From assembly GCA_963791315.1 (NCBI GenBank), contig CAWBRQ010000003.1, forward strand, positions 86,339 through 150,338: a DNA stretch of 64,000 nucleotides. Direction: 5' to 3'. This stretch comes from an uncultured beta proteobacterium (lineage in GTDB: Bacteria; Pseudomonadota; Gammaproteobacteria; Burkholderiales; Burkholderiaceae_F). Positions 1 to 64,000 of this stretch are shown one piece after another (the stretch's first letter is position 1; the number at the start of each line of letters is the position of its first letter). The notes under the pieces are model-generated. The model was not told where the DNA came from and did no database searches. It was given only the letters and a program-made list of their open reading frames with translations. The translations under genes and the position numbers were made by a program.

Positions 1-244
1 GTGGCTGATGCTGCTCGGGCGTGGCGCTTTCTGCGCCTGCGCGTGCCGACAACGTTGCATGGCGGCGCCGCCGATACCGATGGCCATCCGGCAGATACGT
101 GTCGAGCTGAAGATCGTTCCAGCTTTCGGTAAAGCTCGCCCAGTCGGTCAAGACGCCGCAGTCGCCCAGCAGCGGGCACATATCGGCGCCCGCAACGAAC
201 ACGAATCCGTCTCGATCGACGCGCTCGTGCAGCGCGCTCGTCAT
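1..244 (-). CDS. 2OG-Fe dioxygenase family protein (PF10014-like); N-terminal part only, as the gene runs off the left edge
   Basis: My own minus-strand translation from the ATG at 244-242 gives MTSALHERVDRDGFVFVAGADMCPLLGDCGVLTDWASFTESWNDLQLDTYLPDGHRYRRRRHA..., the typical N-terminal pattern of this family. There is an ATGA start/stop overlap with the upstream MFS gene. It is absent from the ORF track because it is truncated by the window edge. Confidence 0.55.
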   Translation of the reverse strand, partial: MTSALHERVDRDGFVFVAGADMCPLLGDCGVLTDWASFTESWNDLQLDTYLPDGHRYRRRRHATLSARAGAESATPEQHQP

Positions 245-1477
245 GTGCGTACCCGAGGCGGTTGCCGTGGGGGACGTACCAAGATCGCCAGCAGTGCGAT
301 CGCGCTGAACACTGCGCCGGCGATGAAAGTTTGCGGGGCACCCAACTGATCCCACAGCAGGCCCGCGAGTGCACTTGCTATCAGCAATGCAATGCCGCTG
401 ACAAGATTGAAAAATCCGAAGGCCGTGCCGCGCAAGTCAACGGGAGCGGCGTCGGCGACCATTGTCGCCAGCAGCCCTTGTGTAATGCCCATGTGCAAAC
501 CCCACAGCGAAACACCGAGCCATACCCACGTCCACTCGTTGCTGTATGCGAGCACGACGTCGGCGCCGATCAGCACTGCAAGGCCTAACGCCAGTAGCCG
601 CGCGTGGGTAACACTGTCCGACAGCCGCCCGAACGGATACGCCGAAAGCGAATAGACCAAGTTCATGCCGATCAGCACCAGGGGCACCAGCGCGATCGGC
701 AATCCGCCTTGCGCTGCTCGCAGCACGAGAAACGCCTCGCTGAAGCGCGCCAGCGTGAACACTGCGCCGATCGATACCACCCACCAATACGCAGGCGACA
801 ATTTGCGCAGGCTCGCACGCTGGATCGGATTGGTCGAACGTACCGTAGCCTCGCGCTCGGGTTCGCGTACGCCGAAGACAAGCAATACAACGGCAAGAAC
901 CGCGGGAATCACGGCGACCCAGAATACGGCGCGAAAATCGTTCGCCCATAGCAGCATCAATCCGAGCGCGAGCAAGGGTCCGATAAAGGCGCCGACCGTG
1001 TCGAGTGATTGCCGCAGTCCGAAAGCCGCGCCCCGTATTTCGCTTGGAGCAATGTCGGCTACCAGCGCATCGCGCGGCGCACCGCGTATGCCCTTGGCGA
1101 TGCGATCGATAAAGCGCGCGGTGAACACCATGCCCGCGGTCGATGCGATGGCGAACAGCGGCTTTGACAAGGCGGCCAGCGTGTAACCGATCACGGCTAG
1201 CGATTTGCGCTTGCGCCAGTAGTCGGACAGCACACCTGAGAACACCTTGACGATTAATGCGGTCGCCTCGGCAACGCCCTCGATCAATCCGACTACCAGA
1301 CGCGCTGGCACCTAGCGTCGTGACCAGGAACACCGGCAGCAGGCTGTGGATCATCTCGGACGAGATGTCCATCAGCAGGCTGACAAAGCCGAGTGTCCAG
1401 ATCGCCGCAGGCAAGCGGGATTTTTTCGTCACGTGCGTTGGTAAGTCGCGATCACCGATGGCGAAATTTAGACGCAA
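241..1477 (-). pseudogene. MFS transporter, frameshifted near 1300-1308
   Basis: The N-terminal 58 codons (..LGFVSLLMDISSEMIHSLLPVFLVTTLGAS) lie in the frame of ORF 437..1477. The rest (..VVGLIEGVAEATALIVKVFSGVLSDYWRKRK.., multi-TM) lies in the frame of ORF 241..1311. Removing one T in GCG-T-CTG-GTA restores a continuous MFS sequence. Confidence 0.75.
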
Positions 1478-1480
1478 ATA

Positions 1481-1510
1481 AAAAAGCGCCGAAGATCGGC
1501 GCTTTTGTTA
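1481..1510. terminator. Rho-independent terminator, potentially bidirectional
   Basis: The sequence is aaaaa-GCGCCGA-aga-TCGGCGC-tttt: a 7-bp GC stem (1486-1492 / 1496-1502) with an A-tract on one side and a T-tract on the other. It lies directly downstream of the minus-strand gene that ends at 1524. Confidence 0.6.
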
Positions 1511-1523
1511 TGAGACTGCGCGA

Positions 1524-2379
1524 CTACCTGCGCCGTGTGCGACTCACTCCGAGCAGTGTCAGCAGCCCCAGCAAATTCAGCCAACCAAGTGCGCCCGCGC
1601 CTGCGTTTAACGGCGCGTTTGCTGACGAGGTCGGCGCAGTCGAACCGCCGGCCCCGGTTGCAGTGCCCTGCAGGGTTATATCGCGTGCCGGCACGTTGCC
1701 GACAAAGGTGACGCGCCAGGTGGCGGTGCTAGCTCCGGCGGTCGGTTGGAACGAACTCAAAGCCTATCGCGCAGCTTGCGCCCGGTTGTATGACTCCGCC
1801 ATTCACGCACACGGTCTGGCCCGCGGCGACAGCTAGCGCTTCTAAAATTCGGCGACCTGTCCGGTGCTGGCATTTATCGCTGGATTTGCAAGCGTGATGG
1901 CTGTGCCAGCAGCGTTCGTTAAAACAACCGCGATCGGCGCACTAGTGGCACCCACGGCTGTGCTGGGAAATGTGACCGCACTTGGGGCCGCAGTCGGTGT
2001 CGGTAACGGAGCAAACGGTGGGGGTGCCGGCGGCGTGACTGCGACAACGAGGTGCGCCGCGACGTCGGACGTTTTCTGCGCTGACCATGGGGCGTTCTGA
2101 AACACGGCCATCACTTGGCCGGCGTTGCTGTTGATAGCGGCTTGAATGGCTGCGCGGATCGTCGCCTCACTTGCGCCAGGGAAGCGAATGTCTCGAAACG
2201 TCCCGGCAAAGCCGTGGCAGTCCTGGCAGCTTGCGTCCGCTGACTCTCTCCATGTAGGCAGTCGCGCCGTTAGCCGCGTTTCCGACCTGCGCTAACGCGC
2301 TCGTCGTGCCGCCGGCAGCGATGGCCAACATGGCATACAGCAATGTGCGCAAGCTCAACAACTTTTGACGAGTCAGCAT
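1524..2379 (-). pseudogene. Exported c-type-cytochrome-like protein with a beta-rich domain and a C-terminal hydrophobic anchor; split over at least 3 frames
   Basis: ORF 2167..2379 gives a signal peptide plus GNAANGATAY. A haem motif CQDCHG (about 2211-2228) appears only after a frame change near 2232-2250. ORF 1842..2114 gives a P-rich linker plus TFPSTAVGATSAPIAVVLTNAAGTAITL. My translation of a third frame gives LEALAVAAGQTVCVNGGVIQPGASCAIGFEFVPT. ORF 1524..1760 ends in GWLNLLGLLTLLGVSRTRRR. Confidence 0.5.
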
Positions 2380-2488
2380 AGGAGGGCAGAAACCGTAATC
2401 GGGTAGATGGCCAGTCTATCGACGCTGCAAGACGCTTACCGTCGTGCGAACGGCTTAGCGCCTCCCCCACAAATCTGGAATTCACCCG

Positions 2489-3568
2489 CTATGCAACCGC
2501 TTCTCGCTCGATAAGCGCGCGTTTGCGCTCGACTCCCCAGCGGTAGCCGCACAGTGATCCGTCGTTGCGAATCACGCGATGGCAAGGAATGGCCACCGCC
2601 AGCGGGTTGGCGCCGACCGCGGCGCCCACGGCGCGTACCGCCTTGGGTGCGCCGATGCGATTTGCTATCTGCGAATAGCTCACTGTCCTGCCCGCGGGAA
2701 TTTCGCGCAGTGCCTGCCACACCCGTTGCTGGAACGCAGTGCCCCGAACGTCGAGGGGCAAGTCGAGACCAAGTGCGGGCGCTTCAACGAATCCCACAAC
2801 CTTGGCCACTAGCTGCTCGAACTGCGAATCACCGCCGATCAGATGCGCGCGCGGGAATCGATCCTGCAGATCGCGTGCCAGCGCATCGGGATCGTCGCCG
2901 ATCAGGATCGCGCACACTCCGCGGTCACTGGCGGCTACCAGGATTGAGCCCAGCGAGCACTCGCCGATTGCGAAGCGAATTTCGGCACTCGCGCCGCCGG
3001 AGCGATACGCGGTCGGCGTCATGCCGAGGACGTCGTTCGATTGCTCGTAGAAGCGGCCACTCGAGTTGTAGCCGGCGCCATAGATCGCCTCGGTCACCGT
3101 GTTGCTTCGACTGAGTTCTGCCTTGACTCGCCTAGTGCGATGCGCGGCGGCATACTGCTTCGGGGTCAATCCGGTAGCCGCCTTAAATACTCGGTGCAGG
3201 TGAAACGTACTCAGACCCGCATGAGCGGCGAGTTGTGCAAGCGTGGGCGGTTGGTCAGCGTTTTCGATCGTGCGGCACAACTCGGAGACTGTCGCCGCGT
3301 GCTGCTCGGCTAACGGAAGTTGATCCGGTTTGCAGCGCCTGCAAGGGCGAAAGCCCGCGCGTTCGGCTGCTTCAGCGGATACGTGGAATTCCACGTTCTC
3401 GGGGCGCGCCCCACGCGCTGCGCACGACGGCCGGCAGTACACCCCCGTGGTCTTGACCGAGTAGAAAAATCGGCCATCGGCGTGCCGGTCGCGCCTAACA
3501 ACCGCGTCCCAGCGAGAGTCGCTGACGGTGGCCGCCGCCCGCATTTCTGATTTTGTTGCCATGTTCAC
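2489..3568 (-). CDS. ada: Bifunctional Ada: methylphosphotriester-DNA methyltransferase / AraC-type regulator / O6-methylguanine-DNA methyltransferase
   Basis: 359 aa. It has the N-terminal Zn/Cys region (YCRPSCAARGARPENV), an AraC HTH in the middle and a C-terminal PCHRV active-site motif (IPCHRVIRNDGSLCGYRWG). Confidence 0.9.
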   Translation of the reverse strand: MNMATKSEMRAAATVSDSRWDAVVRRDRHADGRFFYSVKTTGVYCRPSCAARGARPENVEFHVSAEAAERAGFRPCRRCKPDQLPLAEQHAATVSELCRTIENADQPPTLAQLAAHAGLSTFHLHRVFKAATGLTPKQYAAAHRTRRVKAELSRSNTVTEAIYGAGYNSSGRFYEQSNDVLGMTPTAYRSGGASAEIRFAIGECSLGSILVAASDRGVCAILIGDDPDALARDLQDRFPRAHLIGGDSQFEQLVAKVVGFVEAPALGLDLPLDVRGTAFQQRVWQALREIPAGRTVSYSQIANRIGAPKAVRAVGAAVGANPLAVAIPCHRVIRNDGSLCGYRWGVERKRALIEREAVA

Positions 3569-3682
3569 TTCAGCTCTCCCGTCATCTTAGCGATGCCAGA
3601 AGTTAGACCGTGCGGAGCTTCGCCGAACTCCGGGTCTTGCTTTCAAACTGGAAGTGTCAGATCGCCGGCGCAGCGCTCGCTG

Positions 3683-4060
3683 CTAGTTGCCCTTCCCCTT
3701 GCCGTGGCCTTTGCCGTTCGATGAAGGATGCGCTTTTTGGTAGTGCGGCACATAGACGTTGTTGTACCAATCATCCTTGACGAAATAAACCGGACGGCTG
3801 CAGGCGTCGTACTTCTGGCAGTGCTTGCTCCAATTCTTCGCGTGGCCGGGGGGCACATGCAAGTACATCGGCGGTGGCGGCTGAGCTACATAAACCTTCT
3901 GAATGATGACCGGCTGCGGGTAGATCAGTACAGGCTGTGGCGCATTGCCGATGTCGATGCGACCGTAAAAGCCTGGCTGGCCGACAGTGACCGAAACATC
4001 TGCGGCGAACGCGGGCAAGGCCGCGGCGGCCAGCAGGAATGACAATAAGTAGCGCTTCAT
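3683..4060 (-). CDS. Exported hypothetical protein
   Basis: I chose the internal start MKRYLLSFLLAAAALPAFA (signal peptide), which is preceded by GGAG. The C-terminus is Gly/Lys-rich. No family was recognised. Confidence 0.55.
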   Translation of the reverse strand: MKRYLLSFLLAAAALPAFAADVSVTVGQPGFYGRIDIGNAPQPVLIYPQPVIIQKVYVAQPPPPMYLHVPPGHAKNWSKHCQKYDACSRPVYFVKDDWYNNVYVPHYQKAHPSSNGKGHGKGKGN

Positions 4061-4147
4061 GGTGACTCCTTTGGGAAAGATCCCTGCCTGTTTAACGTCG
4101 CAGGGGGCCAAAGCCGAATACCAAACTCACTCTATTGCCGTGATCAA

Positions 4148-4522
4148 TTAGGCCGATTCCGCAGGATCGAAATCGAGCTCCACCTTGGCACCACTGGGGT
4201 CATAGCAAAACAGCTGCCAGGTGCCCGCACCGCGCTGACGGCGTAACTCATAGCTGATCTTCTTGGCATCCAGTTTCGCCTTGACCTCCGCCAGGCCGCT
4301 CGCCGAAAACGCCATGTGATCAATCACGCCTGCAGGTTGTTGGGGTACACCTCGCCCAGCGATGATGTGCAACACAGCGGTATCGCCGGCGTACAACCAT
4401 GCCCCGGGAAAGCCGAGATCGGGGCGCGGTCCCGGCTTAAGACCGAGCAAATCCACGTAAAAGCCGAGCGTCTTGTCGAGGTCGTCGCTAAGGACGGTGA
4501 AGTGGTTCATACCGTGAATCAT
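4148..4522 (-). CDS. VOC family protein (glyoxalase / bleomycin resistance / dioxygenase fold)
   Basis: 124 aa, MNHFTVLSDDLDKTLGFYVDLLGL...DHMAF..., the typical VOC size and pattern. Confidence 0.75.
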   Translation of the reverse strand: MIHGMNHFTVLSDDLDKTLGFYVDLLGLKPGPRPDLGFPGAWLYAGDTAVLHIIAGRGVPQQPAGVIDHMAFSASGLAEVKAKLDAKKISYELRRQRGAGTWQLFCYDPSGAKVELDFDPAESA

Positions 4523-4556
4523 TTGTCACTCCTGCGCGTGACGAGTTCTGAAACCA

Positions 4557-5528
4557 TCAACGCAGCGCCGTGTAATTGGCCGGGATCCAGTCATAGCCCT
4601 TGCCGTCCGCCCGCAAGTGGCCGATGCCTGGAAATGGCAGATGCGCGGCGCAAACCCAGTGCCCGCGCTTGGCGGCATCGGAGTATTGCGTCTTGCGCTG
4701 CGCGGCGGCTGCTTTCGAGTCGGTGTCGAACTTGATCGTTACCGACGGATCCGGAAACTGCACAGCGGCGGAGTGCATCAGATCGCCCCACAGCACCAGA
4801 CGTTGCCCGTTGCTCTCAACCACGTACACAGTGTGCCCCGGCGTATGCCCGTACGCAGAGACGGCCTTGACGCCAGGCGTCAGATCGGTGTTTCCGTTGA
4901 ACGGTTTGAACTTGCCGGCAGCCACGTAAGGGTTGACTGAAGCCATTGCGCCTTCGAAAACCTGTTTGGCGTCTTTGGGCGCTGCGTCCATGTTGGCCTT
5001 GCTCAACCAGAAATCGCCTTCCCGTTGATCGGCGCGCACGATCGCATTCGGAAACGCGATCTGGTTGCCGGCGACAAGCCCTCCGACGTGATCGGCGTGC
5101 ATGTGCGTGATGTAGATCTCATCAACCTGCTCGGGCTGATAGCCTGATGCCTTAAGGTTCGTCATTAGCTTGCCGACCGTTGGGCCGAAAAACGTCCCCG
5201 AGCCGGCGTCGATCAGCACCAGCTTGCTGCCGGTGTTGATCAGATAGGCGTTAACCGACACCTCGACCGGATCTCTCAGGTACTGCTTCGCTAGTGCGCT
5301 TCGAATTCTGGCTGGGGTGATGTTCGTCAGTAGATCCGCCATGGGCAGATCGACTGTGCCGTCCGATAGTGCAGTGACTTCGAAATCGCCGAGCATCATC
5401 CGGTAGTAGCCCGGTGCCGAAGTCTTCAGCTGCGGAGCAGCCGCACTTGCGATCAAAAGGGGAGCCAGCAACAGAAAGAAGCCAGCGACGGCACCACAGG
5501 TAGCTCGCAGCAATAGACCAGTCTTCAT
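4557..5528 (-). CDS. Exported MBL-fold metallo-hydrolase
   Basis: It has a signal peptide and the HxHxDH motif (ITHMHADHVGG), with downstream His/Asp ligands (YGHTPGH). Confidence 0.85.
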   Translation of the reverse strand: MKTGLLLRATCGAVAGFFLLLAPLLIASAAAPQLKTSAPGYYRMMLGDFEVTALSDGTVDLPMADLLTNITPARIRSALAKQYLRDPVEVSVNAYLINTGSKLVLIDAGSGTFFGPTVGKLMTNLKASGYQPEQVDEIYITHMHADHVGGLVAGNQIAFPNAIVRADQREGDFWLSKANMDAAPKDAKQVFEGAMASVNPYVAAGKFKPFNGNTDLTPGVKAVSAYGHTPGHTVYVVESNGQRLVLWGDLMHSAAVQFPDPSVTIKFDTDSKAAAAQRKTQYSDAAKRGHWVCAAHLPFPGIGHLRADGKGYDWIPANYTALR

Positions 5529-5622
5529 TGCAATCCTTCGGTGAAATGTCTAGGAAAATACCTGTCGAATCCGTGCCAAGCTACCTGCATCTTTGGCACG
5601 TGTCGAGTGTTTCAACAAGCCC

Positions 5623-6804
5623 ATGTCCTTGCGCAACATTCTGTGCCTCGCTGATTTCGAACTGGCCGCTCGCCGTCATCTGCCGCGGCCGATTCTGGGT
5701 TACGTCGCAGGCGGCGCCGAGGACACGATTGCGCTGCAGGCGGCGACAGCCGCGTACCGGCAATGGTCGTTCGTTCCGCGCGTGCTGGTCGATGTCTCGC
5801 AACGCTCGCAGCAGGTGGAGCTTTTCGGCGAGACCTATTCGTCGCCGTTCGGCATCGCCCCGATGGGTATCTGTGCGCTGATTGCCTACAAGGGCGATCT
5901 GACGCTGGCGCTCGCGGCCGAAGCAGCCAACATTCCGATGATCGTCAGCTCGACGGCGTTGACTCGGCTCGAGGATGTGCGTGCCGTCGCGCCGCGCACG
6001 ACGTGGTTTCAGGCGTACTTGCCCGGCGACGCAGCGAAGATCGATGCGATGGTGCAGCGAGTGCAGAGCGCGGGTTACCGAACACTCGTTCTAACCGTCG
6101 ATGTTGCAACGCTGCCGAGCCGCGAAAACAATATTCGCGTCGGCTTCACGATGCCGCTGCGGCCCAGCGTGCGGCTTGCGTGGGATGGCATCGTCCGTCC
6201 GCGGTGGACTCTCGGGACGCTGCTTAGGACCTTGCTGAAGAATGGCATGCCTCACTTTGAAAATTCGAGTGCGACGCGCGGAGTGCCAATTTTCTCGAGC
6301 GCCGCAGTACGCGAATTCGGCTCGCGCGACACGCTGTCATGGACGCACGTCGATCAGATCCGGCGTATGTGGAGCGGCAAGCTGGTGCTGAAGGGAATTT
6401 TATCGGCCGAAGATGCACGTATCGCCGCAGATCGTGGCGTCGATGGCGTGATTGTTTCGAGCCACGGCGGGCGTCAGCTCGATGCGTCGATCGCGCCGCT
6501 GCACGCGCTGCCGGCGATCGTGCGTGCCAAGGGCGCCATGAAAGTGATGATCGATAGCGGGATTCGTCGCGGCAACGATGTGCTGAAGGCGATTGCGCTG
6601 GGCGCGGACTTTGTCTTCATCGGGCGGCCGTTTATCTACGCGGCGTCAATCGGCGGTCAAGTGGGCGTCGCGCATGCGATTCGATTGCTATCGCACGAGA
6701 TTCAGCAAGACATGGCGTTGATCGGTGTGAGTTCGCTGCGCGAGCTCGGGCCGCATTTGCTGGCCCCGCAACACGCGCCGCCCCTCACCGTCAAGATTGC
6801 TTGA
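5623..6804 (+). CDS. FMN-dependent alpha-hydroxy acid dehydrogenase/oxidase (L-lactate dehydrogenase / glycolate oxidase family)
   Basis: It carries the family signature SSHGGRQLD and a TIM-barrel FMN pattern. The start is placed at the ATG at 5623 (MSLRNILCLADFE); the ORF opens at 5593. Confidence 0.85.
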   Translation: MSLRNILCLADFELAARRHLPRPILGYVAGGAEDTIALQAATAAYRQWSFVPRVLVDVSQRSQQVELFGETYSSPFGIAPMGICALIAYKGDLTLALAAEAANIPMIVSSTALTRLEDVRAVAPRTTWFQAYLPGDAAKIDAMVQRVQSAGYRTLVLTVDVATLPSRENNIRVGFTMPLRPSVRLAWDGIVRPRWTLGTLLRTLLKNGMPHFENSSATRGVPIFSSAAVREFGSRDTLSWTHVDQIRRMWSGKLVLKGILSAEDARIAADRGVDGVIVSSHGGRQLDASIAPLHALPAIVRAKGAMKVMIDSGIRRGNDVLKAIALGADFVFIGRPFIYAASIGGQVGVAHAIRLLSHEIQQDMALIGVSSLRELGPHLLAPQHAPPLTVKIA

Positions 6805-7734
6805 TGCCGGCTTTGACGCCGCTCCACCAGCGCTCGAACGGTTCGCGCTTCGGAATGCCCGCGCGGCCGCCGAATCGCGTGCACTTCATAGCTGCCACTG
6901 CGGTTGCAAACTCAATCGCTGCGGGCAGCTCCTTGCCCTCCGCCAGCGCGAGGGCAAACGCACCATGCCACGTGTCACCGGCCGCTAGGGTATCGACCGC
7001 TTTCACGGCTGGCGATGGCGCGCTTGACAATGCCTTCGCCGTCGAACCACATCACGCCCGCTGCGCCGAGCGTCACGCCGCAGGCGATGTTGCGGCCTCC
7101 GAACAACTTCGGCAGCGCATGCTGCGGTTCGCCGGTCTGCAAGTTGTGCAGCATTGATTGCGACAGGAATGGATGCGTGGCGAGCCGCGCGGTCTCGCGC
7201 ACTTGCTGCGGATCTCCGGCATCGCCGTCGAACACGCTCGGCTTGCCCGCCATTGCAGCGGCATCGAACAGCCGCTGCGCACCGGCCGGCCAGCGCGTGT
7301 CGGCCAGCACCGCATCGGCGTCGGCCACGCGCTCGACCGGCAGCCAAGAAGCGTCGGGCGGATACCCCTGCGGCTGCACGGAGACGACCAATCGCTCGCC
7401 GCGCGCATCGATCAGGATGGTGGCGATCTTGGTGCGAAAGCCGGAAAGACGCAGCAGCGTCGAAACGTCGACGCCTTCATGCTTCAGAAGCGCGATGACC
7501 TGGTCGCCGGTCTCGTCGTCACCGACGCGTCCCCAGTAGACTTGCACGACCGCCGAGTCGCTGCACCGTGACGGCAGCGTTGGCGCCCATGCCGCCGCCG
7601 GTCTCGACGAAGTCCGTCGCGGTGATCTTCACCGACGGCAGCTTGACTTCGTCGACCAGAAAAATCTGATCGATCGTCGCCGAACCACCGACGCAGATAA
7701 CGCACGGCCGGCGTGCACCGTTCGACATGGCCAT
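6791..7734 (-). pseudogene. PfkB-family carbohydrate kinase (ribokinase-like) in three frames
   Basis: The N-terminus is ORF 7519..7734 (CVGGSATIDQIF..ETGGGMGANAAV), the middle is ORF 6975..7547, and the C-terminus is ORF 6791..7030 (DTLAAGDTWHGAFALALAEG, the PfkB signature). Frame changes fall near 7535 and 7000. Confidence 0.75.
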
Positions 7735-7744
7735 CAGTGTCGGA

Positions 7745-9790
7745 TCAGCCGCTAGCCGCGGGCTGCTCGTTTCGCTTGCGCCGCCGCAGCTGCAGAACGA
7801 TCACGGCGGCCAGCAACGCGATGCCGATTGCGTCTAGCCAGGCGCGGGGATAAATGATCAACAGGCCAGCAATCGTCAGCATTACCTGTTCGACGCGCGT
7901 GGTCTTGGTAATGAGCCAACCCTCCGCTGCTCCAGCGAGCGCGGCCAATGCGATCACTGCAAGGCGGTGATCCACGCCACGTCCCACCAGCTTCCGCCGG
8001 GTGGCAGCGCAAGCAGCAGGCCGACGCCGATCGGATCGAGCACGAACACAAAGGGCACAACGAATGCGGGCAGCGTGTACTTCCACGCCTGCAACGTTGT
8101 CTTGTACGGATCGCCGCCGGTGATCGCGGCAGCAGCAAATGGAGACAGCGCGGTGGGCGGCGACACTTCGGACAACACCGCGTAGTAGAAGATGAACATG
8201 TGTGCGGCGAAGTCTGGCACGCCAAGCTTGATCAGCGCCGGAGCAGCGACCACCGCACAGATGATGTAGCTTGCAGTCACGGGTACCGCCAGGCCGACGA
8301 CCCAGACGATCAATGCGGTGTAGATGGCGGTCAGCAGCAGGCTGCCGCCCGCGTACGAAACAATGATGTCGGCAAAGCGCAGTCCGAGCCCGGTTAACGT
8401 CACGACACCCACAATGATGCCGGCCGCAGCGCAGGTGGCAGCTACGCTCAACATTCCGATCGAACCGGCGGCGAGCGCCTGCATCAGCTTCGAATGCCGC
8501 AGTGTTTCGCGCACCCAACCCGTTGGTCTGCGCACGAAAAGCGAGAGGTCGAGCAACGCGCAATCGCGGTTCAGGAAACTGATCAGCACTGCCACTATCG
8601 TCGCCCAGAACACTGAAGCGATCGGCGAAAAGCCGAGCAGCAGGAACACGACAATCGCAACCAGCGATATGAAGTGAAACCCCATCGTCTTCGTCAGCTG
8701 CCACACCGTTGCACTCGTCTCGACGCGAACCTGCACCATCGCGTGCTTGCGTGCATCGATCTCGACCATGAACAACAACGACAGGTAGTACAGGCAGGTC
8801 GGAATGACCGCCATCTTGATTACTTCGAGATACGAGATCTTGAGAAACTCGGAAATCAGAAACGCAGCAGCGCCGAGCACGGGCGGCGACAGAATCGCGC
8901 CGAGCCCGCCCGCGGCAAGCAATCCGCCGGCAGCATTTTTTTCGTAGCCCGCCTTGGCGAGCATCGGATATGCGACCGTGCCCAACGTTACCGTCGTCGC
9001 GACGCCGGACCCGGAGGGTCCACCCGAGCAGAAACGAAGCGGCGGTCACGGCACGGCCGGCCCCGGTCGCCTTGCGACCGAACGCGGCAAGCGAAAAATC
9101 AATAAAGAATTGGCCCGCATTCGAGAACTGCAATACCGCTCCGAAGATCGTGAACAAGATGATCAGCGACGACGAGACATCGATCGGAGTCCCGAAAATG
9201 CCTTCGAGCGTCATGTACATCGTGCCAACCAGCCGATCGACGTCATAGCCGCGATGTGTCCATGGTGCGGGCAGGTAGGGACCGACCATCGCGTAGACGA
9301 CAAAGAGCACGCAGATGAACGGCATGATCCAGCCGGTGGAACGCCGTGCCGCTTCCAGCACGAGTACGGTCAGCGCGACACCCATGATGATGTCGAGTGT
9401 GTTCGGTGCGGTGCTGCGATCCAGAAAGTCGTCGCCGCCCATTAGGGCGTAAACGCTGGTCGCGACGCCCACCAACGCGCAGATCAGGTCGATCCAGCTG
9501 AAGCGATGGCGCAGGCGCCGCACGGCGGGAAACAGCAGGAACACCAGAAACAGCATGAACGCCACGTGCACATAGCGCAGTGTCGTCGTGGTGACGATGC
9601 CGTACGCGGCGTACAGGTGATACAAACTCATCGCCACCGCAACGGCGAAGAGAAAAGTGCCCCACGCACCCGCGAACTTGTGGTGGGCCCCTTCCTCTAC
9701 TGCGATGAATTCCTCGGCCTGGAGCCGTTGCTCGTCGGTGACGATCGGCACAGGGATCGCCTGCGCTGATCGCACCGTCGGTTCAGCCAT
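7745..9790 (-). pseudogene. TRAP transporter fused permease (TAXI-associated 4TM/12TM type) with two frame changes
   Basis: The ends of the 681-codon ORF look like membrane protein, but its middle third is Arg-rich nonsense. The genuine middle (GTVAYPMLAKAGYEKNAAGG... to ...GGSWWDVAWITAL) is ORF 7954..8985 in another frame. The junctions are near 9023 (a GGG run) and near 7965. Confidence 0.8.
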
Positions 9791-9821
9791 TAATTGCTAA
9801 GAGCGGTTGCGCAGCACGCGC

Positions 9822-10784
9822 CTATTTGATCTTGATGCCCTTCTCGTTGAAGTACTTGATCGCGCCGGGATGAAACGGAATCGGCGACGCGTCGTTCGTT
9901 TGCAATTTCAAGTCGAAGTTGGTCGCTTCCTTGTGCACCAGGATCAGCTCGTCGCGCTTTTCGAAGATCGTTTTGACGATGTTGTAGGCGACCTGGTCCG
10001 ACATGTCGGCGCGCGCGATGATCAGGTTCTGCACGGTTGCAACCTGGTTGGGCTGGTCCTGTCCCGGATACGCCTTAGCTGGGATCGTGTCGCGGATATA
10101 AAGCGGGCCGTACTTCTTGTTCATGTTGTCGACGACTTCGGCGTGATCGATCAGCTTCAGCTTGGTGCCCGGCGTCGCGCCGAGGTCGGTGACGGCTGCG
10201 GTCGGAATTCCGCCGACCCAGAAGTAAGCGTCGAGCTTCCTGTCCTTGATCGCGTCGGTCGACTTGCCCGGGTCGAGACGCTCGCGCCGGATGTCTTTGT
10301 CCTGATCAAGCCCCGCTGCTTCGAGCACTCGTTGCGCCATCACCTCGGTGGCACTGTTTGCCGCGCCGGTCGACACGCGCTTACCCTTGAGGTCGGCGAG
10401 CTTGTTGATCCCAGAGCCTTCGACGGTCACGATGTGCATCCGGTTCGGGTACGCAATCATTAGCGTCCGCACCGGGATCGCGTTCGGAAACCTGCCCTGT
10501 CCCTTGAAGCCATCCCATGCGGCATCGGCCATCGAAAGCGCGATGTCCGACTTTTTCTGACTCATCAGCTGCAGGTTCGCCACTGAGCCGGCCGTGGTCT
10601 CGGCGTTGGCGGCGTAGCCCGGCACATACTTCGAAAGAATATTCGCGATGCCGCCACCAAGCGGGTAGTACACGCCGGTGGTGGGCCCGGTTGCTACCGA
10701 CAGCGTGACTTTTTCCTGCGCCGGAACGCTGACGGCGAACACAAGTGCCACAGCCGCTAGCAGCGCGCGCGTAGGTGTTTTCAT
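9822..10784 (-). CDS. TAXI-family TRAP transporter solute-binding protein
   Basis: The start is MKTPTRALLAAVALVFAVSVPAQE (signal peptide, GGAGA RBS). TGPTTGVYYPLGGGIANI is the characteristic TAXI motif. It lies adjacent to the TRAP permease. Confidence 0.85.
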   Translation of the reverse strand: MKTPTRALLAAVALVFAVSVPAQEKVTLSVATGPTTGVYYPLGGGIANILSKYVPGYAANAETTAGSVANLQLMSQKKSDIALSMADAAWDGFKGQGRFPNAIPVRTLMIAYPNRMHIVTVEGSGINKLADLKGKRVSTGAANSATEVMAQRVLEAAGLDQDKDIRRERLDPGKSTDAIKDRKLDAYFWVGGIPTAAVTDLGATPGTKLKLIDHAEVVDNMNKKYGPLYIRDTIPAKAYPGQDQPNQVATVQNLIIARADMSDQVAYNIVKTIFEKRDELILVHKEATNFDLKLQTNDASPIPFHPGAIKYFNEKGIKIK

Positions 10785-10880
10785 CGTGTCTCCTGTTGTA
10801 GTCAAATGTGTGCGGATTGTATGCGGCCCGCGCGCCAATGCGACGGCGATTGGCTGAGTATTAACGCGCGGTCGCTACGC

Positions 10881-11933
10881 TTAGCGCCGCTGTCCGGTCG
10901 TTGCATCAAACACGTGCAGCGCCTCCGGCGCAGCAGTCAGGTGAACCACATCGCCCTCGCGAACGGTAGGCACGCCGTCGATGCGCCACTTGATCGGCAC
11001 ATCACCGATAGTGCAATCGACGATCGCACTATCGCCCATGTTTTCGATCAGCTCGACGCGGGCGGGAATGCCGTGCGCTGCGACCCTCAGTGCACCCGGA
11101 CGTATGCCGAGCACGACATCGCCGTCAGGCCCGCAGCCCGCCGGTGCGGTGAACCGAATGCCTGCGACATGCAACTGCTCGGCTTCGAGGCGTGCGCGCA
11201 GTAAGTTCATCGGCGGGCTGCCGATGAATGCCGCGACCGCAGTAGTCGCCGGGCGCGCGAATACTTCGGCCGGTGTACCGACCTGTGCAATCTTGCCTTC
11301 CATGAACACCGCCATGCGATCGGCGATCGTCATCGCTTCTTCCTGATCGTGCGTCACGTACACCGTCGTTACACCCAGCGAACGCTGCAGCTTGCGCAAT
11401 TCGACGCGCGTTTCGAGACGCAGTTTGGCGTCGAGGTTCGACAGCGGCTCATCGAGCAAGAACAGGCGCGGCTTGCGCACGATTGCGCGCGCCAGCGCGC
11501 AGCGCTGCTGCTGCCCCCCAGATAGCTGGCCGGGTCGACGTTCGAGCAGATGATCGATGCGCACCTTGGAGGCCGCGTCGCGGACCGCGCTTGCAATCTC
11601 GGCGTGCGGCATGTTGACCATACGCAACGGAAACGCGATGTTCTCGCCAACCGTCATGTGCGGATACAACGCATAGCTTTGAAACACCATTGCGACGTCG
11701 CGCTCGCCGGGTTCGCGTGTGGTGACATCCTCATCGTCGAGCCACACCTTGCCCGCGGTGGCGGGTTCGAGCCCAGCGAGGATCCGCAGCGTCGTCGTCT
11801 TGCCCGAACCAGACGGCCCGAGCAACGCGAAGAACTCGCCGGGAGCGATGTCAAGGTTTATGCCGTGCAGCACGGTCAGCGCGCCGTGCTGCTTCACTGC
11901 ACCCTCGAGCCGTACGCGACCACTCGTGTTCAC
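10881..11933 (-). CDS. Sugar-type ABC transporter ATP-binding protein (UgpC/MalK-like)
   Basis: It has Walker A GPSGSGKTT, the signature LSGGQQQR and Walker B LFLLDEPLS, plus a C-terminal regulatory/TOBE-like domain. The GTG start at 11933 has an AAGGA RBS just after the stop of the upstream permease. Confidence 0.85.
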   Translation of the reverse strand: MNTSGRVRLEGAVKQHGALTVLHGINLDIAPGEFFALLGPSGSGKTTTLRILAGLEPATAGKVWLDDEDVTTREPGERDVAMVFQSYALYPHMTVGENIAFPLRMVNMPHAEIASAVRDAASKVRIDHLLERRPGQLSGGQQQRCALARAIVRKPRLFLLDEPLSNLDAKLRLETRVELRKLQRSLGVTTVYVTHDQEEAMTIADRMAVFMEGKIAQVGTPAEVFARPATTAVAAFIGSPPMNLLRARLEAEQLHVAGIRFTAPAGCGPDGDVVLGIRPGALRVAAHGIPARVELIENMGDSAIVDCTIGDVPIKWRIDGVPTVREGDVVHLTAAPEALHVFDATTGQRR

Positions 11934-11943
11934 TCGTGTCCTT

Positions 11944-12783
11944 TCATCGGCGGCCGCCTCCCTTGACCGCACCGACCGTCAGCCCCTTCACGATATGGCG
12001 CTGCGCGAGCAGTCCGAGCAAGATCACCGGGGCCATTGCGAGCATCGCGCCCGCGGCGAGCCGCGCCCACTGCGTCTGCTCGACCGAAATGAAGTTGAAC
12101 ATCGCTACTGTCACCGGTCGCACCCGGTTGCCCGCGAGCACCACCGCAAACAGAAACTCGTTCCATGCATTCAGAAACACAAAGATGGTCGTCACTGCGA
12201 TTCCACCCCGTACTTGGGGCAGGATCACGTGCCAAAGTGCGCGCAATCTTCCGGCGCGGTCGAGCAGCGCCGCTTCTTCCATTTCTGGTGGCACGTCTTC
12301 GAAATACGACACCATCAGCCACACCGCAAACGGCAGCGAGAATGTCAAATAGATTCCGATCATGCCGCCATAGGTATCGAGCGCGCCTACCTTCTGCAGG
12401 ATAAGGTAGTACGGAATGATCAGCCCGACCGGCGGCAGCATTTGCGTGGCCAGCACATAGAACCCGCCAGCGCGCTTGGCGGGCAGTGCCAGTCGTGCCA
12501 AGGCATACGCGGCGGGCACCGCGAACAACATCGTCAGCACCGTCGCGCCGCCGGCGACAATCACGCTCGACACTAGATTCGGAAGAATGCTGCTGGCGCC
12601 GAACAGCACCTCACGATAGTTGGAGAGCGTAGGTTCAAAAAACACGAGCGGCGGATACGCCAGCACATCGCGCTCGGTCTTGAACGACGTCAGCAGCGCC
12701 CACAGCACCGGAATCACCCAGACGGACAGCAGCAGCGCCGCAATCAACGTCAATCCGATGGTGTGCCAGCGCCGGCTGCTCAT
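11944..12783 (-). CDS. Carbohydrate ABC transporter permease (MalG/UgpE-like)
   Basis: 279 aa with 6 TM segments and an EAA-like loop (EEAALLDRAGRLRALWHVILP). Confidence 0.85.
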   Translation of the reverse strand: MSSRRWHTIGLTLIAALLLSVWVIPVLWALLTSFKTERDVLAYPPLVFFEPTLSNYREVLFGASSILPNLVSSVIVAGGATVLTMLFAVPAAYALARLALPAKRAGGFYVLATQMLPPVGLIIPYYLILQKVGALDTYGGMIGIYLTFSLPFAVWLMVSYFEDVPPEMEEAALLDRAGRLRALWHVILPQVRGGIAVTTIFVFLNAWNEFLFAVVLAGNRVRPVTVAMFNFISVEQTQWARLAAGAMLAMAPVILLGLLAQRHIVKGLTVGAVKGGGRR

Positions 12784-13668
12784 CGCGCGCGCCGCAGCCG
12801 GAACAGCATGAACGAGATGGTCATCGTCATTGCCAGCAGCACCATCGCCAGCGCTGCGCCATAGCCGAGATTCAATTCGGTAAACGAGGTGCGATACGCG
12901 TACAGATTCAGGATCTCAGTCGCGGTGCCGGGGCCGCCGCCGGTGGCAGCAAAGATCGCGGCGAACGCTGACAACGCTGTCATCAACCGCAGGATGATGA
13001 CGATCACGATCGCGGGGCGTATCAGCGGCAACGTGATGTAGACGAACCGCTTCCACGCACCGGCGCGATCGATGCGCGCGGCCTCGAAGACGTCGGGCGG
13101 CAATGATGCGATGCTGGCAAGAATGACCAGGAATGCAAACGGTGTCCATTGCCACGTATGCATCGCGATTACCGAGATCAGCGCCAGTTGCGGATCGCCC
13201 AGCCAGTTGTGACTGCCTAGACCCGAGTGCGCGTGTCGCGACGTCGACGAGCCCGACATCGGGAGCCAGTACCAGCGTGCGCCAGAACAGTCCAACGACC
13301 ACCGGCGCCAAAACGATCGGCAGTATCGCGGCGACGCGCAGTGCGGCGTGTCCGCGCGGGATCCGCATCACCAGCAGCGCAAGCGCAAGGCCGATCGCGA
13401 CCTGCAGAACTACCGTCGCCGCCGTGTAGATGACCGTCAGTGTCAGCGAACTCCAGAAGCGCGGATCGCTCGCCATCTTGGTGTAGTTGTCGATACCGGC
13501 AAAACCCGAGAGCCAGGGCATCGAAAGATCGACCCGCTGCACGCTGGTCCACGCCAGATACACCAGCGGTGTCGTGGTCGTCAGAATCAGCAGCAGCAGC
13601 GCCGGCAGAAACAGCACCAACGCGAAGCGCCGCTCCTGCTGCGCCAGCGTGCGAACGGAGGCAGCCAT
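12780..13668 (-). pseudogene. Carbohydrate ABC transporter permease (MalF/UgpA-like), frameshifted
   Basis: The N-terminal half is ORF 12916..13668 (good to ..GLVDVATRALG). The C-terminal half is ORF 12780..13295 (WLGDPQLALISVIAMHTWQWTPF..FEAARIDRAGAWKRFVYITLP). The frame change is near 13215-13290. Confidence 0.75.
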
Positions 13669-13730
13669 TGAATGCTAGGAAGGTTCGCAGCGCAGCGCCC
13701 GGCGGCCGATGCGACACCGGGCGCCGTTCA

Positions 13731-15143
13731 TCAGCTCTTTAGTATCTGATCGATGCGTGCCTGTGCGTCGTCGAGTGCTTCTTTCGACTTCTTCTGTCCG
13801 ACCAGCGCGGCCTGAATCGCGGTGGCCATCGTGTCGCCAACCGCGGGCCACTGTGGAATACGCGGACGCCAGTTCACATCGGTGTCTTGCTCGAGTGATG
13901 TAAGCGCTGCCTCAACGAAGTTTGGCCCGATGTCTTTCGTCATTGCGACGAAGTCGGGTGAACGCCACAGCGATGTGCGATTTAGACCCGAACGCTTGGC
14001 TGGGCCGGCAAACTTCCACGAAGTACGCGCCTGCGTTTCTGCTGCGGCCGCCCACTGAATGAAAAGCCATGTTGCACGCTTCTGCTTTTCATCGAGCGCG
14101 GCGTTGATCGGAAAGCCCCAGTTCCATATTGACGTGCAGCGTTTTCCCGTCGGTCCCTGTGGCCAGCGTGCGAACGCCATCTTGCCGATCACCTTCGACT
14201 TCTCCGGATTCATCAGCACCGCGGCAGAAGAATGTGCGTCGATGTACGCACCAAGCGCCCCCTGAGAGAACGCGTCGGCGATATCGGGCCAGTTCCAGTT
14301 GCGCACTGCCGGCGGTGCGTACTTCGACTCGGCGTCGACATACCAGTCGAGTGCACGCACAGCCTCCGGCGAGTTGACGACGATACGATTCCCCTTGAAC
14401 CATTCACCGCCGAATTCCTTGAAGAGCGACGGATAGATGTACATGTTCTGACCGGCGCCGGCGAAACCGCGCAGCGCCATGCCATACACGCGATTGGCTG
14501 GATCGTTGATCGCCGCTGCGTTCTTGATGAACTCGTCAAGTGTGTCGGCAGCCTTCAATCCCTTTGCGTCGTATAAGTCCTTGCGAAAAACCTGCACCGT
14601 GACTTCGCCGTCGTATGGAATGCCGTACGGCTTGCCATCCATCGAATCGGCATCGCGCCACGCCTTGAAGATGTCGTCGTAGCGGAACCAGGCGGCGTCG
14701 GTGAGCTTGGCGTCATTCAAGTACCGATCAAGCGGATCGATCCATTTGTTCGCAACGTACAGCGGGTAATACATCGGATCAGTGGCGGACGTTGCGTACG
14801 TCGCCGTTTTCGATGACAGGTCAAGCATCGCCTTCTGGCGAATCTGTCCGGGAGGGACCTTCTCGAAGCGCACCTTCGCTCCGGTCAATGCTTCGAACTG
14901 TGGCGCGAGTGCGATCAGGTTGTCGAAATAGCTCGCGGGTATGACGGCCACCGTAATCTCCGCGCCTTCGGCCTGTCGCCAGTTGATCTTCGAATTTTGG
15001 TACGGCCCGAGATCGGCCGCCTGAGCGTGCGCGAAGCGCGCCACCCACGGTGCGCCCAGTACAGCAGCTGACAACGCACCGCCGGCAGCGATGGCGCGTC
15101 GCCGAGCCGTTTGCACCGGATATTTGATCGAACGTTTATTCAT
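13731..15143 (-). CDS. ABC transporter extracellular solute-binding protein (family 1, sugar type)
   Basis: 470 aa. It has a twin-arginine-like leader (TARRRAIAAGGALSAAVLG) and is the first gene of the four-gene ABC operon. Confidence 0.85.
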   Translation of the reverse strand: MNKRSIKYPVQTARRRAIAAGGALSAAVLGAPWVARFAHAQAADLGPYQNSKINWRQAEGAEITVAVIPASYFDNLIALAPQFEALTGAKVRFEKVPPGQIRQKAMLDLSSKTATYATSATDPMYYPLYVANKWIDPLDRYLNDAKLTDAAWFRYDDIFKAWRDADSMDGKPYGIPYDGEVTVQVFRKDLYDAKGLKAADTLDEFIKNAAAINDPANRVYGMALRGFAGAGQNMYIYPSLFKEFGGEWFKGNRIVVNSPEAVRALDWYVDAESKYAPPAVRNWNWPDIADAFSQGALGAYIDAHSSAAVLMNPEKSKVIGKMAFARWPQGPTGKRCTSIWNWGFPINAALDEKQKRATWLFIQWAAAAETQARTSWKFAGPAKRSGLNRTSLWRSPDFVAMTKDIGPNFVEAALTSLEQDTDVNWRPRIPQWPAVGDTMATAIQAALVGQKKSKEALDDAQARIDQILKS

Positions 15144-15161
15144 GGTGTCTCCTGTTGCTCG

Positions 15162-16704
15162 TCACTTGCTTAATGCTTCGCGATCGACTGGATCGTGCGG
15201 CTCGTCACGCGCGCTGCGTTCTCGTATCGCGGCAAACGGGCTGCAGCCTGGTGCATCGCCGGCGCCTTCTGCCTGCTGCAGCAGATATTCGGGAAACGAA
15301 CCGCCGGCGTCGGCGCAGCCAAGATCGAACAGGCGCTTGACTACATCCGGATGTTGTTGCGCGAGATTCGGTGCGTCGGGAATTGGGCGTGGTGAGTCGT
15401 GCAAGAAAGCGCCGCGGCCGTTGATTTTTGCGTTGAACCACCAGTGGTCATCGATCACCGTCATTGCGCTGCCCCAGCCGATCGTGACATGGTCGCGGAT
15501 CGCTAGCGCCATCTGCAAAGGCGGTATCCCAGAATGACACGCCGTCGATCGGCGCCGGCGGTGTGATTCCAGCGGCATCGAGCATCGTCGCGGTGATGTC
15601 GTGGTGCTGCACGAAAGCGTTGCAGGCAGTGCCGGCGCCGACCTTTTGCGGGTGGCGCACCAGCAACGGCAGCTCGTAACTCTCGGGATCGGATGGATAG
15701 CCGCGTTTACCGATGTAGCCGCGACGTTCCCACAAGCTGTGGCCATGATCGGACGTCACGATTACCAGCGCCTGATCTAGCACACCGCACGCACGCAGCT
15801 GTGCAATCAAGTGGCCGAACCAGCGATCGCACATCTGAACCAGGCCGGCGTAGTTGGCGCGCGTGCGCGTCACCAGATCTTCCGGCAGCCATGGCATTTC
15901 GGCATACGGGGAGATGACTTGCTCGCGGCCGTCGCCGTTGTCGTAGTGGCGCCGATAGTGTTCGGGCACGAACCATGGCTCGTGCGGATCGAACGATTCG
16001 ACGGTCAGAAACATGCGCTTCGCATCGACGTTCTGCTCGACCCAGCGCGCTGCTTCCTGCATCACCTGCGCGTTGAACCACTGTTCTTCGCGTACGCGCT
16101 CGCGCATGTTCAGCAAGATTCGACTCGAGAACCATGCAGCGCCAAAGCCCGGTTGCTCCAGCCCGGTCGCCTTGCCGCGCAGCTCCTGCAACTCGCGCGG
16201 CACCCAGTAGTCGATCTCCTCCTGCGTCGGCCACGGTCCGCTGCGCGCGGCATCGGCTTCCTGCCCGCGAATGAACGACCATTGATGAAAGCCCCGCCAG
16301 AAGTTTTTCGACGGTTTGAACTGGTGATACAGATCGGAAATCAGTCCGGTGCGAAAGCCGTTGATCTCGCAGATCTCGGCCATCGTGTGCTGGTTCTCCG
16401 GAATCGGACCCCAGCCCGGCGCGATGCCGACAAAGTCACCCTTGATATGACGAAAGTCTCCGTTGTGAAACGGATAGGTGCGCAAGCCCGTGTAAAGCGT
16501 GCGGCGCGCGCAAAGCGTGGGCAGCGCTTCCGGATACGCCCGATCGAAGCGCACCGACTCAGCAGCGAACGCATCGAGATTCGGCGTTTCGATCGAACCC
16601 CATGCGGCCGGCGCTTGATAACAGCCGAGCGCATCGCGCCGCAAGGTGTCGAAGATCACCAGGATGATGTGACGAACTTCTGGTTTGGGTTTGCCTGCCG
16701 CCAT
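15162..16704 (-). pseudogene. Sulfatase-like hydrolase/transferase (alkaline phosphatase superfamily), frameshifted near 15530
   Basis: The start is the ATG at 16704 (MAAGKPKPEVRHIILVIFDTLRRDALGCY; the position of the usual Cys/Ser nucleophile is Thr in DTLR). The C-terminal about 120 codons continue in the frame of ORF 15162..15746 (IRDHVTIGWGSAMTVIDDHWWFNAKINGRGAFLHD...). The upstream 143 codons of ORF 15448..17133 are Arg-rich and not credible. Confidence 0.7.
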
Positions 16705-16820
16705 GTGCCTTGTATCCGACCGCGTCCTAGCTACCGTCGCCGGATTATGCCGGTGCCACGTCGGACTCACCCACAGCGGCAATTGATCGTGAAGATCACG
16801 ATGGAAGCGCAGCTGACTCC

Positions 16821-18185
16821 CTAAACCGGCACAACGTCGAACGCGACCGATAGGCGAGGCTGTTCGCTTTCGAAAGGCTCGACTCCGTGCCACATGTACG
16901 CCGGAAAGAGCACCAATAGGCCGGGTCGTGGCTTGACGAAGTGGTCTGCGTCCAGCAGCGGGAGAGTCTTGACTCCCGGGCGACCAAACCGCAGCCACCC
17001 GGCGTGACCTGAGGGTGTCGTGGAACCTGCGCCTATCGTGGGCGGTAGCGCGATGTAGCAAGCTGACGATAACCATCCGTGCGGGTGCACGTGATCGGCG
17101 TGATGCCCGCCCGAGCGCAGTCGTACGCTCCATGCGCCCGTGAGCGCAGCAGCGCCGCTGTTCCGTGCTCGCAGCGGATCGCTGCCACTGTGAAGCTGTG
17201 CGAGGTAGCGTCGAATCGCGGCATCGATGGCGCCGAACAACATTGCGATCAGCGGGCGCGCCAACTCCGCCGACTGGAGCGTCAACTGACTTCCGCCGCG
17301 CACCGACTGATGCAGCGGATGCGTATGGAAACTGTGCAAGGCTTGCAGCTCCAGCGACAGTTCGCCTAGGAACGAGCCCAGGCTGTCAAAGCCGGCCGGC
17401 GTGTCGAGCTCTTGCTCGGCGACCAGCGATCGATAGTCGTAAAGCGCTGAATAGCGAGAGTCGCCCAACAGTCTCCATGCAGTCGCCCGAAGCGCCAGGG
17501 CGTATTGATTGGTCGGCAAGGCGCTGCACAGCTCAGCGGCTTTCGCCTCCGCATCTGCCGCCCGCCCGACAGCCAACAACGATTCGCACAGATTGATTTG
17601 CGTGCCGGTTTCGCCCGGTGCCAGTTGCATCGCGCGCATCGACAGCGACAGCGCGCGCTCCGCGTCGCCGGTCTCGGTGTACAGATGAGCGGCTTGCCGC
17701 AGCAGCGGTAGATCCTTGGGCATGTGTGCCAATCCGCGCTCGGCAGCGGTCACGGCACCCGTTAAATCGCCCGCGAATTCGAGCACACTCGAGTGCACGA
17801 GGTGCAGAGCCGGGTCCGTCGGAGAGTCGCGCAACGCGCGTGACAGTTTTTTCAGCGCGTCTTCGGTGCGACCGGTGCGCATCCATATCAGTTGTGCGAG
17901 GTCGCGATGCGCATCGGCGTAAGTGGGCCGAAGCGCAATTGCCTTCTTGAACATGCCTTCGGCTTCGTCGAGCTTGCGTAACGACTGCAGAGCGCGCGCC
18001 AGCACCAGGCGAGTTTCGGGTGCGGTAATGCCAAGCTCGATCGCGCGTCGTGCGGCGGCCTCTGCTTCAGCGGAGTGTCCGAGATCGCCCTCGGCCGCTG
18101 CGAGGTTGTGCCACGAGACGCGATCGGTGGGTTGAGCGGCTAGGGCGGCACGCCATCGTGCAACGTCGGCGGCGCGGGTGTTCAT
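16821..18185 (-). CDS. TPR-repeat protein with a C-terminal putative 2OG-Fe(II) oxygenase-like domain
   Basis: The N-terminal about 230 aa are TPR-like (repeated A..A...A.AL.L.P). The C-terminal region has HADHVHPHGWLSSACYIALP ... WHGVEPF, resembling the PF13759/TIGR02466 pattern. Confidence 0.65.
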   Translation of the reverse strand: MNTRAADVARWRAALAAQPTDRVSWHNLAAAEGDLGHSAEAEAAARRAIELGITAPETRLVLARALQSLRKLDEAEGMFKKAIALRPTYADAHRDLAQLIWMRTGRTEDALKKLSRALRDSPTDPALHLVHSSVLEFAGDLTGAVTAAERGLAHMPKDLPLLRQAAHLYTETGDAERALSLSMRAMQLAPGETGTQINLCESLLAVGRAADAEAKAAELCSALPTNQYALALRATAWRLLGDSRYSALYDYRSLVAEQELDTPAGFDSLGSFLGELSLELQALHSFHTHPLHQSVRGGSQLTLQSAELARPLIAMLFGAIDAAIRRYLAQLHSGSDPLRARNSGAAALTGAWSVRLRSGGHHADHVHPHGWLSSACYIALPPTIGAGSTTPSGHAGWLRFGRPGVKTLPLLDADHFVKPRPGLLVLFPAYMWHGVEPFESEQPRLSVAFDVVPV

Positions 18186-18231
18186 TGCGGGTCACCGCTC
18201 TGATCGTGACTTGCTGCGCATCGCTCGACAC

Positions 18232-19222
18232 CTACTGCAGCTCGACGCCTGCCTTCTTCACGAGCTTCGCGTACTTAGCCATCTCATCACGGAAAAACTT
18301 GGCGGCAAATTCCGGCGTGCTGACATTGATCGTGTTGCCCTGCTTGGCCATCGTTTCACGCACTTCCGGGTTCGCAAAGGCCGTGACGAAAGCAGCGTTG
18401 ATTCGCTTGACGTCGGCCGCAGACATCTTGGCCGGCCCGATCACCGCGAACCATCCTTCGACCAGATAACCCGGCATGCCTTGTTCGGTCATCGTCGGGA
18501 TGTCGGGCGCGGCGGCGAGACGCGTCGCAGTGCCGGTGCCGATCGCGCGCAGCGCACCGCTCTTCAAGTGCTGCTGGATCGACGGCAGCGACAGTGTGCC
18601 CATTTCAACCTGCCCGCCGATCAGGTCGGTCAGCATCGGCCCGACGCCCTTGTACGGCACGTGCGTGGCCTTGACACCCGCCTCGTCCATGAACATCTCG
18701 GCCGCCAGATGCAGGATCGTTCCGTTGCCGGATGATCCGTAGTTGTATGCCACCAGGCTTCGCCTTCAGCAGCGCGATCAGCTCCTTGGCATCCTTCGCG
18801 GGCACCTTCGGATTGACGACGAACACGATCGGCGTCGAGCCGATGACCGCGATCGGCGTGATGTCGTTGATCGGATCGAACGGCACCGACTTGTACACGC
18901 TCGGATAGATCACATGATTGTTGGAAACGATGCTCAGCGTGGTGCCGTCCGGTGGCGACTTGATCATCGCCGACGTACCGACGATGCCACCGGCGCCAGG
19001 CTGGTTCTCGACCACAACTGACGCTCCAAGCGCCGTCGACAGCGCCGGCGAGGCAGCGCGCGTAATGGTGTCGACGCCCGACGCAGTGGCGACCGGCAGG
19101 ATGAAACGGACCACCTTGGTTTGGCCCGACGCCATGTTCGACCACAGCGTCGATGCTCCGAGTGCCGATGTCCGATACCAAAGCCGTCATCTAGCGTGCG
19201 GCGCTTCGATGCGTGTGTTCAT
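18232..19222 (-). pseudogene. Bug/TctC-family tripartite tricarboxylate transporter substrate-binding protein; in-frame TGA plus a frameshift
   Basis: My translation of the 5' end is MNTRIEAPHAR-TGA-RLWYRTSALGASTLWSNMASGQTKVVRFILPV. The stop (about 19186-19188) lies in the leader region. The body is ORF 18605..19135 (VVENQPGAGGIVG), and the C-terminus is ORF 18232..18753 (YNYGSSGNGTILHLAAEMF). The frame change is near 18745. Confidence 0.7.
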
Positions 19223-19229
19223 GCGTTTG

Positions 19230-20453
19230 TCATTCCTGTCTCCTTGTTTCAACTACGCAACTGCTGCCTGCGCCAGCAGCGTGTCGATTTTTTCCTTCGA
19301 ATAGCCGATACCTGTCGAGCAGCTCACGCGTGTGTTCGCCCAACTTCGGCGGACTCATCCGCACACCAAGACGCTGGCCTTGCAGCGTGATTGGGAACAG
19401 CGTCGTCTTGACTGTCTGACCCGCACGTTCGCCGTCCGGTAACGAGATGTCAGCGAGGCCACCCGTCGCTTTCAAATGTGGGTCGTCATACAAGTCTTCG
19501 GGCTTGCGAATCGGCGCGAACGGTAGTCCAACTTTTTCGAACAGTGCCGCTAACTCATCGGCGGTGTGAAGCGCGAGGCGATCGTTAATTGTCTTTAGCA
19601 GCGTGGGACGCTGATGCACGCGTTGATTGTTGGTCAGCAACGCCGGGTCAGACTTCAGATCGGAGTAACCGAGCGCGTCACAGAACGTTATCCATTGCGC
19701 ATCGCTGACTGCCGCCAGAAAAATCTGCTCGCCGTTTTTGACGGTGAACACGTCGTAGATCGCCCATGGACTGACGCGCGCCGGCATCGGTGCCGGATGC
19801 TTGCCGGTGACCGCGTACTGCAGCATGTGCTGGCCCATTAGGAACACGTTGTTCTCGAACAGCGCCGATTGCACTTCCATGCCCTTGCCGGTAATGCCGC
19901 GTTGAATCAATGCACCCAAGGTGCCGATCGCGCCGAACATTCCACCCATGATGTCGTTGACACTGGTGCCTGCGCGCAGCGGATCGCCGGGCCGGCCGGT
20001 CATGTACGCGAGGCCGCCCATCATCTGCACGACTTCATCGAGCGCGGTTCGATGCTCATAAGGTCCGGGCAGAAACCCTTTGTGGCCGACATAGATCAAG
20101 CGCGGATTCGTCTTCGACAACGACTCATGGTCGAGCCCGTACTTGTGCATCGTGTTCGGTTTGAAATTCTCGAGCACGACATCAGCGCTGGCAGCGAGCT
20201 CGCGCGCCGTCTGCGCTCCGGCCTTGTTGCGCAAGTCGATCGCAATGCTTTTCTTGTTGCGATTGAACATCGGAAAGAAGCCGGCACCAGCGCCCAGCAG
20301 AAATCGCGTGCGATCGCCGTCGATCGGTTCGACCTTGATCACTTCGGCGCCCATGTCGGCGAGCACCATGCCGCACGTCGGCCCCATCACCATGTGCGTG
20401 AACTCGACGACGCGCAGGCCTTTCAGCGGCTGTGGAGTCGGTTCACTGCTCAT
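19230..20453 (-). CDS. Family III CoA-transferase (CaiB/BaiF-like)
   Basis: The start MSSEPTPQPLKGLRVVEFTHMVMGPTCGMVLADMGAEVIKVEP is the typical N-terminal signature. There is an ATGA overlap with the upstream lyase gene. Confidence 0.85.
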   Translation of the reverse strand: MSSEPTPQPLKGLRVVEFTHMVMGPTCGMVLADMGAEVIKVEPIDGDRTRFLLGAGAGFFPMFNRNKKSIAIDLRNKAGAQTARELAASADVVLENFKPNTMHKYGLDHESLSKTNPRLIYVGHKGFLPGPYEHRTALDEVVQMMGGLAYMTGRPGDPLRAGTSVNDIMGGMFGAIGTLGALIQRGITGKGMEVQSALFENNVFLMGQHMLQYAVTGKHPAPMPARVSPWAIYDVFTVKNGEQIFLAAVSDAQWITFCDALGYSDLKSDPALLTNNQRVHQRPTLLKTINDRLALHTADELAALFEKVGLPFAPIRKPEDLYDDPHLKATGGLADISLPDGERAGQTVKTTLFPITLQGQRLGVRMSPPKLGEHTRELLDRYRLFEGKNRHAAGAGSSCVVETRRQE

Positions 20454-21382
20454 GCGGTCGCGGCAAGCATCGTTTTCGGCAGACCCGCGCGCCACAGGGA
20501 GCCGTGCAGAGTTTCGCCTTCAAGCCAGCGAGCGACCTTCGAGCGCAACGCAATCAACCGATCGAAGTCCTGGCCTGTAGACACTCCCATGCTGGCAAAC
20601 ATGTACACAACGTCTTCTGTCGATACGTTGCCGCTCGCGCCCGGTGCGTGCGGGCAGCCGCCGATGCCCGCAAGGCACGCATCGAAGCGCGTGATCCCTA
20701 CTTGCCACGCCGCGAAAACGTTCGCCATTCCGAGTCCGCGCGTGTCGTGAAAGTGTCCGCAGTTCAAACGGTCGCCCGCGATCGGCAGCGCTTGCTCGAA
20801 CAAACTCTTGACCATCGATGGATCGGCATAGCCCACGGTATCCGCCAGTCCGACGCGATCGACGCCGGCATCGAGTACCGCGCGCAACAGGCGCAACACC
20901 TCGGCTGACTCGACCTTGCCCTGCAATGTGCAGCCGAATGCGGTGCTGATGCCGACTTCGATCAGGCACTTCGACGCCTTCGCATCGCGCAGGTCGCGAA
21001 TGCGGGCAATCTCTGCCACAACGTCGTCCGGCGTCTTGCGCAGGTTCGCCAGACTGTGTGCATGGCTTGCAGACAGAGGCACCAGCATCGCATCCGCGCC
21101 GGATTCGATCGCGCGCTCGGCACCTTTCAGATTCGGTACGAGCACGGACACGCAAAGTCCGGGCAACGTCTTCGCAAATTCGACCAATTGATCGGTGTCG
21201 GCCAGCTGCGGTAGCAGACGCGCGGGGACGAACGAGCCGACTTCGATCTCGCGCTGCCCCGCCGCGTATGCGTCGCGGATCCATTCGAACTTTTGCGTGG
21301 TCGGCAGTACTCGCGCAATGCTTTGCAGCCCGTCGCGCAGGCCCACCTCACGAACGATCGCCGATTGAGTTTCAAGCTTCAT
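20450..21382 (-). CDS. Hydroxymethylglutaryl-CoA lyase family protein
   Basis: The start is MKLETQSAIVREVGLRDGLQS (the DRE-TIM lyase motif), with HFHDTRGLG and GGCPHAPGASGN further on. The 68 upstream codons in the ORF track are not credible. Confidence 0.85.
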   Translation of the reverse strand: MKLETQSAIVREVGLRDGLQSIARVLPTTQKFEWIRDAYAAGQREIEVGSFVPARLLPQLADTDQLVEFAKTLPGLCVSVLVPNLKGAERAIESGADAMLVPLSASHAHSLANLRKTPDDVVAEIARIRDLRDAKASKCLIEVGISTAFGCTLQGKVESAEVLRLLRAVLDAGVDRVGLADTVGYADPSMVKSLFEQALPIAGDRLNCGHFHDTRGLGMANVFAAWQVGITRFDACLAGIGGCPHAPGASGNVSTEDVVYMFASMGVSTGQDFDRLIALRSKVARWLEGETLHGSLWRAGLPKTMLAATA

Positions 21383-21399
21383 CTTGTCTATGGCAGATG

Positions 21400-21711
21400 T
21401 TAGCGGCGCGAGCCTTTGGCTGTCGCTTGCACCTGCCGTCGCAGTTGCTCGACTTCCTCGATCAAATCCGCCACCAGTGCTGCAACCTCCTGGTTGGCGT
21501 CGAAACGGCGTTCGGTCGTCACCATGCGGCGCGCACGCACCAAATGGGCGCTGGCAAATCGCATCTCGCCCGAAGATGACTGGCATGCAAGCAAGCCCGC
21601 TTCAACACGTTCGATCACCCAGGTGGGCGGAACCGCGCATGCCGATGCGAGCTCTTGCAGATCCAGTGTTTCTTCATCGACCAGCACCGCGTCCACTTTA
21701 TGTCGTGTCAT
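21400..21711 (-). CDS. cbpM: Chaperone modulatory protein CbpM (MerR-like fold)
   Basis: 103 aa. It lies immediately downstream of cbpA and overlaps it, the conserved cbpA-cbpM arrangement. It contains the LQELASACAVPPTWVIERVEAGLL pattern. Confidence 0.7.
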   Translation of the reverse strand: MTRHKVDAVLVDEETLDLQELASACAVPPTWVIERVEAGLLACQSSSGEMRFASAHLVRARRMVTTERRFDANQEVAALVADLIEEVEQLRRQVQATAKGSRR

Positions 21712-22673
21712 CGTTGTCCTCCCACTTGCTCGCGCGGATTGAATGACGAAAACTCGCGCGCCATCGTCTGGTACACCTCGCGTGCCTTTTCAGTGTTCGC
21801 CGGAGGTGACACCAGCTCGAGCTCGAGATACAGGTCGCCCGGCGGATTGCCTGGAATTCCGCGTCCCTTCAGTCGTAACTTGCGGCCGTTGTTCGAGCTG
21901 GGTGGCACCTTGACCTCGACACGGCCCGCCGGCGTCGTCACTTCGATCGACGCGCCCAGTGCCGCCTCCCACGGCGCGACCGGCACCGTCTGCGTCACAT
22001 CGCGCCCTTCAATGCGATAACGCGCGTCGGACTCAAACTCAACTTCAAGATAAATATCGCCTGCCGGCCCTCCATTGAGTCCCGGACTTCCCTGTCCACG
22101 CAGCCGAATGCTCTGACCTTCCTTGACGCCCTTCGGAATGTGCACGTCAAGTACGCGCTCGGCGCTGACCACATTGCCGGATTCATCGAGGCGTGCTTCG
22201 CGCAAAGCAAGCGAGCGCGTCGCACCGTGGTACGCGTCGGCCAGGTTGATGGAAATCTTGGCGTGCTGATCTGCGCCGCGCATTTGCGCGCGTGCTCCAC
22301 CGCCCTGTCCACCACCCCGTCGTGCTCGCGCGGCGCGGCCAAACAGCGCGTTGAAGAAATCGCTGAAGTCGCCGTCGTCTCCGCCCGGAGAACCCGCATT
22401 CGAGAATTCGAAACCCGCGTCCCAACCCGGCGGTGGCTGAAAGTCCTGCCCCGCTGCCCGGCGCTGCGCGAGCTTGTCGAACGCGGCACGCTTTTCCGGA
22501 TCCGATAGCACTGCGTACGCTTCATTGACCTCTGACATGCGCGCGGAAGCATCGGATTCCTTGCTGACGTCCGGGTGATATTTGCGTGCAAGCTTGCGAT
22601 ACGCCTTCTTGATCTCGTCGGCGCTTGCAGTTGGTTCGACCCCGAGCGTCTTGTAGTACTCCTTGAACTCCAT
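21708..22673 (-). CDS. cbpA: Curved-DNA-binding protein CbpA (DnaJ-class co-chaperone without the Zn finger)
   Basis: It has a J domain (YYKTLGVEPTASADEIKKAYRKLARKYHPDV), a G-rich linker and the DnaJ C-terminal domains, with no CxxCxGxG repeats. Confidence 0.85.
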   Translation of the reverse strand: MEFKEYYKTLGVEPTASADEIKKAYRKLARKYHPDVSKESDASARMSEVNEAYAVLSDPEKRAAFDKLAQRRAAGQDFQPPPGWDAGFEFSNAGSPGGDDGDFSDFFNALFGRAARARRGGGQGGGARAQMRGADQHAKISINLADAYHGATRSLALREARLDESGNVVSAERVLDVHIPKGVKEGQSIRLRGQGSPGLNGGPAGDIYLEVEFESDARYRIEGRDVTQTVPVAPWEAALGASIEVTTPAGRVEVKVPPSSNNGRKLRLKGRGIPGNPPGDLYLELELVSPPANTEKAREVYQTMAREFSSFNPREQVGGQR

Positions 22674-22724
22674 CAGTGATCCCTGTCTCGCGGTCAGAGC
22701 ATGCGAAAATGCCGCTCAGACCGT

Positions 22725-23402
22725 ATGTTAATTACGCCGCCACTGTCGATCGACATTGTTTCCGATGTCGTGTGTCCCTGGTGCTATGTCGGCAAGCGCC
22801 GGCTTGAGGCTGCGCTTGCGCAGCGCGCGAGCGATGATGCGCCGGTTCAAGTGCGCTGGCTCGCGTTTCAGCTCAACCCCGACATTCCTGCTGGCGGCGT
22901 CGATCGGCGCACCTATCTCGAGCAGAAATTCGGCGGACCTGAGCGCGCCAAGCAGATTTACGCGCGCATCAAAGCGGCCGGAGACGAAGTCGGGATCTCA
23001 TTCGACTTCGAGCGCATTGCGCGCCAGCCGAACACGGTCAATGCGCATCGTCTGATTGCGTGGGCACAGGATGTCGATTTGAACGCATCCGACGCAGTGA
23101 TCGAGCGACTGTTCCGTGCCTATTTTGTAGAGGGCATCAATATCGGCGACATCGACGCTCTCGCGCGCTTGGCAGGTGACGCAGGTTTTGATGCGACCGC
23201 CGCGCGAGCGTGGCTCGTTTCCGACGCTGGACGCTCGGCAGTCGAGGCCGAAGAGCAGCGCGCACGCGCACTCGGCGTCACCGGCGTACCTTTCTTTGTC
23301 TTCAATCAGCGCTTGGCGGTGTCGGGCGCTCAACCGCCCGAGGTGTTGCTAGGCGCGATCGAGCAGGCCGCGATGGCAGAGCTTGAAAGTGGCCCCGCTT
23401 AA
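22725..23402 (+). CDS. DsbA-family oxidoreductase (FrnE / 2-hydroxychromene-2-carboxylate isomerase-like)
   Basis: The start is MLITPPLSIDIVSDVVCPWCYVGKRRLE, with a CPWC thioredoxin-fold motif, and GVTGVPFFVF lies near the C-terminus. Confidence 0.8.
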   Translation: MLITPPLSIDIVSDVVCPWCYVGKRRLEAALAQRASDDAPVQVRWLAFQLNPDIPAGGVDRRTYLEQKFGGPERAKQIYARIKAAGDEVGISFDFERIARQPNTVNAHRLIAWAQDVDLNASDAVIERLFRAYFVEGINIGDIDALARLAGDAGFDATAARAWLVSDAGRSAVEAEEQRARALGVTGVPFFVFNQRLAVSGAQPPEVLLGAIEQAAMAELESGPA

Positions 23403-23538
23403 GGCACCCGCCAGTATCGCGTGATGTGAAAGAAAATCGGCGCGGCGAATATCACCGAATACAGCCGATCAGCGAGTTCGCTCGGTATGTCGCAGACTCG
23501 TTAAGCTTCGACCAGACTAGAAACAACAATAGTTTGCA

Positions 23539-24888
23539 ATGAGTTCCAACTTCGCAGCGCCGCTTTGGCGACGCTACGTTGCGCGCGCACTTTCGCAGCT
23601 TCGACTCGCGCCCGACGATCTTTTGCGCGACGCCACGTATCGCCGCTTGTGGACGTCGATCCTGATCAGCTCCTTCGGTGGCCAGGTGACGATGCTCGCG
23701 CTGCCGCTGACGGCGGCCGTGTTACTGCACGCGACGCCGACGCAGATGGGTTTGTTGACGGCGATGGAAGTCGTGCCGTTCGTTCTGTTTTCATTGCCTT
23801 CGGGCGTGTGGCTCGATCGCGTGCGCAAGCTGCCGGTGTATGTGATCGGCGAGTCGATATTGGCGCTGATAGTCGCAAGCGTCCCGCTCGCGTGGTGGTT
23901 GGGCTGGCTGTCGATGCTCTGGCTGTATATCGTCGGCTTTGCAATTGGCACCGTAGCGACGATCGCTGGCAGCGCGGCGCAGATTGTGCTGACGCAAGTT
24001 GTCGCGCGCGAGCGGTTGGTCGAAGCGCACGCGAAGAACGCGCTTGCATCTTCGTCCGCCGACGTCGCTGGTCCGGCTGCGGCGGGCGTGTTGATCAAGC
24101 TGGTCGGTGCACCTCTCGCGCTGCTTGCCGATGCGGTGCTGCTTGCCATTTCCGCTGCCATCTTGCGCGGCATCCAGGTGCAGGAGGGCGCGCAATTCGC
24201 GGCGGCGCGGTTCTGGCCGGCGATGCGTGCCGGCCTTGTATTCGTCGCACGGCACCGTTTGCTGCTGACGATGGCATGCATCGTCGGCGGATGGCAGATG
24301 TGCCATCACGCTGCGCTGGTGGTTCAAATCCTGTTTGCCACACGCACGCTCGGATTGTCGGAGGGTGCTGTTGGATTGTGTTTCGTCGGGCTCGGCGTCG
24401 GCACGATTGCGGCCAGCACGGTAGGCAATCGCATCGCGCGCCGTCTGGGCCCGGGCCCGACGTTGGTGCTTGGCGTCGCAACATGCGGCGTTGGCTGGCT
24501 GCTCGGATCAATCGCACCGGCGTCGGCGGTCGGCGTGGCGATGTTCGCGGCCATGTTGATGATGTTCGGCGTCGGCGCGGTGCTGATCTTCATCACGTTC
24601 CTTGCGATGCGGCAAGCCGTTACGCCTGCGCCGCTGCTGGGCCGCATGACCAGCACGATGCGCTGGCTGATTCTGCTACCCGCAGGGCCTGGCGCGCTGC
24701 TTGGCGGCTGGCTCGGTGAGCACTACGGATTGCGCTCGGCACTGGTTTTTGCGGGAAGCGCGGCATTGGCGCTCGCAGCGCTGGCATGGCGCCAGCCGGT
24801 GATCCGAAAAACGCGCGCACTACCGCGCATCGACGATGACTCGCTGTCGGAAAACTCCGATCAAGCGTCTGCCGCCAGCAGTGTCTAG
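23539..24888 (+). CDS. MFS transporter (EntS/MFS_3-like)
   Basis: 449 aa with about 12 TM helices. The N-terminal YRRLWTSILISSFGGQVTMLALPL is typical of this subgroup. Confidence 0.8.
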   Translation: MSSNFAAPLWRRYVARALSQLRLAPDDLLRDATYRRLWTSILISSFGGQVTMLALPLTAAVLLHATPTQMGLLTAMEVVPFVLFSLPSGVWLDRVRKLPVYVIGESILALIVASVPLAWWLGWLSMLWLYIVGFAIGTVATIAGSAAQIVLTQVVARERLVEAHAKNALASSSADVAGPAAAGVLIKLVGAPLALLADAVLLAISAAILRGIQVQEGAQFAAARFWPAMRAGLVFVARHRLLLTMACIVGGWQMCHHAALVVQILFATRTLGLSEGAVGLCFVGLGVGTIAASTVGNRIARRLGPGPTLVLGVATCGVGWLLGSIAPASAVGVAMFAAMLMMFGVGAVLIFITFLAMRQAVTPAPLLGRMTSTMRWLILLPAGPGALLGGWLGEHYGLRSALVFAGSAALALAALAWRQPVIRKTRALPRIDDDSLSENSDQASAASSV

Positions 24889-25761
24889 CTACCTAGATCC
24901 GACAGACACCGACTTGCCGGTTGCTACGTCGAACGCGGTGCCGTTTTCGAGGTTGATGCGATAGAACTCGCGCAGCACATTGCCCGAGAAGCCGATCTCG
25001 ACGATCGAAACGTCTTTGAAGGAGGTGTTGATCCCGTCCGGTAGCACCTTGTTCAGATCATCGGCGACCTGTTTCATCGCCGCCTGCACATTCGGGTCGA
25101 ACTTCGTCATGCTGTAGACAAGCGTGTTGTGCGGATTATGCGAGCGCACTTCCTTGCCGTCCTTGATCACATTCACACCGCTCACCCCCATCGTTCGCGT
25201 CAATTCCTTCGCGCCATCGCTCATGTTGGCGTAAACGGGGCCGGTGCATCGCGGCAGCGGACCGTCTCGCAGCGGTGCAAGCGCCGCTGTCGCCACCGTA
25301 TTGAACGCCATCATGTCCTCGAAACCCTTGCCGCTCTTCACAATGCCTAGATCGAGCCACCAGGGCTGACCCGCGCCCTTCGACGCTTCGGTCGTGTAAA
25401 AATCCTTCAGCGTGATGTTAAGAACCGGCGGCACCTTGGGCAGTGCGCTGAGCATCTTCTGTGGCGTCGAGGGATCTGCGCTGTGGATGTGAACCACCGT
25501 TACGTGCGGCAGGTTGAAGGTTCTCGCTTCGGCCTCGAGTCCGTTCTTGACCAGGCGTTCTTTCAATGGCCCGCTGACCCGGGCATCCAGCACGTCGGTG
25601 ACGTCTTTCGGCAGGCGATACACCACGCCATAGGTGGCCTTGTGCTCGCGAAATTCGGGCTGACCGATTGAACTGTTATCGATAGCATTCGCAGCGGTGG
25701 CGATCATTGTGCCGGCGATTCCTGCTGCAACTCCGAACATCGCGTCACGGAATGCGTTCAT
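24889..25761 (-). CDS. Exported hypothetical protein with two HxT motifs (possible 2H-phosphoesterase fold)
   Basis: It has a hydrophobic leader (MFGVAAGIAGTMIATAANA) and two motifs, LPHVTVVH and NPHNTLVY, about 130 residues apart. It overlaps the 3' end of the upstream PepSY gene by 17 nt, or by 0 nt if the start is the ATG at 25740. Confidence 0.55.
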   Translation of the reverse strand: MNAFRDAMFGVAAGIAGTMIATAANAIDNSSIGQPEFREHKATYGVVYRLPKDVTDVLDARVSGPLKERLVKNGLEAEARTFNLPHVTVVHIHSADPSTPQKMLSALPKVPPVLNITLKDFYTTEASKGAGQPWWLDLGIVKSGKGFEDMMAFNTVATAALAPLRDGPLPRCTGPVYANMSDGAKELTRTMGVSGVNVIKDGKEVRSHNPHNTLVYSMTKFDPNVQAAMKQVADDLNKVLPDGINTSFKDVSIVEIGFSGNVLREFYRINLENGTAFDVATGKSVSVGSR

Positions 25762-26962
25762 CGGTCCTCCCCATCGAATAATTAAACGAGATGCGGTTCA
25801 GTTTACTGTGCGACAACCGCGTGCGCGCTTTCTCCCGCTCGCGCGCAATGCGCTCACCGCGCCGTTTGCGCAGCCACACCCAAAGGCCGGTAAACACCAG
25901 CAGCATCGGCACCAGCCCGGTGGTGCACATGGCGATCTGCCCCGCGGTCCCGAACGCGGTTCCGCTATGCAGGGGAAATAACCAATGCATGAAGCCTTCG
26001 CCCGCGGTGCGGGTGCGCGGGCTGCGCTCGATCATCATCTCGCCGCTGAGCGGATTGATCCACGCGATCGTATCGCCGAGGCGGTGCACGTCGCCGGGTC
26101 TCTTCAGATAGTAAAGATGCCCGGCCATCTGCCGCGGTGAGCCGTGCACTTCGAGCAGCGTGTGTTCAGGGAAACGCTGCCTGACGTCGGCGATCACGCG
26201 GTCGAGCTGCAACGGTTCTTGGCCGTTTTGCGTCGCCCACGGCACCGTTGGAAAGGGCGCGACTTTCGAAAACACGCTGACCAGGTCGCGCACATAGTTC
26301 ACATAGACAAGCGTGGCGCCAGTCAGCGTCGCCAGCAGCAGTGTTATTGCGAAGAGGATTCCGGTCGAACGATGAAAGTCGTACGCGATCCGCGTCGCCG
26401 ACGTGCGCGGGTTGAGCCACACGAGACGTCGCAGCGCGGCACGAGTACGGGGCGCGGCTAGAACGAAACCGGTGATCGCTGACGTCAGCAGCAAGAGGCC
26501 GGCGATACCGACGATGTTCGATCCAACGTTGCCAAGCAACACGTTGCGATGAAACTCGTACAGCGTGCGCAGAAAATCAGGCTCCGAGACGCCGAGCGAT
26601 TCAAGCGAGCGTGCGCCGAGAAACGCTCCGTCGACCGGATCGAACATCGCCTCGATTCGCTCGGCGCCTACGCGTCGCGGCCTGACACGCATCGTCAGCC
26701 GGTAAACCTGGCCGTCGGCAACAGGAAACCGGATTTTTTCGACGAGTCCGAGCGGATATGCAGAGTCGGCGCGCTCGACGATTGCCTGCGCACTCAACTG
26801 CGTGCCGTGCGAAGCGGTAGTCAGCAGACGTGGGTTAAGCCACGCGTCGATTGGGTCTTCGAATACGAGGATGGCGCCACTGAGTCCAACCAGAGCGAAC
26901 CAGACACCGAGACCGATGCCAAGCCAACGGTGGACAGTGAACCACTTCGAGCGCGCCCGCAC
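25745..26962 (-). CDS. PepSY-associated TM helix domain protein (PiuB/FoxB-like)
   Basis: 405 aa. WFTVHRWLGIGLGVWFALVGLSGAILVF is the hallmark N-terminus, with 4 TM segments and HWLFPLHSG near the C-terminus. Confidence 0.8.
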   Translation of the reverse strand: MRARSKWFTVHRWLGIGLGVWFALVGLSGAILVFEDPIDAWLNPRLLTTASHGTQLSAQAIVERADSAYPLGLVEKIRFPVADGQVYRLTMRVRPRRVGAERIEAMFDPVDGAFLGARSLESLGVSEPDFLRTLYEFHRNVLLGNVGSNIVGIAGLLLLTSAITGFVLAAPRTRAALRRLVWLNPRTSATRIAYDFHRSTGILFAITLLLATLTGATLVYVNYVRDLVSVFSKVAPFPTVPWATQNGQEPLQLDRVIADVRQRFPEHTLLEVHGSPRQMAGHLYYLKRPGDVHRLGDTIAWINPLSGEMMIERSPRTRTAGEGFMHWLFPLHSGTAFGTAGQIAMCTTGLVPMLLVFTGLWVWLRKRRGERIAREREKARTRLSHSKLNRISFNYSMGRTDERIP

Positions 26963-27031
26963 GCGTCACCTCCATCCATCGCGGAGCTTGCGGAAACGCG
27001 AATACTCTAGCGCAGGACGCTACCTACGAGC

Positions 27032-28702
27032 CTATTCGTCGATAACGCGCTTTTTGCGCCAGACCTCGAGCAGCGCCTTGAACTTGTCACGCGTCGATAC
27101 TTCTTCATCCGACAGTACATCCAGGAAATCCGACAGGCGCCGCGATTTGACGATCGTATAGAAGGTCAGGAACGCCGTCGGCACAAAGACCACCACAAAA
27201 AAGATGACTTTCTCCGCCAGCGAAACCTCGGTTAGGCCAATCAGGTTCATGCCGATGAAACCGGTTGTTATCGTGCCTATCAGCCCGAAGGTCGTCACCA
27301 CTGTCAGTCGCAGCACCGTGTTTGTGTGACGACGTATGGTGTCCGTTTCCAGGTATTGGTTCATGCTGTAGATGCGCTCTCTAACGTCGTCATACAACGC
27401 ATCGAGTTTCAGGTGGCCAGCGGTCAGTTCGAATAGCGACCGCGACTGTGATTGCTCCGACACCTCGTGGAACCAGTAGCGGTGGGTGAAGCGCAGGAAG
27501 ATCTCGAAGTTCTGTCGCACGCTGCGCTTGAAGCGCCGCACCGAATCGGCGCTTCCAATATCAAGGCGTTTTAGCGCCTCTGCCAGGCGATCGGCGAACA
27601 TCAACAACGCGGCGCGCTGAAAATGCGCAATCAGGAACAGTAAGAACTGCTGATGCCTGAATTGCCCGAGCACGCCGCGTTCGTTGTCCAGAAAATATTT
27701 GGATTGCGCGTCGCCGATGACGATCAGGCTGCGTCCGCTCGCCAAATAGCGCGTATTCGGTGACGGCCCGACGTCGCACCAGAAGCGGTCGTCGCAATAT
27801 CGCTGTTCAAAATCTGCAACGTGACTCTCCGAATACGGCATTCCGCTTTCGGCGCTTGCACCGGTGCCGAGCCCGAGTCGGATAAAGTCGTTACGCGCCA
27901 GCTTGCGCGGTTCATCGACCGCGATCAACGCCATCACCGGCATCCGGTAATACTCGATCTGCCGATAGCGGATCACGCCAGGCTCCTCGACGTGATCGAG
28001 CACCAGCGGCCGCATCAGAAACGCCCAGTGTGAGCTGATGCGCGGTGCCCGATGCTTCGACACAAACGACAGGAATTTGTCGCGATCACCCGAATCCGAC
28101 TGCGCCAGGACCGTGCCGTCCGTGGCGAGCCACTGCAAGGTGTGCAGGCAGTGCAATCCGTCGCCGTTGGCTTCCCAACCGGCGGGGTATGCGCGGCCGA
28201 AGCGATACAGCAACTCCTGCGTTTGCTGCAATGTCAAATGATCGCCGTGCACTTCAACGTTCAGTAACACGACGTCGATGTCGTAGAAGAAGTACAGGTC
28301 CACGTGCGCGATCGACAGCACGATCGGCTCCGCACCGGCACGTGGAACCATGCGCACCGACGCGATGTCATGCCGCCGATAGACGCGCATCGGTGAGCTG
28401 CCGGGTTCTTCGTCCTTGTTGCCGCTCTCCTTTTTCAGGCGGCTCTCGCCGTAAATGAATCGCTGCACGTAAGGCAGGAACGTGACGAACTCGCTGTAAT
28501 GACGGAGTTGAAACTCTTTGCCGTCGGGTGTGAACTCATCGAGCAACTCACGCCACGGGTTCTCGGCGATTTCCTGATCGAGCAGCTCCCAGTGTTCCTG
28601 AATCTGCGTCCCGTGCCGAATCGGCATCAGCTGCAGCGGCCACAGCAGGATCTGCCTGAAGTGGCGTACCACCGTCGTCGAATTCGTTGATTGCTCGGTC
28701 AC
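27032..28702 (-). CDS. CorA-superfamily (GMN motif) membrane protein with a large uncharacterised N-terminal domain
   Basis: 556 aa. The C-terminus has two TM helices bracketing GFIGMNLIG (the CorA YGMN-type signature). The first about 470 residues match nothing I recognise. Confidence 0.7.
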   Translation of the reverse strand: MTEQSTNSTTVVRHFRQILLWPLQLMPIRHGTQIQEHWELLDQEIAENPWRELLDEFTPDGKEFQLRHYSEFVTFLPYVQRFIYGESRLKKESGNKDEEPGSSPMRVYRRHDIASVRMVPRAGAEPIVLSIAHVDLYFFYDIDVVLLNVEVHGDHLTLQQTQELLYRFGRAYPAGWEANGDGLHCLHTLQWLATDGTVLAQSDSGDRDKFLSFVSKHRAPRISSHWAFLMRPLVLDHVEEPGVIRYRQIEYYRMPVMALIAVDEPRKLARNDFIRLGLGTGASAESGMPYSESHVADFEQRYCDDRFWCDVGPSPNTRYLASGRSLIVIGDAQSKYFLDNERGVLGQFRHQQFLLFLIAHFQRAALLMFADRLAEALKRLDIGSADSVRRFKRSVRQNFEIFLRFTHRYWFHEVSEQSQSRSLFELTAGHLKLDALYDDVRERIYSMNQYLETDTIRRHTNTVLRLTVVTTFGLIGTITTGFIGMNLIGLTEVSLAEKVIFFVVVFVPTAFLTFYTIVKSRRLSDFLDVLSDEEVSTRDKFKALLEVWRKKRVIDE

Positions 28703-28781
28703 GATTGCCTCCCCGCAGCCGGACCGAGTGTAGTTCGCGGCAGTGAAGCGCGCATGTTTACCCCTACACTTTGGGCGATCG

Positions 28782-29348
28782 ATGACCGATTCCGCGCAGC
28801 TGCAAAACGACCTTGCCCGCGTCGCCCTAGGCGATCGCGCCGCATTTGCGCGCGTTTATCAAGCCACCAGTGCGCATCTGTTTGGCGTCGCGCTTCGTAT
28901 ATTGAATCGGCGCGACGTGGCCGAGGACGTTTTGCAGGAGGCATTCGTGAGTGTCTGGCATCACGCGGGCAGTTATCAGGTCGCCAGCGGCCAGCCGATG
29001 ACATGGTTGATTTCGATTGTTCGCAACAAGGCGCTCGATGTCGTGCGCAGCGCGGCTGTGCGGCATGAGACCGAGATGCCGTTGACCGCTGAAGGCGAAG
29101 CAATCGATGTTCAGGACGATCGGCCCAGTCCTCTGCAGCTGTTGACGCAGGCCACCGATGCGCTGGCGATTCGTGGCTGCATGGAGGCGCTCGATGCTTC
29201 GCATCGGCAGTGCCTGGCGCTCGCTTACTACCAGGGCATGTCGCACTCCGAAGTGGCAACGCATATGCGCGCTCCATTGGGCAGCGTGAAGGCGTGGGTG
29301 CGGCGCGGCCTTGAACGATTGAAGAAGTGCCTGGAGAGCGGCCAGTGA
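28782..29348 (+). CDS. ECF (group IV) RNA polymerase sigma factor
   Basis: It has sigma-70 region 2 (DVLQEAFVSVWHHAGSY) and region 4 (LALAYYQGMSHSEVATHMRAPLGSVKAWVRRGLERLK). The start is placed at the ATG at 28782. Confidence 0.85.
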   Translation: MTDSAQLQNDLARVALGDRAAFARVYQATSAHLFGVALRILNRRDVAEDVLQEAFVSVWHHAGSYQVASGQPMTWLISIVRNKALDVVRSAAVRHETEMPLTAEGEAIDVQDDRPSPLQLLTQATDALAIRGCMEALDASHRQCLALAYYQGMSHSEVATHMRAPLGSVKAWVRRGLERLKKCLESGQ

Positions 29349-30082
29349 ATTACAACCGCGCCGATCTACTCGATCGCCTGGCGTCTGAGTACGTGCTGGG
29401 CACGCTGCACGGTGCTGCGCGGCGACGCTTTGACAAGCTGCTGACCGAGTCTCCGGCCGCGCGCACCGCGGTGCAGGCCTGGGAGATACGGTTGGCCGCG
29501 CTGGCCTCGTCGGTACCGTCCGTTGCGCCATCATCGCGTGTGTGGACGGCGACCGAAGCGCGGATTGCCTCGACCGCTTTGCGCCGCGGGTCGCGACCTT
29601 CCTGGTGGTCGAGCCTATGGAAGCCGGCGCTCGGCTTTGCATTGGGTGCAGCGTTGACGGTTGCACTCGTGCAGATGATGCCGGGTGCTTTTGTTTCGCT
29701 CGACGAGCTCGCGCAGCGCGAGCAGGCATTGCCGCAAAGCTACGTCGGCCTGTTGCTCGACCGCGAAAATCTGCCCACGTTGTTGATCAGCTCGACCCGG
29801 CATGGCACGCGCGTCACCGTCAAGTCGCTGCGTCCGGTCGCGGTACCAGCCGGCAAGGTCGCGCAGGTGTGGGCGCTGCCGAAAGAGGGTGCTGCATTCC
29901 CAATCGGTGTTGCCGTTCCAACCAAGCCGCCGGGCAGCACGTCATTTGAAATGAGTGCCACGTCGGAGAAGTTGCTCACCAATGTGACGCGGCTCGCGGT
30001 CTCGTTCGAAGATGCGCCGGCGCGTGCGGGTGCCACGCCCGCCGAATTCGTTCTTCTTGGCCCCTGCGTCAAGCTTTGGTAG
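29345..30082 (+). CDS. Anti-sigma factor (RskA-like)
   Basis: Its GTG start overlaps the sigma-factor stop (GTGA). The N-terminus LASEYVLGTLHGAARRRFDKLL is typical, followed by a single TM (LWKPALGFALGAALTVALV) and a periplasmic C-terminal domain. Confidence 0.75.
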   Translation: MNYNRADLLDRLASEYVLGTLHGAARRRFDKLLTESPAARTAVQAWEIRLAALASSVPSVAPSSRVWTATEARIASTALRRGSRPSWWSSLWKPALGFALGAALTVALVQMMPGAFVSLDELAQREQALPQSYVGLLLDRENLPTLLISSTRHGTRVTVKSLRPVAVPAGKVAQVWALPKEGAAFPIGVAVPTKPPGSTSFEMSATSEKLLTNVTRLAVSFEDAPARAGATPAEFVLLGPCVKLW

Positions 30083-30174
30083 AAAAACTCGGCGCGCGCT
30101 GCATCCGCTTCGCAATCCGCTGCGTATGTCTGCCAGGTGCTCGATGAGCGCCACTACTACGCAGAGGAAACCGA

Positions 30175-30588
30175 ATGAAACACAGCATGATGTTTGCCGC
30201 GATCGCGGTCGTTACCCTGGCGGTTCACGCCAACCCGACGCAAATCTCCAACGGCGTTCTGGCCAGTAAGGAAGGCAAGACGCTTTACATGTTCGACAAG
30301 GATGCGTCAGGCAAAAGCAATTGCACCGGCGGTTGTGCCGCGGCATGGCCTCCGTTCGTGGTCGCAAACGCGGCGCTGGCGGACGGCGACTTTTCGATCG
30401 TCAAGCGCGATGACGGCACATCGCAATGGGCGTTCAAGGGCATGCCGCTGTATTTCTTCGCGGGTGATGCCAAAGCGGGCGACACTAACGGCGACAACCA
30501 AGGCGGCGTGTGGCACGTGCTGCGCGGCGAGTCGAAGAAGACATCGGCCGCACCGCATACCAGCTACAGCGCGGGCTACCGCTACTAA
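30175..30588 (+). CDS. Exported lipoprotein-like protein with duplicated Yx(F/W/Y)xxD motif (COG4315 / PF03640-like)
   Basis: It has a signal peptide and two repeats, GKTLYMFDKD and GMPLYFFAGD, separated by CTGGCAAAWPP. Confidence 0.75.
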   Translation: MKHSMMFAAIAVVTLAVHANPTQISNGVLASKEGKTLYMFDKDASGKSNCTGGCAAAWPPFVVANAALADGDFSIVKRDDGTSQWAFKGMPLYFFAGDAKAGDTNGDNQGGVWHVLRGESKKTSAAPHTSYSAGYRY

Positions 30589-30600
30589 CCGGTGGCAATC

Positions 30601-30627
30601 GCGTCCGACCTGTGAGGGGTCGGACGC
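30601..30627 (+). terminator. Stem-loop downstream of the lipoprotein gene (possible terminator, no U-tract)
   Basis: GCGTCCGACC-tgtgagg-GGTCGGACGC forms a perfect 10-bp stem 13 nt after the stop codon. Confidence 0.35.
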
Positions 30628-30734
30628 GCGTCGCGCTCACTGCCCGCAAGCGATACCTTCATGGAAAGGGCCGGCTAACGCTGGTGACCGAGCGGTAAGA
30701 TGTTCGCGGACCTTCACGAACTGTGCGGATCATC

Positions 30735-31718
30735 ATGTCAGACACATTGCGTCGCTTGCTTGATGCTGCAATCGCGATCGTCTTCGCGTCGGCAACCAGC
30801 TTCGCATCGGCGCAACCGTATCCGTCGAAGCCAATCAGATTGATCGTGCCACTGGCGCCCGGAAGCACCGCCGATATCGCCTCCCGCTTTACCGCAAACG
30901 AACTCGGCAAGGCACTCGGACAGAGCGTCGTAGTCGAAAATAAAACCGGTGCGGGCGGCACCATCGCGATGGCAGAGCTCGCGCGTTCTGCTCCCGACGG
31001 CTACACCATCGGCTTCGCGTCGCAAGGCACGCTCGTATTCAATCAGGGCATCTACGCCAAGCCGGGCTACGACTCAACGAAAGACTTCGCGCCAATCGCG
31101 CTACTCGGCGGCGTGTCGAACGTGATGATCGTTCATCCGACCAACAAGGCAAGCGCGCCATCGGACGTGATTGCCATCGCCAAGGCGAAACCGGGCGAAT
31201 TGACTTTCTCGTCAGGGGGCGCCGGCACCAGTCATCACTTGTCCGGCGTTTTATTCGGGCGCGTCACCGGTACCGAGCTCGTGCACGTGCCATACAAGGG
31301 CGCACCACAAGGCGTGCTGGCGGTAATGGCGAATGAAGTGACGATGGGATTTTTCAATACGCCGACGGTCATCAGCCAAATCAAGGACGGCAAGGTCAAG
31401 GCGCTGGGAGTAACCAGCCTTGCGCGCTCACCGTTGTTGCCGAATGTGCCGACGCTCGACGAGCAAGGCGTCAAGGGATACGAGGTCAACACCTGGTTTG
31501 GATTCGTCGCACCGGCCGGTACTCCACCCGAGGTCGTTAACCGCCTCAATACCGAGCTGAACAGGATTTTCGGCAGCGCTGAAGCAAAAGAAAAGCTGGC
31601 ACCGCAAGGGTTCGATCTATCGCCGCCCATTACACCAGCGGCATTCGGAAAACTCATTGCCGACGATATGACGCGCTGGGTGCCGATCGTCAAGGCATCC
31701 GGGGCAAAGGCGGACTGA
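30735..31718 (+). CDS. Bug/TctC-family tripartite tricarboxylate transporter substrate-binding protein
   Basis: It has a signal peptide followed by QPYPSKPIRLIVPLAPGSTADI and VVENKTGAGGTIA, the Bug hallmarks. Confidence 0.85.
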   Translation: MSDTLRRLLDAAIAIVFASATSFASAQPYPSKPIRLIVPLAPGSTADIASRFTANELGKALGQSVVVENKTGAGGTIAMAELARSAPDGYTIGFASQGTLVFNQGIYAKPGYDSTKDFAPIALLGGVSNVMIVHPTNKASAPSDVIAIAKAKPGELTFSSGGAGTSHHLSGVLFGRVTGTELVHVPYKGAPQGVLAVMANEVTMGFFNTPTVISQIKDGKVKALGVTSLARSPLLPNVPTLDEQGVKGYEVNTWFGFVAPAGTPPEVVNRLNTELNRIFGSAEAKEKLAPQGFDLSPPITPAAFGKLIADDMTRWVPIVKASGAKAD

Positions 31719-31851
31719 AGCCATAGCGCAACTTGCCGCGAGCTGATTTCTGGCAGCAAATTGGAACCGCGCGAACGCCATTGAACATAGCGAATCTACT
31801 AACTGAGTCGCGATTGACATCGTGTGTTATCCGGCGCATCGTGCCTCGGCC

Positions 31852-32352
31852 ATGGACGCACGCCCGGTCTCGATAGCCCTCGTTGCAGCGACGCTAGCCG
31901 TCGCTCCGCACGCCGCAATGTCCGAAATCTACAAGTGGACCGAGGCGGACGGCGTGGTGCATTACAGCAACACGCCTCCACCGAAGTCGAAAAACGGGCG
32001 TCAGGTCGGAAATGAATCGGGCACCCTCAGCGTCGTACCCGGCATGTCGAAGGAGGAAAAGGACCGGTTGCGCGAACGCGAGGATCAGCTGCGTCTGCAG
32101 CGCCTTGAACGCGAAGTCGAGGAGCTGCGTGCCCGTGAATTGGCACGCGAACACGCTCAACCGGAGGTCATTTACACCGACGTATATGTACCGGCGTACG
32201 GGTACGGGCGACCGTTGCATAGGCGCAATACTGATGATGTGAAGCCGCGCCCGGAACAGCCGATCGCCAAACCCAGACCGCCTCAGCGAACGCCGCCTAT
32301 GGAGGATCTAAGCGCCCCTCGTTCACCCACTGGAGCCCTAAGCCGGCGCTAG
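31852..32352 (+). CDS. DUF4124 domain-containing exported protein
   Basis: It has a signal peptide followed by IYKWTEADGVVHYSNTPPP (the DUF4124 signature), a coiled-coil segment (EEKDRLREREDQLRLQRLEREVEELRARE) and a Pro-rich tail. Confidence 0.7.
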   Translation: MDARPVSIALVAATLAVAPHAAMSEIYKWTEADGVVHYSNTPPPKSKNGRQVGNESGTLSVVPGMSKEEKDRLREREDQLRLQRLEREVEELRARELAREHAQPEVIYTDVYVPAYGYGRPLHRRNTDDVKPRPEQPIAKPRPPQRTPPMEDLSAPRSPTGALSRR

Positions 32353-32395
32353 TTTGGATAGCGAGCGGTCGGGCCGCGCACCTCGCGAGGACACC

Positions 32396-32788
32396 GTGAA
32401 CAAACTTCTCTTTGCCATTGCGCTTGCAGCTCTCGCAGTACCCGTCAGCTTTGCGGGCATGTACGACCAGCCGTATGCCATCGTCGAATCAGGCGACGCA
32501 TCGGAGGTGCGGAATGAGGCGCGCCTTGCGATCAGCAAGGTGGATGGTAAGAGCACGCGCAACCCGCGTAAGAGCGATCCGATCGCGCCCGGCAAGCACA
32601 GCATCACGTTGCACTTCGAGAGCGCGCGGGGACTCTTCCGCCCTGCGTCTCTCGACGTCGAGATCGACCTGCAAGCCTGCACGCGCTACCGCATCGTGGC
32701 GAACTACGAGAATAAGACGGGAGGAGATTGGAAACCGAAGGTCTATTCCGAGTCGATCGGCGAATGCGTCAGGAAATTCAAGAAGTGA
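32396..32788 (+). CDS. Exported hypothetical protein
   Basis: It starts at a GTG with VNKLLFAIALAALAVPVSFA (signal peptide). The coding look is plausible, but no family was recognised. Confidence 0.5.
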   Translation: MNKLLFAIALAALAVPVSFAGMYDQPYAIVESGDASEVRNEARLAISKVDGKSTRNPRKSDPIAPGKHSITLHFESARGLFRPASLDVEIDLQACTRYRIVANYENKTGGDWKPKVYSESIGECVRKFKK

Positions 32789-32812
32789 GATGCAGCGCAC
32801 GCCGCTCTCAAA

Positions 32813-33022
32813 CTAAATCTCCGGCTTCGCGTCCCATTTGGGCTTGGTCTCGCGGCCCCACTTTTTTGGGTCCTCGTTGTGCATCTTCTCCATGGCCTTT
32901 GCAGTATCGGGATGCCTCTCCATTACGTGCTTGGTCATGGTCTTGACCATTTCATCCCAGGTTGGCGCTGATAGCTTTTGATCGCAAGGTCCACCAAGTT
33001 CGCGGCAGCTCATAACCTTCAT
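32813..33022 (-). CDS. DUF1059-like small protein
   Basis: MKVMSCRELGGPCDQKLSAPTWDEMVKTMTKHVMERHPD resembles the DUF1059 pattern (MK..C.D.G..C). Confidence 0.55.
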   Translation of the reverse strand: MKVMSCRELGGPCDQKLSAPTWDEMVKTMTKHVMERHPDTAKAMEKMHNEDPKKWGRETKPKWDAKPEI

Positions 33023-33175
33023 CGGAACGCTCCATTTCCCGTGAATGAGACAGCGTTGCCGCAATCGACGTGCCCAAGTACAGCCAAGTGCCAGCGCGAC
33101 TCAGTTGCCGAAAATGGCACTGGACGTGCGTCAACGTCTCGAATCTGCGGTTGCGGTTTTTCTCGGATTTGTTAG

Positions 33176-33195
33176 TACTGTAGATATATACAGTA
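33176..33195. promoter_or_regulatory. LexA (SOS) box
   Basis: TACTGTAGATATATACAGTA has CTGT-N8-ACAG and differs at one position from the E. coli-type consensus TACTGTATATATATACAGTA. It sits in a 288-bp AT-richer non-coding gap between the DUF1059 gene and the first cassette. Confidence 0.65.
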
Positions 33196-33229
33196 TTCAG
33201 CCCGAAAGCCAGTACTCATGCGGCTTGGC

Positions 33230-33305
33230 GACGAACGGGCGGTCCGTGTTAAACCGCACCCGCCACATTAAGGAGCAGAATGGTGCGGTCTAAAACACGT
33301 TAGAG
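33230..33305 (+). other. attI-like / degenerate attC region ending in a GTTAGAG core
   Basis: An imperfect inverted repeat, GTGTTAAACCGCACC (33247-33261) / GGTGCGGTCTAAAACAC (33281-33297), is immediately followed by GTTAGAG (33299-33305, GTTRRRY-type). The left part, AACGGGCGGTC, resembles the type-B attC left arm. Confidence 0.3.
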
Positions 33306-33310
33306 CGCAA

Positions 33311-33697
33311 ATGGAACGCGCCATTGAATTGGTCAACTCGGGAGTTGGGCACGTTGCTCAGTTGACTGCGCTCTTGGCGAGCCTAAAGGCGCACGACATC
33401 GCGTTGTTCGAGCATGCAATATTTAATGCTGGGTTTTGGGAGCTTTGTGCTAGTTGTGGGACGCGCTCACGATCGATGAAATTCTCGTGGGACGGACGTG
33501 AGTTCTCCCTCGATGTGAGTCGAAGCGGTGTTGGCAATTTGAGCGCTACTCCGAAGTGGCAGCATGTCGCTAACACCACGGTTGCAAATGGCGAAGGCCT
33601 TTTCGAACAATACTGTCTCGCACGAGGAGAGAATTTGCGATCTAACATGTCGTTGGAGAGCCGACGCTCTACGAGCGCGGCTCAACTCAGACGTTAG
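33311..33697 (+). CDS. Cassette 1 ORF, hypothetical protein
   Basis: 128 aa. Its 3' end runs into attC1, as is common for cassette ORFs. No family was recognised. Confidence 0.5.
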   Translation: MERAIELVNSGVGHVAQLTALLASLKAHDIALFEHAIFNAGFWELCASCGTRSRSMKFSWDGREFSLDVSRSGVGNLSATPKWQHVANTTVANGEGLFEQYCLARGENLRSNMSLESRRSTSAAQLRR

Positions 33698-33699
33698 GC
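33640..33699 (+). repeat. attC site 1 (60 bp, classical short type)
   Basis: The sequence is ATCTAAC-ATGTC-GTTGGAGAGCCG...CGGCTCAACTC-AGAC-GTTAGGC. The R''/L''/L'/R' layout closely parallels textbook short attC sites. Confidence 0.8.
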
Positions 33700-33764
33700 C
33701 CCACCGACAACCACCGAGAGTGGGGTTCCAGCTCTCCCACACCTCAAGGCGAAGGAGAATTCGA

Positions 33765-34462
33765 ATGACTCAGGTTCCGCGACACTCGTCCGCATTTGCA
33801 TTGCTACTGGCAGGGCTCCTGATTACGGCACCAACTGGAGCGCTCACGCTCAAAGCACAGAAATCTTCGCGCCGACGACTGGTAGCGGACCTGGCGTGCT
33901 TTTGATCTCCGGGGTTTCCGGAACCGCCCTATACCAAGATTTCGGTCGGGCCGTTGCCGACTTGGGTTACACGGCGATCCTGGTGAGCGGAAAGGACGTA
34001 TCGAACCAACCAGGCGAGGCAACTGAAAACTTACGGAAGATACTTGCCACAATCCGCTCGGACTCAAGAGTGAAGCCTGGAAAGATCGCGGTCGTAGGCT
34101 TCTCGCTGGGCGGTGGAGGAGCACTACTCCACGCATCAAACGAACCCGAACTTTTTTCCGCCGTGGCCGCCTACTATCCCGCTGTGACTCGTTTGCCGAG
34201 CATCGCTGATACAGCAACGCGAGTGACTGTCCCGACGCTGATACTCGCCGGAGAGAAAGACAAATTCAATAACTGCTGCCTCATCGAGTCCATCCGCGAG
34301 TTCGAGGCGGCGGCCAAGGCAGGCGGACGGCCGGTAACGGTCGTCACATATCCGGAAGCTGAACACGCATTCAACCTTAAGGTGCCAATGTTCAGGCCCG
34401 ACGATGCGGCAGACGCGTGGCAAAGAGTGCAAGAGTTCTTGGTCAAATTCCGTCCAAAGTGA
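33765..34462 (+). pseudogene. Cassette 2: exported alpha/beta hydrolase (dienelactone hydrolase family), frameshifted at an A-run
   Basis: AAGGAG precedes an ATG at 33765 that opens a signal peptide, MTQVPRHSSAFALLLAGLLITAPTGALT. The enzyme body (EIFAPTTGSGPGVLLISGVSG ... VVGFSLGGGGAL ... EHAF) is one frame over (ORF 33896..34462). Adding one A to the AAA at 33861-33863 joins the two. Confidence 0.7.
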
Positions 34463-34463
34463 G

Positions 34464-34539
34464 GCCTAACCCCTCCATCGAGCGGACGTCCCCAGGCGGC
34501 TTCGCGCCCTTGGCCCGCCGCTCACGTCGGACGTTAGGC
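34464..34539 (+). repeat. attC site 2 (type A, 76 bp)
   Basis: GCCTAACCCCTCCATCGAGCGGACGTC...CCGCCGCTCACGTCGGACGTTAGGC. The flanks are conserved with attC4-6, and the centre is self-complementary. Confidence 0.85.
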
Positions 34540-34554
34540 CGCAGGCCATTCGCC

Positions 34555-35004
34555 ATGCGACTGTGGACGCTTCAGCCGCCAAGTACCTTGACGCGCAGGG
34601 CGTGGTCACGCTTTGGCGCGAGGCGCTACTCGCCCGCGAGGTGCTTCGTGGGCGCACCTATGGTTATCGCCAGACACCCGCAATTGATGCGGTTTCGGTC
34701 TTGTGCTTCGCCTCGCTCTGCGATCGAACCGATATCTTGCGCTTGTCTACGCCGAAGCTCGCTCTCGCGGCTACGCGTTCGATCAATCCAAGCTTGGCCG
34801 CCTGGGATCCGGACAACGCATTCTCGTCGCCGACGGACAATTGCAATACGAATGGGCTTGGCTTCTGAGTAAGTTCGGCGGCGCAGTCGCTTCTGTTCAT
34901 CGTCGTCACCTCGGTGTTTCCCATCCTGTGGCGCATTGCCACTGTTTCGATCACACCGGGTCCGATTGCCAGTGCGGCAGCATGTGCATGACGCTGCAGC
35001 CTAA
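34555..35004 (+). pseudogene. Cassette 3: pyrimidine-dimer DNA glycosylase family (T4 endonuclease V-like, Pyr_excise) remnant in at least 3 frames
   Basis: MRLWTLQP (frame of ORF 34417..34872) is followed by KYLDAQGVVTLWREALLAREVLRGRTYGYR (ORF 34563..34868). Then comes HPQLMRFR (first frame again), then YLALVYAEARSRGYAFDQSK...ILVADGQLQYEWAWLLSK (ORF 34703..35131). The 3' end is uncertain. Confidence 0.65.
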
Positions 35005-35078
35005 CCGGGCGGTCAACACGGACGCCGACCGGTGGGGCTGCGCACGCGGTCGGCCGCCGGTTACCTTACTCGTTAGGC
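34999..35078 (+). repeat. attC site 3 (type B, 80 bp)
   Basis: GCCTAACCGGGCGGTCAACACGGACGCC...GCCGCCGGTTACCTTACTCGTTAGGC. Its arms are shared with attC7. Confidence 0.8.
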
Positions 35079-35139
35079 GTCACCCTCGTTCGACGGGTCA
35101 CACAGACTCAAATGAGTTCTCTTGGCGCTAGGAGACGAT

Positions 35140-35517
35140 ATGACAGCCGAGTTCTTTGAAGAGAACAATCCGGGCACACGAACATTGCCGCGCTCACTGG
35201 TGACGAAGGCAGGCGGCTTGGTATTCGTTGGCGGCCAGGTAGCTAGAGACGAAAGCGGCGATGTCATCGCAGGCGGCATTGAAGCCCATACGCGTCAAAC
35301 GATGAAAAATGTCGCCGCCGCGCTCGCATTGGCCGGTTGCAGGCTCGAGGACGTGGTGAAGACCATGGTCTGGCTCGACGACGCACGCGATTTCGATGCG
35401 TTCAATCGCACTTACAGCGAGTTCTTCCCTGGAAACAAGCCAACGCGCTCGACAATACAGGCGAAGAACATGGTCGGCACCAAGGTCGAGATCGAGGTCA
35501 TTGCCTATAAGCCATGA
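35140..35517 (+). CDS. Cassette 4: RidA/YjgF/TdcF family protein
   Basis: AGGAGA precedes the ATG at 35140. The sequence is AGGLVFVGGQVARDESGDV...TRQTMKNVAAALALAGCRLEDVVKTMVWL...PTRSTIQA...VEIEVIA. Confidence 0.85.
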   Translation: MTAEFFEENNPGTRTLPRSLVTKAGGLVFVGGQVARDESGDVIAGGIEAHTRQTMKNVAAALALAGCRLEDVVKTMVWLDDARDFDAFNRTYSEFFPGNKPTRSTIQAKNMVGTKVEIEVIAYKP

Positions 35518-35578
35518 CGCCGATGGCAATCTCGTCTTCATGCGTGTTCAAAACGTCGCGCCTACTTTGTGCGGCGAC

Positions 35579-35656
35579 GCCTAACCCTTCCATCGAGCGG
35601 ACGTCCTCCGGCAAGCTGCGCTTGCCTGCGGCCGCCGCTCATGTCAAACGTTAGAC
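35579..35656 (+). repeat. attC site 4 (type A, 78 bp)
   Basis: GCCTAACCCTTCCATCGAGCGGACGTC-CTCCGGCAAGCTGCGCTTGCCTGCGG-CCGCCGCTCATGTCAAACGTTAGAC. Confidence 0.85.
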
Positions 35657-35702
35657 GCCACCACATCCCCACACTCTGATCGTCCAGTCGAAAGGTCAGC
35701 AA

Positions 35703-36073
35703 TTGAACAATGCAACCCAAATCATCTACCCAGCGCCATGTTCGTACACGGTCGCAGACGCTAGCAAATGGTTCATCGCATCTGTGAAGCTGATACCAGA
35801 CGCGGTCGCAAGCGTATTCGACAACAGGAGCGGCTACAAGAAGCCTGGAGCCTTAAGAGTCAACTGCGACTCGGGGCTGCTCTATCGCTCTACGATCAAG
35901 AACTAGTTCAGGAGTTCTTTGCCGTGTTCCCACTCCCATCAATGTCCGAACTCCTTGAAGGGGTCCGGTCGGGTGGGCTTGATACGACGTCTGCCCAGTC
36001 TGCCATCAATGCACTCTGCACGTTCACCGAGAGGCAAACAAGAGCATTCCCGGGCACCGTGGTGAAGCCATAG
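35703..36073 (+). pseudogene. Cassette 5: hypothetical protein, apparently split between two frames near 35885-35905
   Basis: ORF 35703..35906 (MNNATQIIYPAPCSYTVADASKWFIASVKLIPD...) looks coding and stops at 35906. The second half of ORF 35768..36073 (DQELVQEFFAVFPLPSMSELLEGVRSGGLDTTSAQSAINALC...) also looks coding, but its first half is Arg-rich. Confidence 0.4.
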
Positions 36074-36191
36074 GTCTGGAATTGCGAAACGTGAATGGGC
36101 AGAACTTTGTTATGACCGAGAATGGTTGGCAGCCTATGGATTCGAACTAAGCACTTCTCAAAGTGTTCTCGACGAGCGCTTCTGCAGTGGC

Positions 36192-36269
36192 GCCTAACCT
36201 CTCCATCGAGCGGACGTGCCAAGGGCCGCTTCGCGCCCCTTGCCCCGCCGCTCATGTCGTACGTTAGGC
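36192..36269 (+). repeat. attC site 5 (type A, 78 bp)
   Basis: GCCTAACCTCTCCATCGAGCGGACGTG-CCAAGGGCCGCTTCGCGCCCCTTGCC-CCGCCGCTCATGTCGTACGTTAGGC. Confidence 0.85.
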
Positions 36270-36310
36270 GTCAGAAGTCGCAGCACTTGGCGAAGAAGCG
36301 GGGCAGCATC

Positions 36311-36808
36311 ATGCTTACTGCACTTAGGAGATTCGGTATGCGCGCTTTGCTCACTCTTCTGGCAGCAATGCTGCTCTGTCCGCTAGTGCATGCAAATGAC
36401 GCGACAAAGGTCGTCGGCACATGGAAGCTGGTGTCGTTTGTCAATGAGTTCCAGGACGGGTCAGAGGCTAAAGGCGCCTACGGGAATCGTCCTACCGGTT
36501 ACGTCATCTTTACGCCTGAGGGACGCGTGATGTTTATGGTCGAAGCGGAAGGCCGCAAAGCGCCTGAGAACGACGAGCAGCGGGCCGCAGCGTTTCGTAC
36601 CATCATCGCCTACACCGGGCTGTACAAATTTGAAGGGGACAAGTTCATTACGAAAGTCGACGTCTCTTGGAATCCGAGTTGGGTTGGGACAGAGCAAGTC
36701 CGCGACTACAAACTCGACGGTGACACCTTCAAAGTGATCTCGCCTTGGGTCATGAGCCCAAACCTAGGCAAGATGACTCGAGCCACCGTCACCTGGGAAC
36801 GAAAGTAG
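36311..36808 (+). CDS. Cassette 6: exported lipocalin-like domain protein (PF13924-like)
   Basis: It has a signal peptide (MRALLTLLAAMLLCPLVHA) followed by VVGTWKLVSFVNEFQDGSEAKGAYGNRPTGYVIFTPEGRVMFM. The upstream part of ORF 36122..36808 crosses attC5 and is rejected. Confidence 0.7.
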   Translation: MLTALRRFGMRALLTLLAAMLLCPLVHANDATKVVGTWKLVSFVNEFQDGSEAKGAYGNRPTGYVIFTPEGRVMFMVEAEGRKAPENDEQRAAAFRTIIAYTGLYKFEGDKFITKVDVSWNPSWVGTEQVRDYKLDGDTFKVISPWVMSPNLGKMTRATVTWERK

Positions 36809-36838
36809 GCGTCCTCATCCAGCCCGATCGAAGCTGAC

Positions 36839-36916
36839 GCCTAACCTCTCCATCGAGCGGACGTCCCAAAGGCCGCTTCGCGCCCTTTGGCCCGCCGCTC
36901 ATGTCGAACGTTAGGC
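36839..36916 (+). repeat. attC site 6 (type A, 78 bp)
   Basis: GCCTAACCTCTCCATCGAGCGGACGTC-CCAAAGGCCGCTTCGCGCCCTTTGG-CCCGCCGCTCATGTCGAACGTTAGGC. Confidence 0.85.
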
Positions 36917-36971
36917 GGCCCGTTAACTCGGGGCTACACCGTTGAAGCGTTCATACGTACCGGAGATCTAA

Positions 36972-37463
36972 ATGAGACTACTCACTGCCTTACTAATCTT
37001 CGCGTTGACGGTCCCACTCGGCGCTCAGCCATTACCCGATGAAATCGCGATTCGCAACATTATCGAAGACGAGAACGCTACGTGGAACAACGGCGATGCG
37101 GTTGGCTACTCGCGCCACTTCGCCGAGGCGGGCACGTTTACGAACATCCGAGGTCAATTTTTCACCGGACATGCGGCGTTCCTCAAGCAACATGAAGTGA
37201 TCTTGGAAGGCATATTCAAGAATACGACGGTGAGCCAAGACATCGTCTCACTCAAATTCATCCGGCCTGATATCGCGATCGTCGAGACGCTGACAGCGGT
37301 CGCCGGCATCGCCCAGAGCGCTCCCGGCGTAACGAGAGATGACAAAGGGCGACTCCGCACACGACTTCTGCAGGTTCTCGCTAAGGAGGACGGAGTGTGG
37401 AAGATCGTCTCATATCACAATGTAGACGTGAAGCCGGGAATCCCGGTCCCTGATCCAAGATGA
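36972..37463 (+). CDS. Cassette 7: exported SnoaL-like / DUF4440 (SgcJ/EcaC-type) protein
   Basis: It has a signal peptide followed by IRNIIEDENATWNNGDAVGYSRHFAEAGTFTNIRG ... LQVLAKEDGVWKIVSYHN, the NTF2-like fold pattern. Confidence 0.75.
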   Translation: MRLLTALLIFALTVPLGAQPLPDEIAIRNIIEDENATWNNGDAVGYSRHFAEAGTFTNIRGQFFTGHAAFLKQHEVILEGIFKNTTVSQDIVSLKFIRPDIAIVETLTAVAGIAQSAPGVTRDDKGRLRTRLLQVLAKEDGVWKIVSYHNVDVKPGIPVPDPR

Positions 37464-37484
37464 TGTTTCTTCAAACGGCGGGCC

Positions 37485-37566
37485 GCCTAACCCGGCGGTC
37501 AACGCGGACGCGCCACCGGCGTGGCTTCGCCCGCGCCGTGGTCGCCGGTTACCTTACACGTTAGAT
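37485..37566 (+). repeat. attC site 7 (type B, 82 bp)
   Basis: GCCTAACCCGGCGGTCAACGCGGACGCG...GTCGCCGGTTACCTTACACGTTAGAT. Confidence 0.8.
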
Positions 37567-37612
37567 CGCTGGCAATCTGTGCAAGTGAGCATGATGAAAG
37601 CTCAAGCGCTCA

Positions 37613-37894
37613 ATGTCGTTGATCGCTTTTCTACTTAGCTTTCCAGCTCGATCTCGTGCTTCATTGGCAGCTCGAGAAGCGTGTCAAGCACTCATAGGTA
37701 ATGAGCCGATCATTGGTACGCATGTTTGCGCTGATGAATCGAGTCGGTACGTCGTACGAGTATTTTGGGGAAGACGTAAAGGCCGATTGGAAAAACAGCC
37801 CCCATGGCAGGAGTGCTGGACATTCGCAGTCACAAAGGGCAACAATGCCGCCGAGCGAATCGATGGTGAAAAGTACAGACCCGTTATTCGATAA
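37613..37894 (+). CDS. Small hypothetical ORF to the right of the last clear attC
   Basis: 93 aa in an AT-richer region. The C-terminal two-thirds (YVVRVFWGRRKGRLEKQPPWQECWTFAVTKGNNAAERIDGEKYRP) look protein-like. No RBS or family was recognised. Confidence 0.3.
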   Translation: MSLIAFLLSFPARSRASLAAREACQALIGNEPIIGTHVCADESSRYVVRVFWGRRKGRLEKQPPWQECWTFAVTKGNNAAERIDGEKYRPVIR

Positions 37895-37979
37895 CAATCG
37901 CGCGGCTCAGCGACCCAACAAATGGCTTAGCTCAATAGTTAGACCTCGCTGCAATGCGAGTCCTAGAAGGGAATTTGCT

Positions 37980-38576
37980 ATGAAACGTCCCGTCGCCATT
38001 GTCGCGTTTGCTGCCCAGTTCCTGATGCCGTGTCTCGCGGGTGATCTCGAGGAAGGCGTGAAGTTTCAGCAGCGCAAGGACTATGCAAAGGCAGTCGTCG
38101 CCTTTGAGAGGGCCGCTGCACATGGAAGCGTCGACGCCCAACGGCAACTGGGATTCATGTACTACCACGGAGAGGGTGTCACCCAAGACAATCAGCGCGC
38201 GACCTCACTATTCGAAAGGGCTGCCGAGGCTGGCGACATCCAATCAGCCTCCAACTTGGGCATGATGTACGAGTTCGGAATGGGTGTGCGTCAAGACGAC
38301 AGTCGCGCGGCCTCGTGGTACCAGAGGGCTGCGGAATTGGGGGATCCCGGCTCGCAATTCAGAATCAGCGTGATGTACTACCAAGGCCAAGGCGTGCCTC
38401 GTGATCGTGTCGAGGCTGCGAAGTGGTGGACTATTGCGATGAGTCAAGGACCTGAATGGGCGGAAAAGTTTCGCCCGTCGGTCGCATCGGCGGAGGCCAA
38501 GCTCACACCTGAGGAAAATGCGGAAGGAAAGAGCCGGGCAGCGGAGTGGCTCAATGCGCGCAAGTCCAAGAAGTGA
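37980..38576 (+). CDS. Exported Sel1-repeat (SLR/TPR-like) protein
   Basis: The start is MKRPVAIVAFAAQFLMPCLAG. Four Sel1 repeats follow (A..W...AA..G...AQ..LG.MY..G.GV..D). The upstream part of ORF 37701..38576 is not credible. Confidence 0.8.
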   Translation: MKRPVAIVAFAAQFLMPCLAGDLEEGVKFQQRKDYAKAVVAFERAAAHGSVDAQRQLGFMYYHGEGVTQDNQRATSLFERAAEAGDIQSASNLGMMYEFGMGVRQDDSRAASWYQRAAELGDPGSQFRISVMYYQGQGVPRDRVEAAKWWTIAMSQGPEWAEKFRPSVASAEAKLTPEENAEGKSRAAEWLNARKSKK

Positions 38577-38653
38577 AAGCGCGTCTAGGACTTGGCAATA
38601 GTGTTGGATGCGACTTGGTCGGAAACAATATCGTGTATCGCCCTTCGAGCGAA

Positions 38654-40033
38654 CTACAAGCCAACCGCGTCCGTGACCAGGCGCCTTAATTCGCGGCGCA
38701 ATTTGTCACGCACCGGTGCGAGCTTGCGACTGCGATTCAGGTTGTCGAGCTCGAACGGATCGCTCTCCAGATCGTAGAGTTCGTCGAGCTCCCCCGCCTT
38801 GCCCCGGTTGACCCAATGGATGTACTTGTAGCGATCGGTACGCACCGCTTTGTATGTCATGCCCACCAGCCACGGCATCGCTTGTTCGGCCCAGTATTCA
38901 ATCAGTATCGACTTGCGCCACGCCGCACGGCGGGCGGCAAACAACGGCAGCAACGATCGGCCCTGGATCTGCGAACCCGGTTTACCTCCTGCTAGTTCGA
39001 TCAGCGTCGGCGCGAGGTCCTGGCAGATGACAAGTTCGCGTCGGCGTGAGCCTGCCTTCACCCGGCGCGGATAGCGAACCACGAACGGCGAGCGAATGCC
39101 CTCTTCGTACGCGAAACGCCGCTCGGGACCGAGTGCATGCTCGCCAAAGAAGAAGCCGTTGTCGCTGAAGAAAACAATGAACGTGTTGTCCAGCTCGCCG
39201 CTTTGCTGCAGCACATCGACGATCGCGCCGACTCCCTCATCGACCGCCGCCATCATCCTGGCGCGCAGGCGAATCTCTTCCTGCTCGCCCGATTGCAGCG
39301 CGGACAGGATCGCTTGCGACGCGGGACCTGACTTCAGCGCGAAACTCTCGGCCCACGCCGGCTTGCTCTTGATCACCTCGGCCGGCGGCAACATGTTCGG
39401 TGTGCGCGGGAACACGGCGTCGCGATACAGATCCTTATGGCGCTCCGCGACGACGTAACCCCCTTGTGCCGAGATGCGCAACGTGCCGTCAGCCGCTTGC
39501 TCGGCGTCGGGGTGCACCGCCTTGTGCGCGAAAAAAAGCGAGAACGGCTTCTTGCGCTTGCGCTTCAGAAAATCGACCGCCAGCCCGTTCATGAGGTCGG
39601 TGATGTAGCCGCTGTGCTGCACGTAGTCGCCATCGTGATTCAGCCGCGGGTCATTTAGCTTTCCGTGCCCGTCATAGCTCACCCACGTGTCGTAACCGGG
39701 CCGCGGCATGCCGTCATTGCCCATGTGCCACTTGCCGATGTGAGCGGTCTCGTACCCGAGCCGCTGCAGCTCGAGGTGGTAGTTCGGCAAGCGATGGCTC
39801 ATCGCATCGCGCGCGACGTTGTCGATGATTCCGTGCCGGCTGGCGTACTGACCGCTGACGATCGAAGCGCGATTCGGCGAACAGATCGGCGTCGTGTGAA
39901 AAGCGCGCTCGAAGATCGCGCCTTCGTGCGCAAGCCGATCGATGTGCGGCGTCTTCATGTAGGGATGGCCACCGGCGCCAAACTCGTCGTAGCGCAGATC
40001 GTCAATCAGAATCACGAGAAAATTGGGCTTCAT
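38654..40033 (-). CDS. Cys-type sulfatase (arylsulfatase / N-acetylglucosamine-6-sulfatase-like)
   Basis: MKPNFLVILIDDLRYDE ... the formylglycine motif CSPNRASIVSG ... GKWH. No N-terminal signal peptide is visible. Confidence 0.85.
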   Translation of the reverse strand: MKPNFLVILIDDLRYDEFGAGGHPYMKTPHIDRLAHEGAIFERAFHTTPICSPNRASIVSGQYASRHGIIDNVARDAMSHRLPNYHLELQRLGYETAHIGKWHMGNDGMPRPGYDTWVSYDGHGKLNDPRLNHDGDYVQHSGYITDLMNGLAVDFLKRKRKKPFSLFFAHKAVHPDAEQAADGTLRISAQGGYVVAERHKDLYRDAVFPRTPNMLPPAEVIKSKPAWAESFALKSGPASQAILSALQSGEQEEIRLRARMMAAVDEGVGAIVDVLQQSGELDNTFIVFFSDNGFFFGEHALGPERRFAYEEGIRSPFVVRYPRRVKAGSRRRELVICQDLAPTLIELAGGKPGSQIQGRSLLPLFAARRAAWRKSILIEYWAEQAMPWLVGMTYKAVRTDRYKYIHWVNRGKAGELDELYDLESDPFELDNLNRSRKLAPVRDKLRRELRRLVTDAVGL

Positions 40034-40119
40034 GCAAGCGTCGCGACGTGGTGGACGTGTGTCGCATCGTACGTCAGTGCTCGCCGTGTAGATTGCAGAC
40101 GAGACCGTTCAGTGAACAG

Positions 40120-40539
40120 ATGCGCCAGGCCCATACCAGCTTGCAAATACAAACGCCCGGCCGCGCGTTCGTCGAGATCACGCGCGACATCCAAAGCTGG
40201 GTGCGTGACTGCAAGATCGCCGACGGGTTGCTGACCGTTTTCATCCGGCATACGTCGGCAAGCCTGCTGATTCAGGAAAACGCCGACCCGGAAGTGGTGC
40301 GCGATCTGGAGCGGTTCTTTGCACGTCTGGTTCCCGATGGCGATCCGTTGTTCGAGCACCGTGCCGAAGGCGCCGACGACATGCCGGCACATGTTCGCGC
40401 TGCGCTGACTCAAACTCAGCTATCGATTCCGGTTGTCGGAGGCGACCCTGTGCTCGGAACCTGGCAGGGCATCTATCTCGTCGAGCACAGAACTCGTGCT
40501 CATCGGCGTGAAGTCATGCTGCATCTAATTGGGCAATAG
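40120..40539 (+). CDS. YjbQ/UPF0047 family protein (secondary thiamine-phosphate synthase-like)
   Basis: The start is MRQAHTSLQIQTPGRAFVEITRDIQ..., followed by GLLTVFIRHTSASLLIQENADPEV...DDMPAHVRAALT...LGTWQGIYLVEHR. Confidence 0.8.
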   Translation: MRQAHTSLQIQTPGRAFVEITRDIQSWVRDCKIADGLLTVFIRHTSASLLIQENADPEVVRDLERFFARLVPDGDPLFEHRAEGADDMPAHVRAALTQTQLSIPVVGGDPVLGTWQGIYLVEHRTRAHRREVMLHLIGQ

Positions 40540-40592
40540 CGAGCGTGCGATTATTGGAGCTCGATTCGTGACAGCGGGAGTTCTGATCAGCG

Positions 40593-41966
40593 ATGGCTCG
40601 TAACACTCAAGTGGCCGCCGACCACGACGCGCCGCCGATCACGCAGATTCTGGCGCGCTTCGTTGCGGAGCATCCGTCGCGCGGGTGGACCGACGCGGTG
40701 GACAAAGAGGCGCACCGCACGCTGCTCAACTGGATCGGCTGCGCGGTCGGTGCCGCGAAGCATGAAGCCGCAGACGCGGCTCTGGCCGCGGTGCGGATGT
40801 TGCAGCCGGCGGCGCAAGCGACTGTGCTCGGCCGCGCCGAACGTGTGGACATTGCGAGCGCCGCACTTGTCAATGGCATCACTTCGCACACATTCGACTT
40901 CGACGACACGCACCTAAAAACAATCATTCATCCGGCCGGCCCGGTCGCCTCGGCGGCGGTCGCGCTCGCCGAGCTGATCGGCGCATCGGGGCGCGAGCTG
41001 ATCGATTCGCTGGTGCTGGGTATCGACGTTGCGTGCCGGATCGGCAACACGATGTATCCGGATCATTACGACCGCGGTTGGCACATCACGGGTTCGACCG
41101 GCATGTTGGGAGCGGCTGCCGCCAGCGCGCGATTGTTGAAGCTCGATCAGCAACGGACTGCGATGGCGCTTGGCATCGCCGCGTCTCAACCAATCGGCGT
41201 ACGCGAACAGTTCGGCACGATGACGAAGCCGTTTCACCCCGGCGGCGCGGCGCGAGCAGGGTTGATGGCTGCGTTGCTTGCGAAGAACGGATTCACCGCG
41301 AGCGCAAAGGCGATCGAAGCACCGCGAGGTTTGGTGCAGGTCGTGTCGGACAAGCGCAGTTGGAGTGAAGTCACCGACGAACTGGGTGAGCGCTTCGAGA
41401 TATCGTTCAACACCTACAAGCCATTTGCGTGCGGCATCGTCATTCACCCGAGCATTGACGCGTGCGTGCAGTTGCGCGAGCGTGGCGTGCGGGCCGAGCA
41501 AGTCGAGCGTATCGAGCTCAAGGTGCACTCGCTGGTGCTGGAGCTGACCGGCAAAAAAGAGCCGGCGGATGGACTGCAAGGCAAGTTCAGCGTGTATCAC
41601 GGTTGCGCGGTTGGGCTTATTTTTGGACGCGCAGGCGAGCACGAGTTCTCGGATGCGGTCGTCAACCGGCCGGATGTCGTCGAGCTACGGCGCAAGATTG
41701 TGGCGACCGTCGATCAGAACATCGACGAAGCATCGGTCGACGTGACGGCGATACTCGGCGGCGCCAGGCGCGAACACGTCTTTGTCGAGCACGCAATCGG
41801 CTCGCTGCAGCGCCCGATGACCGATGCACAGCTCGAAGCGAAGTTCACGGAGCTGAGCGCTCCTGTCATCGGCGCCGACAAGACGAAAGCGCTGATCGCG
41901 GCGGCATGGAAGATCGGAGATGCCGCTGATGTCCGTGGAATGACCGCGATCGCACGGCCGCAGTGA
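40593..41966 (+). CDS. MmgE/PrpD family protein (2-methylcitrate dehydratase-like)
   Basis: 457 aa, with LLNWIGCAVGA, HTFDFDDTH, HPAGPV and WHITGSTGMLGAAAA as PrpD-family hallmarks. Confidence 0.85.
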   Translation: MARNTQVAADHDAPPITQILARFVAEHPSRGWTDAVDKEAHRTLLNWIGCAVGAAKHEAADAALAAVRMLQPAAQATVLGRAERVDIASAALVNGITSHTFDFDDTHLKTIIHPAGPVASAAVALAELIGASGRELIDSLVLGIDVACRIGNTMYPDHYDRGWHITGSTGMLGAAAASARLLKLDQQRTAMALGIAASQPIGVREQFGTMTKPFHPGGAARAGLMAALLAKNGFTASAKAIEAPRGLVQVVSDKRSWSEVTDELGERFEISFNTYKPFACGIVIHPSIDACVQLRERGVRAEQVERIELKVHSLVLELTGKKEPADGLQGKFSVYHGCAVGLIFGRAGEHEFSDAVVNRPDVVELRRKIVATVDQNIDEASVDVTAILGGARREHVFVEHAIGSLQRPMTDAQLEAKFTELSAPVIGADKTKALIAAAWKIGDAADVRGMTAIARPQ

Positions 41967-42944
41967 ACACCCAGCGTCCGCGCATCGTAGTGCTCGATGA
42001 CTACGAGCGGGCGCTGCGACGTCTGGCGGACTGGTCCGAGATTGACCGTCGGGCCGACGTGGACATCTATCACGATCCACTACGCGGCGATACGCTGTAC
42101 GCCGCAATAGCCGATGCTGACGTGATCGTGCTGGTACGTGATCGCACGCCGTTGCGCGCTCAGTTGATTGAGCGTCTGCCGAAGTTGCGCTACGTGATCT
42201 TTACCGGCGCTCGCAACAATGCGCTCGACGCAGCGGCGTTAGCCGCGCGCGGCATCCCGGTCAGCCATACCGAATGGGGCCCGTCGAAGGAAAGCACGTG
42301 CGAGCTGACATGGACGCTGATTCTTGCTGCGAGCAAGCGACTCGAAGCAAAGTTGGCGGCAATGCGCACTGGCGGTTGGCGTGACGATCAACCGCTGCCG
42401 GGTGTGCTGGGCGGTGAGCGACTGGGTCTGATCGGACTCGGTGAGATCGGTGGTCGGGTTGCGCGCGTCGCCCAAGCTTTCGGCATGCAGGTCGTTGCGT
42501 GGAGTCCGCGCATGACGCCCGAGCGCGCCGCTGAAAAGGGTGCGACGGCGGTGTCGATCGAAGAATTGCTTTCGACATCGAGAGTCGTGAGTCTGCATCT
42601 GGTGCCGACCGATCAGACGCGTGGACTGTTAAATCCGGCGCGGCTGGCGCTTGATGCGCGATGATGCAATTCTGGTCAACACGTCGCGCTCGGCGTTGAT
42701 CGATATGGCGTCGCTGCTGGCGGCTTTGGGCGCAGGTCGGCCCGCGATCGCGGCGCTCGATGTATACGACGACGAGCCACTGGCAGCCGATCATCCGCTG
42801 CGCTCGCTGAAGAACGTTGTGCTGACTCCGCACATTGGCTTCGTGTCGCAGCCAGTATTCGAGGCGTTCGCCCGCGGTGTCAATGAATGCCTGATGGCGT
42901 GGTTGCGTGGTGAGCCGATCGTGCGCCAGTTGAAAATCGACTGA
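41963..42944 (+). pseudogene. D-isomer-specific 2-hydroxyacid dehydrogenase, frameshifted near 42652
   Basis: ORF 41963..42664 holds the catalytic and NAD domains (GLIGLGEIGGRVARVAQAFGMQV). It continues in ORF 42651..42944 ([13 protein letters not shown]...LDVYDDEPL...LTPHIGF). Deleting one G in CTT-G-ATG restores [16 protein letters not shown]. The GTGA start overlaps the prpD-like stop. Confidence 0.75.
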
Positions 42945-42952
42945 CTCCGTCG

Positions 42953-43843
42953 ATGCGCGTTCTGGTGCTGGGCGGCGCGGGTTTTATCGGACGCCATGCC
43001 GTGGCAGCGCTGCTTGGCCGTCGGCACGAAGTCATCATCGGTAGCCGATACCCTGACCGCGCCGCGCGTCGTCTGCCGTTGCAAGCGCATCGATGTGAGC
43101 GCCGCGCAGTGCGATTCGAGCAACTGTTGACCGCCGATGCCTGGCGGCCGCTACTCGCAGATGTCGAAGTCGTGCTGAACTGCGTCGGCATCCTGCGCCA
43201 GCGTGGCGCCGAAACGTACGAGAAAGTGCATCATCGGGCGCCGGCAGCGCTCGCGGATGCCTGCGGCCTGGTCGGTGTTCGGCGTTTGGTACATGTGTCC
43301 GCGCTTGGGCTCGATCAGCACGTAACGAGCGGTTTTCTGATATCGAAGCGGCACGGCGAAGCGGCGCTGCGAGCGCGTTCCTTAGATTGCGTGATCGTGC
43401 GTCCGTCGTTACTCAATGGCGCCGATGGCTATGGCGCGCGCTGGTTCCGCCAGGTTGCGCGCTGGCCGGTTCACTTCATTCCCGCCAGTGCGCTCGGGCG
43501 CGTCGCCCCGCTTGACGTCGATGATCTCGGAATCGCGCTGACGGTGCTGTGCGAAATCGACAATCCTCCATCGCGCGAGATTGAACTCGGTGGCACCGCG
43601 CTTGTGTCGATCCGCGAATACCTCGCGCTGTTACGCGTCGAGCAGTGCGGCGTGAACGCCCGGCCCGCGATGACGATCACTCTTCCGCATTGGCTGGCGC
43701 GGATCGGTAGTCACGCCTGCGACCTGCTGCACGTGACGCCGTTTTCGTTCGGCCATCTGCAGCTGATGCAGCACGACAATGTGCCGCGCGTGAACCACTT
43801 GTCGCAGCTACTGCAGGTCACGGGAAAAACGCAAGAAAAATAA
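42953..43843 (+). CDS. NAD(P)-binding SDR-family / NmrA-like epimerase-dehydratase fold protein
   Basis: The N-terminus is MRVLVLGGAGFIGRHAVAALLGRRHEV (Rossmann GxxGxxG). 296 aa. Confidence 0.75.
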   Translation: MRVLVLGGAGFIGRHAVAALLGRRHEVIIGSRYPDRAARRLPLQAHRCERRAVRFEQLLTADAWRPLLADVEVVLNCVGILRQRGAETYEKVHHRAPAALADACGLVGVRRLVHVSALGLDQHVTSGFLISKRHGEAALRARSLDCVIVRPSLLNGADGYGARWFRQVARWPVHFIPASALGRVAPLDVDDLGIALTVLCEIDNPPSREIELGGTALVSIREYLALLRVEQCGVNARPAMTITLPHWLARIGSHACDLLHVTPFSFGHLQLMQHDNVPRVNHLSQLLQVTGKTQEK

Positions 43844-44906
43844 ACGCCGCGAACAACACCAGGTGGACCGCACCCTGCATCACGGTCGCGCGGCCGCTGC
43901 CCAGTGTCAGCACCGCGACGACAAACGTCATCACCAGTAACACCGCTTCTTTCGCTGGAATGCCGAGTTCGAGCGGCATGCCGGTCACAATCGACAGGAG
44001 CGCGACCGTGGGGATGGTCAGGCCGATACAAGCGATCGCCGATCCGATGCCGAGATTCAGGCTGGTTTGCAATCGGTTGCGAGCAGCGGCGCGCACGGCG
44101 GCCGCGGTTTCAGGTAGCAGCACCAGCATTGCGATGGCAATACCAACGACAGCCAGCGGCGCCGATGCGGCGGCGACACCGGCTTCGATCGACGGCGCGA
44201 GTGCTTTCGCGAGACCGACCACTGCTAACAAGCTGATCGCAAGCAAGCCCAGGCTCGTCATTGCAATCTTCCGCGACGGCGGCGAAGCGTGGCTGGCTTC
44301 ATTTCCCACATCCGACGGCAGAAAGTAGTCGCGATGCCGCACCGTCTGCACGAATACGAAGATGCCGTAAAGCGCCAGCGACATGACACCGGCGAATGCC
44401 AGTTGCAGCGTCGAAAACGACGGACCGGGAGTCGTTGTCGTATAGGCGGGCACGACCAGTGTCAGCGTCGCCAGCGCAACCAATACCGCCAGCGCGGGAC
44501 TGGTGCCTTCGATCCGATATTCAAGCTCCCGGTGGCGCAAGCCACCGACCACCAGGCACAGGCCGATGATGCCGGTATTCGTGATCATCACAGCCGCGAA
44601 CACGGCGTCGCGCGCGACGATCGCCGCCGTCGGACCGCCAGCGAGCATTACCGAAATGATCAGTCCGACTTCGATCACCGTGACCGCTACCGCCAGAATC
44701 AGCGTGCCGAAAGGTTCGCCGACGCGCAGTGCGACGACCTCGGCGTGGTGCACGGCGGCCAGCACCGCGGCGACCAACGCCAGCGCGACGACCGTGATCA
44801 GCACCCATCCAAGCGGCCGGTTCCAGACGATCGCCAGCGCAATGACGGCCGCGATCGGCACGCCGATGCTCCAGCGCGGAAGTGCGTGCGAAAATTCAGT
44901 GGTCAT
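43818..44906 (-). CDS. chaA: Calcium/proton antiporter ChaA (CaCA family)
   Basis: The start is the ATG at 44906 (MTTEFSHALPRW...). 362 aa with about 11 TM segments. HHAEVVALRVGEPFGTLILAVAVTVIEV and LLPETAAAVRAA...GAVHLVLFAAF align well to what I recall of E. coli ChaA. Confidence 0.8.
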   Translation of the reverse strand: MTTEFSHALPRWSIGVPIAAVIALAIVWNRPLGWVLITVVALALVAAVLAAVHHAEVVALRVGEPFGTLILAVAVTVIEVGLIISVMLAGGPTAAIVARDAVFAAVMITNTGIIGLCLVVGGLRHRELEYRIEGTSPALAVLVALATLTLVVPAYTTTTPGPSFSTLQLAFAGVMSLALYGIFVFVQTVRHRDYFLPSDVGNEASHASPPSRKIAMTSLGLLAISLLAVVGLAKALAPSIEAGVAAASAPLAVVGIAIAMLVLLPETAAAVRAAARNRLQTSLNLGIGSAIACIGLTIPTVALLSIVTGMPLELGIPAKEAVLLVMTFVVAVLTLGSGRATVMQGAVHLVLFAAFIFLAFFP

Positions 44907-45011
44907 TGTTTGCTTCGCGAAGTTGTCATGCAGGCCAAGGATACCGTCGCCACGGTAATTTCTAGCGATGTTATCGAGATGCCGCGCTACCGAATCGTGC
45001 AGGACTATCAG

Positions 45012-45974
45012 ATGAGCGCTTCCGCGCGCAGCACATCTTCTCCATGGCCAGAGCTGCCTCTTGCTGCATGGAGCGACACGTACCAGACCCTGCACTTATG
45101 GCTGCAAATTGTCGGCAAGGTGCGGCTGGCAGCGACTCCTTGGATTAATCATTCATGGCACGCCACGCTGTATGTGACGGCCAGAGGATTGACGACTTCA
45201 CCGATCACCATCGGCACGCGGACCTTACAGATCGACTTCGATTTCATCGATCACCGGTTGATGGTTCAAACGAGCGATGGTCGTACCGACGGATTTGCGC
45301 TCGTGCCGATGTCTGTCGCGACGTTTTACGCGCGTTTGATGAAGCAGCTCGAAAAGCTCGATATCAATCTGAGCATTTATCCGCTTCCGAACGAAATCGA
45401 GAATCCGATTCGCTTCGATCACGATGAAGTGCACCACGCCTACGATGCCGAATACGCCAATCGATTCTGGCGCGCGCTGGTGCAGGCCGACCGCGTTTTC
45501 AAGCAATTTCGCGCCCGATTCATAGGCAAGGGGAGTCCGGTGCATTTGTTCTGGGGCGCACCGGACCTGGCGGTCACGCGCTTCTCGGGGCGGCGCGCGC
45601 CCGTGCACCCGGGTGGCATTCCCCATCTACCCGATTGGGTGACACGCGAAGCCTATTCGCACGAAGTGAGCAGCTGCGGCTTCTGGCCCGGCGGCGGCGC
45701 GATCGCGTATCCGGCGTTTTATTCGTACGCTTATCCGGAGCCGCCGGATTTCACACAGGCGCGGATAAATCCCGACGCCGCGTTCTACAGCATCGATCTG
45801 CACGAATTCATTCTGCCGTACGACGCCGTGCGCCAATCGACATCGCCGGATGCGACCCTGCTCGAATTTTTGCAGACGACGTATGAAGCGGCAGCGAATT
45901 TGGCCAAATGGGATCGCGCGTCACTCGAGCGCGATGACACCGCAATTCCAGAAGGTGCTACGCGAGAAACTTAA
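45012..45974 (+). CDS. DUF5996 family protein
   Basis: WPELPLAAWSDTYQTLHLWLQIVGKVRLAATPWINHSWHATLYVTARGLTTSPI is the conserved N-terminal block. The start is ambiguous (ATG at 44979 or 45012). The first about 230 codons of ORF 44289..45974 are antisense to chaA and are rejected. Confidence 0.7.
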   Translation: MSASARSTSSPWPELPLAAWSDTYQTLHLWLQIVGKVRLAATPWINHSWHATLYVTARGLTTSPITIGTRTLQIDFDFIDHRLMVQTSDGRTDGFALVPMSVATFYARLMKQLEKLDINLSIYPLPNEIENPIRFDHDEVHHAYDAEYANRFWRALVQADRVFKQFRARFIGKGSPVHLFWGAPDLAVTRFSGRRAPVHPGGIPHLPDWVTREAYSHEVSSCGFWPGGGAIAYPAFYSYAYPEPPDFTQARINPDAAFYSIDLHEFILPYDAVRQSTSPDATLLEFLQTTYEAAANLAKWDRASLERDDTAIPEGATRET

Positions 45975-48900
45975 GCGTTGCCGGTACCTGGCGGCGCAGC
46001 AGTGCATTGCGGGCCGTCCATTCCGCCTCGGGCTGCGAGTTGCTCGAGAAAGCGCGCTTCGCCGGCGACCAGCAAGGCAATCGGCACGCCGTCTCGATAG
46101 AGCACGCGATTGCCGGTGAGTGCGGGTAATCGCGCACCGGGACTCAGAATGCCCACCAGGTTTAGCGGATCGGCACCGCTCAGGCTGAGCAAAGCACCGG
46201 ACGGCTCGCGCCGTCTGACATCGCGCAGTAGTCCGATCGCTTCGGGCGCAGCGAACTGCTCGCCAGAAGGTCCCGCGACGAAACGCCCGCCGCGAATTTC
46301 GCCGCGCGCTTCGAGCCGTCGATAACAACGCAGCAGATCGCGCCACGGAGGCAGCCATTGTGCTTCGCGTGCGATCAGCCGCCAGAACACCACGCCGTAA
46401 CGGCGTAGCAGGGTGCGTGCGACGTGCTCGACGACGTCGGCGCCTTCCGGAGCACGCCGTTTTCGCACCAGCGCCCAGCGCCCGGCGTCTTCGATGCCGA
46501 ACAGCGCCGTGCGACGCAGACGCTTGTGTCCGTCGAACGTCCGACGGCGATCGGATGGCACGAGCAATGCTCGCAAACCACCGAAGCTATCGGAATTGAT
46601 CAGCCCCTGCGCAACGAGCTCGGCGAGGGCTTGCTCGACCTGCGTGCGCAACAGCGTCGTGCCTTCGACGATTTCTTCGAAAAACGAAGCGCCGTGCGCC
46701 GTGATGAACTCGGCGACCTGCTGTGCGTTCGACGTCAGCGTTACGTCATTACCGTCCGGCGCAAGCGTGGCCCAGATGGCGAGGTTGCGCCGTGATGCAA
46801 GCGCAATCGGCGTCGTGCGTACAGGACTCGGTGCGCGTTCGCCGCTTGAGTTGAGCGGAGCGATGCGCGTCCACACGACTCTGCCTGCGCGGCTCAGCTC
46901 GTCCAGCCACGCCGGATCGTATTCATTGACGCGCGCTGGAAGGATCTCGGTCTCCCAAGCAGCGGCGGGTGCTTCGAAACCTTCGAGCTGCGACACGATG
47001 TTGGCCACCGCATCCGGGCCTTCGACTCCGCGCTTCCGGTGCGACTCGTTGCCATTCGAACAAGAAGCGCATGAAGTCGCGCGCTTCGACCGGCTCGATT
47101 TCGCGGCGCAGCCGATTCACGGTGTACCGGTGAATGCGCGCAAGCAGCCGCCGCTCGCACCATTCGGTCTCCTTGCTGTCGGGACTGAACTGTCCACGCA
47201 TCACCGAGCCTTCGGCTTCGAGTCGTACCAATGTGGTTTCGACTTCGCCAGCAGCCAGGCCGAGCGGTGCGGCGAGCGCGCTGACGGTTACGGGCCCCAG
47301 CCCTTGCAGGCGATCGCGCAGAATTTCGACCAGCGCGTCGTCGCGGGTCCACGCCTTCTGATATTGAATCGGCGCTGCAATCGCAGGCGTGCGCTCGGCC
47401 AGCGGGAACAGTGCGTCGAATTCGGGCAAGCGCTCAGCGGCCACGAAGGCAGCGCTTCCCGTTAGCGCAATTGAAGTCGCACGCTTTGTAGCCACGAGCT
47501 CCCCGAACAGTGCCGGCCATTCCGGCTGCGCACTGATCTCCGCCTGGCTCAAAAAACCCAAGCTCATCAGCGCATCGTGCAATTCGTCGGCGCCCCGCGG
47601 CTCGGGCCACACTTCCTCGCGCACTCTGCGGATCGCATCGGCGTCGAGCTTGCCGAGATCGGCGGCAGTTTCGGGATCGATCCAGCGACGCGCCATCACC
47701 GCCTGCGTGCGGCGCTCCTCCAGCGGTGCATCGTCAAGGTACGCATACGGCCTCGCAGAAAGAATCTCGAGCGCAAGCGGCGAAGGTTCGGTCAGATCGC
47801 GCGCGATCACCTTGATGTCGCCACGCTCCATTGCGCGCAGCACACGCTCGAGGCCGTCGATGTCCATCGCTTCGTGCAGGCAATCGTCGATCGTCTGTCG
47901 CACCAGAGGGTGATCGGGTATTTCGCGGTCGCCGACGATGTTCTCGCCGCACGCCACCTGATCGGGAATATGGCTGCAAGCAAATCTTCGGACGCCATGC
48001 GTTGCAGCTGCGGTGCGACTTTATGGCCGCCGCGAAAGCGCAGCAACGCGAGCGCCACCACGGCGTTCCAGCGCCAGCGCGTGCCGAACATCGGCGCGTC
48101 CAGCAGCGCCTGTATCAGCAACGGCCGCACGGTCTTTGCAGACAGATAGCGCGCCACGTCTTCAAGCGGAAAACTGTGGCTGCTCGAAAGCGATAACACG
48201 ATCGCATCCTCGGTCGCCGCCGCCTGCAACTCGAAATCGAATTTGCGACAGAAGCGCTTGCGCAGCGCCAGGCCCCACGCGCGATTGATCCGGCTGCCGA
48301 ACGGCGCATGCACGATCAGCTGCATGCCGCCCGACTCGTCGAAGAATCTTTCGAGAGCGACGGTGCGAATGGTTGGCAGCTGACCCAACGCGGCCTTGGC
48401 TGCCGCAAGATAATCGACGATCTGCTCTGCCGCTGCTAGCGCGATGCCGACTTCATCGGTGAGCCACGCGATTGCCGCGTCGCGCCCGCCGCTATCGAGC
48501 CGCTCTGCAATCGTGTCGCGCAATCTGGACAACGACTCCGAAAACTCGTTGGTGCGTCCTGGCGCCTCGCCTAACCAGAATGGAATGGTGGGCGGTTGTC
48601 CTTTTGCATCCTCGACGCGCACGGTGCCGCGCTCGACGCGGATGATCCGGTAGGACGTGTTGCCGAGCTGGAACACATCGCCCGCCAGCGACTCGACCGC
48701 AAAATCCTCGTTCACGGTGCCGACGACCTGCGACTGCGGTTCGAGCATCACCGTGTAGTCGGCCGTATCAGGAATCGTTCCGCCTGACGTCACTGCCGAC
48801 AGCGCTGCACCGCGCCGCCCGCGCAAAACGCCATTGACCGCATCGCGATGCAGATGTGCGCTGCGTCGCCCGCGCTGCGTATGAAAACCTTCGGCCAGCA

Positions 48901-50258
48901 TCAGCACAATTTCGTTGAACTCATGCACGCGTGAGATCACGGAACGGATAGGCGCGCTGATAAAGCGTGAAGAGCTCATCCTCGCGCCATTCCTGCGACC
49001 CGACTTCGGCCACGATCTGCTGCGCCAGAACGTCGAGCGGCTTCGCAGGCACGGCGATGTTGTCCAGCTCGCCACGCCGCGTCGAGTCCAGCAGCGCGGC
49101 GCAGTCGCACAGTTCGTCGCGCGACAGCGGAAAGAGCCGGCCCTTCGATATGCCGCCGACCGCGTGACCGGCGCGGCCGACGCGCTGCAGGAACGCTGCG
49201 ATCGAACGCGTCGAGCCGATTTGGCACACCAGATCGACATCGCCGATATCGATTCCCAGCTCGAGCGACGCCGTCGCGACCAATGCGCGCAGTTCACCGC
49301 GCTTCAGTCGCTGCTCGGCATTCAACCGCTTGTCACGTGACAGGCTGCCGTGATGCGCCGTGACGTTTTCATCGCCCAGCCGTTCGGACAGATGGCGCGC
49401 CGCGCGCTCGGCAAGCCGCCGTGTATTCACGAAGATCAACGTTGTCCGATGCTCGCGCACCAACTCGGCGAGCCGGTCGTACACCTGTTGCCATACATCA
49501 CCGGACATCACCGCTTCGAGCGGAGCCGACGGCAGCTCGATCGCAAGATCGCGGCGGCGCACGTGCCCGGTATCGACGATCGTGCAGCGTGCGCTGTCGC
49601 CGACTAGAAATTTTGCGATTTCACTGATCGGCTTCTGCGTGGCGGATAGGCCGATACGGACGAAATCTCGTCCTGCAAGCGCCTGCAGCCGTTCGAGTGA
49701 CAACGCCAGATGCGCGCCGCGCTTGTTCGGCGCTAGCGCGTGGATCTCATCGACGATCACCGTGCGCGTCGTCGCCAGCATCTTGCGACCCGACTTGCTG
49801 GTCAGCAGGATGTACAGCGATTCGGGCGTCGTGACGACAATATGCGGCGGCCGTCGCCGCATGCTCGCGCGATCCGCTTGCGGCGTGTCACCGGTGCGCA
49901 CCATCGTGCGAATGTCGATATCGGGCAAGCCGAGCCGCTCAAGTTCGGCGCGAATGCCGGCGATCGGAACTTCAAGGTTCTTCTGAATATCGTTCGATAG
50001 CGCTTTCAGCGGAGAGACGTAGACGACGTGGGTTTCATCCGTCAATCCGTGTTCGATACCTTCGCGCACCAAGGTGTCGATCGCCGCGAGAAAAGCGGCC
50101 AACGTCTTACCCGATCCGGTCGGCGCGGCGACCAGCGCGTGTTGACCCGCCTTGATCGCCGGCCAGGCGTCGGCCTGTGCGCCGGTCGGCGCCGCAAAGG
50201 CTGAGGTGAACCACGCCTGGACAGCGGGATGAAATAGTTCGAGGACGGGAGTTTGCAT
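45971..50258 (-). pseudogene. lhr: Lhr-type large ATP-dependent DEAD/DEAH helicase, split over four ORFs
   Basis: The start is the ATG at 50258 ([33 protein letters not shown], and helicase motif [10 protein letters not shown]). It continues in ORFs 47807..49297, 46923..47957 and 45971..47008. The junctions are near 48930, 47955 and 47020. The total is about 1429 codons, consistent with Lhr length. Confidence 0.8.
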
Positions 50259-50361
50259 CGGTAATGTCGCGCCAGTCGCAGACGGCGGCGACCGCATTTG
50301 CACTAACCACAGCTCGCGAGAAGCGGAAGTATATTGGGGTTCGCCCCTGCCGGAGAGAACG

Positions 50362-51354
50362 ATGACCGATCGCATATCGCGCAGTGCCCGCCGTCGTGTT
50401 CTCGCGAGCATCGCTGCCGTCACGCTGCTACCTTCGAGCGCCGTCTTCGCGCAAACGTATCCGGCGAAACCCGTGCGCTGGATCGTGCCGTATCCGCCGG
50501 GCGGCGGATCCGATTTCCTGGCGCGGACGGTCGGTGCGCAGATGGAAAAGCAATTGGGTCAGCCGCTGGTGATCGAGAATCGGCCAGGAGCTGCGACGAT
50601 GATCGGCGCCGAAGCGGTGGCGCGCGGCACCGCCGATGGCTACACGTTGTTAAGCGGTGACAACGGTACGTTCGTCTTCAACGCGGCGCTTTACAAGAAA
50701 GTGCCGTATGACCCGGCGAAAGACTTCGCGCCGATCGGGCTGATGGCGCGCTTTCCGCTGATCGTGGTCGCGAATCCTGCGACCGGCTTCAAGACGATGC
50801 GCGATCTCATTGATGCCGCAAAGAAAGAGCCTGGCAAGCTGTCGTATGCATCGGTCGGCTCCGGCAGTCCGCACCATCTCGCGATGGAGCTGATCAAGGA
50901 TCGCACCGGCGCATTCATCGTTCACATTCCGTACCGCGGTGCGGCGCCCGCGGTGCAGGACGTGCTCGGCAATCAGTTGCCGGTGATGGTGATCGACACT
51001 GCGGTTGGCTTACCTCACATTCGCGCCGGCAAACTGGTGCCGCTCGGTGTACTGAGCCGCCAGCGCCTCGCCGCGCTTCCGAATGTGCCAACACTTGAAG
51101 AACAAGGTATTCGTGACACCGAGGTGTACGCGTGGCAGGGAATGGCTGTGCCGGCGGCAACGCCGCGTGAAGTGACTGCAAGATTGACGGCCGAGCTGAA
51201 TCGCGCGATCGCGACACCGGAAGTGACTCGCAAGCTGCAGGAGTTCGGGCTCGAACCGATCTCAGGTAGTGCGGAGCAGATGACCGCGTACATCAAGAGT
51301 GAGACGGCGCGCTGGCATGCACTGATCAAGCAGCGCAACTTGACGCTGGAATAG
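50362..51354 (+). CDS. Bug/TctC-family tripartite tricarboxylate transporter substrate-binding protein
   Basis: It has a twin-Arg-like leader ([13 protein letters not shown]) followed by [21 protein letters not shown] and [13 protein letters not shown]. Confidence 0.85.
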
Positions 51355-51355
51355 G

Positions 51356-52213
51356 CTACGTAGTGGCAAGGCCGCGCTTACGCCTCGGCGGCGGATATTG
51401 CGCGTCCACCTGCGCCAGATCTTCTGCGCTCAGTTCGATGTCAGCGGCGGCGAAGTTTTCGCGCAGATGCGACTCGCTGGTAGACATCGGGATAGCGATC
51501 ACCCCGGGGTGCCGCATCACCCACGCAAGCGCGGCACTCGATGCACTGACGCCGTGTCGTCGCCCGATCGCAGCGAACGTTGCATCGCGCGCCAATGCGC
51601 CCTGATCGATGGGCGAGTACGCCATCGTCACTACTTCATGCTCGCGGTGCCACGGCAGCAGGTCGAACTCGACACCGCGTTCGCTCGCCGAGTAGTAAAC
51701 CTGATTGGCGACGCAGTCAGAGCCCGCTGGCAGTTTCCACAGGTGCTGCATGTCTGCGGTGTCGAAGTTGCTGACACCCCAGTGACGGATACGACCTTCG
51801 TTGCGCAGCTGCTCGAATGCGGCGACGGTGCCCTGCAGCGGCTCCGAGCCGGGCCAGTGCAGTAGATAGAGATCGATGACGTCGAGCTCCAAACGCTTCA
51901 GGCTGCGTTCGCACGCGCGCATCACTCCCATACGGCTGGCGTTGCTTGGCAGGACCTTCGAAACGATCGTCAGCTCCGCGCGCGAGACGGTGTTAGCGCG
52001 CATTTCCTCCTTGAGCGCGGCGCCAACGACCTCTTCGGCACCGCCATCGCCGTACATCTCTGCAGTGTCGATCAGCCGGTAACCGATCTGCAACGCTGTC
52101 CTGACGGCGGCGATCTCAGCCGTACGGGCGCGTTTGGTCTCCCCCATGCGCCACGTTCCAAGGCCCAGCGCAGGTACTTTGGCTCCAGCCAATCGAACAA
52201 ATCGCATCATCAC
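51356..52213 (-). CDS. Aldo/keto reductase
   Basis: 285 aa, with LGLGTWRMGE...IDTAEMYG...LDVIDLYLLHWP as typical AKR motifs. Confidence 0.85.
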   Translation of the reverse strand: MMMRFVRLAGAKVPALGLGTWRMGETKRARTAEIAAVRTALQIGYRLIDTAEMYGDGGAEEVVGAALKEEMRANTVSRAELTIVSKVLPSNASRMGVMRACERSLKRLELDVIDLYLLHWPGSEPLQGTVAAFEQLRNEGRIRHWGVSNFDTADMQHLWKLPAGSDCVANQVYYSASERGVEFDLLPWHREHEVVTMAYSPIDQGALARDATFAAIGRRHGVSASSAALAWVMRHPGVIAIPMSTSESHLRENFAAADIELSAEDLAQVDAQYPPPRRKRGLATT

Positions 52214-52301
52214 CTCCGGAAACTCAGCGTCCCTAAGCCCCGCCTAGGCATCCACCTTGCTTTAGCCTGTTGCCACGCCACTCGGCGTGCAATTTATTCC
52301 A

Positions 52302-53840
52302 ATGATCCGAGCTATCTGGCTTGCAGCTATTGCATTCCTACTCGCTGCGACGGCGCCGGCTGCGCACGCGTTTGGCTTCGCGGATGTCGACCGGCGAGCG
52401 CGCGAGCTGGCGAATCGGCCCTACACCAAGTCGGCGGTTGTGCTGCCGAAGCAACTAAAGGACCTGACCTACGACCAGACACGCGACATCCGATTCGATC
52501 CGTCTCAATCGTTATGGCGCGCGCAAAGGTTGCCGTTCGAGATCCAGTTCTTTCATTTGGGCGGCATCTTCGACCAGCCGGTGCGGATTTACGAGGTCGT
52601 CGGTAATGAAGTCAACGAGATCCCCTTCGACCCGACGCATTCGATTACGGCAAGAACAAGATCGATCGGTCGCAGCTCCGCAAACTGGGGTTCGCCGGCT
52701 TTCGCATTCATTTTCCGCTCAACGTCGTGCCGAGTGCCCCGCGGTACAAGGACGAGCTCGTGTCGTTTCTCGGCGCCAGTTACTTTCGTGCCTTGGGCAA
52801 GGGCCAGCGCTACGGCACCTCGGCACGCGGTCTGGCGATCGACACGGCCGAGCGCGGCGGCGAGGAATTTCCGCGCTTTGAGCAGTTCTGGATCGAGCGG
52901 CCCGCGCAGCGGAGCGCGCGAGCTCGTCATGTACGCGCTGCTCGACTCGCGTCGCGTGACCGGCGCCTATCGCTTCGTCGTTCGGCCCGGCGCAGACACG
53001 GTGACCGAGGTCCGCACGGCTGTACCTGCGCGAGCCGGTGGCGAAGCTCGCATCGCGCCGTTGACGTCGATGTTCTTCTTCGGCGAGAACCAGCGCGCAC
53101 CGTCCGAGGACTTCCGTCCGGAAGTGCACGATTCGGACGGACTTGCGATCCACTCGGCCAGTCCGGGGAATGGATCTGGCGGCCGCTGGTCAATCCACGT
53201 CGCCTGTTGGTGACTTCGTTTGCACTGACCGACCCGCGCGGCTTTGGGCTGATGCAGCGCGACCGGCAGTTCAGCTACGAAGATCTCGAAGCGCGCTACG
53301 AGTTGCGACCCAGCATCTGGGTCGAGCCCGCGCAAAGTGGGGCGCCGGACGCGTCGAACTGGTGCAGATTCCCACGCCGAATGAAACGAACGACAACATC
53401 GTCTCGTACTGGGTGCCGAATACGCTGCCGCCACCGGGCACGCCAATGATTTCTGCTACCGCATGCTCTGGCTGAAGGAGACCGATCGCCGCCCGCCGAT
53501 GTGGGTCGTGCAGACCCGCCGCGGGCAGGGTTATCAGCCGCAGCCTCTGCGTCAGGCAACAATTCGTCAGCCGATGACGTGTAAAATTCACGGTCGACTT
53601 CGATGGGCCCGCACTGCGCAAGCTGCCGGACGACGCACCGGTGCAGGCCGACTTGCCATCGGCAACGGTCAAGAGCACCGATCTCGTCATCTATCGCAAC
53701 GATGTGACCGGCGGCTGGCGCATGGTGCTGCAGGTGCGACGCACGACAAGGAAAAACCGATCGAAGTGCGTGCACTTTTTCGCAACGGCAAGGAAGTCAT
53801 GAGCGAGACATGGAACAACATCGTTCCGCTGAACCAATAG
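52302..53840 (+). pseudogene. opgG: Glucans biosynthesis protein G (OpgG/MdoG), heavily frameshifted (at least 6 frame changes)
   Basis: It has a signal peptide plus FGFADVDRRARELANRPY...LPFEIQFFHLG. The recognisable OpgG blocks then alternate between three frames: [90 protein letters not shown] and KPIEVRALF..SETW. Confidence 0.8.
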
Positions 53841-56147
53841 CCGGCGCGGCATTGGCCTCGCGTGGGCGGCCTGCCGAGGTTCCGCATTTGCCCGGCCTTG
53901 CCGGCCGCGGTGCCGTCATGTTGCGCACGCCAATGACGCCGACCCTGGGGACGTGTAGGGCCGGGTCATGGATGCTGCGCCGACTGTTGGCCTCGATCCG
54001 CGGTTGCCCGACATCAAGGGCCCGGCGCACGGTGCCGGGCGCCGTCGCCGCTTCGTGCTTTCTCACTGTTGTCTGTGCTGCCGGCACTTTATGCGACCTA
54101 TGTGCTTGACGGGCTGCTGCCCAAGTCACGGCAACGAGACCGTCGATCTCGCGATCACGGGGGCGGCCGCCTGCTCGTCGTGTTCGCGCTGTTGACGTGC
54201 TGGCTCGCGGCCGGGTTCTGGACTGCGATGCTGGGACTTTGTGCTCGCCTGCGGGCGGCGATCGGTACCTGATTTCGCGTTCGGCGAAGCTTCCGACGGC
54301 TATGTCGCCACGCGGCCCGCACTGCGATCGTGATGCCGATCTGCAACGAGGACGTGCAGCGCGTCTTCGCCGGTTTGCGCGCGACTTACGAGTCGGTGGC
54401 GCGCACCGATGCACTCGATCACTTCGACTTCTTTGTGCTGTCTGACACAGCAACCCGGACACCTGCGTCGCGGAGCTTGATTCCTGGCATGCGCTACGCG
54501 ACGAGCTCGACGCCGAGTCGCGCCTGTTTTACCGGACCGCCGCACGGCGCGTGAAGCGCAAGAGCGGCAACATCGACGACTTTTGCCGGCGCTGGGGCGC
54601 ACGCTACCGCTACATGGTCGTGCTCGATGCCGACAGTGTGATGACCGGCGATTGCCTGATCACGCTGGCACGTCTGATGGAGGCGCGGCCGGACGCCGGC
54701 ATCATCCAGACCGCGCCGCAGGTGGTCGGCGGGAATACGATCCATGCGCGCACGCAGCAGTTTGCCAATCAGGTGTATGGACCGGTGTTCACGGCCGGCC
54801 TGCACTACTGGCAGCTTGGTGAATCGCACTACTGGGGTCATAACGCGATCATCCGGCTCGAGCCGTTCATGAGGCACTGCGCGCTGGCGCCCGTGCCGGG
54901 TCGAGGCTCACTCTCCGGCGAAATTCTTTCGCACGACTTCGTCGAGGCGGCGCTGATGCGGCGTGCGGGCTATCGGCGTCTGGATCGCCTACGACGTCGA
55001 GGGCAGCTATGAGCAGACACCGCCGAATCTGCTGGACGAGGTCAAGCGCGACCGGCGCTGGTGCCATGGCAATCTGATGAATGCCAGGCTGATGTTCGTG
55101 CGCGGCCTGCATCCGGTTCATCGCACGGTGTTCTTCACCGGTGCGCTCGCCTATTTGTCGGCGCCGCTGTGGCTCGGCTTTCTCGTGCTGTCGACCTGGC
55201 TGCTGCTGCAGCACGTCACCGCCGATCCGCAGTACTTCGTGATGCCGCACCAGCTCTTTCCGCTCTGGCCGTCATGGCGCCCGGAGCATGCGTGGGCGCT
55301 ATTGGCGGCGGTTGCTTCGGTGCTGTTCGTACCCAAGATCCTGGCAGCGATGCTGGCGGCGCGTAAAGCAGCCTCCTATGGCGGGACCTTGCGCCTCGCA
55401 TTCAGCGTACTTGGCCGAAATGCTGATGAGCGCTTTGCTCGCGCCGGTGCGCATGCTGTTTCATTCGCAGTTCGTCGCCGCGGCCCTGCTCGGTTGGTCT
55501 ATCCAGTGGAAGTCGCCGGCGCGAGCCGACAAGTCGACGTCAGTCAAGCAGGCGCTGCGCCGGCATGGACTGCAAACGGTGATCGGACTGGGATGGATGG
55601 GGTTGGTCGCGTGGAAAGCACCCGACGTCTTGCCATGGATAGCGCTGGTTGCCGCAGGCTTGCTGTTGGCGATACCGATTTCCGTACTGACCAGCTCCTC
55701 GGGCTTCGGGCTGCTTATGCGCAGAGCCAAGCTTTTCATGACACCCGACGAAACACGGCCGCCGCGTGAAGTCGTTGCCACCGCACAATATGCACGCAAC
55801 GCCAGGGCGCTGCCGCGCTTCGCGGATGCGATCACGGACCCTGAGGTGTATCTGGCAGTGCGTAGCGCGGCGCGCGGTTCACGGTCGACGCTCGCCTCGG
55901 CACGGCGCACAGAGCGTGTCGAGCGGCGTTACAGGCGGGACCCGACGCGCTTAGCCTAAGCGAGCGCGTTGCTTTGCTGCACGACGGCGCAGCGCTGGAT
56001 GCCTTGCATCGCTCCGCCAGGGCTGCACCGATTCATTCATCGTGGTACTCAAGTTCCTCAACGCCGGATCGCGCAACGATCAGGGTGTTTGGTCGGCAGC
56101 CGAACGTGCGCAATGCGACCGTTGCTACGCTGGCGCGCGTGCGCTAG
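53810..56147 (+). pseudogene. opgH: Glucans biosynthesis glucosyltransferase H (OpgH/MdoH), heavily frameshifted (at least 6 frame changes)
   Basis: The GT2 blocks are scattered over three frames: [113 protein letters not shown] and the TM region. My translation of the last block, SERVALLHDGAALDALH, ends at the TAG at 56145-56147. Confidence 0.8.
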
Positions 56148-56411
56148 CGCTCACCGCTTCGACATAAAACAGTTCCAGCTCCTACGCCATTAGCTGCAAC
56201 GCCCAGCCGATGCCAAGCAGCCAGATCATCGCGGCCACGCTGGTTGCCGCTATTCCCACCCTTTGAATGCGACGCCGTGCATCCTTTGGCAGCGTATGTA
56301 CGTGGACGTGCATGCCTGACCACCCTGAAGACTATGGAGTTGACCAGCTCGGAATCGCACTCAAATTTGACTGGTTCTTGACTTCCATGCCGGCTCCGTA
56401 ATCGATCCCAG

Positions 56412-56648
56412 TTAGCCGTGCTGTGAGACACCGTCGAGACTGCGCAACGCCGGCTCCAGCAACGCCGGCTCGCTGTCGCGAACGACTGTTGACGTCTGTG
56501 CTGAGCTAGACGGCGCCGAGTCGGTGATCGTCTGCTCGGATGCAGCAAACGGACTCGATAGAAGAAACAACGCACCAAATACCAGAACCACCGCAACAGC
56601 GGCAACGGCGCACATCTCTGACTTTTGCAGGGTTGCATCGATTCTCAT
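56412..56648 (-). CDS. Small membrane-anchored hypothetical protein
   Basis: GGGAGA precedes the ATG at 56648. MRIDATLQKSEMCAVAAVAVVLVFGALFLL forms a single TM and is followed by a Ser/Thr-rich tail. No family was recognised. Confidence 0.35.
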   Translation of the reverse strand: MRIDATLQKSEMCAVAAVAVVLVFGALFLLSSPFAASEQTITDSAPSSSAQTSTVVRDSEPALLEPALRSLDGVSQHG

Positions 56649-57004
56649 GGTGTTCTCCCAGTGAGCTGTTAAAGGAAGGTTGGAGGCGCTCATTGGGACA
56701 TACAGCACGTTCCTTCGAAACCGGCCATTGCGTATCGGCAATGCCGAAAATTCACAACCGTCGCTCTGTTCGCGGCCTATTCGTACACTCGCGGCGGCAT
56801 GCGCCGGCGTTGCTGGGTGCTCAACGCCACGACGATGCTGGTCATTGCGTCGGTCGTTTATGCAGTCTCATACGTGTCGACTATTCATCTGGCGGAATAG
56901 GCGCATTGACGGCGTAATGGCGGCACGAGATTGCAGACGAGTTTGCGAACTCTTCCGGCTCGGGCGCGGCGGATTCACCGATGCCCATACTTGATGAGGT
57001 TGAC

Positions 57005-57325
57005 ATGAATCGCTTCAAAGCAATTGGCTCTACGCTTCTTCTCGTCCCGGCCCTGGCACTCGTTTCGGCGCAAGCACGTGCCGAATTCAAATGCGATTCG
57101 CCGACAGTACGTGTCGACCGCGTCGCGTGCGAGAAGGCCAAAGAAAGTCCGAGCGCACTGCGTCGGTACATAGAGCGCATGAGAGTTATCGAAAGCCTTG
57201 ACTTCTCGGATTACGTTAACGATGCGCAAGCCGCCGCCTGGGCGCAAAACGAATCTAGCCGCGCTCCTGCGAAGAAAGCGACCGTTCACTCGGCCAAGTT
57301 CGTGCAGGAAAATCCGGGTGCGTAA
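57005..57325 (+). CDS. Exported hypothetical protein
   Basis: MNRFKAIGSTLLLVPALALVSAQA is a signal peptide. The protein is 106 aa, and no family was recognised. Confidence 0.5.
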   Translation: MNRFKAIGSTLLLVPALALVSAQARAEFKCDSPTVRVDRVACEKAKESPSALRRYIERMRVIESLDFSDYVNDAQAAAWAQNESSRAPAKKATVHSAKFVQENPGA

Positions 57326-57584
57326 CGATGATCAAGCTTGGCGCGGCAGCTCAATGCCGCGCACTTCATGCGCGAGACGCTGAAAATACGCAGCGAACTC
57401 CGGGTCTTCACCCTTGAGAAGATGGGCAGCCGATAGAGAAAGCGTCGCGCTGTAGCCACTCGCGCATGAAGTCTTCCCATGAATTCCAGCGACGGCGCTG
57501 GGCCGGCGTCATGTCGTCGCTGTGCGCGGTCAGATACGCGCGCGCGAGCAGCGAGATCAGCATGTCGAAGATCAACACTCATCG

Positions 57585-58280
57585 CTAGCTTCCGTAGCGG
57601 CGCAGTGCCGCCAGATCGACGATGCGAATGCTTCCGTATTCGACTTCGACCAGCTCCGCGCGTGCCAGGACCTGCAACGCCTGATTAACCCGTTGCCGCG
57701 ATACTCCAGACAAGTAGCCGATTTCTTCCTGCGAGATCTCGAGTTCGTTGCGATGACCGGGGTACAAGCGCGGGTTGAACATCTCGGCCAGGCAGCGCGC
57801 CACGCGCGCATCGGGTTCGAGCATCCGCTCGTATTCCACCAAACCGATGAACTGACCCAGACGCTCATTTAGCTGGAGCAGCAAAAACCGATTGAATGCG
57901 ATGCTGGTTGAGAGCAGCCAATCGAAGGTCGAGCGCGGCATCCATGCCATCCGTGTGTCACGCAGGGCGACGATGTCGTATTTGCGGGCCTCGCTCTTCA
58001 GCAGTGAGCCTTCGCCGAACCAGCCTCCTGCGCCGACGCCGGTAAATGTCACGCTTTTGCCCGCTGCCGAGACCGAACTCATTTTGACAAGTCCTTCGAT
58101 GACGCCGGTCCATGCCTCGACAGTTTCACCCCTGCGCATCACTACGGTGCCGCCCGGAAAGCGCCGTTCTTCCACCTCCGCCGTGACCCGCTTGCGCTGG
58201 ACCGGGTCGAGGCCGGTCCACCAGGCGCTGGCGGCCAGCATGTCGACCAATGGAGGCGGGTGAGGATCGAGTTCCGACAT
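57585..58280 (-). CDS. Crp/Fnr-family transcriptional regulator
   Basis: It has a cNMP-binding-like beta-roll (FPGGTVVMRRGETVEAW...GWFGEGSLL) and a C-terminal HTH (SQEEIGYLSGVSRQRVNQALQVL). Confidence 0.85.
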   Translation of the reverse strand: MSELDPHPPPLVDMLAASAWWTGLDPVQRKRVTAEVEERRFPGGTVVMRRGETVEAWTGVIEGLVKMSSVSAAGKSVTFTGVGAGGWFGEGSLLKSEARKYDIVALRDTRMAWMPRSTFDWLLSTSIAFNRFLLLQLNERLGQFIGLVEYERMLEPDARVARCLAEMFNPRLYPGHRNELEISQEEIGYLSGVSRQRVNQALQVLARAELVEVEYGSIRIVDLAALRRYGS

Positions 58281-58400
58281 AGAGCGTCAGGGCGAACAGG
58301 CCCGACATTCTCGCGCAGACTGTCGCCACGATGACAGTTTGCCAAGCGGCCGCGCTTTACCGTTCGGGATTGTGTGGCAACCAGCGGCGCGACCTGTGAA

Positions 58401-58418
58401 GTAAGCTAGCTCGCTTAC
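58401..58418. promoter_or_regulatory. Candidate operator: inverted repeat GTAAGC-N6-GCTTAC flanked by a direct repeat
   Basis: It lies in the 191-bp divergent gap between the Crp/Fnr gene and the acyl-CoA ligase operon. An inner palindrome AGCTAGCT sits at 58404-58411. It is flanked by GTGTGGCAACCAGCGGCG (58372-58389) and GTGTGGCACAACCGGCGA (58420-58437). Confidence 0.25.
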
Positions 58419-58471
58419 GGTGTGGCACAACCGGCGACGCGATACAAATCGCGCAATCAAGGAGACAACCC

Positions 58472-60421
58472 GTGAATTCGGTGCCCAGCGCTGACACGTT
58501 TCCGCGCTTGCTTGCGCACCACGCGAGTACACGTCCGCGTGCAACCGCGATCCGCGAAAAGGATCTCGGCATCTGGCAGAGCTGGACGTGGCAGCAGATG
58601 CACCAGGAGGTGAGCGAAATCGCGGCCGGACTTTTGCAGTCCGGCTTCCAGCGCGGCCAGCATCTGGCGATCATCGGAGAAAACCGTCCGCGGCTGTACT
58701 TCACGATGACCGCCGTGCAATGCCTCGGTGGCATACCGGTGCCTATGTACCAGGATGCCGCTGCCGCCGAGATGATGTTCGTGTTCGATAACGCCGAGAT
58801 TCATTTCGCGGTGGTGGAAGACCAGGAGCAAGTCGACAAGGTGCTGGAGGTTCGCGAGAAGGTGCCGCACTTGCGACATATTTTTTACGACGATGCGCGC
58901 GGCCTGCGCAACTATCAGCAGGCGGGCTTGCAATCGTATGACGCCTTACGCGCAAGTGGCCGGCAGCTGCTGCAGCAGCAACCCGTTGTCGTTGACCACG
59001 AAATTGGAAAGGGTCGCGCGACCGATGTCGGTGCCATGTTTTACACGTCCGGCACGACTGGAAATGCCAAAGGTGTCGTTCTTGGATATGACAACCTGAT
59101 AGCGGCGGGGCGAGCGGGCGCCGACATGGAGGCGCTGAGTTCCGACGAACAAGTGCTCGCGTATCTGCCGATGGCGTGGATCGGCCAGAATATTTTTTCT
59201 TATACGCAATGGCTCGTGTGTGGTTTTACGGTGAACTGCCCGGAGTCGGCGGCAACGGTCACCGCAGACATGCGCGAGATCGGTCCCACCTACTACTTCG
59301 CTCCGCCGGCCGTGCTCGAGGCGTTGCTGACGCAGGTGATGATCCGAATGGAAGATGCCTCGGCGATCAAGCGGCGCATGTTTCACTACTTCATGCGAGT
59401 CGCGCGCAACGTCGGCGGAAGATTGTTGGATGGAGAGCCGGTCGGCGTTGCAGACCGACTTCTCTATTCACTTGGCAACTGGTTCATCTATGCGCCGCTG
59501 CGCAACTCGCTTGGCATGAGTCGCATCAGGGTTGCATACACCGCGGGTGAGGCGATTGGCCCCGATCTGTTTACGTTCTATCGCTCGCTGGGCGTCAACC
59601 TGAAGCAGCTGTATGGCTCAACCGAGACGTCAGTGTTCGTGTGCGTTCAGGAAAACGGCGGTGTCAAGGCAGACACGGTCGGCCCTCCGGTCAAAGGCGT
59701 CGAAATCAAGCTAACCGATGGCGGTGAAATCCTGATTCGCTCACCGGGACTGTTTCGCGAGTACTACAAAGCGCCTGAGGCGACGCACGAAGCGAAGGAT
59801 GCCGAAGGCTGGTTTCACACTGGAGACGCCGGCTACTTCGATCAGGGCGGGCACTTGAAGATCATCGATCGTGCGAAGGATGTCGGCAGACTGGCGGACG
59901 GGACGCTGTTCGCTCCCAAGTACATCGAGAACAAGCTGAAATTTTTTCCGACGATCAAGGAAGCCGTGGCGTTCGGCGACCAGCGCAAGATGGTCACTGC
60001 GTTTCTCAACATCGACATGCAAGCCGTCGGCAACTGGGCCGAGCGCAATAACTTGCCGTATGCCGGTTACACCGATTTGGCTGCAAAGCCTGAAGTCCTT
60101 GCGTTGTTGCGCGAGGCCGTCGGTAAGGTCAATGCCGATCTCGCCAACGACCCGGCGCTCGCCAACACGCAGATTCATCGCTTCATCGTATTGCACAAGG
60201 AGCTCGACGCCGATGATGACGAGCTGACGCGTACACGGAAGGTTCGCCGCCGCTTCATCGCGCAGAAGTTCGATCAACTGGTTGATGCGATGTATGGCGG
60301 ATTGGACGAGCAGTACGTCGAAACCGCAGTCAAGTTCGAGGACGGACGCACCGGCAAGATCAGCGCAACCGTGAAGGTGATCGATGCCGAAGTATTTTCC
60401 GCGATGAAAAAGGCAGCGTAG
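58472..60421 (+). CDS. AMP-dependent synthetase/ligase (long-chain acyl-CoA synthetase-like) leading an ABC-transporter operon
   Basis: AAGGAGA precedes the GTG at 58472. The AMP-binding motif is MFYTSGTTGNAKGV, with YGSTE and TGD...G.L.I.DR further on. 649 aa. Confidence 0.85.
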   Translation: MNSVPSADTFPRLLAHHASTRPRATAIREKDLGIWQSWTWQQMHQEVSEIAAGLLQSGFQRGQHLAIIGENRPRLYFTMTAVQCLGGIPVPMYQDAAAAEMMFVFDNAEIHFAVVEDQEQVDKVLEVREKVPHLRHIFYDDARGLRNYQQAGLQSYDALRASGRQLLQQQPVVVDHEIGKGRATDVGAMFYTSGTTGNAKGVVLGYDNLIAAGRAGADMEALSSDEQVLAYLPMAWIGQNIFSYTQWLVCGFTVNCPESAATVTADMREIGPTYYFAPPAVLEALLTQVMIRMEDASAIKRRMFHYFMRVARNVGGRLLDGEPVGVADRLLYSLGNWFIYAPLRNSLGMSRIRVAYTAGEAIGPDLFTFYRSLGVNLKQLYGSTETSVFVCVQENGGVKADTVGPPVKGVEIKLTDGGEILIRSPGLFREYYKAPEATHEAKDAEGWFHTGDAGYFDQGGHLKIIDRAKDVGRLADGTLFAPKYIENKLKFFPTIKEAVAFGDQRKMVTAFLNIDMQAVGNWAERNNLPYAGYTDLAAKPEVLALLREAVGKVNADLANDPALANTQIHRFIVLHKELDADDDELTRTRKVRRRFIAQKFDQLVDAMYGGLDEQYVETAVKFEDGRTGKISATVKVIDAEVFSAMKKAA

Positions 60422-60424
60422 GCA

Positions 60425-60673
60425 ATGACCGCGCGCACGGTGGCTGCCATCGCGTGCCTGATAGTCGGAGTCGGTCTCGCTGCATGGTCATTAGCCAGCG
60501 GTCAGTTGCCGCTTGCCATCATTGGCTTCGCCTTGATCTTCACGTTTTTGTACCTGGTGATGGAAGCGGCCAACAAGGCAGGCAAGCCGAAGCATCAGAT
60601 CAAGCGTGCTGCCAACTCTGCGTGGGGCATGAAGGACGAGCCGGCGCAAACGACCGAAGAGGGCAAGCGGTGA
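60425..60673 (+). CDS. Small two-TM hypothetical membrane protein
   Basis: 82 aa, with two hydrophobic helices followed by a basic/acidic tail. It starts 4 nt after the ligase stop and overlaps the next gene by GTGA, which suggests translational coupling. Confidence 0.45.
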   Translation: MTARTVAAIACLIVGVGLAAWSLASGQLPLAIIGFALIFTFLYLVMEAANKAGKPKHQIKRAANSAWGMKDEPAQTTEEGKR

Positions 60674-61464
60674 GCCGCGCGCGTATTGGCGACGCGGGCG
60701 ACGTATTGCTCAATGTCGAAGACGTCTCGCTTGCATTCGGGGGTGTCAAAGCGCTGCAGCAGGTGTCGTTCGACGTTTATGAGCACGAGATCCGCGCGAT
60801 CATCGGCCCCAACGGCGCCGGCAAGAGTTCGATGCTCAACGTGATCAATGGTGTTTACACACCGCAGCAAGGCCACATCACGTTTCGTGGCAAGGTGTAC
60901 GCCAACATGGACCCTCACGGAGCTGCCGCTGCCGGCATCTCGCGTACGTTCCAGAGCCTGGCACTGTTCGGAGGCATGAGCGTGCTCGACAACATCATGA
61001 CCGGCCGCAACCTGCGCATGAACACCGGTGTGCTGTGGCAGGCGCTGCATGTTGGCCCCGCACAGCGCGAGGAATTGCGTCATCGCGAGTTCGTCGAACA
61101 CATCATCGACTTCCTCGAGATTCAGGCGTACCGAAAAACTGCCGTCGGCCGCTTGCCGTACGGTCTGCAGAAGCGCGTCGACTTGGGGCGCGCGCTGGCG
61201 ATGGAGCCGCTGCTGTTGCTGCTCGACGAGCCAATGGCAGGCATGAACCTCGAAGAAAAAGAAGACATGTGTCGCTTCGTGCTGGATGTCAACGAGGAGT
61301 TCGGCACGACGATCGTGCTGATCGAACACGACATGGGCGTGGTGATGGATATCTCCGATCGCGTCGTCGTGCTCGATTACGGCAAGAAGATCGGCGACGG
61401 CATGCCCGACCAAGTTCGCAACAGCCAGAACGTGATTGACGCGTACCTGGGGGTCGCGCACTGA
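60670..61464 (+). CDS. Branched-chain-amino-acid-type ABC transporter ATP-binding protein (LivG-like)
   Basis: The start is the GTG at 60670. It has Walker A GPNGAGKSS, LPYGLQKRVDLGRAL and Walker B LLLLDEPMAG. Confidence 0.85.
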   Translation: MSRARIGDAGDVLLNVEDVSLAFGGVKALQQVSFDVYEHEIRAIIGPNGAGKSSMLNVINGVYTPQQGHITFRGKVYANMDPHGAAAAGISRTFQSLALFGGMSVLDNIMTGRNLRMNTGVLWQALHVGPAQREELRHREFVEHIIDFLEIQAYRKTAVGRLPYGLQKRVDLGRALAMEPLLLLLDEPMAGMNLEEKEDMCRFVLDVNEEFGTTIVLIEHDMGVVMDISDRVVVLDYGKKIGDGMPDQVRNSQNVIDAYLGVAH

Positions 61465-62477
61465 TGGGCGCCTATCTGCTCAAGAATTGGGCAGTTGTCG
61501 CACTGATCGCTGCGCTGGTGATCGGCATGGCGTTGCCGCTCGCTACCGGCATCAGTGCTCCGGGTTTCTATTTTGAAGTGATGCTCGGTGGATTGATGTC
61601 GGGCGTGCTGTATTCATTGGTCGCGCTCGGCTTGGTGCTGATCTTCAAAGCATCGGGCGTATTCAACTTCGCGCAAGGCGCGATGGTGCTGTTCGGGGCG
61701 TTGGCGGTTGCGCGCATGAGTGAAGTGATGCCCTTACCGGTCGCATTTATTCTTGCGATCGGCGTGATGGCGATTCTCGCGTGGCTGATCGAGCGTCTGG
61801 TGTTGCGGCACCTGGTCAATCAGGACGCAGTCGTTCTGCTGATGGCGACACTAGGTGTTTCGTTTTTCCTCGACGGCTTCGGACAGACCCTTTGGGGCAG
61901 CGACATATATAACATCGACACCGGCCTTCCGAAGACTCCCGTGTTGGTTGCGGAGAACATCTTTCAGGGCGGCATCCTGATCAACACCGAAGATCTGGTT
62001 GCCGCCGCGGCGGCGGCGTTGTTGGTGATCGCACTCGCGCTTTTCTTTCAGAAAACGCCGACCGGGCGTGCGCTGCGCGCTGTGGCTGATGATCATCAGG
62101 CCGCACAATCGATCGGCATCCCGCTGAATCGCATCTGGGTGATCGTGTGGACGGTTGCGGGCTTCGTTGCACTGGTAGCCGGCGTCGTGTGGGGATCGAA
62201 GCTCGGCGTTCAGTTTTCGGTATCGCTGGTTGCACTCAAGGCGCTACCTGTGGTGATCCTTGGCGGATTTACGTCGGTGCCGGGCGCGATTCTCGGCGGG
62301 TTGATCATCGGTGTTGGCGAAAAATTTGCCGAAGTTTTTCTAGGGCCAGTCCTCGTTAGGCAATTTGATCTAGCCGGTGGCGGCATCGAAAACTGGTTTG
62401 CATACGTGCTGGCGTTGCTGTTCCTTCTGGTTCGGCCGGAAGGCTTGTTCGGAGAGAAACATATAGATCGCGTGTAG
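61464..62477 (+). CDS. Branched-chain-type ABC transporter permease (LivH-like)
   Basis: 337 aa, multi-TM, with GLVLIFKASGVFNFAQGAM as the typical LivH block. There is an ATGA overlap with the ATPase gene. Confidence 0.85.
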   Translation: MGAYLLKNWAVVALIAALVIGMALPLATGISAPGFYFEVMLGGLMSGVLYSLVALGLVLIFKASGVFNFAQGAMVLFGALAVARMSEVMPLPVAFILAIGVMAILAWLIERLVLRHLVNQDAVVLLMATLGVSFFLDGFGQTLWGSDIYNIDTGLPKTPVLVAENIFQGGILINTEDLVAAAAAALLVIALALFFQKTPTGRALRAVADDHQAAQSIGIPLNRIWVIVWTVAGFVALVAGVVWGSKLGVQFSVSLVALKALPVVILGGFTSVPGAILGGLIIGVGEKFAEVFLGPVLVRQFDLAGGGIENWFAYVLALLFLLVRPEGLFGEKHIDRV

Positions 62478-62515
62478 TTGGTCTTAGCGGACCACCGTCA
62501 CCGGTCGCGATCACC

Positions 62516-63580
62516 ATGCTCTATCGGGAAAACGGTCAATTCAAGTCCAGTTATGCGGCCGATCAGCAGTTGCTGCCGATCGCGCAAGACCGCTGGTTCA
62601 TGCTGGCGCTGATCGCGTTCGCATATCTGGCGGTACCGGCGCTCGCGAGCGACTACGTGCTGCGCGCACTGATCATCCCGTTCGTCATCCTCACGATCGC
62701 GGCAATCGGACTGAATATTCTGGTCGGCTACTGCGGCCAGATTTCGCTCGGCACGGCCGCCTTTATGGCGGTCGGCGCCTACGCGGCTTACAACCTGACG
62801 ATCCGAGTTCCGCAGTTGGGGTTCTTCGTCGTACTGGTGCTGGCGGGCGGGATTGCCGCGTTGGTCGGGGCGTTCTTCGGCATCCCCAGTTTGCGCATCA
62901 AAGGGCTTTACCTAGCGGTGGCGACACTGGCGGCGCAGTTCTTTATCGACTGGATGTTTGCGCGCGTCAAGTGGTTCACCGATTACTCGTCGTCGGGTTC
63001 GGTGTCGACCGCGCCGATCGAGGTTTTTGGCTGGACCGTTACTACTTCTTTTGACAAATATCTGTTCGTTCTATCAATCGCAATCGTGCTGACCTTGGCC
63101 GCAAAAAATCTGGTGCGCGGGCATCTGGGGCGCGCCTGGATGGCCACGCGCGACATGGACGTTGCTGCCGAGGTGATCGGCATCCGGCCGCTGCCGGCCA
63201 AGCTCTCGGCTTTCGCGGTCAGTTCGTTTTATGCCGGCGTGGCGGGCGCCCTGTGGGGGTTTGTCCACCTAGGCGCGTGGGAGCCATTAGCGTTCAATAT
63301 CAATCTTTCGCTTAACCTTTTGTTCATGATCATCATCGGTGGTATGGGTTCATTGCTCGGCGCATACTTTGGCGCGGCTTTTATCGTCCTGTTGCCGATT
63401 CTGCTGAATCAGGTGCCCGGCTGGTTCGGCTTGCCGATTTCGACGGCCCTGGCCTCGCATTTGGAAGCGATGATCTTCGGCAGCCTGATCGTGTTCTTCC
63501 TGATCGTTGAGCCGCGTGGGCTCGCACGTTTATGGGCAATTGGAAAAGAGAAATTGCGGCTTTGGCCGTTTCCGCACTGA
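62516..63580 (+). CDS. Branched-chain-type ABC transporter permease (LivM-like)
   Basis: 354 aa, multi-TM, with NILVGYCGQISLGTAAFMAVGAY as the typical LivM block. Confidence 0.85.
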   Translation: MLYRENGQFKSSYAADQQLLPIAQDRWFMLALIAFAYLAVPALASDYVLRALIIPFVILTIAAIGLNILVGYCGQISLGTAAFMAVGAYAAYNLTIRVPQLGFFVVLVLAGGIAALVGAFFGIPSLRIKGLYLAVATLAAQFFIDWMFARVKWFTDYSSSGSVSTAPIEVFGWTVTTSFDKYLFVLSIAIVLTLAAKNLVRGHLGRAWMATRDMDVAAEVIGIRPLPAKLSAFAVSSFYAGVAGALWGFVHLGAWEPLAFNINLSLNLLFMIIIGGMGSLLGAYFGAAFIVLLPILLNQVPGWFGLPISTALASHLEAMIFGSLIVFFLIVEPRGLARLWAIGKEKLRLWPFPH

Positions 63581-63638
63581 TGAGGTCCAACGCGGCAATG
63601 GCGATATCTAACTTAAACCGGACCAAAGGAGACTCACC

Positions 63639-64000
63639 ATGGCAGTTTTTAAACGAATGAAGGCAAGCGCGATAACAGCGCTGGCTGGAATCGCCGCCGC
63701 CGTCACGCTGGGCATGTCGAGCCCAGCGGGCGGGCAACAAAAGGCGCCGACGGCGACCGGCAAGGGCGAACAGTTTTTCCCGGCGCTGGTTTATCGGACG
63801 GGTGCGTACGCGCCCAACGGCGTGCCGTTTGCCAACGGCTACATCGACTATTTGAAGCTGGTCAACGCACAGGGCGGCATTAACGGCGTGATGATCACGT
63901 TCGAAGAGTGTGAGACCGGTTATGCCACCGACCGCGGTGTCGAGTGCTACGAGCGCCTGAAAGGCAAAGGTCCGACCGGTGCCACGTTGTTTCAGCCGCT
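63639..64000 (+). CDS. ABC transporter substrate-binding protein (Leu/Ile/Val-binding type I PBP family); 5' part only, as the gene runs off the right edge
   Basis: My translation, with GGAGA preceding the ATG at 63639, is MAVFKRMKASAITALAGIAAAVTLGMSSPAGG... ALVYRTGAYAPNGVPFANGYIDYLKLVNAQGGINGV. It is not in the ORF track because the frame is still open at the window end. Confidence 0.7.
   Translation, partial: MAVFKRMKASAITALAGIAAAVTLGMSSPAGGQQKAPTATGKGEQFFPALVYRTGAYAPNGVPFANGYIDYLKLVNAQGGINGVMITFEECETGYATDRGVECYERLKGKGPTGATLFQP

Follow-up and report, generated by a model that had tools for sequence, protein, structure and literature searches.

Frameshift-aware comparison with relatives indicates that the broken genes in the window (the whole stretch of 64,000 nucleotides that was analysed) are very probably consensus indel errors in a contiguous, error-prone MAG and not the outcome of biological gene decay; the organism itself most likely carries undamaged, working copies of these genes. 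The disruptions are spread over the entire genome, affect essential genes, are indel-only in character and lie in patches that do not match gene boundaries.

Assembly and disrupted loci

The assembly to which the window belongs (G000) is a MAG of 3.27 Mb in 15 contigs, with 81.6% marker completeness and 0.6% contamination; since so few contigs go together with a completeness of only 81.6%, the assembly statistics do not match. The same mismatch was found in other members of the genus (20-30 contigs, 76-81% complete). A 100%-complete relative, G011, was the reference for the genome samples described below. The per-base mean ORF length was 353-445 aa on all 15 contigs, compared with 489 aa in G011. 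No size reduction or drop in GC was found relative to this intact genome: 3.27 Mb and 61% for G000, 3.3 Mb and 62% for G011 (GC of its largest contig).

Proteins of intact orthologues from relatives were aligned to the window DNA allowing for frameshifts, and Pfam domains split across frames were used as an additional check. Since the nearest relatives are other species, with ~77% nucleotide identity, the indel positions in Table 1 are accurate to a few nucleotides. All the loci listed as disrupted in a preliminary description of this DNA were found to be broken in the given sequence.

Table 1. Disrupted loci and the densest indel patch in the window
Feature	Coordinates	Strand	Events	Amino-acid identity
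MFS transporter (MFS_1)	262..1429	-	1-nt insertion near 1300	85% to G011
CxxCH (cytochrome-c-like) protein	1527..2415	-	1-nt insertions near 2235, 1850, 1831, 1743	86% to intact G024 orthologue, 0 stops
PfkB kinase	6821..7707	-	1-nt insertions near 7542, 7028	
TAXI-TRAP fused permease	7745..9790	-	at least 2 frame changes, near 9020 and near 7960-7990	
ABC permease (BPD_transp_1)	12783..13671	-	1-nt insertion near 13224	92% to G011
Sulfatase family	15165..16722	-	1-nt insertion near 15504	92%
Bug/TctC receptor	18235..19215	-	1-nt insertion near 18748; leader indel near 19169	92%
CoA-transferase family III	19256..20561	-	1-nt insertion near 19313	90%
Dienelactone-hydrolase (DLH) cassette gene	33564..34462	+	split near 33860-33905	
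Pyrimidine-dimer glycosylase (Pyr_excise) cassette	34555..35001	+	frameshifts near 34580, 34674, 34726, 34937, 34974	84% to G008 orthologue, 0 stops
D-2-hydroxyacid dehydrogenase	41963..42944	+	one extra base near 42649	
lhr large helicase	45961..50264	-	4 frameshifts near 48929, 47961, 47027, 46036	86% over 1437 aa
opgG (MdoG)	52258..53837	+	12-14 frameshifts, mainly deletions	84% frame-corrected, 0 stops
Consensus-indel hot patch	52600..54470		>10 per kb; begins in opgG, ends in opgH	
opgH (GT2 glucan glucosyltransferase)	53874..56144	+	15 frameshifts: 12 before 54460, 3 after	78% frame-corrected, 0 stops

In several genes the domain profiles themselves are divided. Positions 3-101 of DctM in the TRAP permease lie in a 681-aa frame and positions 114-403 in the ORF 7954-8985, and DUF3394 returns to the first (681-aa) frame; because the DctM profile is divided in this way, the 681-aa ORF is open only by chance. 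The ORF 33896-34462 contains only positions 70-215 of the 217 of the DLH profile, and 2-Hacid_dh_C is divided at position 115/116 between the ORFs 41963-42664 and 42651-42944. The lhr product carries the WH_Lhr and DEAD_assoc domains.

The glycosylase cassette, for which at least three corrections had been estimated, forms a small hot patch with five frameshifts by alignment to the G008 orthologue. The CoA-transferase gene was absent from the earlier list; its insertion changes the final ~19 residues. The mature part of the Bug receptor is, apart from the tabulated insertion, perfectly colinear with its orthologue. The TGA nonsense codon reported for this gene is present at codon 5, counting from the first ATG. 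It sits in a stretch that has 3 extra nucleotides relative to G011, and another indel lies 50 nt away, so that a clean substitution cannot be claimed. This codon is not explained away with certainty and was counted against the consensus-error explanation.

Frameshifts in conserved and essential genes

Frameshifts were counted across 442 conserved orthologues, which together make up 544 kb or 17% of the genome and lie on 9-10 contigs (C1-C7, C11 and C12 named). The analysis yielded 341 high-confidence frameshifts, or 0.63 per kb, with 31% of the genes broken. A first sample compared with G011 (307 genes, 382 kb) contained 219 high-confidence frameshifts, 28% of its genes being affected; a second, independent one (135 genes, 162 kb, seven contigs), also compared with G011, contained 122, with 36% of the genes affected.

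Essential genes were among those hit: FtsZ (3 frameshifts), FtsA (2), MurC (10), MraY (3), SecA (1), AccC (1), Prs (1), FBA (2), GAPDH (3), transketolase (17) and ProB (8). After frame correction these proteins showed 77-97% amino-acid identity to those of relatives, most of them 89-97%, and only ProB had a stop codon in the alignment. The rpoB gene (4.1 kb) and the 16S rRNA are intact, which was counted against the consensus-error explanation.

The method was controlled on 12 genes of the dcw cluster. No event was obtained in the fragmented relatives G009 and G005, 2-3 in the contiguous MAGs G008, G002 and G003, and 32 in G000. The CxxCH gene broken in the window carries independent frameshifts in two contiguous MAGs of the genus, G008 (4) and G027 (13).

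These counts bear directly on the preliminary description, which had named genome decay and localised assembly error as alternatives and had favoured relaxed selection in a niche-restricted lineage, with locally poor consensus as a hedge; it is the hedge that stood. Frameshifts are equally or more dense across the genome, essential genes included. The description had itself held that its reading would fail if the same density of frameshifts occurred throughout the genome and in essential genes; since frameshifts were found genome-wide and in such genes, it fails. It had also taken indels outside homopolymers as an argument against noise, an argument that does not hold, as the events in essential genes across the genome are likewise not homopolymer-associated.

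Density and type of the indels

The uneven distribution noted earlier is real, with a genome-wide dispersion chi-square of 1022 on 306 df. The density was ~0.2-0.3 frameshifts per kb in the background and 2.5 to >10 per kb in hot patches. The window corresponds to the genome background except for two hot patches (52.6-54.5 kb and 34.5-35.0 kb). The region 58472-63580 is free of frameshifts, as had been stated, and is unremarkable, since at 0.2-0.3 per kb a clean stretch of this kind has a probability of 0.2-0.4. A hot region of ~60 kb on contig C7 (250-310 kb; 2.5-4 per kb) spans every gene of the dcw cell-division cluster. Patch edges are independent of gene limits: one interrupts opgH midway, and the whole dcw cluster lies inside another patch.

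The events are indels of 1-2 nt, with 1-nt insertions predominating. The error profile differs between patches, being deletion-rich in opgG-opgH and insertion-rich on C7. No homopolymer enrichment was found, the longest run within 8 nt of an event matching that at random coding positions, and no dominant sequence motif was found at the frameshift events. At most 11 candidates for clean nonsense codons were obtained, against ~314 frameshifts.

The opgG-opgH patch

The estimate of at least 12 corrections in opgG-opgH was too low, alignment giving ~27-29 frameshifts. The hot patch falls short of the whole operon, taking in only a portion of opgG and the initial quarter of opgH. Of 21 strictly private indels in the two genes, 17 fall within 52600-54470 (p=0.0025); these 17 compare with 1-4 private indels in other lineages. 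Private substitutions in the patch showed no excess (62 in G000, 58-82 in three comparable lineages). No stop codon was found in ~1290 frame-corrected opgG-opgH codons, and identity, once corrected, is within the genus range. Pairwise dN/dS of the two genes was 0.08-0.16, with dS saturated, so that very recent relaxation would be hard to detect by this ratio alone. No extra dN was detected in the indel-dense relative to the indel-poor part of opgG-opgH: the ratio of hot patch to rest was ~1.2 in pairs with G000 and ~1.4 in other pairs.

Origin of the frameshifts

In the proposed mechanism, consensus calling would wrongly add or drop single bases, occasionally two; the measured background would then represent the general error level and the hot patches stretches of poorer consensus. 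The assembly was most likely built from noisy long reads (a platform that we infer) with modest, uneven coverage, and the hot patches may be due to locally low coverage. The best-known residual Nanopore error is homopolymer deletion. Since homopolymer enrichment is lacking here and 1-nt insertions dominate, neither the platform nor what produced this error profile is certain. At least one relative in the genus is a Nanopore-only Flye+Medaka MAG (PMC12313526), and frameshift-causing residual indels have been documented in such assemblies below ~40x coverage (PMC9262707).

Residual indel errors of long-read assemblies and MAGs have been gauged by IDEEL-type tests (Sereika et al. 2022, PMC9262707; PMC12313526). 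Such assemblies share with the present one a high contiguity with depressed marker completeness, gene calls fragmented genome-wide including those of essential genes, indels far exceeding substitutions, and an amount of error that follows the assembly and not gene function; the pattern recurs in further contiguous MAGs from the genus. The emphasis of those studies is on homopolymer indels, whereas mostly 1-nt insertions and very dense local patches were found here. Another explanation is that the artefacts arose when several strains or species occurring together were merged into a single consensus (chimeric polishing), and not from noisy reads at low coverage. The hot regions include conserved core loci (the dcw cluster and transketolase/GAPDH) to which related reads could cross-map, error profiles differ between patches, and many species of the genus co-occur in metagenome catalogues. 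We consider this unlikely: mixtures should mainly yield substitution mosaics, private substitutions in the opgG-opgH patch are not elevated, and contamination is low.

Genuine decay would mean that relaxed selection in a host- or niche-restricted lineage has pseudogenised opgG-opgH, the transporters and the cassettes. Pseudogene-rich genomes of this kind include those of Mycobacterium leprae, Bordetella pertussis and Sodalis. In decaying genomes essential genes stay intact, frameshifts occur along with nonsense mutations, deletions and IS insertions, and dN/dS is raised in dead genes. The present sequence resembles them in its many frameshift-interrupted genes, very unevenly spread over loci; several events fall in accessory genes for uptake and the envelope, many indels lie outside homopolymers, and the Bug leader holds one possible nonsense codon. 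It departs from them in that genes of cell division, cell wall, secretion and central metabolism are affected as much or more, almost a third of the conserved genes being broken, while nonsense codons are nearly absent and opgG-opgH show neither raised dN/dS nor excess private substitutions. The abrupt change in indel density within opgH is not expected from neutral decay of an operon, size and GC agree with those of an intact relative, and the CxxCH gene is independently frameshifted in unrelated MAGs of the genus. Such decay is extremely improbable, although accessory genes could hold a few real events.

A compromise, in which the background consists of errors and the densest patches (opgG-opgH and the glycosylase cassette) are genuine pseudogenes of greater age, would accommodate the higher density of the opgG-opgH patch relative to the C7 region; being deletion-rich where C7 is insertion-rich, that patch differs in kind from the rest. 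From what is known of bacterial pseudogenes, ~27 neutral indels should be accompanied by far more than 100 additional substitutions and by several stop codons. Neither was seen: private substitutions are normal, the frame-corrected codons contain no stop, dN is not raised where indels are dense, and the patch covers only parts of the two genes. This combination is very improbable, and there is even less reason to believe that opgG-opgH and the cassette were genuinely and recently inactivated, osmoregulated periplasmic glucans being no longer needed, with the loss hidden in assembly noise.

Transcriptional or translational slippage rescues frameshifted genes in some endosymbionts, at poly-A tracts, and depends on a long homopolymer at the frameshift where slipping can take place. 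The genes described here are similar in being apparently frameshifted yet conserved; rescue by slippage was rejected, given events without homopolymer enrichment.

Consequences for reading this genome

If the frameshifts are consensus errors, the main value of the finding is a warning: readings such as 'pseudogenes', 'knocked-out transporters' or 'orphan remnants' are unsafe in this genome, and the same applies to several other contiguous, low-completeness MAGs of the genus. About a third of the conserved genes in such genomes appear to be broken by consensus errors, and an ORF that is open by chance, of which the 681-aa 'TRAP permease' frame is an example, can be mistaken for an intact gene. 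Readings of inactivation are equally affected for the Bug receptor, the TRAP and ABC uptake systems, the second sulfatase and the possible remnant at 57333-57582.

Detection of frameshifts

Frameshifts were called with a purpose-written protein-versus-DNA dynamic programme that allows frameshifts, using as queries intact orthologues from relatives, chiefly the 100% complete G011. Plain tblastn was abandoned in its favour, having merged close-set frameshifts into low-identity HSPs. The raw counts were too high, including spurious antisense ORFs as well as events and "stops" in the non-coding stretches by which stop-to-stop reference ORFs were extended at their 5' end; therefore, a conservative count was used, in which an event was kept only if identity reached at least 60% in the 12 residues on each side. 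Gene identities in the window were checked with Pfam, and frameshifted essential genes were identified with NCBIfam.

As a control, the identical procedure was applied to the same 12 genes of the dcw cluster in five relatives. No event was found in two fragmented assemblies (G009 and G005) and 2-3 were found in contiguous MAGs (G008, G002 and G003), against 32 in the MAG under study (G000).

Disrupted genes in the window

The preliminary description had listed at least 14 of about 60 loci as needing frame corrections or containing a stop and preferred relaxed selection in a niche-restricted lineage as the cause, naming poor consensus as the alternative. Frameshift-aware alignment and splits in Pfam domains showed every locus on its list to be broken, and the same alignment found the block 58472-63580 free of frameshifts, as had been stated. 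A broken CoA-transferase family III gene, absent from that list, had been overlooked because its ORF is still long.

Features of the window: disrupted loci and attC-like sites
Feature	Position (nt)	Strand	Observation
MFS			1 event
CxxCH protein			4 events
PfkB			2 events
TRAP permease	7745-9790	-	DctM domain spread over two frames (Pfam)
ABC permease			1 event
Sulfatase			1 event
Bug/TctC			1 event and leader indel
Bug/TctC leader	19150-19260	-	TGA at codon 5 of the first, RBS-proximal ATG
CoA-transferase family III	19256-20561	-	1-nt insertion near 19313, last ~19 residues altered
DLH cassette			First 70 profile positions missing (Pfam)
Pyr_excise glycosylase cassette			5 events
2-Hydroxyacid dehydrogenase			Domain split between two ORFs at profile position 115/116 (Pfam)
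lhr			4 events
opgG			12-14 events
opgH			15 events
attC-like site	near 33667-33704
attC-like site	near 34453-34544
attC-like site	near 34996-35076
attC-like site	near 35568-35661
attC-like site	near 36181-36274
attC-like site	near 36828-36921
attC-like site	near 37482-37564

The 681-aa ORF at the TRAP permease locus is a chance open frame, since the DctM domain is split over two frames. It stays open by chance across two frameshifts in this 61% GC genome, with its middle 350 residues out of frame, and an ORF caller would list it as an "intact" fused TRAP permease.

The TGA previously read as a nonsense codon in the Bug/TctC gene is present, but it is not a clean substitution, because the leader has 3 nt more than that of G011 and a further indel near 19169, 50 nt downstream of the TGA. 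This codon may be a substitution error, a by-product of the two indels, or real.

Gene-cassette array

An integron-type gene-cassette array occupies window positions 33620-37564, where at least seven attC-like sites with cores GCCTAAC ... GTTAGGC were found. The small cassette ORFs between them encode DLH, Pyr_excise glycosylase, L-PSP/RidA, lipocalin-like and SnoaL/DUF4440 proteins. In G011 the syntenic segment lacks the cassette region. Other relatives carry long arrays of this attC-like repeat (e.g. G002 C32 90-104 kb, G002 C36 63-72 kb and G028 C10 303-308 kb).

Frameshifts across the genome

ORFs from 601 kb of G011 contig C1 were aligned to the whole genome under study, retaining orthologues that reached 72% identity and 70% coverage. 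In this sample of 307 genes (382 kb), 219 frameshifts were counted and 28% of the genes were broken. A second sample, taken from the first 20 kb of each of twenty other G011 contigs, covered 135 genes (162 kb) on seven contigs of the MAG and held 122 frameshifts, with 36% of genes broken. Pooled, the samples cover 17% of the genome; the event rate is 0.63 per kb, and 31% of the conserved genes are broken. The 14 of about 60 loci (~24%) first described therefore reflect the normal state of this genome, within which the window is not special. By reference-free ORF tiling, the per-base mean ORF length ranged from 353 to 445 aa over the 15 contigs, each below the 489 aa of G011; this measure, blunt at 61% GC, supports genome-wide fragmentation.

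The uneven density noted earlier is real (chi-square 1022, 306 df); it is regional, not functional. Over a background of ~0.2 events per kb there are hot regions of 2.5-5 per kb, at C7:250-310 kb (dcw, pilB, proB), C7:340-346 kb (tkt, gap) and C7:440-450 kb, and very dense small patches (>10 per kb) at 52.6-54.5 kb and 34.5-35.0 kb of the window. A hybrid histidine kinase with 20 events is among the genes of the C7 regions. The opgGH patch is deletion-rich, whereas the C7 hot regions are insertion-rich, a contrast that would fit patches built on very few reads.

Essential genes and the nature of the lesions

Frameshifts inside domains were found in essential genes, and all genes tested in the dcw cluster were hit. 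Such lesions could not be tolerated in any free-living bacterium. The protein sequences are preserved after frame correction, which places these genes under normal constraint.

Frameshifts inside the domain of essential genes, and amino acid identity to G011 after frame correction
Protein	Frameshifts	Identity
FtsZ	3	95%
FtsA	2	93%
MurC	10	89%
MraY	3	93%
SecA	1	94%
AccC	1	97%
PRPP synthetase	1	94%
Class II FBA	2	95%
GAPDH	3	93%
Transketolase	17	77%
ProB	8	81%

No disruption was found in rpoB (1378 aa) or 16S rRNA, and none remained in MreB, MetK and Prc after removal of events lying upstream of the true start. With frameshifts genome-wide, essential genes included, the explanation by relaxed selection or niche restriction is rejected.

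The events are 1-nt and sometimes 2-nt indels, about 73% being 1-nt insertions. True pseudogenisation usually yields about as many nonsense as frameshift lesions; here nonsense was nearly absent, with at most 11 candidate clean stops against ~314 frameshifts, and most of the apparent stops fell in doubtful small ORFs or in untranslated sequence at the extended 5' end of reference ORFs. Homopolymers of any length were not enriched at events relative to random coding positions. A search for methylation-like motifs at events revealed no dominant one, and a weak excess of CAAG(C), 19% versus 10%, leaves the bulk of the events unexplained.

The opgGH patch

In a six-genome nucleotide alignment of opgGH, the MAG under study carried 17 strictly private indels in 52600-54470 versus 4 in the other 1.7 kb (p=0.0025); for every other lineage the count in either segment was 0-4. 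This patch starts inside opgG and ends inside opgH; the first 26% of opgH holds 7 of that gene's 11 private indels (p=0.01). Within the patch, 62 substitutions were private to this MAG, compared with 58 in G011, 58 in G007 and 82 in G008. Frame-corrected OpgG and OpgH contain no stop codons and are 84% and 78% identical to G011 (within the ranges of the other genus members, 78-91% and 78-84%).

Pairwise dN/dS of this MAG in opgGH was 0.08-0.16, with dS saturated near 1, so that very recent relaxation could escape dN/dS alone. The ratio of OpgH dN between the indel-dense and indel-poor parts was ~1.2 for pairs including this MAG and ~1.4 for other pairs. Thus no trace of relaxed constraint accompanies the opgGH indels; dN/dS is a weaker argument here than the lack of stops and the number of private substitutions. 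In a nucleotide alignment, 35% of this MAG's private substitutions were at third codon positions, likewise in the nearly unbroken G008, an uninformative proportion confounded by saturation and branch length.

Assembly setting and other MAGs of the genus

The assembly comprises 3.27 Mb in 15 contigs (61% GC), the window being positions 86339-150338 of contig C3, with marker-gene completeness of 81.6% and contamination of 0.6%; that so contiguous an assembly should be so incomplete is the first warning sign. Other assemblies of the genus have 20-30 contigs yet 76-81% completeness; there are also contiguous ones that are 92-100% complete and ones fragmented into 270-600 contigs. The nearest genomes at hand belong to different species, at ~77% nucleotide identity.

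Among the genus-level relatives, at least one (L168) is a Nanopore-only environmental MAG, from a project that used Flye and then one round of Medaka (PMC12313526). In Nanopore assemblies below ~40x coverage, residual indels are known to fragment gene calls (PMC9262707). The emphasis of that study is on homopolymers, a pattern from which the present events differ, and for this reason no platform is assigned to the MAG.

The observation of disrupted genes was correct and even understated, and on comparison of the sequences its very probable explanation is poor consensus, through indel errors. A few single lesions in accessory genes could be genuine, none being separable from noise by the present data.

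Frameshift patches of their own occur in other highly contiguous MAGs of the genus. The CxxCH orthologue carries 4 frameshifts in G008 (L082, G008:C22:23799-27816) and 13 in G027 (L087, G027:C7:29978-33999), at positions unrelated to the four in the MAG under study; no frameshifts were found in the orthologue of G024, G025 and G026. Because the same gene is independently frameshifted in MAGs of different species, the making of the assemblies, not biology, is indicated, and the same caution is probably needed for G008 and G027.

Follow-up and report, generated by a model that had tools for sequence, protein, structure and literature searches.

An integron array that has probably lost its integrase gene but keeps attI and a LexA box

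The window, the 64-kb stretch of DNA analysed here, contains what is very probably (about 85%) a genuine seven-cassette integron array from which the integrase gene, intI, was deleted while attI and the SOS (LexA) operator were retained. In the terms of IntegronFinder, we would with equal confidence call the element a CALIN whose origin is loss of intI. The initial annotation had described an integrase-less integron; the window indeed lacks an integrase, but such elements already have a name, CALIN, and the present array clearly illustrates one route by which they originate. The category and its proposed origins were described by Cury et al. 2016 (IntegronFinder, PMC4889954). That survey recognised no intI pseudogene in the vicinity of 95% of CALINs and did not settle how they originate (PMC4889954). 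Here a platform relic comprising a LexA box and attI survives, from which loss of intI can be read directly as the origin.

The attC sites and their relatives

Scanning the whole window for RYYYAAC and GTTRRRY separated by 50–145 nt gave eight matches, seven of which form the array. The eighth (3493–3608) lies inside a coding ORF, shows no fold (z –0.45) and was rejected as an attC. A covariance model (R1), built from the seven window sites and run over all 64 kb with filters off, scored them at 48–98 bits on the + strand, with the next best match at 15 bits (E 0.07). The seven co-oriented elements and end motifs of the initial annotation were recovered in place by both methods, and nowhere else in the 64 kb. 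Its grouping of the sites also holds. Family 1 comprises site 2 (34464–34539, 76 nt, 82 bits, fold z –1.23), site 4 (35579–35656, 78 nt, G16 and T23, 90 bits, z –5.0), site 5 (36192–36269, 78 nt, 94.5 bits, z –7.65) and site 6 (36839–36916, 78 nt, 97.7 bits, z –6.9). Family 2 comprises site 3 (34999–35078, 80 nt, extrahelical G16, T20 and T24, 67 bits, folded) and site 7, the last attC (37485–37566, 82 nt, 67 bits). Site 1 (33640–33699, 60 nt, ATCTAAC...GTTAGGC, 48 bits, z –4.39) stands apart, with a 3-nt bulge in place of G16, followed by a 6-bp stem and an extrahelical T.

Bottom-strand folds are attC-like, with z of –4.4 to –7.7 for sites 1, 4, 5 and 6 and weaker values (–1.2 to –1.9) for sites 2, 3 and 7. 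They contain a 7-bp R box, an unpaired spacer of 5–6 nt, and extrahelical G16/T23 (family 1) or G16/T20/T24 (family 2). These features match published structural criteria (PMC5027507), showing that the window sites fall within the published structural definition of attC. In a set of 147 distinct related sites, 92% of cells are paired, with two-sided changes in 23 of 28 pairs; none of 500 shuffles did as well, and slid controls were 21–46% paired.

Although built only from window sites, the model detects the attC sites of aac(6')-Ib4, aac(6')-IIc and aadA5 in class 1 integrons (E 4e-18 to 1e-10). Family 1, the commonest type in the window, is nearly identical to the attC carried by the clinical aac(6')-Ib cassette (aacA4 attC), and family 2 is similar to the aac(6')-IIc attC. 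The family-1 arm was located in at least 119 genome loci, and family-1 attC adjoins true integron integrases in many Burkholderiales genomes. Full-length IntI, 54–72% identical to IntI1 and in canonical orientation, is encoded in L017, L021, L023, L033, L061, L071, L073, L114 and L117, and the family-1-linked integrases exceed the NCBIfam integron-integrase cut-offs. These data show that the window's attC families flank genuine integron integrases in other genomes and include the clinical aacA4 attC.

The same data bear on whether the repeats might be REP/BIME-type intergenic palindromes, or might mark cassettes inserted at a secondary (attG) site, instead of an array built at attI. The repeats are indeed intergenic, GC-rich, imperfect palindromes of 60–82 nt, but they are clustered and co-oriented, score 48–98 bits on the + strand versus 10–34 bits on the – strand, have an asymmetry of extrahelical bases of the attC-specific kind, and belong to a family linked to intI in other genomes and matching clinical attC sites. 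REP-type elements, as the initial annotation had reasoned, would be scattered in both orientations; this is not seen within the window, and ~120 other genomes show co-oriented arrays, in canonical orientation beside intI wherever the locus has intI. Insertion at attG is argued against by the recognisable attI before the first cassette. The REP/BIME and attG readings are ruled out within the window and ~130 related loci, and we regard them as extremely improbable. Strong, strand-specific model matches confined to the array support the original reading of an integron cassette array.

One earlier claim, that a mixed attC array is unusual, was not borne out. Arrays in related genomes routinely mix attC types of 57–129 nt, small mixed arrays are ordinary, and heterogeneous arrays are typically small (Cury et al. 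2016, PMC4889954). The window array resembles published CALINs in being small (7 sites versus a mean of 5) and heterogeneous, and in a cargo mostly of no known function or of small enzymes, with no resistance genes (PMC4889954). The superintegron of Vibrio cholerae shares the extrahelical G16/T20/T24 of family 2 and a LexA-regulated platform; it differs in its >100 homogeneous VCR sites, active IntIA and many toxin–antitoxin cassettes, all of which are missing from the window array.

A platform relic without its integrase gene

The segment at 33147–33305 (+ strand) is homologous to the intI–attI intergenic region. It aligns colinearly with the class 1 intI1–attI1 region, L073 and L105 in a four-way alignment, and positions 33152–33307 are 83% and 80% identical to the intI-bearing contigs L127 and L129, respectively. 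The relic is shown to be homologous to intI–attI regions having an intact intI. The former intI start codon (CAT on the + strand) now reads CTC at ~33163–33165. The LexA box (33176–33195, no strand assigned), TACTGTAGATATATACAGTA, has the form CTGT-N8-ACAG, following the consensus in PMC3108266. No other perfect LexA match occurs in the 64 kb, where 0.31 matches with no more than 2 mismatches are expected by chance. The box has the same position in class 1 PintI1, L073, L127 and L129. The initial annotation had not recognised this segment, with its LexA box and attI, as a platform relic.

Alignment with attI1, whose reference sequence was confirmed in at least 5000 plasmid records, delimits an attI-like site at 33248–33305 (+ strand). 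It contains a DR2-like repeat (GTTAAACCGCA, 33248–33258), a DR1-like repeat (ATTAAGGAGCAG, 33267–33278), an L box (TCTAAAAC, 33289–33296) and an R box (GTTAGAG, 33299–33305), all on the + strand. Crossover would occur between G33299 and T33300. In 10 related contigs, identity drops to random (0.27) directly after GTTAG, where differing first cassettes start.

Order and spacing of the start codon, LexA box, DR2, DR1, L and R are those of the class 1 platform (intI1, PintI1/LexA box, attI1) and its chromosomal betaproteobacterial relatives, and related loci encode the IntI proteins 54–72% identical to IntI1. The window differs from class 1 in lacking intI, Tn402, the 3'-conserved segment and resistance cassettes, in its chromosomal location between housekeeping genes, and in an L–R box spacer of 2 nt versus 3. 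It differs from CALINs generally in retaining a recognisable attI and a LexA-regulated intI promoter region. IntegronFinder restricts attI annotation to classes 1–3, and the window attI would go unreported.

Neither tblastn with nine IntI proteins nor a screen of 771 six-frame ORFs with an IntI profile HMM revealed a tyrosine recombinase or intI in the 64 kb, in agreement with the initial annotation. The place and strand expected for intI are taken by a DUF1059-family gene (32813–33022, – strand, 69 aa from MKVMSC..., Pfam PF06348, 22.7 bits versus a cut-off of 21.1), ~140 nt downstream of what is left of the intI promoter/LexA region. The ~125 nt separating this gene from the relic contain no detectable remnant of intI, so the evidence for the deletion is homology, not a visible pseudogene. 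Decayed chromosomal integrons of Xanthomonas and of other soil and freshwater bacteria are similar in combining a sedentary array, a fixed chromosomal site and an inactivated integrase, and inactivation is reported to be common in soil and freshwater lineages (PMC3108266; bioRxiv 10.1101/2025.06.18.660453). Xanthomonas, however, usually retains a pseudogene of intI and lacks LexA control, whereas the window combines a clean deletion with a perfect LexA box.

Related intI-less platforms and cassette turnover

Among ten contigs with the window's attI type, two carry intI and eight do not; L105 and the window also lack it. The intI-less junction of the window type recurs in about eight genomic contexts, with outer left flanks that include DUF1059, a LivF ABC ATPase, an altronate-dehydratase-like gene, an FAD oxidoreductase, a glyoxalase and others. 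In all intI-less members, homology to the intI-bearing L129 ends at L129 nt 699–707, around codon 4 of intI, and in most of them a junction variant, CTGCGG(T)TTTTC[C/T]C, replaces CTGCGCTTTTCAT. A breakpoint at the same nucleotides in some eight other contigs with different flanks would be unexpected for a private rearrangement in which an inversion, or insertion of a DUF1059/DUF4124 block, parted intI from attI near codon 4 and left it >30 kb away in the same genome. Cury et al. do list rearrangement among the origins of CALINs, about half of which lie in IntI-encoding replicons (PMC4889954), and the window extends for only 33 kb on the left side and 26 kb on the right; still, with no intI fragment found in the 64 kb, we consider such a split unlikely.

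Recurrence of one breakpoint, and mostly one junction variant, beside differing left flanks is also what might be expected of a "satellite" integron, that is, a working integrase-less platform rather than a dead relic, with attI (usually along with the LexA box) under selection and cassettes exchanged through an integrase acting in trans. The preponderance of intI-less platforms fits this idea, as does the different first cassette in every member of the attI group. In intI-less members, identity is 0.86 for the DR1-like and 0.81 for the DR2-like element versus 0.54 for the spacer, although conservation of attI is partly forced because the scan demanded 22 exact core bases. The module spans just ~157 nt, moreover, and overall identity does not clearly separate its intI-bearing and intI-less versions.

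Contig L137, from another strain, has the same intI-less junction and flank as the window (94% identity), yet its middle cassettes differ; the two sequences match again from precisely G|TTAGGC onwards, after an unrelated long attC. Because this junction falls at the G|TT crossover and could not be made by homologous recombination, it suggests, on sequence grounds, cassette turnover by an integrase supplied in trans. Homologous recombination could nonetheless have spread the deleted allele among strains with different arrays. There are also signs of erosion: in L137 the LexA box has changed from ACAG to ACCG and the attI GTT lacks its G, L128-type members lack the LexA box, and the window's cargo and attC site 2 are damaged. 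We view a selected, working platform as a tentative possibility and favour the remains of an integron that lost intI.

Chromosomal setting, cargo and proposed history

The array lies in a 6.9-kb segment (31720–38657, no strand assigned) between a convergent pair, a TctC (Bug) gene ending at 31718 and a sulfatase gene ending at 38654. Besides the platform relic and the seven cassettes, the segment holds three non-cassette genes and, at its end, a Sel1 gene; its GC content is 0.55–0.57 versus 0.61–0.63 in the flanks. It is missing from three syntenic relatives (L120, L121 and L122; 75–84% nucleotide identity across 19–50 kb), which have instead ~229 nt, ~400 nt (with a Pirin_C fragment) and ~40 nt, respectively, and give no matches to the attC model. 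Since these relatives lack it, comparison shows the entire segment to be an insertion or variable islet flanked by two conserved convergent genes.

All seven cassettes lie on the + strand. Cassette 1 (33300–33693) has an ORF of 128 aa (33311–33697) with no family match and a stop codon within attC site 1. Cassette 2 (33694–34533) carries a dienelactone-hydrolase-family gene (Pfam DLH, an alpha/beta hydrolase, 5.5e-22) that is frameshifted between a signal-peptide frame (33766–33905) and the body (33896–34462); an intact 232-aa homologue in L137 is colinear through the frame change. In cassette 3 (34534–35072) a pyrimidine-dimer DNA glycosylase gene persists as a frameshifted remnant (Pfam Pyr_excise, 1.1e-6, covering just 40 residues); a 69%-identical stretch is present in the L139 array. 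Cassette 4 (35073–35650) encodes a RidA/YjgF-family protein (35140–35517; Pfam Ribonuc_L-PSP, 2.3e-26). Cassette 5 (35651–36263) has no convincing gene, its ORFs of 67 and 101 aa matching no family. Exported proteins are encoded by cassette 6 (36264–36910; Lipocalin_5, 36338–36808, Pfam 1.6e-26) and cassette 7 (36911–37560; DUF4440/SnoaL-like by Pfam, 36972–37463). Cassette 7 recurs at 86–94% identity beside other neighbours in L137, L138 and L139; homology in L138 corresponds to window positions 36909–37485 and begins at the cassette boundary. Pfam thus bears out the cargo assignments of the initial annotation, including DUF1059 at the left. Its rule of one small ORF per attC is roughly right, but the gene of cassette 2 carries a frameshift, cassette 3 has only a frameshifted remnant, and nothing in cassettes 1 and 5 matches a family. 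No sigma-70-like promoter directed at the cassettes was found. The terminal segment (37561–38657, + strand) has no attC and contains a 93-aa ORF of no known family and a Sel1-repeat lipoprotein gene (37980–38576; Pfam Sel1, 7e-32); there was no covariance model match after this gene and no hairpin at 38572–38660.

The region is very probably what is left of a sedentary chromosomal integron, one of the class-1-like soil and freshwater betaproteobacterial group, that lost its integrase gene. The surviving parts are the non-coding platform (the promoter region of intI, including the LexA operator, and attI with DR2, DR1, L and R) and seven cassettes, each terminating in a structurally intact attC, except that in site 2 the halves of the terminal stem now pair poorly (the stem is intact in the L137 counterpart). 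Such an array would be unable to rearrange itself. Its attC bottom strands should still fold and be usable as substrates for an integron integrase from elsewhere in the genome or from a mobile element, which could excise cassettes and perhaps insert them at attI. With intI lost and no Pc identified, the cargo seems to be partly decaying, as indicated by the frameshift in cassette 2, the remnant in cassette 3, the geneless cassette 5 and the degraded stem of site 2. The seven attC sites are still well formed overall, which is compatible with a recent loss of intI or with ongoing use of the sites. What is left of the LexA-controlled intI promoter now faces the DUF1059 gene and may drive its expression.

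The attC array and its folded structure

The initial annotation described seven attC-like elements at 33640-33699, 34464-34539, 34999-35078, 35579-35656, 36192-36269, 36839-36916 and 37485-37566 (sites 1 to 7). All seven were found at these coordinates, with left ends GCCTAAC (six sites) or ATCTAAC (one site) and right ends GTTAGGC, GTTAGAC or GTTAGAT. The co-oriented sites lie downstream of ORFs, and start-to-start spacings of 840, 539, 578, 613, 647 and 646 nt are cassette-sized. Every site is bounded by the inverse core RYYYAAC (R'') and the core GTTRRRY (R'). R'' differs from the complement of R' at 0-2 positions, in keeping with the final 6 nt of R' being part of the cassette that follows. 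The motif pair RYYYAAC and GTTRRRY, 50-145 nt apart, occurs in eight places on the two strands of the 64 kb, and seven of these constitute the array. The eighth (3493-3608), GCCTAAC and GTTAGAC 116 nt apart in a long coding ORF, folds no better than shuffled sequences and is missed by the covariance model R1, so we regard it as a chance match.

R1 contains 28 pairs and was built from the seven window sites only. Searched with filters off, it scored these sites at 48-98 bits on the plus strand and far lower on the minus strand, with at most 15 bits elsewhere in the window, which bears out their identification as attC. The sequence families described for the repeats were likewise recovered: family 1 comprises sites 2, 4, 5 and 6, family 2 comprises sites 3 and 7, and site 1 stands apart. 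An Rfam scan of the window returned zero matches, which is uninformative because Rfam apparently has no attC family. Dispersed palindromes of the REP/BIME type were considered as an alternative identity for the repeats. No copies lie outside the array in the 64 kb, and copies in other genomes form co-oriented arrays; as the repeats occur only in such arrays, both in the window and at other loci, this alternative was rejected.

Single-stranded DNA folding of the bottom strands gives a 7-bp R-box stem, then an internal loop (5 + 6 nt) and then an L-box stem with unpaired bases on the 3' arm. Published attC criteria include a second inverted repeat (L''/L'), a central spacer of 5-6 nt per arm and a total length of 57-141 nt, with a bottom-strand extrahelical G at 16, T at 23/24, an optional base at 20 and a 6-bp stem from first to last (PMC5027507). 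The window sites are 60-82 nt long, with unpaired spacers of 5 nt and 6 nt per arm. The family 1 top strand reads GCCTAAC-CTCTC-CAT[C]GAGCGG[A]CG, giving extrahelical G16 and T23 on the bottom strand with a 6-bp stem between them, and family 2, with GGT[C]AAC[A]CGG[A]CG on the top strand, gives extrahelical G16, T20 and T24. These two arrangements correspond to the published attC geometries (PMC5027507). The 60-nt site 1 is a variant in which a 3-nt bulge occupies the first position, followed by a 6-bp stem and then T. When 147 distinct sites were aligned to R1, an alignment that is itself fitted to the model, 92.2% of cells paired and 23 of the 28 pairs had changed on both sides; compensatory cells numbered 450, compared to 133 ± 8 in shuffles (none of which reached the observed value), and slid controls were 21-46% paired. 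The terminal stem of site 2 is unpaired in the window, and its counterpart in a 94%-identical strain (L137) pairs.

The array contains seven sites, its largest start-to-start spacing is 840 nt, and both flanks are free of intI for at least 26 kb; it is hence a CALIN, defined as at least two attC sites with no integron-integrase nearby (PMC4889954). A 2016 survey catalogued 279 CALINs, with a mean of five sites, few resistance genes and, in 95% of cases, no nearby intI pseudogene; it proposes four origins, loss of intI among them (PMC4889954). The initial annotation considered a mixed array unusual. This view did not hold up: related loci mix attC lengths of 57-129 nt, and heterogeneous arrays are known and almost always small (PMC4889954), making the mixture seen in the window ordinary.

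The platform relic and the missing integrase

The earlier statement that the window encodes no tyrosine recombinase withstood two further searches. With IntI1 and eight relatives as tblastn queries, the best E value was ∼0.2; a profile of nine IntI proteins, run against 771 six-frame ORFs, gave a best E value of 0.26, compared to 1e-17 to 1e-51 for controls of 32-34% identity. We also looked for intI remnants, both throughout the window and, in nine intI-less contigs, over ∼260 nt to the left of the relic; the best tblastn score was 23.9 bits, no higher than shuffles reach (20.8-25.4). A lenient nucleotide local alignment for such a remnant yielded noise of ∼55% identity and was discarded.

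What does remain is a platform relic of 159 nt (33147-33305), colinear throughout with the intI1-attI1 region of class 1 integrons, with a locus carrying intact intI (L073) and with an intI-less platform (L105). The colinear elements are the start-codon region, the LexA box, a DR2-like GTTAnnCCGCA, a DR1-like ATTAAGGAGCAG, an L box TCTAAAAC and an R box GTTAG. At the start-codon region, TTTTCAT is found where the integrase is present and TTTTTCTC in the window. CTGT-N8-ACAG, the beta- and gamma-proteobacterial LexA motif (PMC3108266), has its sole perfect copy in the window at 33176-33195, and this predicted box is positionally homologous to the box in class 1 integrons and in three intI-bearing loci (L073, L127 and L129). 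The sequence GCGGTCTAAAACAC, followed by GTTAGAG, sits 121 nt beyond it. The attI1 reference sequence used here was confirmed in at least 5000 plasmids.

Searching metagenomes with the attI core added ten contigs. In two of these, L127 and L129, the intI start is intact and immediately adjoins the LexA box; identity to window 33152-33307 is 83% for L127 and 80% for L129. Across the attI-core sequences, identity falls to 0.27 right after GTTAG, where different first cassettes begin, a collapse that an attI crossover point should produce. By homology and position, 33248-33305 would thus be the attI site upstream of the first cassette. The homology of the relic, taken together with the lack of intI, indicates that the array is the attI-proximal part of an integron from which the integrase gene was removed. 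In class 1 integrons Pc lies inside intI1, so the corresponding region is deleted in the window; a consensus scan of 33065-33300 found no sigma-70-like site. Considering all of this, we estimate a probability of roughly 85% that the array is a real, well-formed CALIN that arose by loss of intI in a class-1-like betaproteobacterial chromosomal integron.

In genomes, CALINs are more numerous than complete integrons, and the origin of most is obscure. Clusters of attC without an integrase are already named and abundant; less common is a retained attI/LexA module that shows where the cluster came from. Here the putative attI site and the predicted SOS-regulated promoter region are kept, which lets the loss-of-intI route be followed in the sequence itself. 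A full-text literature search found no paper combining CALIN, attI and LexA, and to our knowledge current tools annotate no attI/LexA modules outside classes 1-3. Searches for orphan modules of this kind could sort CALINs by origin.

A recurrent junction and possible cassette exchange between strains

Loss of intI is not confined to the window: the gene is lacking in eight of the ten metagenomic contigs, L128 and L130-L136, and in L105 as well. Every intI-less member ceases to be homologous to the intI-bearing L129 at nt 699-707 of the latter, near codon 4 of intI (the ATG is at 693-695), and in most of them the junction CTGCGG(T)TTTTC[C/T]C replaces CTGCGCTTTTCAT. A single old deletion that later spread would explain the recurrent junction, and so would a site-preferring process. 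The left arms are only partly homologous in pairwise comparisons, with z of 5-11 among L105, L130 and the L128 type and z of 3 for the window versus L134, and the outer left flanks differ (DUF1059, LivF, dehydratase, oxidoreductase, glyoxalase and others). A short hairpin-containing stretch (…CCGCTTTCGGCCAAAAGCGGTC…) lies 55-110 nt left of the junction in L128 (6986-7058), L131, L135, L105 (1423-1435) and L130. Flanks diverge beyond this stretch, and similar short motifs occur in unrelated places. The hairpin motif CGGCCA..AGCGG was rejected as a shared left-arm element, as it matches unrelated places too (L001, L089).

The closest comparison comes from L137 (ENA ERZ25039464), in which 1-6790 corresponds to window 32783-37690 and represents the same locus in another strain. 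L137 is 94.3% identical to window 32783-34546 and 94.6% identical to window 36241-37690, and these parts include DUF1059, the same intI-less junction, cassettes 1-2 and cassettes 6-7. The middle differs, with cassettes 3-5 in the window versus 3.6 kb of other cassettes in L137. Cassette 6 of L137 is preceded by an unrelated long attC, and identity resumes exactly between G and TTAGGC, at the predicted G|TT crossover point of R', a signature of integrase-mediated rather than homologous recombination. The shared junction suggests that the intI deletion predates the split of the two strains. If so, it follows that an integrase acted in trans afterwards.

Tentatively, then, the window array may belong to an undescribed lineage of intI-deleted platforms, with attI conserved and the LexA operator usually kept, present with entirely different cassettes in at least eight chromosomal contexts of soil Burkholderiales, as 'satellite' integrons that exchange cassettes through an integrase supplied in trans. 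We hold this reading to be possible and somewhat improbable. If it is true, integrase-less arrays are active participants in the cassette pool, not fossils. In L137 the LexA box is altered (ACAG to ACCG) and the attI GTT is without its G, both possibly long-read errors, and L128-type platforms have lost the LexA box; these defects count against a fully functional platform. Cassette 7 occurs with other neighbours at two further loci, L138 and L139, and in L138 the homology starts at the predicted cassette boundary. L139, an environmental contig of 282 kb, carries at 3920-4066 a 49-aa N-terminal intI fragment followed by two ABC-binding-protein genes, and at 6838-16492 a long cassette array with homologues of cassettes 3 and 7 and a Beta-lactamase-family gene. 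L139 is another decayed integron.

Pfam agrees with the earlier description of the cargo as small enzyme-like or exported proteins (alpha/beta hydrolase, RidA, lipocalin-like, SnoaL-like and a pyrimidine-dimer glycosylase remnant), with zero family matches for cassettes 1 and 5. Compared with its intact 232-aa homologue in L137, the hydrolase gene of cassette 2 carries a frameshift, and cassette 3 is a Pyr_excise remnant with multiple frameshifts. The sequence after site 7 (37556-37569, ACACGTTAGATCGC) is 93% complementary to the R'' flank of site 1 (33637-33650, GCGATCTAACATGT), and it also resembles the attI junction (ACACGTTAGAGCGC). The data suggest that the terminal attC-less segment was formerly in a cassette with a site-1-type attC. 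Neither an R1 match nor a hairpin was seen for a degenerate eighth attC 3' of the terminal Sel1 gene.

Genomic setting and distribution of the attC family

The array is part of a 6.9-kb segment (31720-38657) that starts on the left with a DUF4124 gene, a 144-aa ORF and DUF1059, continues with the platform relic and the seven cassettes, and ends with the Sel1 gene, after which there is no attC. Its GC content is ∼5 points below that of the flanks. Three relatives, L120-L122, share synteny with the window across 19-50 kb (75-84% nucleotide identity) and are without this segment; their TctC and sulfatase genes are adjacent and convergent, with zero attC matches. Homologues of the window's sulfatase (38654-40033) with 91-93% identity occur in uncultured Burkholderiales/Casimicrobiaceae-like contigs, L120-L122 among them.

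The 'empty' site between TctC and sulfatase is itself variable, being 229 nt in L120 (11377-11605) and containing an 81-aa Pirin_C fragment in L121 (9412-9657). By eye, the L120 stretch opens with a SnoaL/DUF4440-like N-terminus (MSPHEQAIRDLVDQWRRA...). No attC was detected in either stretch, and both may be left over from earlier cargo at this hotspot. A second small indel lies near the integron islet at 28739-30809, where ∼2.1 kb between a CorA-like 556-aa gene and the TctC gene, including an ORF with an anti-sigma-factor RskA_C domain (29327-30082), has no counterpart in L120 or L121. In the MAG that contains L120, another contig bears a terminal array of co-oriented attC sites (L103 368-4222, JBBQQC010000020.1), indicating that close relatives carry arrays at other loci.

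To survey the attC family more broadly, we scanned ∼186,000 species genomes for the exact pattern of the family 1 left arm. It was found in at least 119 loci, mostly of Burkholderiales (Rhizobacter, Caldimonas, Pelomonas, Piscinibacter and Ideonella), with some in other phyla. R1 identified ∼450 sites, in co-oriented arrays, in the family 1 loci listed. Nine loci (L017, L021, L023, L033, L061, L071, L073, L114 and L117) encode a full-length IntI by tblastn (54-72% identity to IntI1), located at the end of the array and on the strand where it would be expected, and six further loci contain fragments. The IntI1 query is 100% identical to the annotated intI1 in at least 5000 plasmids, and the IntI proteins of L073, L129 and L021 score above the NCBIfam integron-integrase cut-offs (TIGR02249/NF011946). 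For the remaining cassette proteins of the window, the 122 loci contain no homologues beyond distant matches to RidA and Sel1.

Three class 1 integrons (L124-L126) served as a comparison set, with the IS26-truncated integron L123 left out. R1 matched all three on the correct strand, at the attC sites of aac(6')-Ib4 (65.6 bits), aac(6')-IIc (52 bits) and aadA5 (42 bits). The aac(6')-Ib4 attC (GCCTAACCCTTCCATCGAGGGGGACGTCC...CCGCCCCTCATGTCAAACGTTAGAT) is essentially of window family 1, a type very common in the chromosomal arrays of environmental Burkholderiales. This shared attC type hints at a taxonomic source of the aac(6')-Ib resistance cassette, and the likeness bears on the provenance of resistance cassettes. 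In L126 (plasmid NZ_CP010351.1), the arms of the clinical aac(6')-Ib (aacA4) attC at 4617-4688 are nearly identical to those of sites 2, 4, 5 and 6.

Follow-up and report, generated by a model that had tools for sequence, protein, structure and literature searches.

A LexA box probably left stranded by integrase loss beside a chromosomal attI site and cassette array

Introduction

What is a LexA box doing at the edge of a cassette array that has no integrase gene? In class 1 and Vibrio integrons it is established that LexA represses the integron integrase gene (intI) through a box at the integrase promoter (PintI), and this control has been inferred to be ancestral (PMC3108266, PMC8876359). 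A consensus-like LexA box can also be non-functional, as at intI2 (PMC8876359).

The question is raised by a 64-kb stretch of DNA, here called the window. In it, a LexA box sits in a 288-bp gap between a minus-strand open reading frame for a DUF1059 protein and the first open reading frame of a cassette array (ATG at 33311). Comparison with related integrons suggests that the box is very probably the stranded LexA operator of a former PintI, and that the array is a CALIN born of integrase loss. Such a box is a known kind of operator left stranded and not a new circuit.

The host appears to be Burkholderiaceae-like. The best named relatives of a helicase encoded in the window are Burkholderiaceae MAGs (85-86% identity), and a TctC/Bug-family receptor on the left flank of the locus fits Burkholderiales. 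The same flank encodes a DUF4124 protein and an unknown protein.

The LexA box and its surroundings

LexA of beta- and gamma-proteobacteria recognises the motif CTGT-N8-ACAG, and the related beta-proteobacterial MAG L101 has it ahead of its own lexA gene as well. The box in the window, TACTGTAGATATATACAGTA, is of this type and has one mismatch to the 20-bp LexA consensus TACTGTATATATATACAGTA. The initial annotation, made from the sequence alone, had placed it with that single mismatch at 33176-33195, exactly where it is found. The distance to the attI core GTTAGAG, put there at about 105 bp, is 103 nt when counted, with the box on the left.

The features around the box are as follows.

32807-33076, minus strand: DUF1059 (small metal-binding protein) module, Pfam PF06348
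33077-33151: junction filler of 75 bp between the integron remnant and the DUF1059 module
33152-33163, minus strand: remnant of intI codons 1-4, AGA AAA ACC GCA, from alignment with L127, L133 and intI1
33164-33175, minus strand: homolog of the 12-nt intI leader, CTAACAAATCCG
33169-33194, plus strand: counterpart of class 1 P2 in its inactive form, TTGTTA-14-TACAGT
33176-33195: LexA (SOS) box
33196-33223, minus strand: upstream part of the former intI promoter, diverged
33224-33305, plus strand: attI site, with the core GTTAGAG at 33299-33305
33270-33303, plus strand: ORF-11-like mini-ORF in attI, with the Shine-Dalgarno sequence (SD) AAGGAG and a start at ATG 33280 or GTG 33283
33306-37566, plus strand: cassette array with seven attC sites (CALIN)
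33640-33699, 34464-34539, 34999-35078, 35579-35656, 36192-36269, 36839-36916 and 37485-37566, plus strand: attC sites

A LexA box of an integrase promoter is expected between intI and attI, at about -100 to +50 of the intI start (PMC3108266). The box in the window lies 12 nt upstream of the remnant intI start codon (AGA, 33161-33163) and 103 nt from the attI core, within these limits.

Related platforms with an intact integrase gene

Relatives of the locus were sought in several ways. When a genome collection was scanned with the attC word TCCATCGAGCGGACGT, most of the matches were chance ones in GC-rich genomes, but five loci still emerged, L101, L125, L080, L077 and L049. In L125, from a Caldimonas MAG, intI is followed by the box TACTGTACGTCCATACAGTA, 113 nt, GTTAGAG and cassettes. 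In L101, from a beta-proteobacterial MAG, intI is followed by the box TACTGAATATTCATACAGTA, 99 nt and GTTAGGC. Both arrays carry attC sites that are nearly the same as sites in the window, with 96% identity for the first attC of L125 and 97.5% for an attC of L101. The other three loci have no LexA box, and the intI of L049 is broken; the loss of LexA control is known to be patchy (PMC3108266), and these loci agree with that.

A metagenome scan with the pattern TACTGT-N8-ACAGTA-N{90,120}-ACGTTAGAG gave six contigs. In three of them, L127, L128 and L129, an intI start lies 10-12 nt from the box, and for L127 and L128 integrase homology was found by tblastn. Five further loci, L133-L137, are the contexts of the closest IntI proteins; all of them share one and the same box, TACTGTATAAAAATACAGTA, which precedes the intI ATG by 12-14 nt. 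The distance is 12 nt in both L127 and L133.

The gap in the window is homologous to the region between intI and attI in these relatives. Positions 33152-33307 are 85% identical to the intergenic region of L127 (158 bp, E 4e-43), 83% identical to that of L133 (153 bp, E 7e-41) and 75-76% identical to those of L135 and L134. An alignment with relatives that retain intI had been proposed in the initial annotation; once made, it places the homologous region next to intI in L127 and L133. Read in the direction of intI, the box of L127 is followed by TTAACAAATCCG and then by ATG AAA AGC GCA.

The spacing between box and core is also alike. It is 103 nt in the window and in L127 and 105 nt in class 1, and L101 and L125 have spacings of 99-113 nt. 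The same box occupies the same position in at least ten integron platforms. The box that precedes intI in L127 and L133-L137 is the positional homolog of the one in the window, and the boxes of L125, L101, L128, L129, L138, L140 and class 1 are analogous to it. The IntI proteins of the relatives are about 58-59% identical to IntI1 and about 64% identical to IntI3.

A blastn search of the gap against plasmids, an Rfam scan of the window and exact-sequence look-ups of three window proteins gave no match.

The missing integrase gene and the breakpoint

No integron integrase is detectable in the 64-kb window. A tblastn search with three IntI proteins validated against NCBIfam gave a best E of 0.57, which bears out the earlier claim that intI is missing while the box and the attI-like region remain. 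The queries were proteins from the fetched loci L127, L101 and L125, which score 299-438 bits against TIGR02249 (cutoff 265). A search with an IntI1 sequence found nothing either (best E 0.086). The genes imuA, imuB, dnaE2 and lexA are not present in the window.

What is left of the gene is its very beginning. The position of the start codon reads AGA in the window and ATG in intact relatives, and three further codons are recognisable. Codons 1-4 are ATG AAA AGC GCA in L127, ATG AAA ACC GCA in L133 and ATG AAA ACC GCC in intI1. Homology to the intI platform ends at 33152.

The next 75 bp, the filler at 33077-33151, have no significant similarity to intI or to the intI flanks in any relative (40-43% identity), and no match among the fetched loci. 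The possibility that the filler is decayed intI was rejected, as 40-291 of 500 shuffles reach its local alignment scores. Beyond the filler lies the DUF1059 module, made up of the gene at 32813-33022 and 54 nt of its native upstream sequence.

The endpoint of the break thus falls in 33077-33151, just past codon 4. The initial annotation had proposed a deletion of intI with an endpoint between 33023 and 33175; the endpoint holds and is narrowed, while the deletion itself is one of two options, since removal of intI and its separation by rearrangement would look alike within 64 kb.

Uneven conservation of the former promoter

Differences of the window were counted at alignment columns that are invariant in four intact relatives (L127 and L133-L135). 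The changed columns are:

attI: 2 of 59
12-nt leader: 1 of 9
codons 1-4: 2 of 9
-35 segment, 33196-33223: 8 of 23
box spacer: 3 of 8
LexA half-sites: 0 of 12

The positions specific to the promoter, that is the spacer and the -35 segment, have changed at 11 of 31 columns compared with 2 of 59 in attI (Fisher p 9e-5). In the -35 segment the window is 57-64% identical to the relatives, which are 82-93% identical among themselves. The presumed hexamers of PintI on the minus strand, TGGCTT (33206-33211) and TATATC (33183-33188) with a spacer of 17 nt, would place the -10 element inside the box, and they are weaker than the TTGCTT and TAAAAA of the relatives. Such divergence is what would be expected if PintI came under weaker constraint once intI was lost.

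The LexA half-sites differ in this respect from the promoter-specific positions (0 of 12 versus 11 of 31, Fisher p 0.019, in a single intI-less lineage), and two of the three spacer changes are toward the LexA consensus. The intact half-sites and the spacer shift hint that the site is perhaps still under selection and not a pure relic. These patterns could be due to chance, to constraint during most of the time since divergence, or to LexA binding that is still selected.

Consensus scanning for sigma-70 promoters finds no match on either strand, in the window or in the intact relatives, the candidate TGGCTT-17-TATATC included. A terminator scan likewise finds nothing in the window or in the intact relatives. 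Because the intact relatives also score none, the promoter scan is uninformative on promoter questions.

The attI site and the cassette array

The attI site of the window is 89-90% identical to those of L127 and L133, and the first attC-bounded cassette begins directly after its core. Being so well kept, this site might serve an integrase in trans.

Within attI lies a mini-ORF that resembles ORF-11 of attI1 (PMC8876359). Its codons are CGG TCT AAA ACA CGT, and its stop codon TAG (33301-33303) forms positions 3-5 of the core. In the relatives the reading frame is kept: L127 and L133 have a GTG start, L135 has the synonymous change TCT to TCG, and L134 has a TTG start and the synonymous change ACA to ACG. 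The ATG of the first cassette (33311) has no SD of its own, which makes translational coupling from the mini-ORF to the first cassette plausible.

The seven attC sites end in RYYYAAC...GTTRRRY, and the cassettes lie in one orientation. At least three types of attC sequence are present in the array. One type is represented by four near-identical sites of 76-78 bp. A second type of 80-82 bp is found at 34999-35078 and 37485-37566. The 60-bp type at 33640-33699 is 95% identical to an attC of L134. The array ends ahead of a minus-strand sulfatase gene (38654-40033). The last open reading frame, which encodes Sel1 repeats (about 37981-38576), has no recognisable attC behind it.

Cassette 2 (33766-34462, plus strand) encodes a dienelactone-hydrolase-like protein (PF01738). 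It seems to be split by a frameshift, with the ATG at 33766 (a signal-peptide-like start) out of frame with the domain open reading frame at 33896-34462. Cassette 3 (34563-34868, plus strand) has a domain match to pyrimidine dimer DNA glycosylase (PF03013, E 1e-6), a DNA-repair function borne on an integron cassette.

Alternative explanations

Could the box have nothing to do with an integron? One way is chance. The window has a single match to the bare core CTGT-N8-ACAG, which by itself is not significant, because 40 of 100 shuffles give at least one core (mean 0.52 per shuffle). An AT-rich palindrome without biological meaning is nevertheless hardly conceivable here, as one 20-mer in the window comes within three mismatches of the consensus against none in 100 shuffles, and as the site recurs at its position across the integron platforms. 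Another way is that the box is native to DUF1059, or to some other SOS gene outside integrons, and that the array is nearby by coincidence. The location of the box in the gap upstream of DUF1059 would suit this idea, which is still extremely improbable. The conserved DUF1059 module reaches only as far as 33076, which leaves 100 nt between it and the box, and therefore the box is not part of the module; the box and both its flanks are homologous to integron platforms. Colinearity with the closest DUF1059 homolog (L006, 96% amino-acid identity) is limited to 32807-33076 (89% over 271 bp), L006 has no integron or LexA box there, and none of six fetched DUF1059 loci has CTGT-N8-ACAG. DUF1059 homologs are abundant in soil metagenomes, in unrelated neighbourhoods. 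Synteny was also tried through DUF1059, and it yielded unrelated contexts without a LexA box and the left boundary at 33076 only.

Two other explanations accept the integron origin and give the box a new task. Selection may have preserved LexA binding once intI was lost, so that the box now gates SOS-inducible transcription from the remnant PintI into DUF1059. This gene is co-oriented with the former intI, its start lies 153 nt downstream of the box, and a terminator scan finds no terminator-like site between them, so that read-through from a LexA-gated remnant promoter would be possible. The gene has kept only 54 nt of native upstream sequence, and its own promoter may be truncated; the intact half-sites and the spacer nearer to consensus point the same way. 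If true, the event would have added a new gene, DUF1059, to the SOS regulon of the lineage. The explanation is rather unlikely, as the -35 segment is the most diverged part of PintI, its presumed hexamers have weakened, DUF1059 homologs elsewhere have no LexA box, and the statistics come from a single intI-less lineage. SOS control of the cassettes, which the initial annotation had suggested as the second possibility, is highly unlikely. In this case the box would control a rightward promoter, and there is a -35-like TTGTTA (33169-33174) on the cassette strand, with a -10-like TACAGT or CAGTAT overlapping the box; the mini-ORF with its strong SD also suggests rightward transcripts of attI that are meant for translation. 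Yet TTGTTA, a 14-nt spacer and TACAGT (33189-33194) make up the exact counterpart of class 1 P2, the sole rightward promoter-like element under the box. P2 is inactive with a spacer of 14 bp; to fire, it needs a GGG insertion that brings the spacer to 17 bp and at the same time disrupts the LexA site (PMC3108266). Neither does LexA control the cassette promoters of class 1 integrons (PMC3108266). No rightward promoter passes the consensus scan, a scan of low power that finds none in intact relatives either, and no conserved rightward cassette promoter between box and attI was found in the alignment.

A model for the origin of the locus

The stranded PintI operator remains the preferred explanation, because of the homology to intact platforms and because the layout matches that of the class 1 5'-CS. 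The process would start with a chromosomal platform of the class 1/3 kind, in which LexA at the box would repress intI. In several intact relatives LexA probably also represses an imuA-imuB-dnaE2 operon fused behind intI.

In the lineage of the window, intI would then have been removed or separated, with a break just after codon 4 (about 33152). The start codon ATG would have mutated to AGA, and the 75-bp filler would join the integron remnant to the unrelated DUF1059 gene. The box, attI and the cassette array would be left behind as a CALIN. Most likely the box can still be bound by LexA and its original target is gone. The sequence, the homology, the breakpoint and the lack of intI in the window are read from the DNA itself; that LexA binds, that a promoter once worked here and that the box now has no target is inferred.

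Comparison with known systems

The closest likeness is to the class 1 5'-CS. In the class 1 comparator (L141) the box GACTGTACAAAAAAACAGTC is followed by 10 nt and ATG AAA ACC GCC, it lies 105 nt from the attI1 core, and TTGTTA-14-TACAGT overlaps it on the cassette strand. The window and its relatives share with class 1 the order and spacing of the parts (LexA box 10-12 nt upstream of intI, beginning ATG AAA ACC GC), the distance of 103-105 nt between box and attI core, TTGTTA-14-TACAGT over the box (PMC3108266, PMC8876359), and a short SD-led open reading frame that ends at the TAG of the GTTAG core. The P2 counterpart points to a deep homology of the soil platform with the class 1 5'-CS.

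There are also differences from class 1. The intI of the window is gone except for four codons, and the IntI proteins of the relatives share only about 58% identity with IntI1 and about 64% with IntI3. No resistance genes are found in the cassettes, and the setting is the chromosome of a Burkholderiaceae-like soil bacterium. With 6-7 codons, the mini-ORF is shorter than ORF-11, which has 11. By intI1/attI1 identity the locus is not a member of class 1; its intergenic region shares layout and short motifs only.

Compared with a complete integron, the window has the attI and the attC-bounded cassettes, and it has no intI next to attI. The array is a CALIN by the definition of a minimum of two attC sites without an intI in the surrounding 4 kb (Cury et al. 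2016, PMC4889954). It holds seven attC sites, and no intI is detectable over that distance or anywhere in the 64 kb. Loss of intI is one proposed origin of CALINs (Cury et al. 2016, PMC4889954). The origin of most of them is unknown, because 95% have no recognisable intI pseudogene nearby (PMC4889954). Here, by contrast, the origin can be proved from non-coding relics that are invisible to searches with IntI profiles. The LexA box, the 12-nt leader, the four codons and attI would prove descent from a complete, SOS-controlled integron, and a search for such relics is applicable to other CALINs.

An operator that persists beside a non-functional integrase locus is also found in pMUR050 (Cambray et al. 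2011, PMC3108266). There the body of intI1 remains, and experiments have demonstrated both LexA binding and regulation, whereas in the window the gene body is gone and the case is built from sequence. The superintegron of Vibrio cholerae is likewise chromosomal, with a LexA box over the intI promoter between intI and attI (PMC3108266, PMC8876359). It belongs to another integrase clade, and it retains an intact intIA that is SOS-inducible.

The locus also offers a natural setting in which to ask if an operator can persist longer than its gene. It is otherwise an expected consequence of known integron biology.

SOS and repair genes behind intI in relatives

A side observation concerns the closest intact relatives, in which SOS mutagenesis genes are found behind intI on the same strand. 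No report of this linkage was found in a full-text literature search, and it is absent in L138 (Povalibacter uvarum) and L140.

In L135 (273-4707), imuA lies 16 nt downstream of intI (NF033429, 179 bits) and is followed by an imuB-like gene for a Y-family polymerase (IMS) and by dnaE2 (PRK05672-like). No LexA box is seen in L135 except the one upstream of intI, and the gap of 16 nt before imuA is too small for another. Because of this sole box and the lack of room before imuA, the genes intI, imuA, imuB and dnaE2 likely form a single SOS operon.

Other relatives show variations of the arrangement. In L134 (5245-7196), imuA follows after a similar gap, and then the contig ends. In L133 (6001-11062), imuA and a gene for a dnaE2-like polymerase are found farther downstream. 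In L125 (143-2400), dnaE2 is directly behind intI.

In L101 (71-2505), lexA and then imuA are found behind intI. The lexA gene of this related beta-proteobacterial MAG (TIGR00498, 213 bits) is preceded by the operator TACTGTCAATGTATACAGTA (1478-1497), which overlaps the stop-codon region of intI (open reading frame 1483-2505, minus strand). In L101, therefore, part of the sequence is common to the end of intI and the lexA promoter.

In L140 (7001-8735), a further integron of the wider group, intI is preceded by the box TACTGTATATAACAACAGGT, and a gene for an HhH-GPD DNA glycosylase lies 28 nt downstream of intI on the same strand. This glycosylase gene is a second kind of DNA-repair gene coupled to intI.
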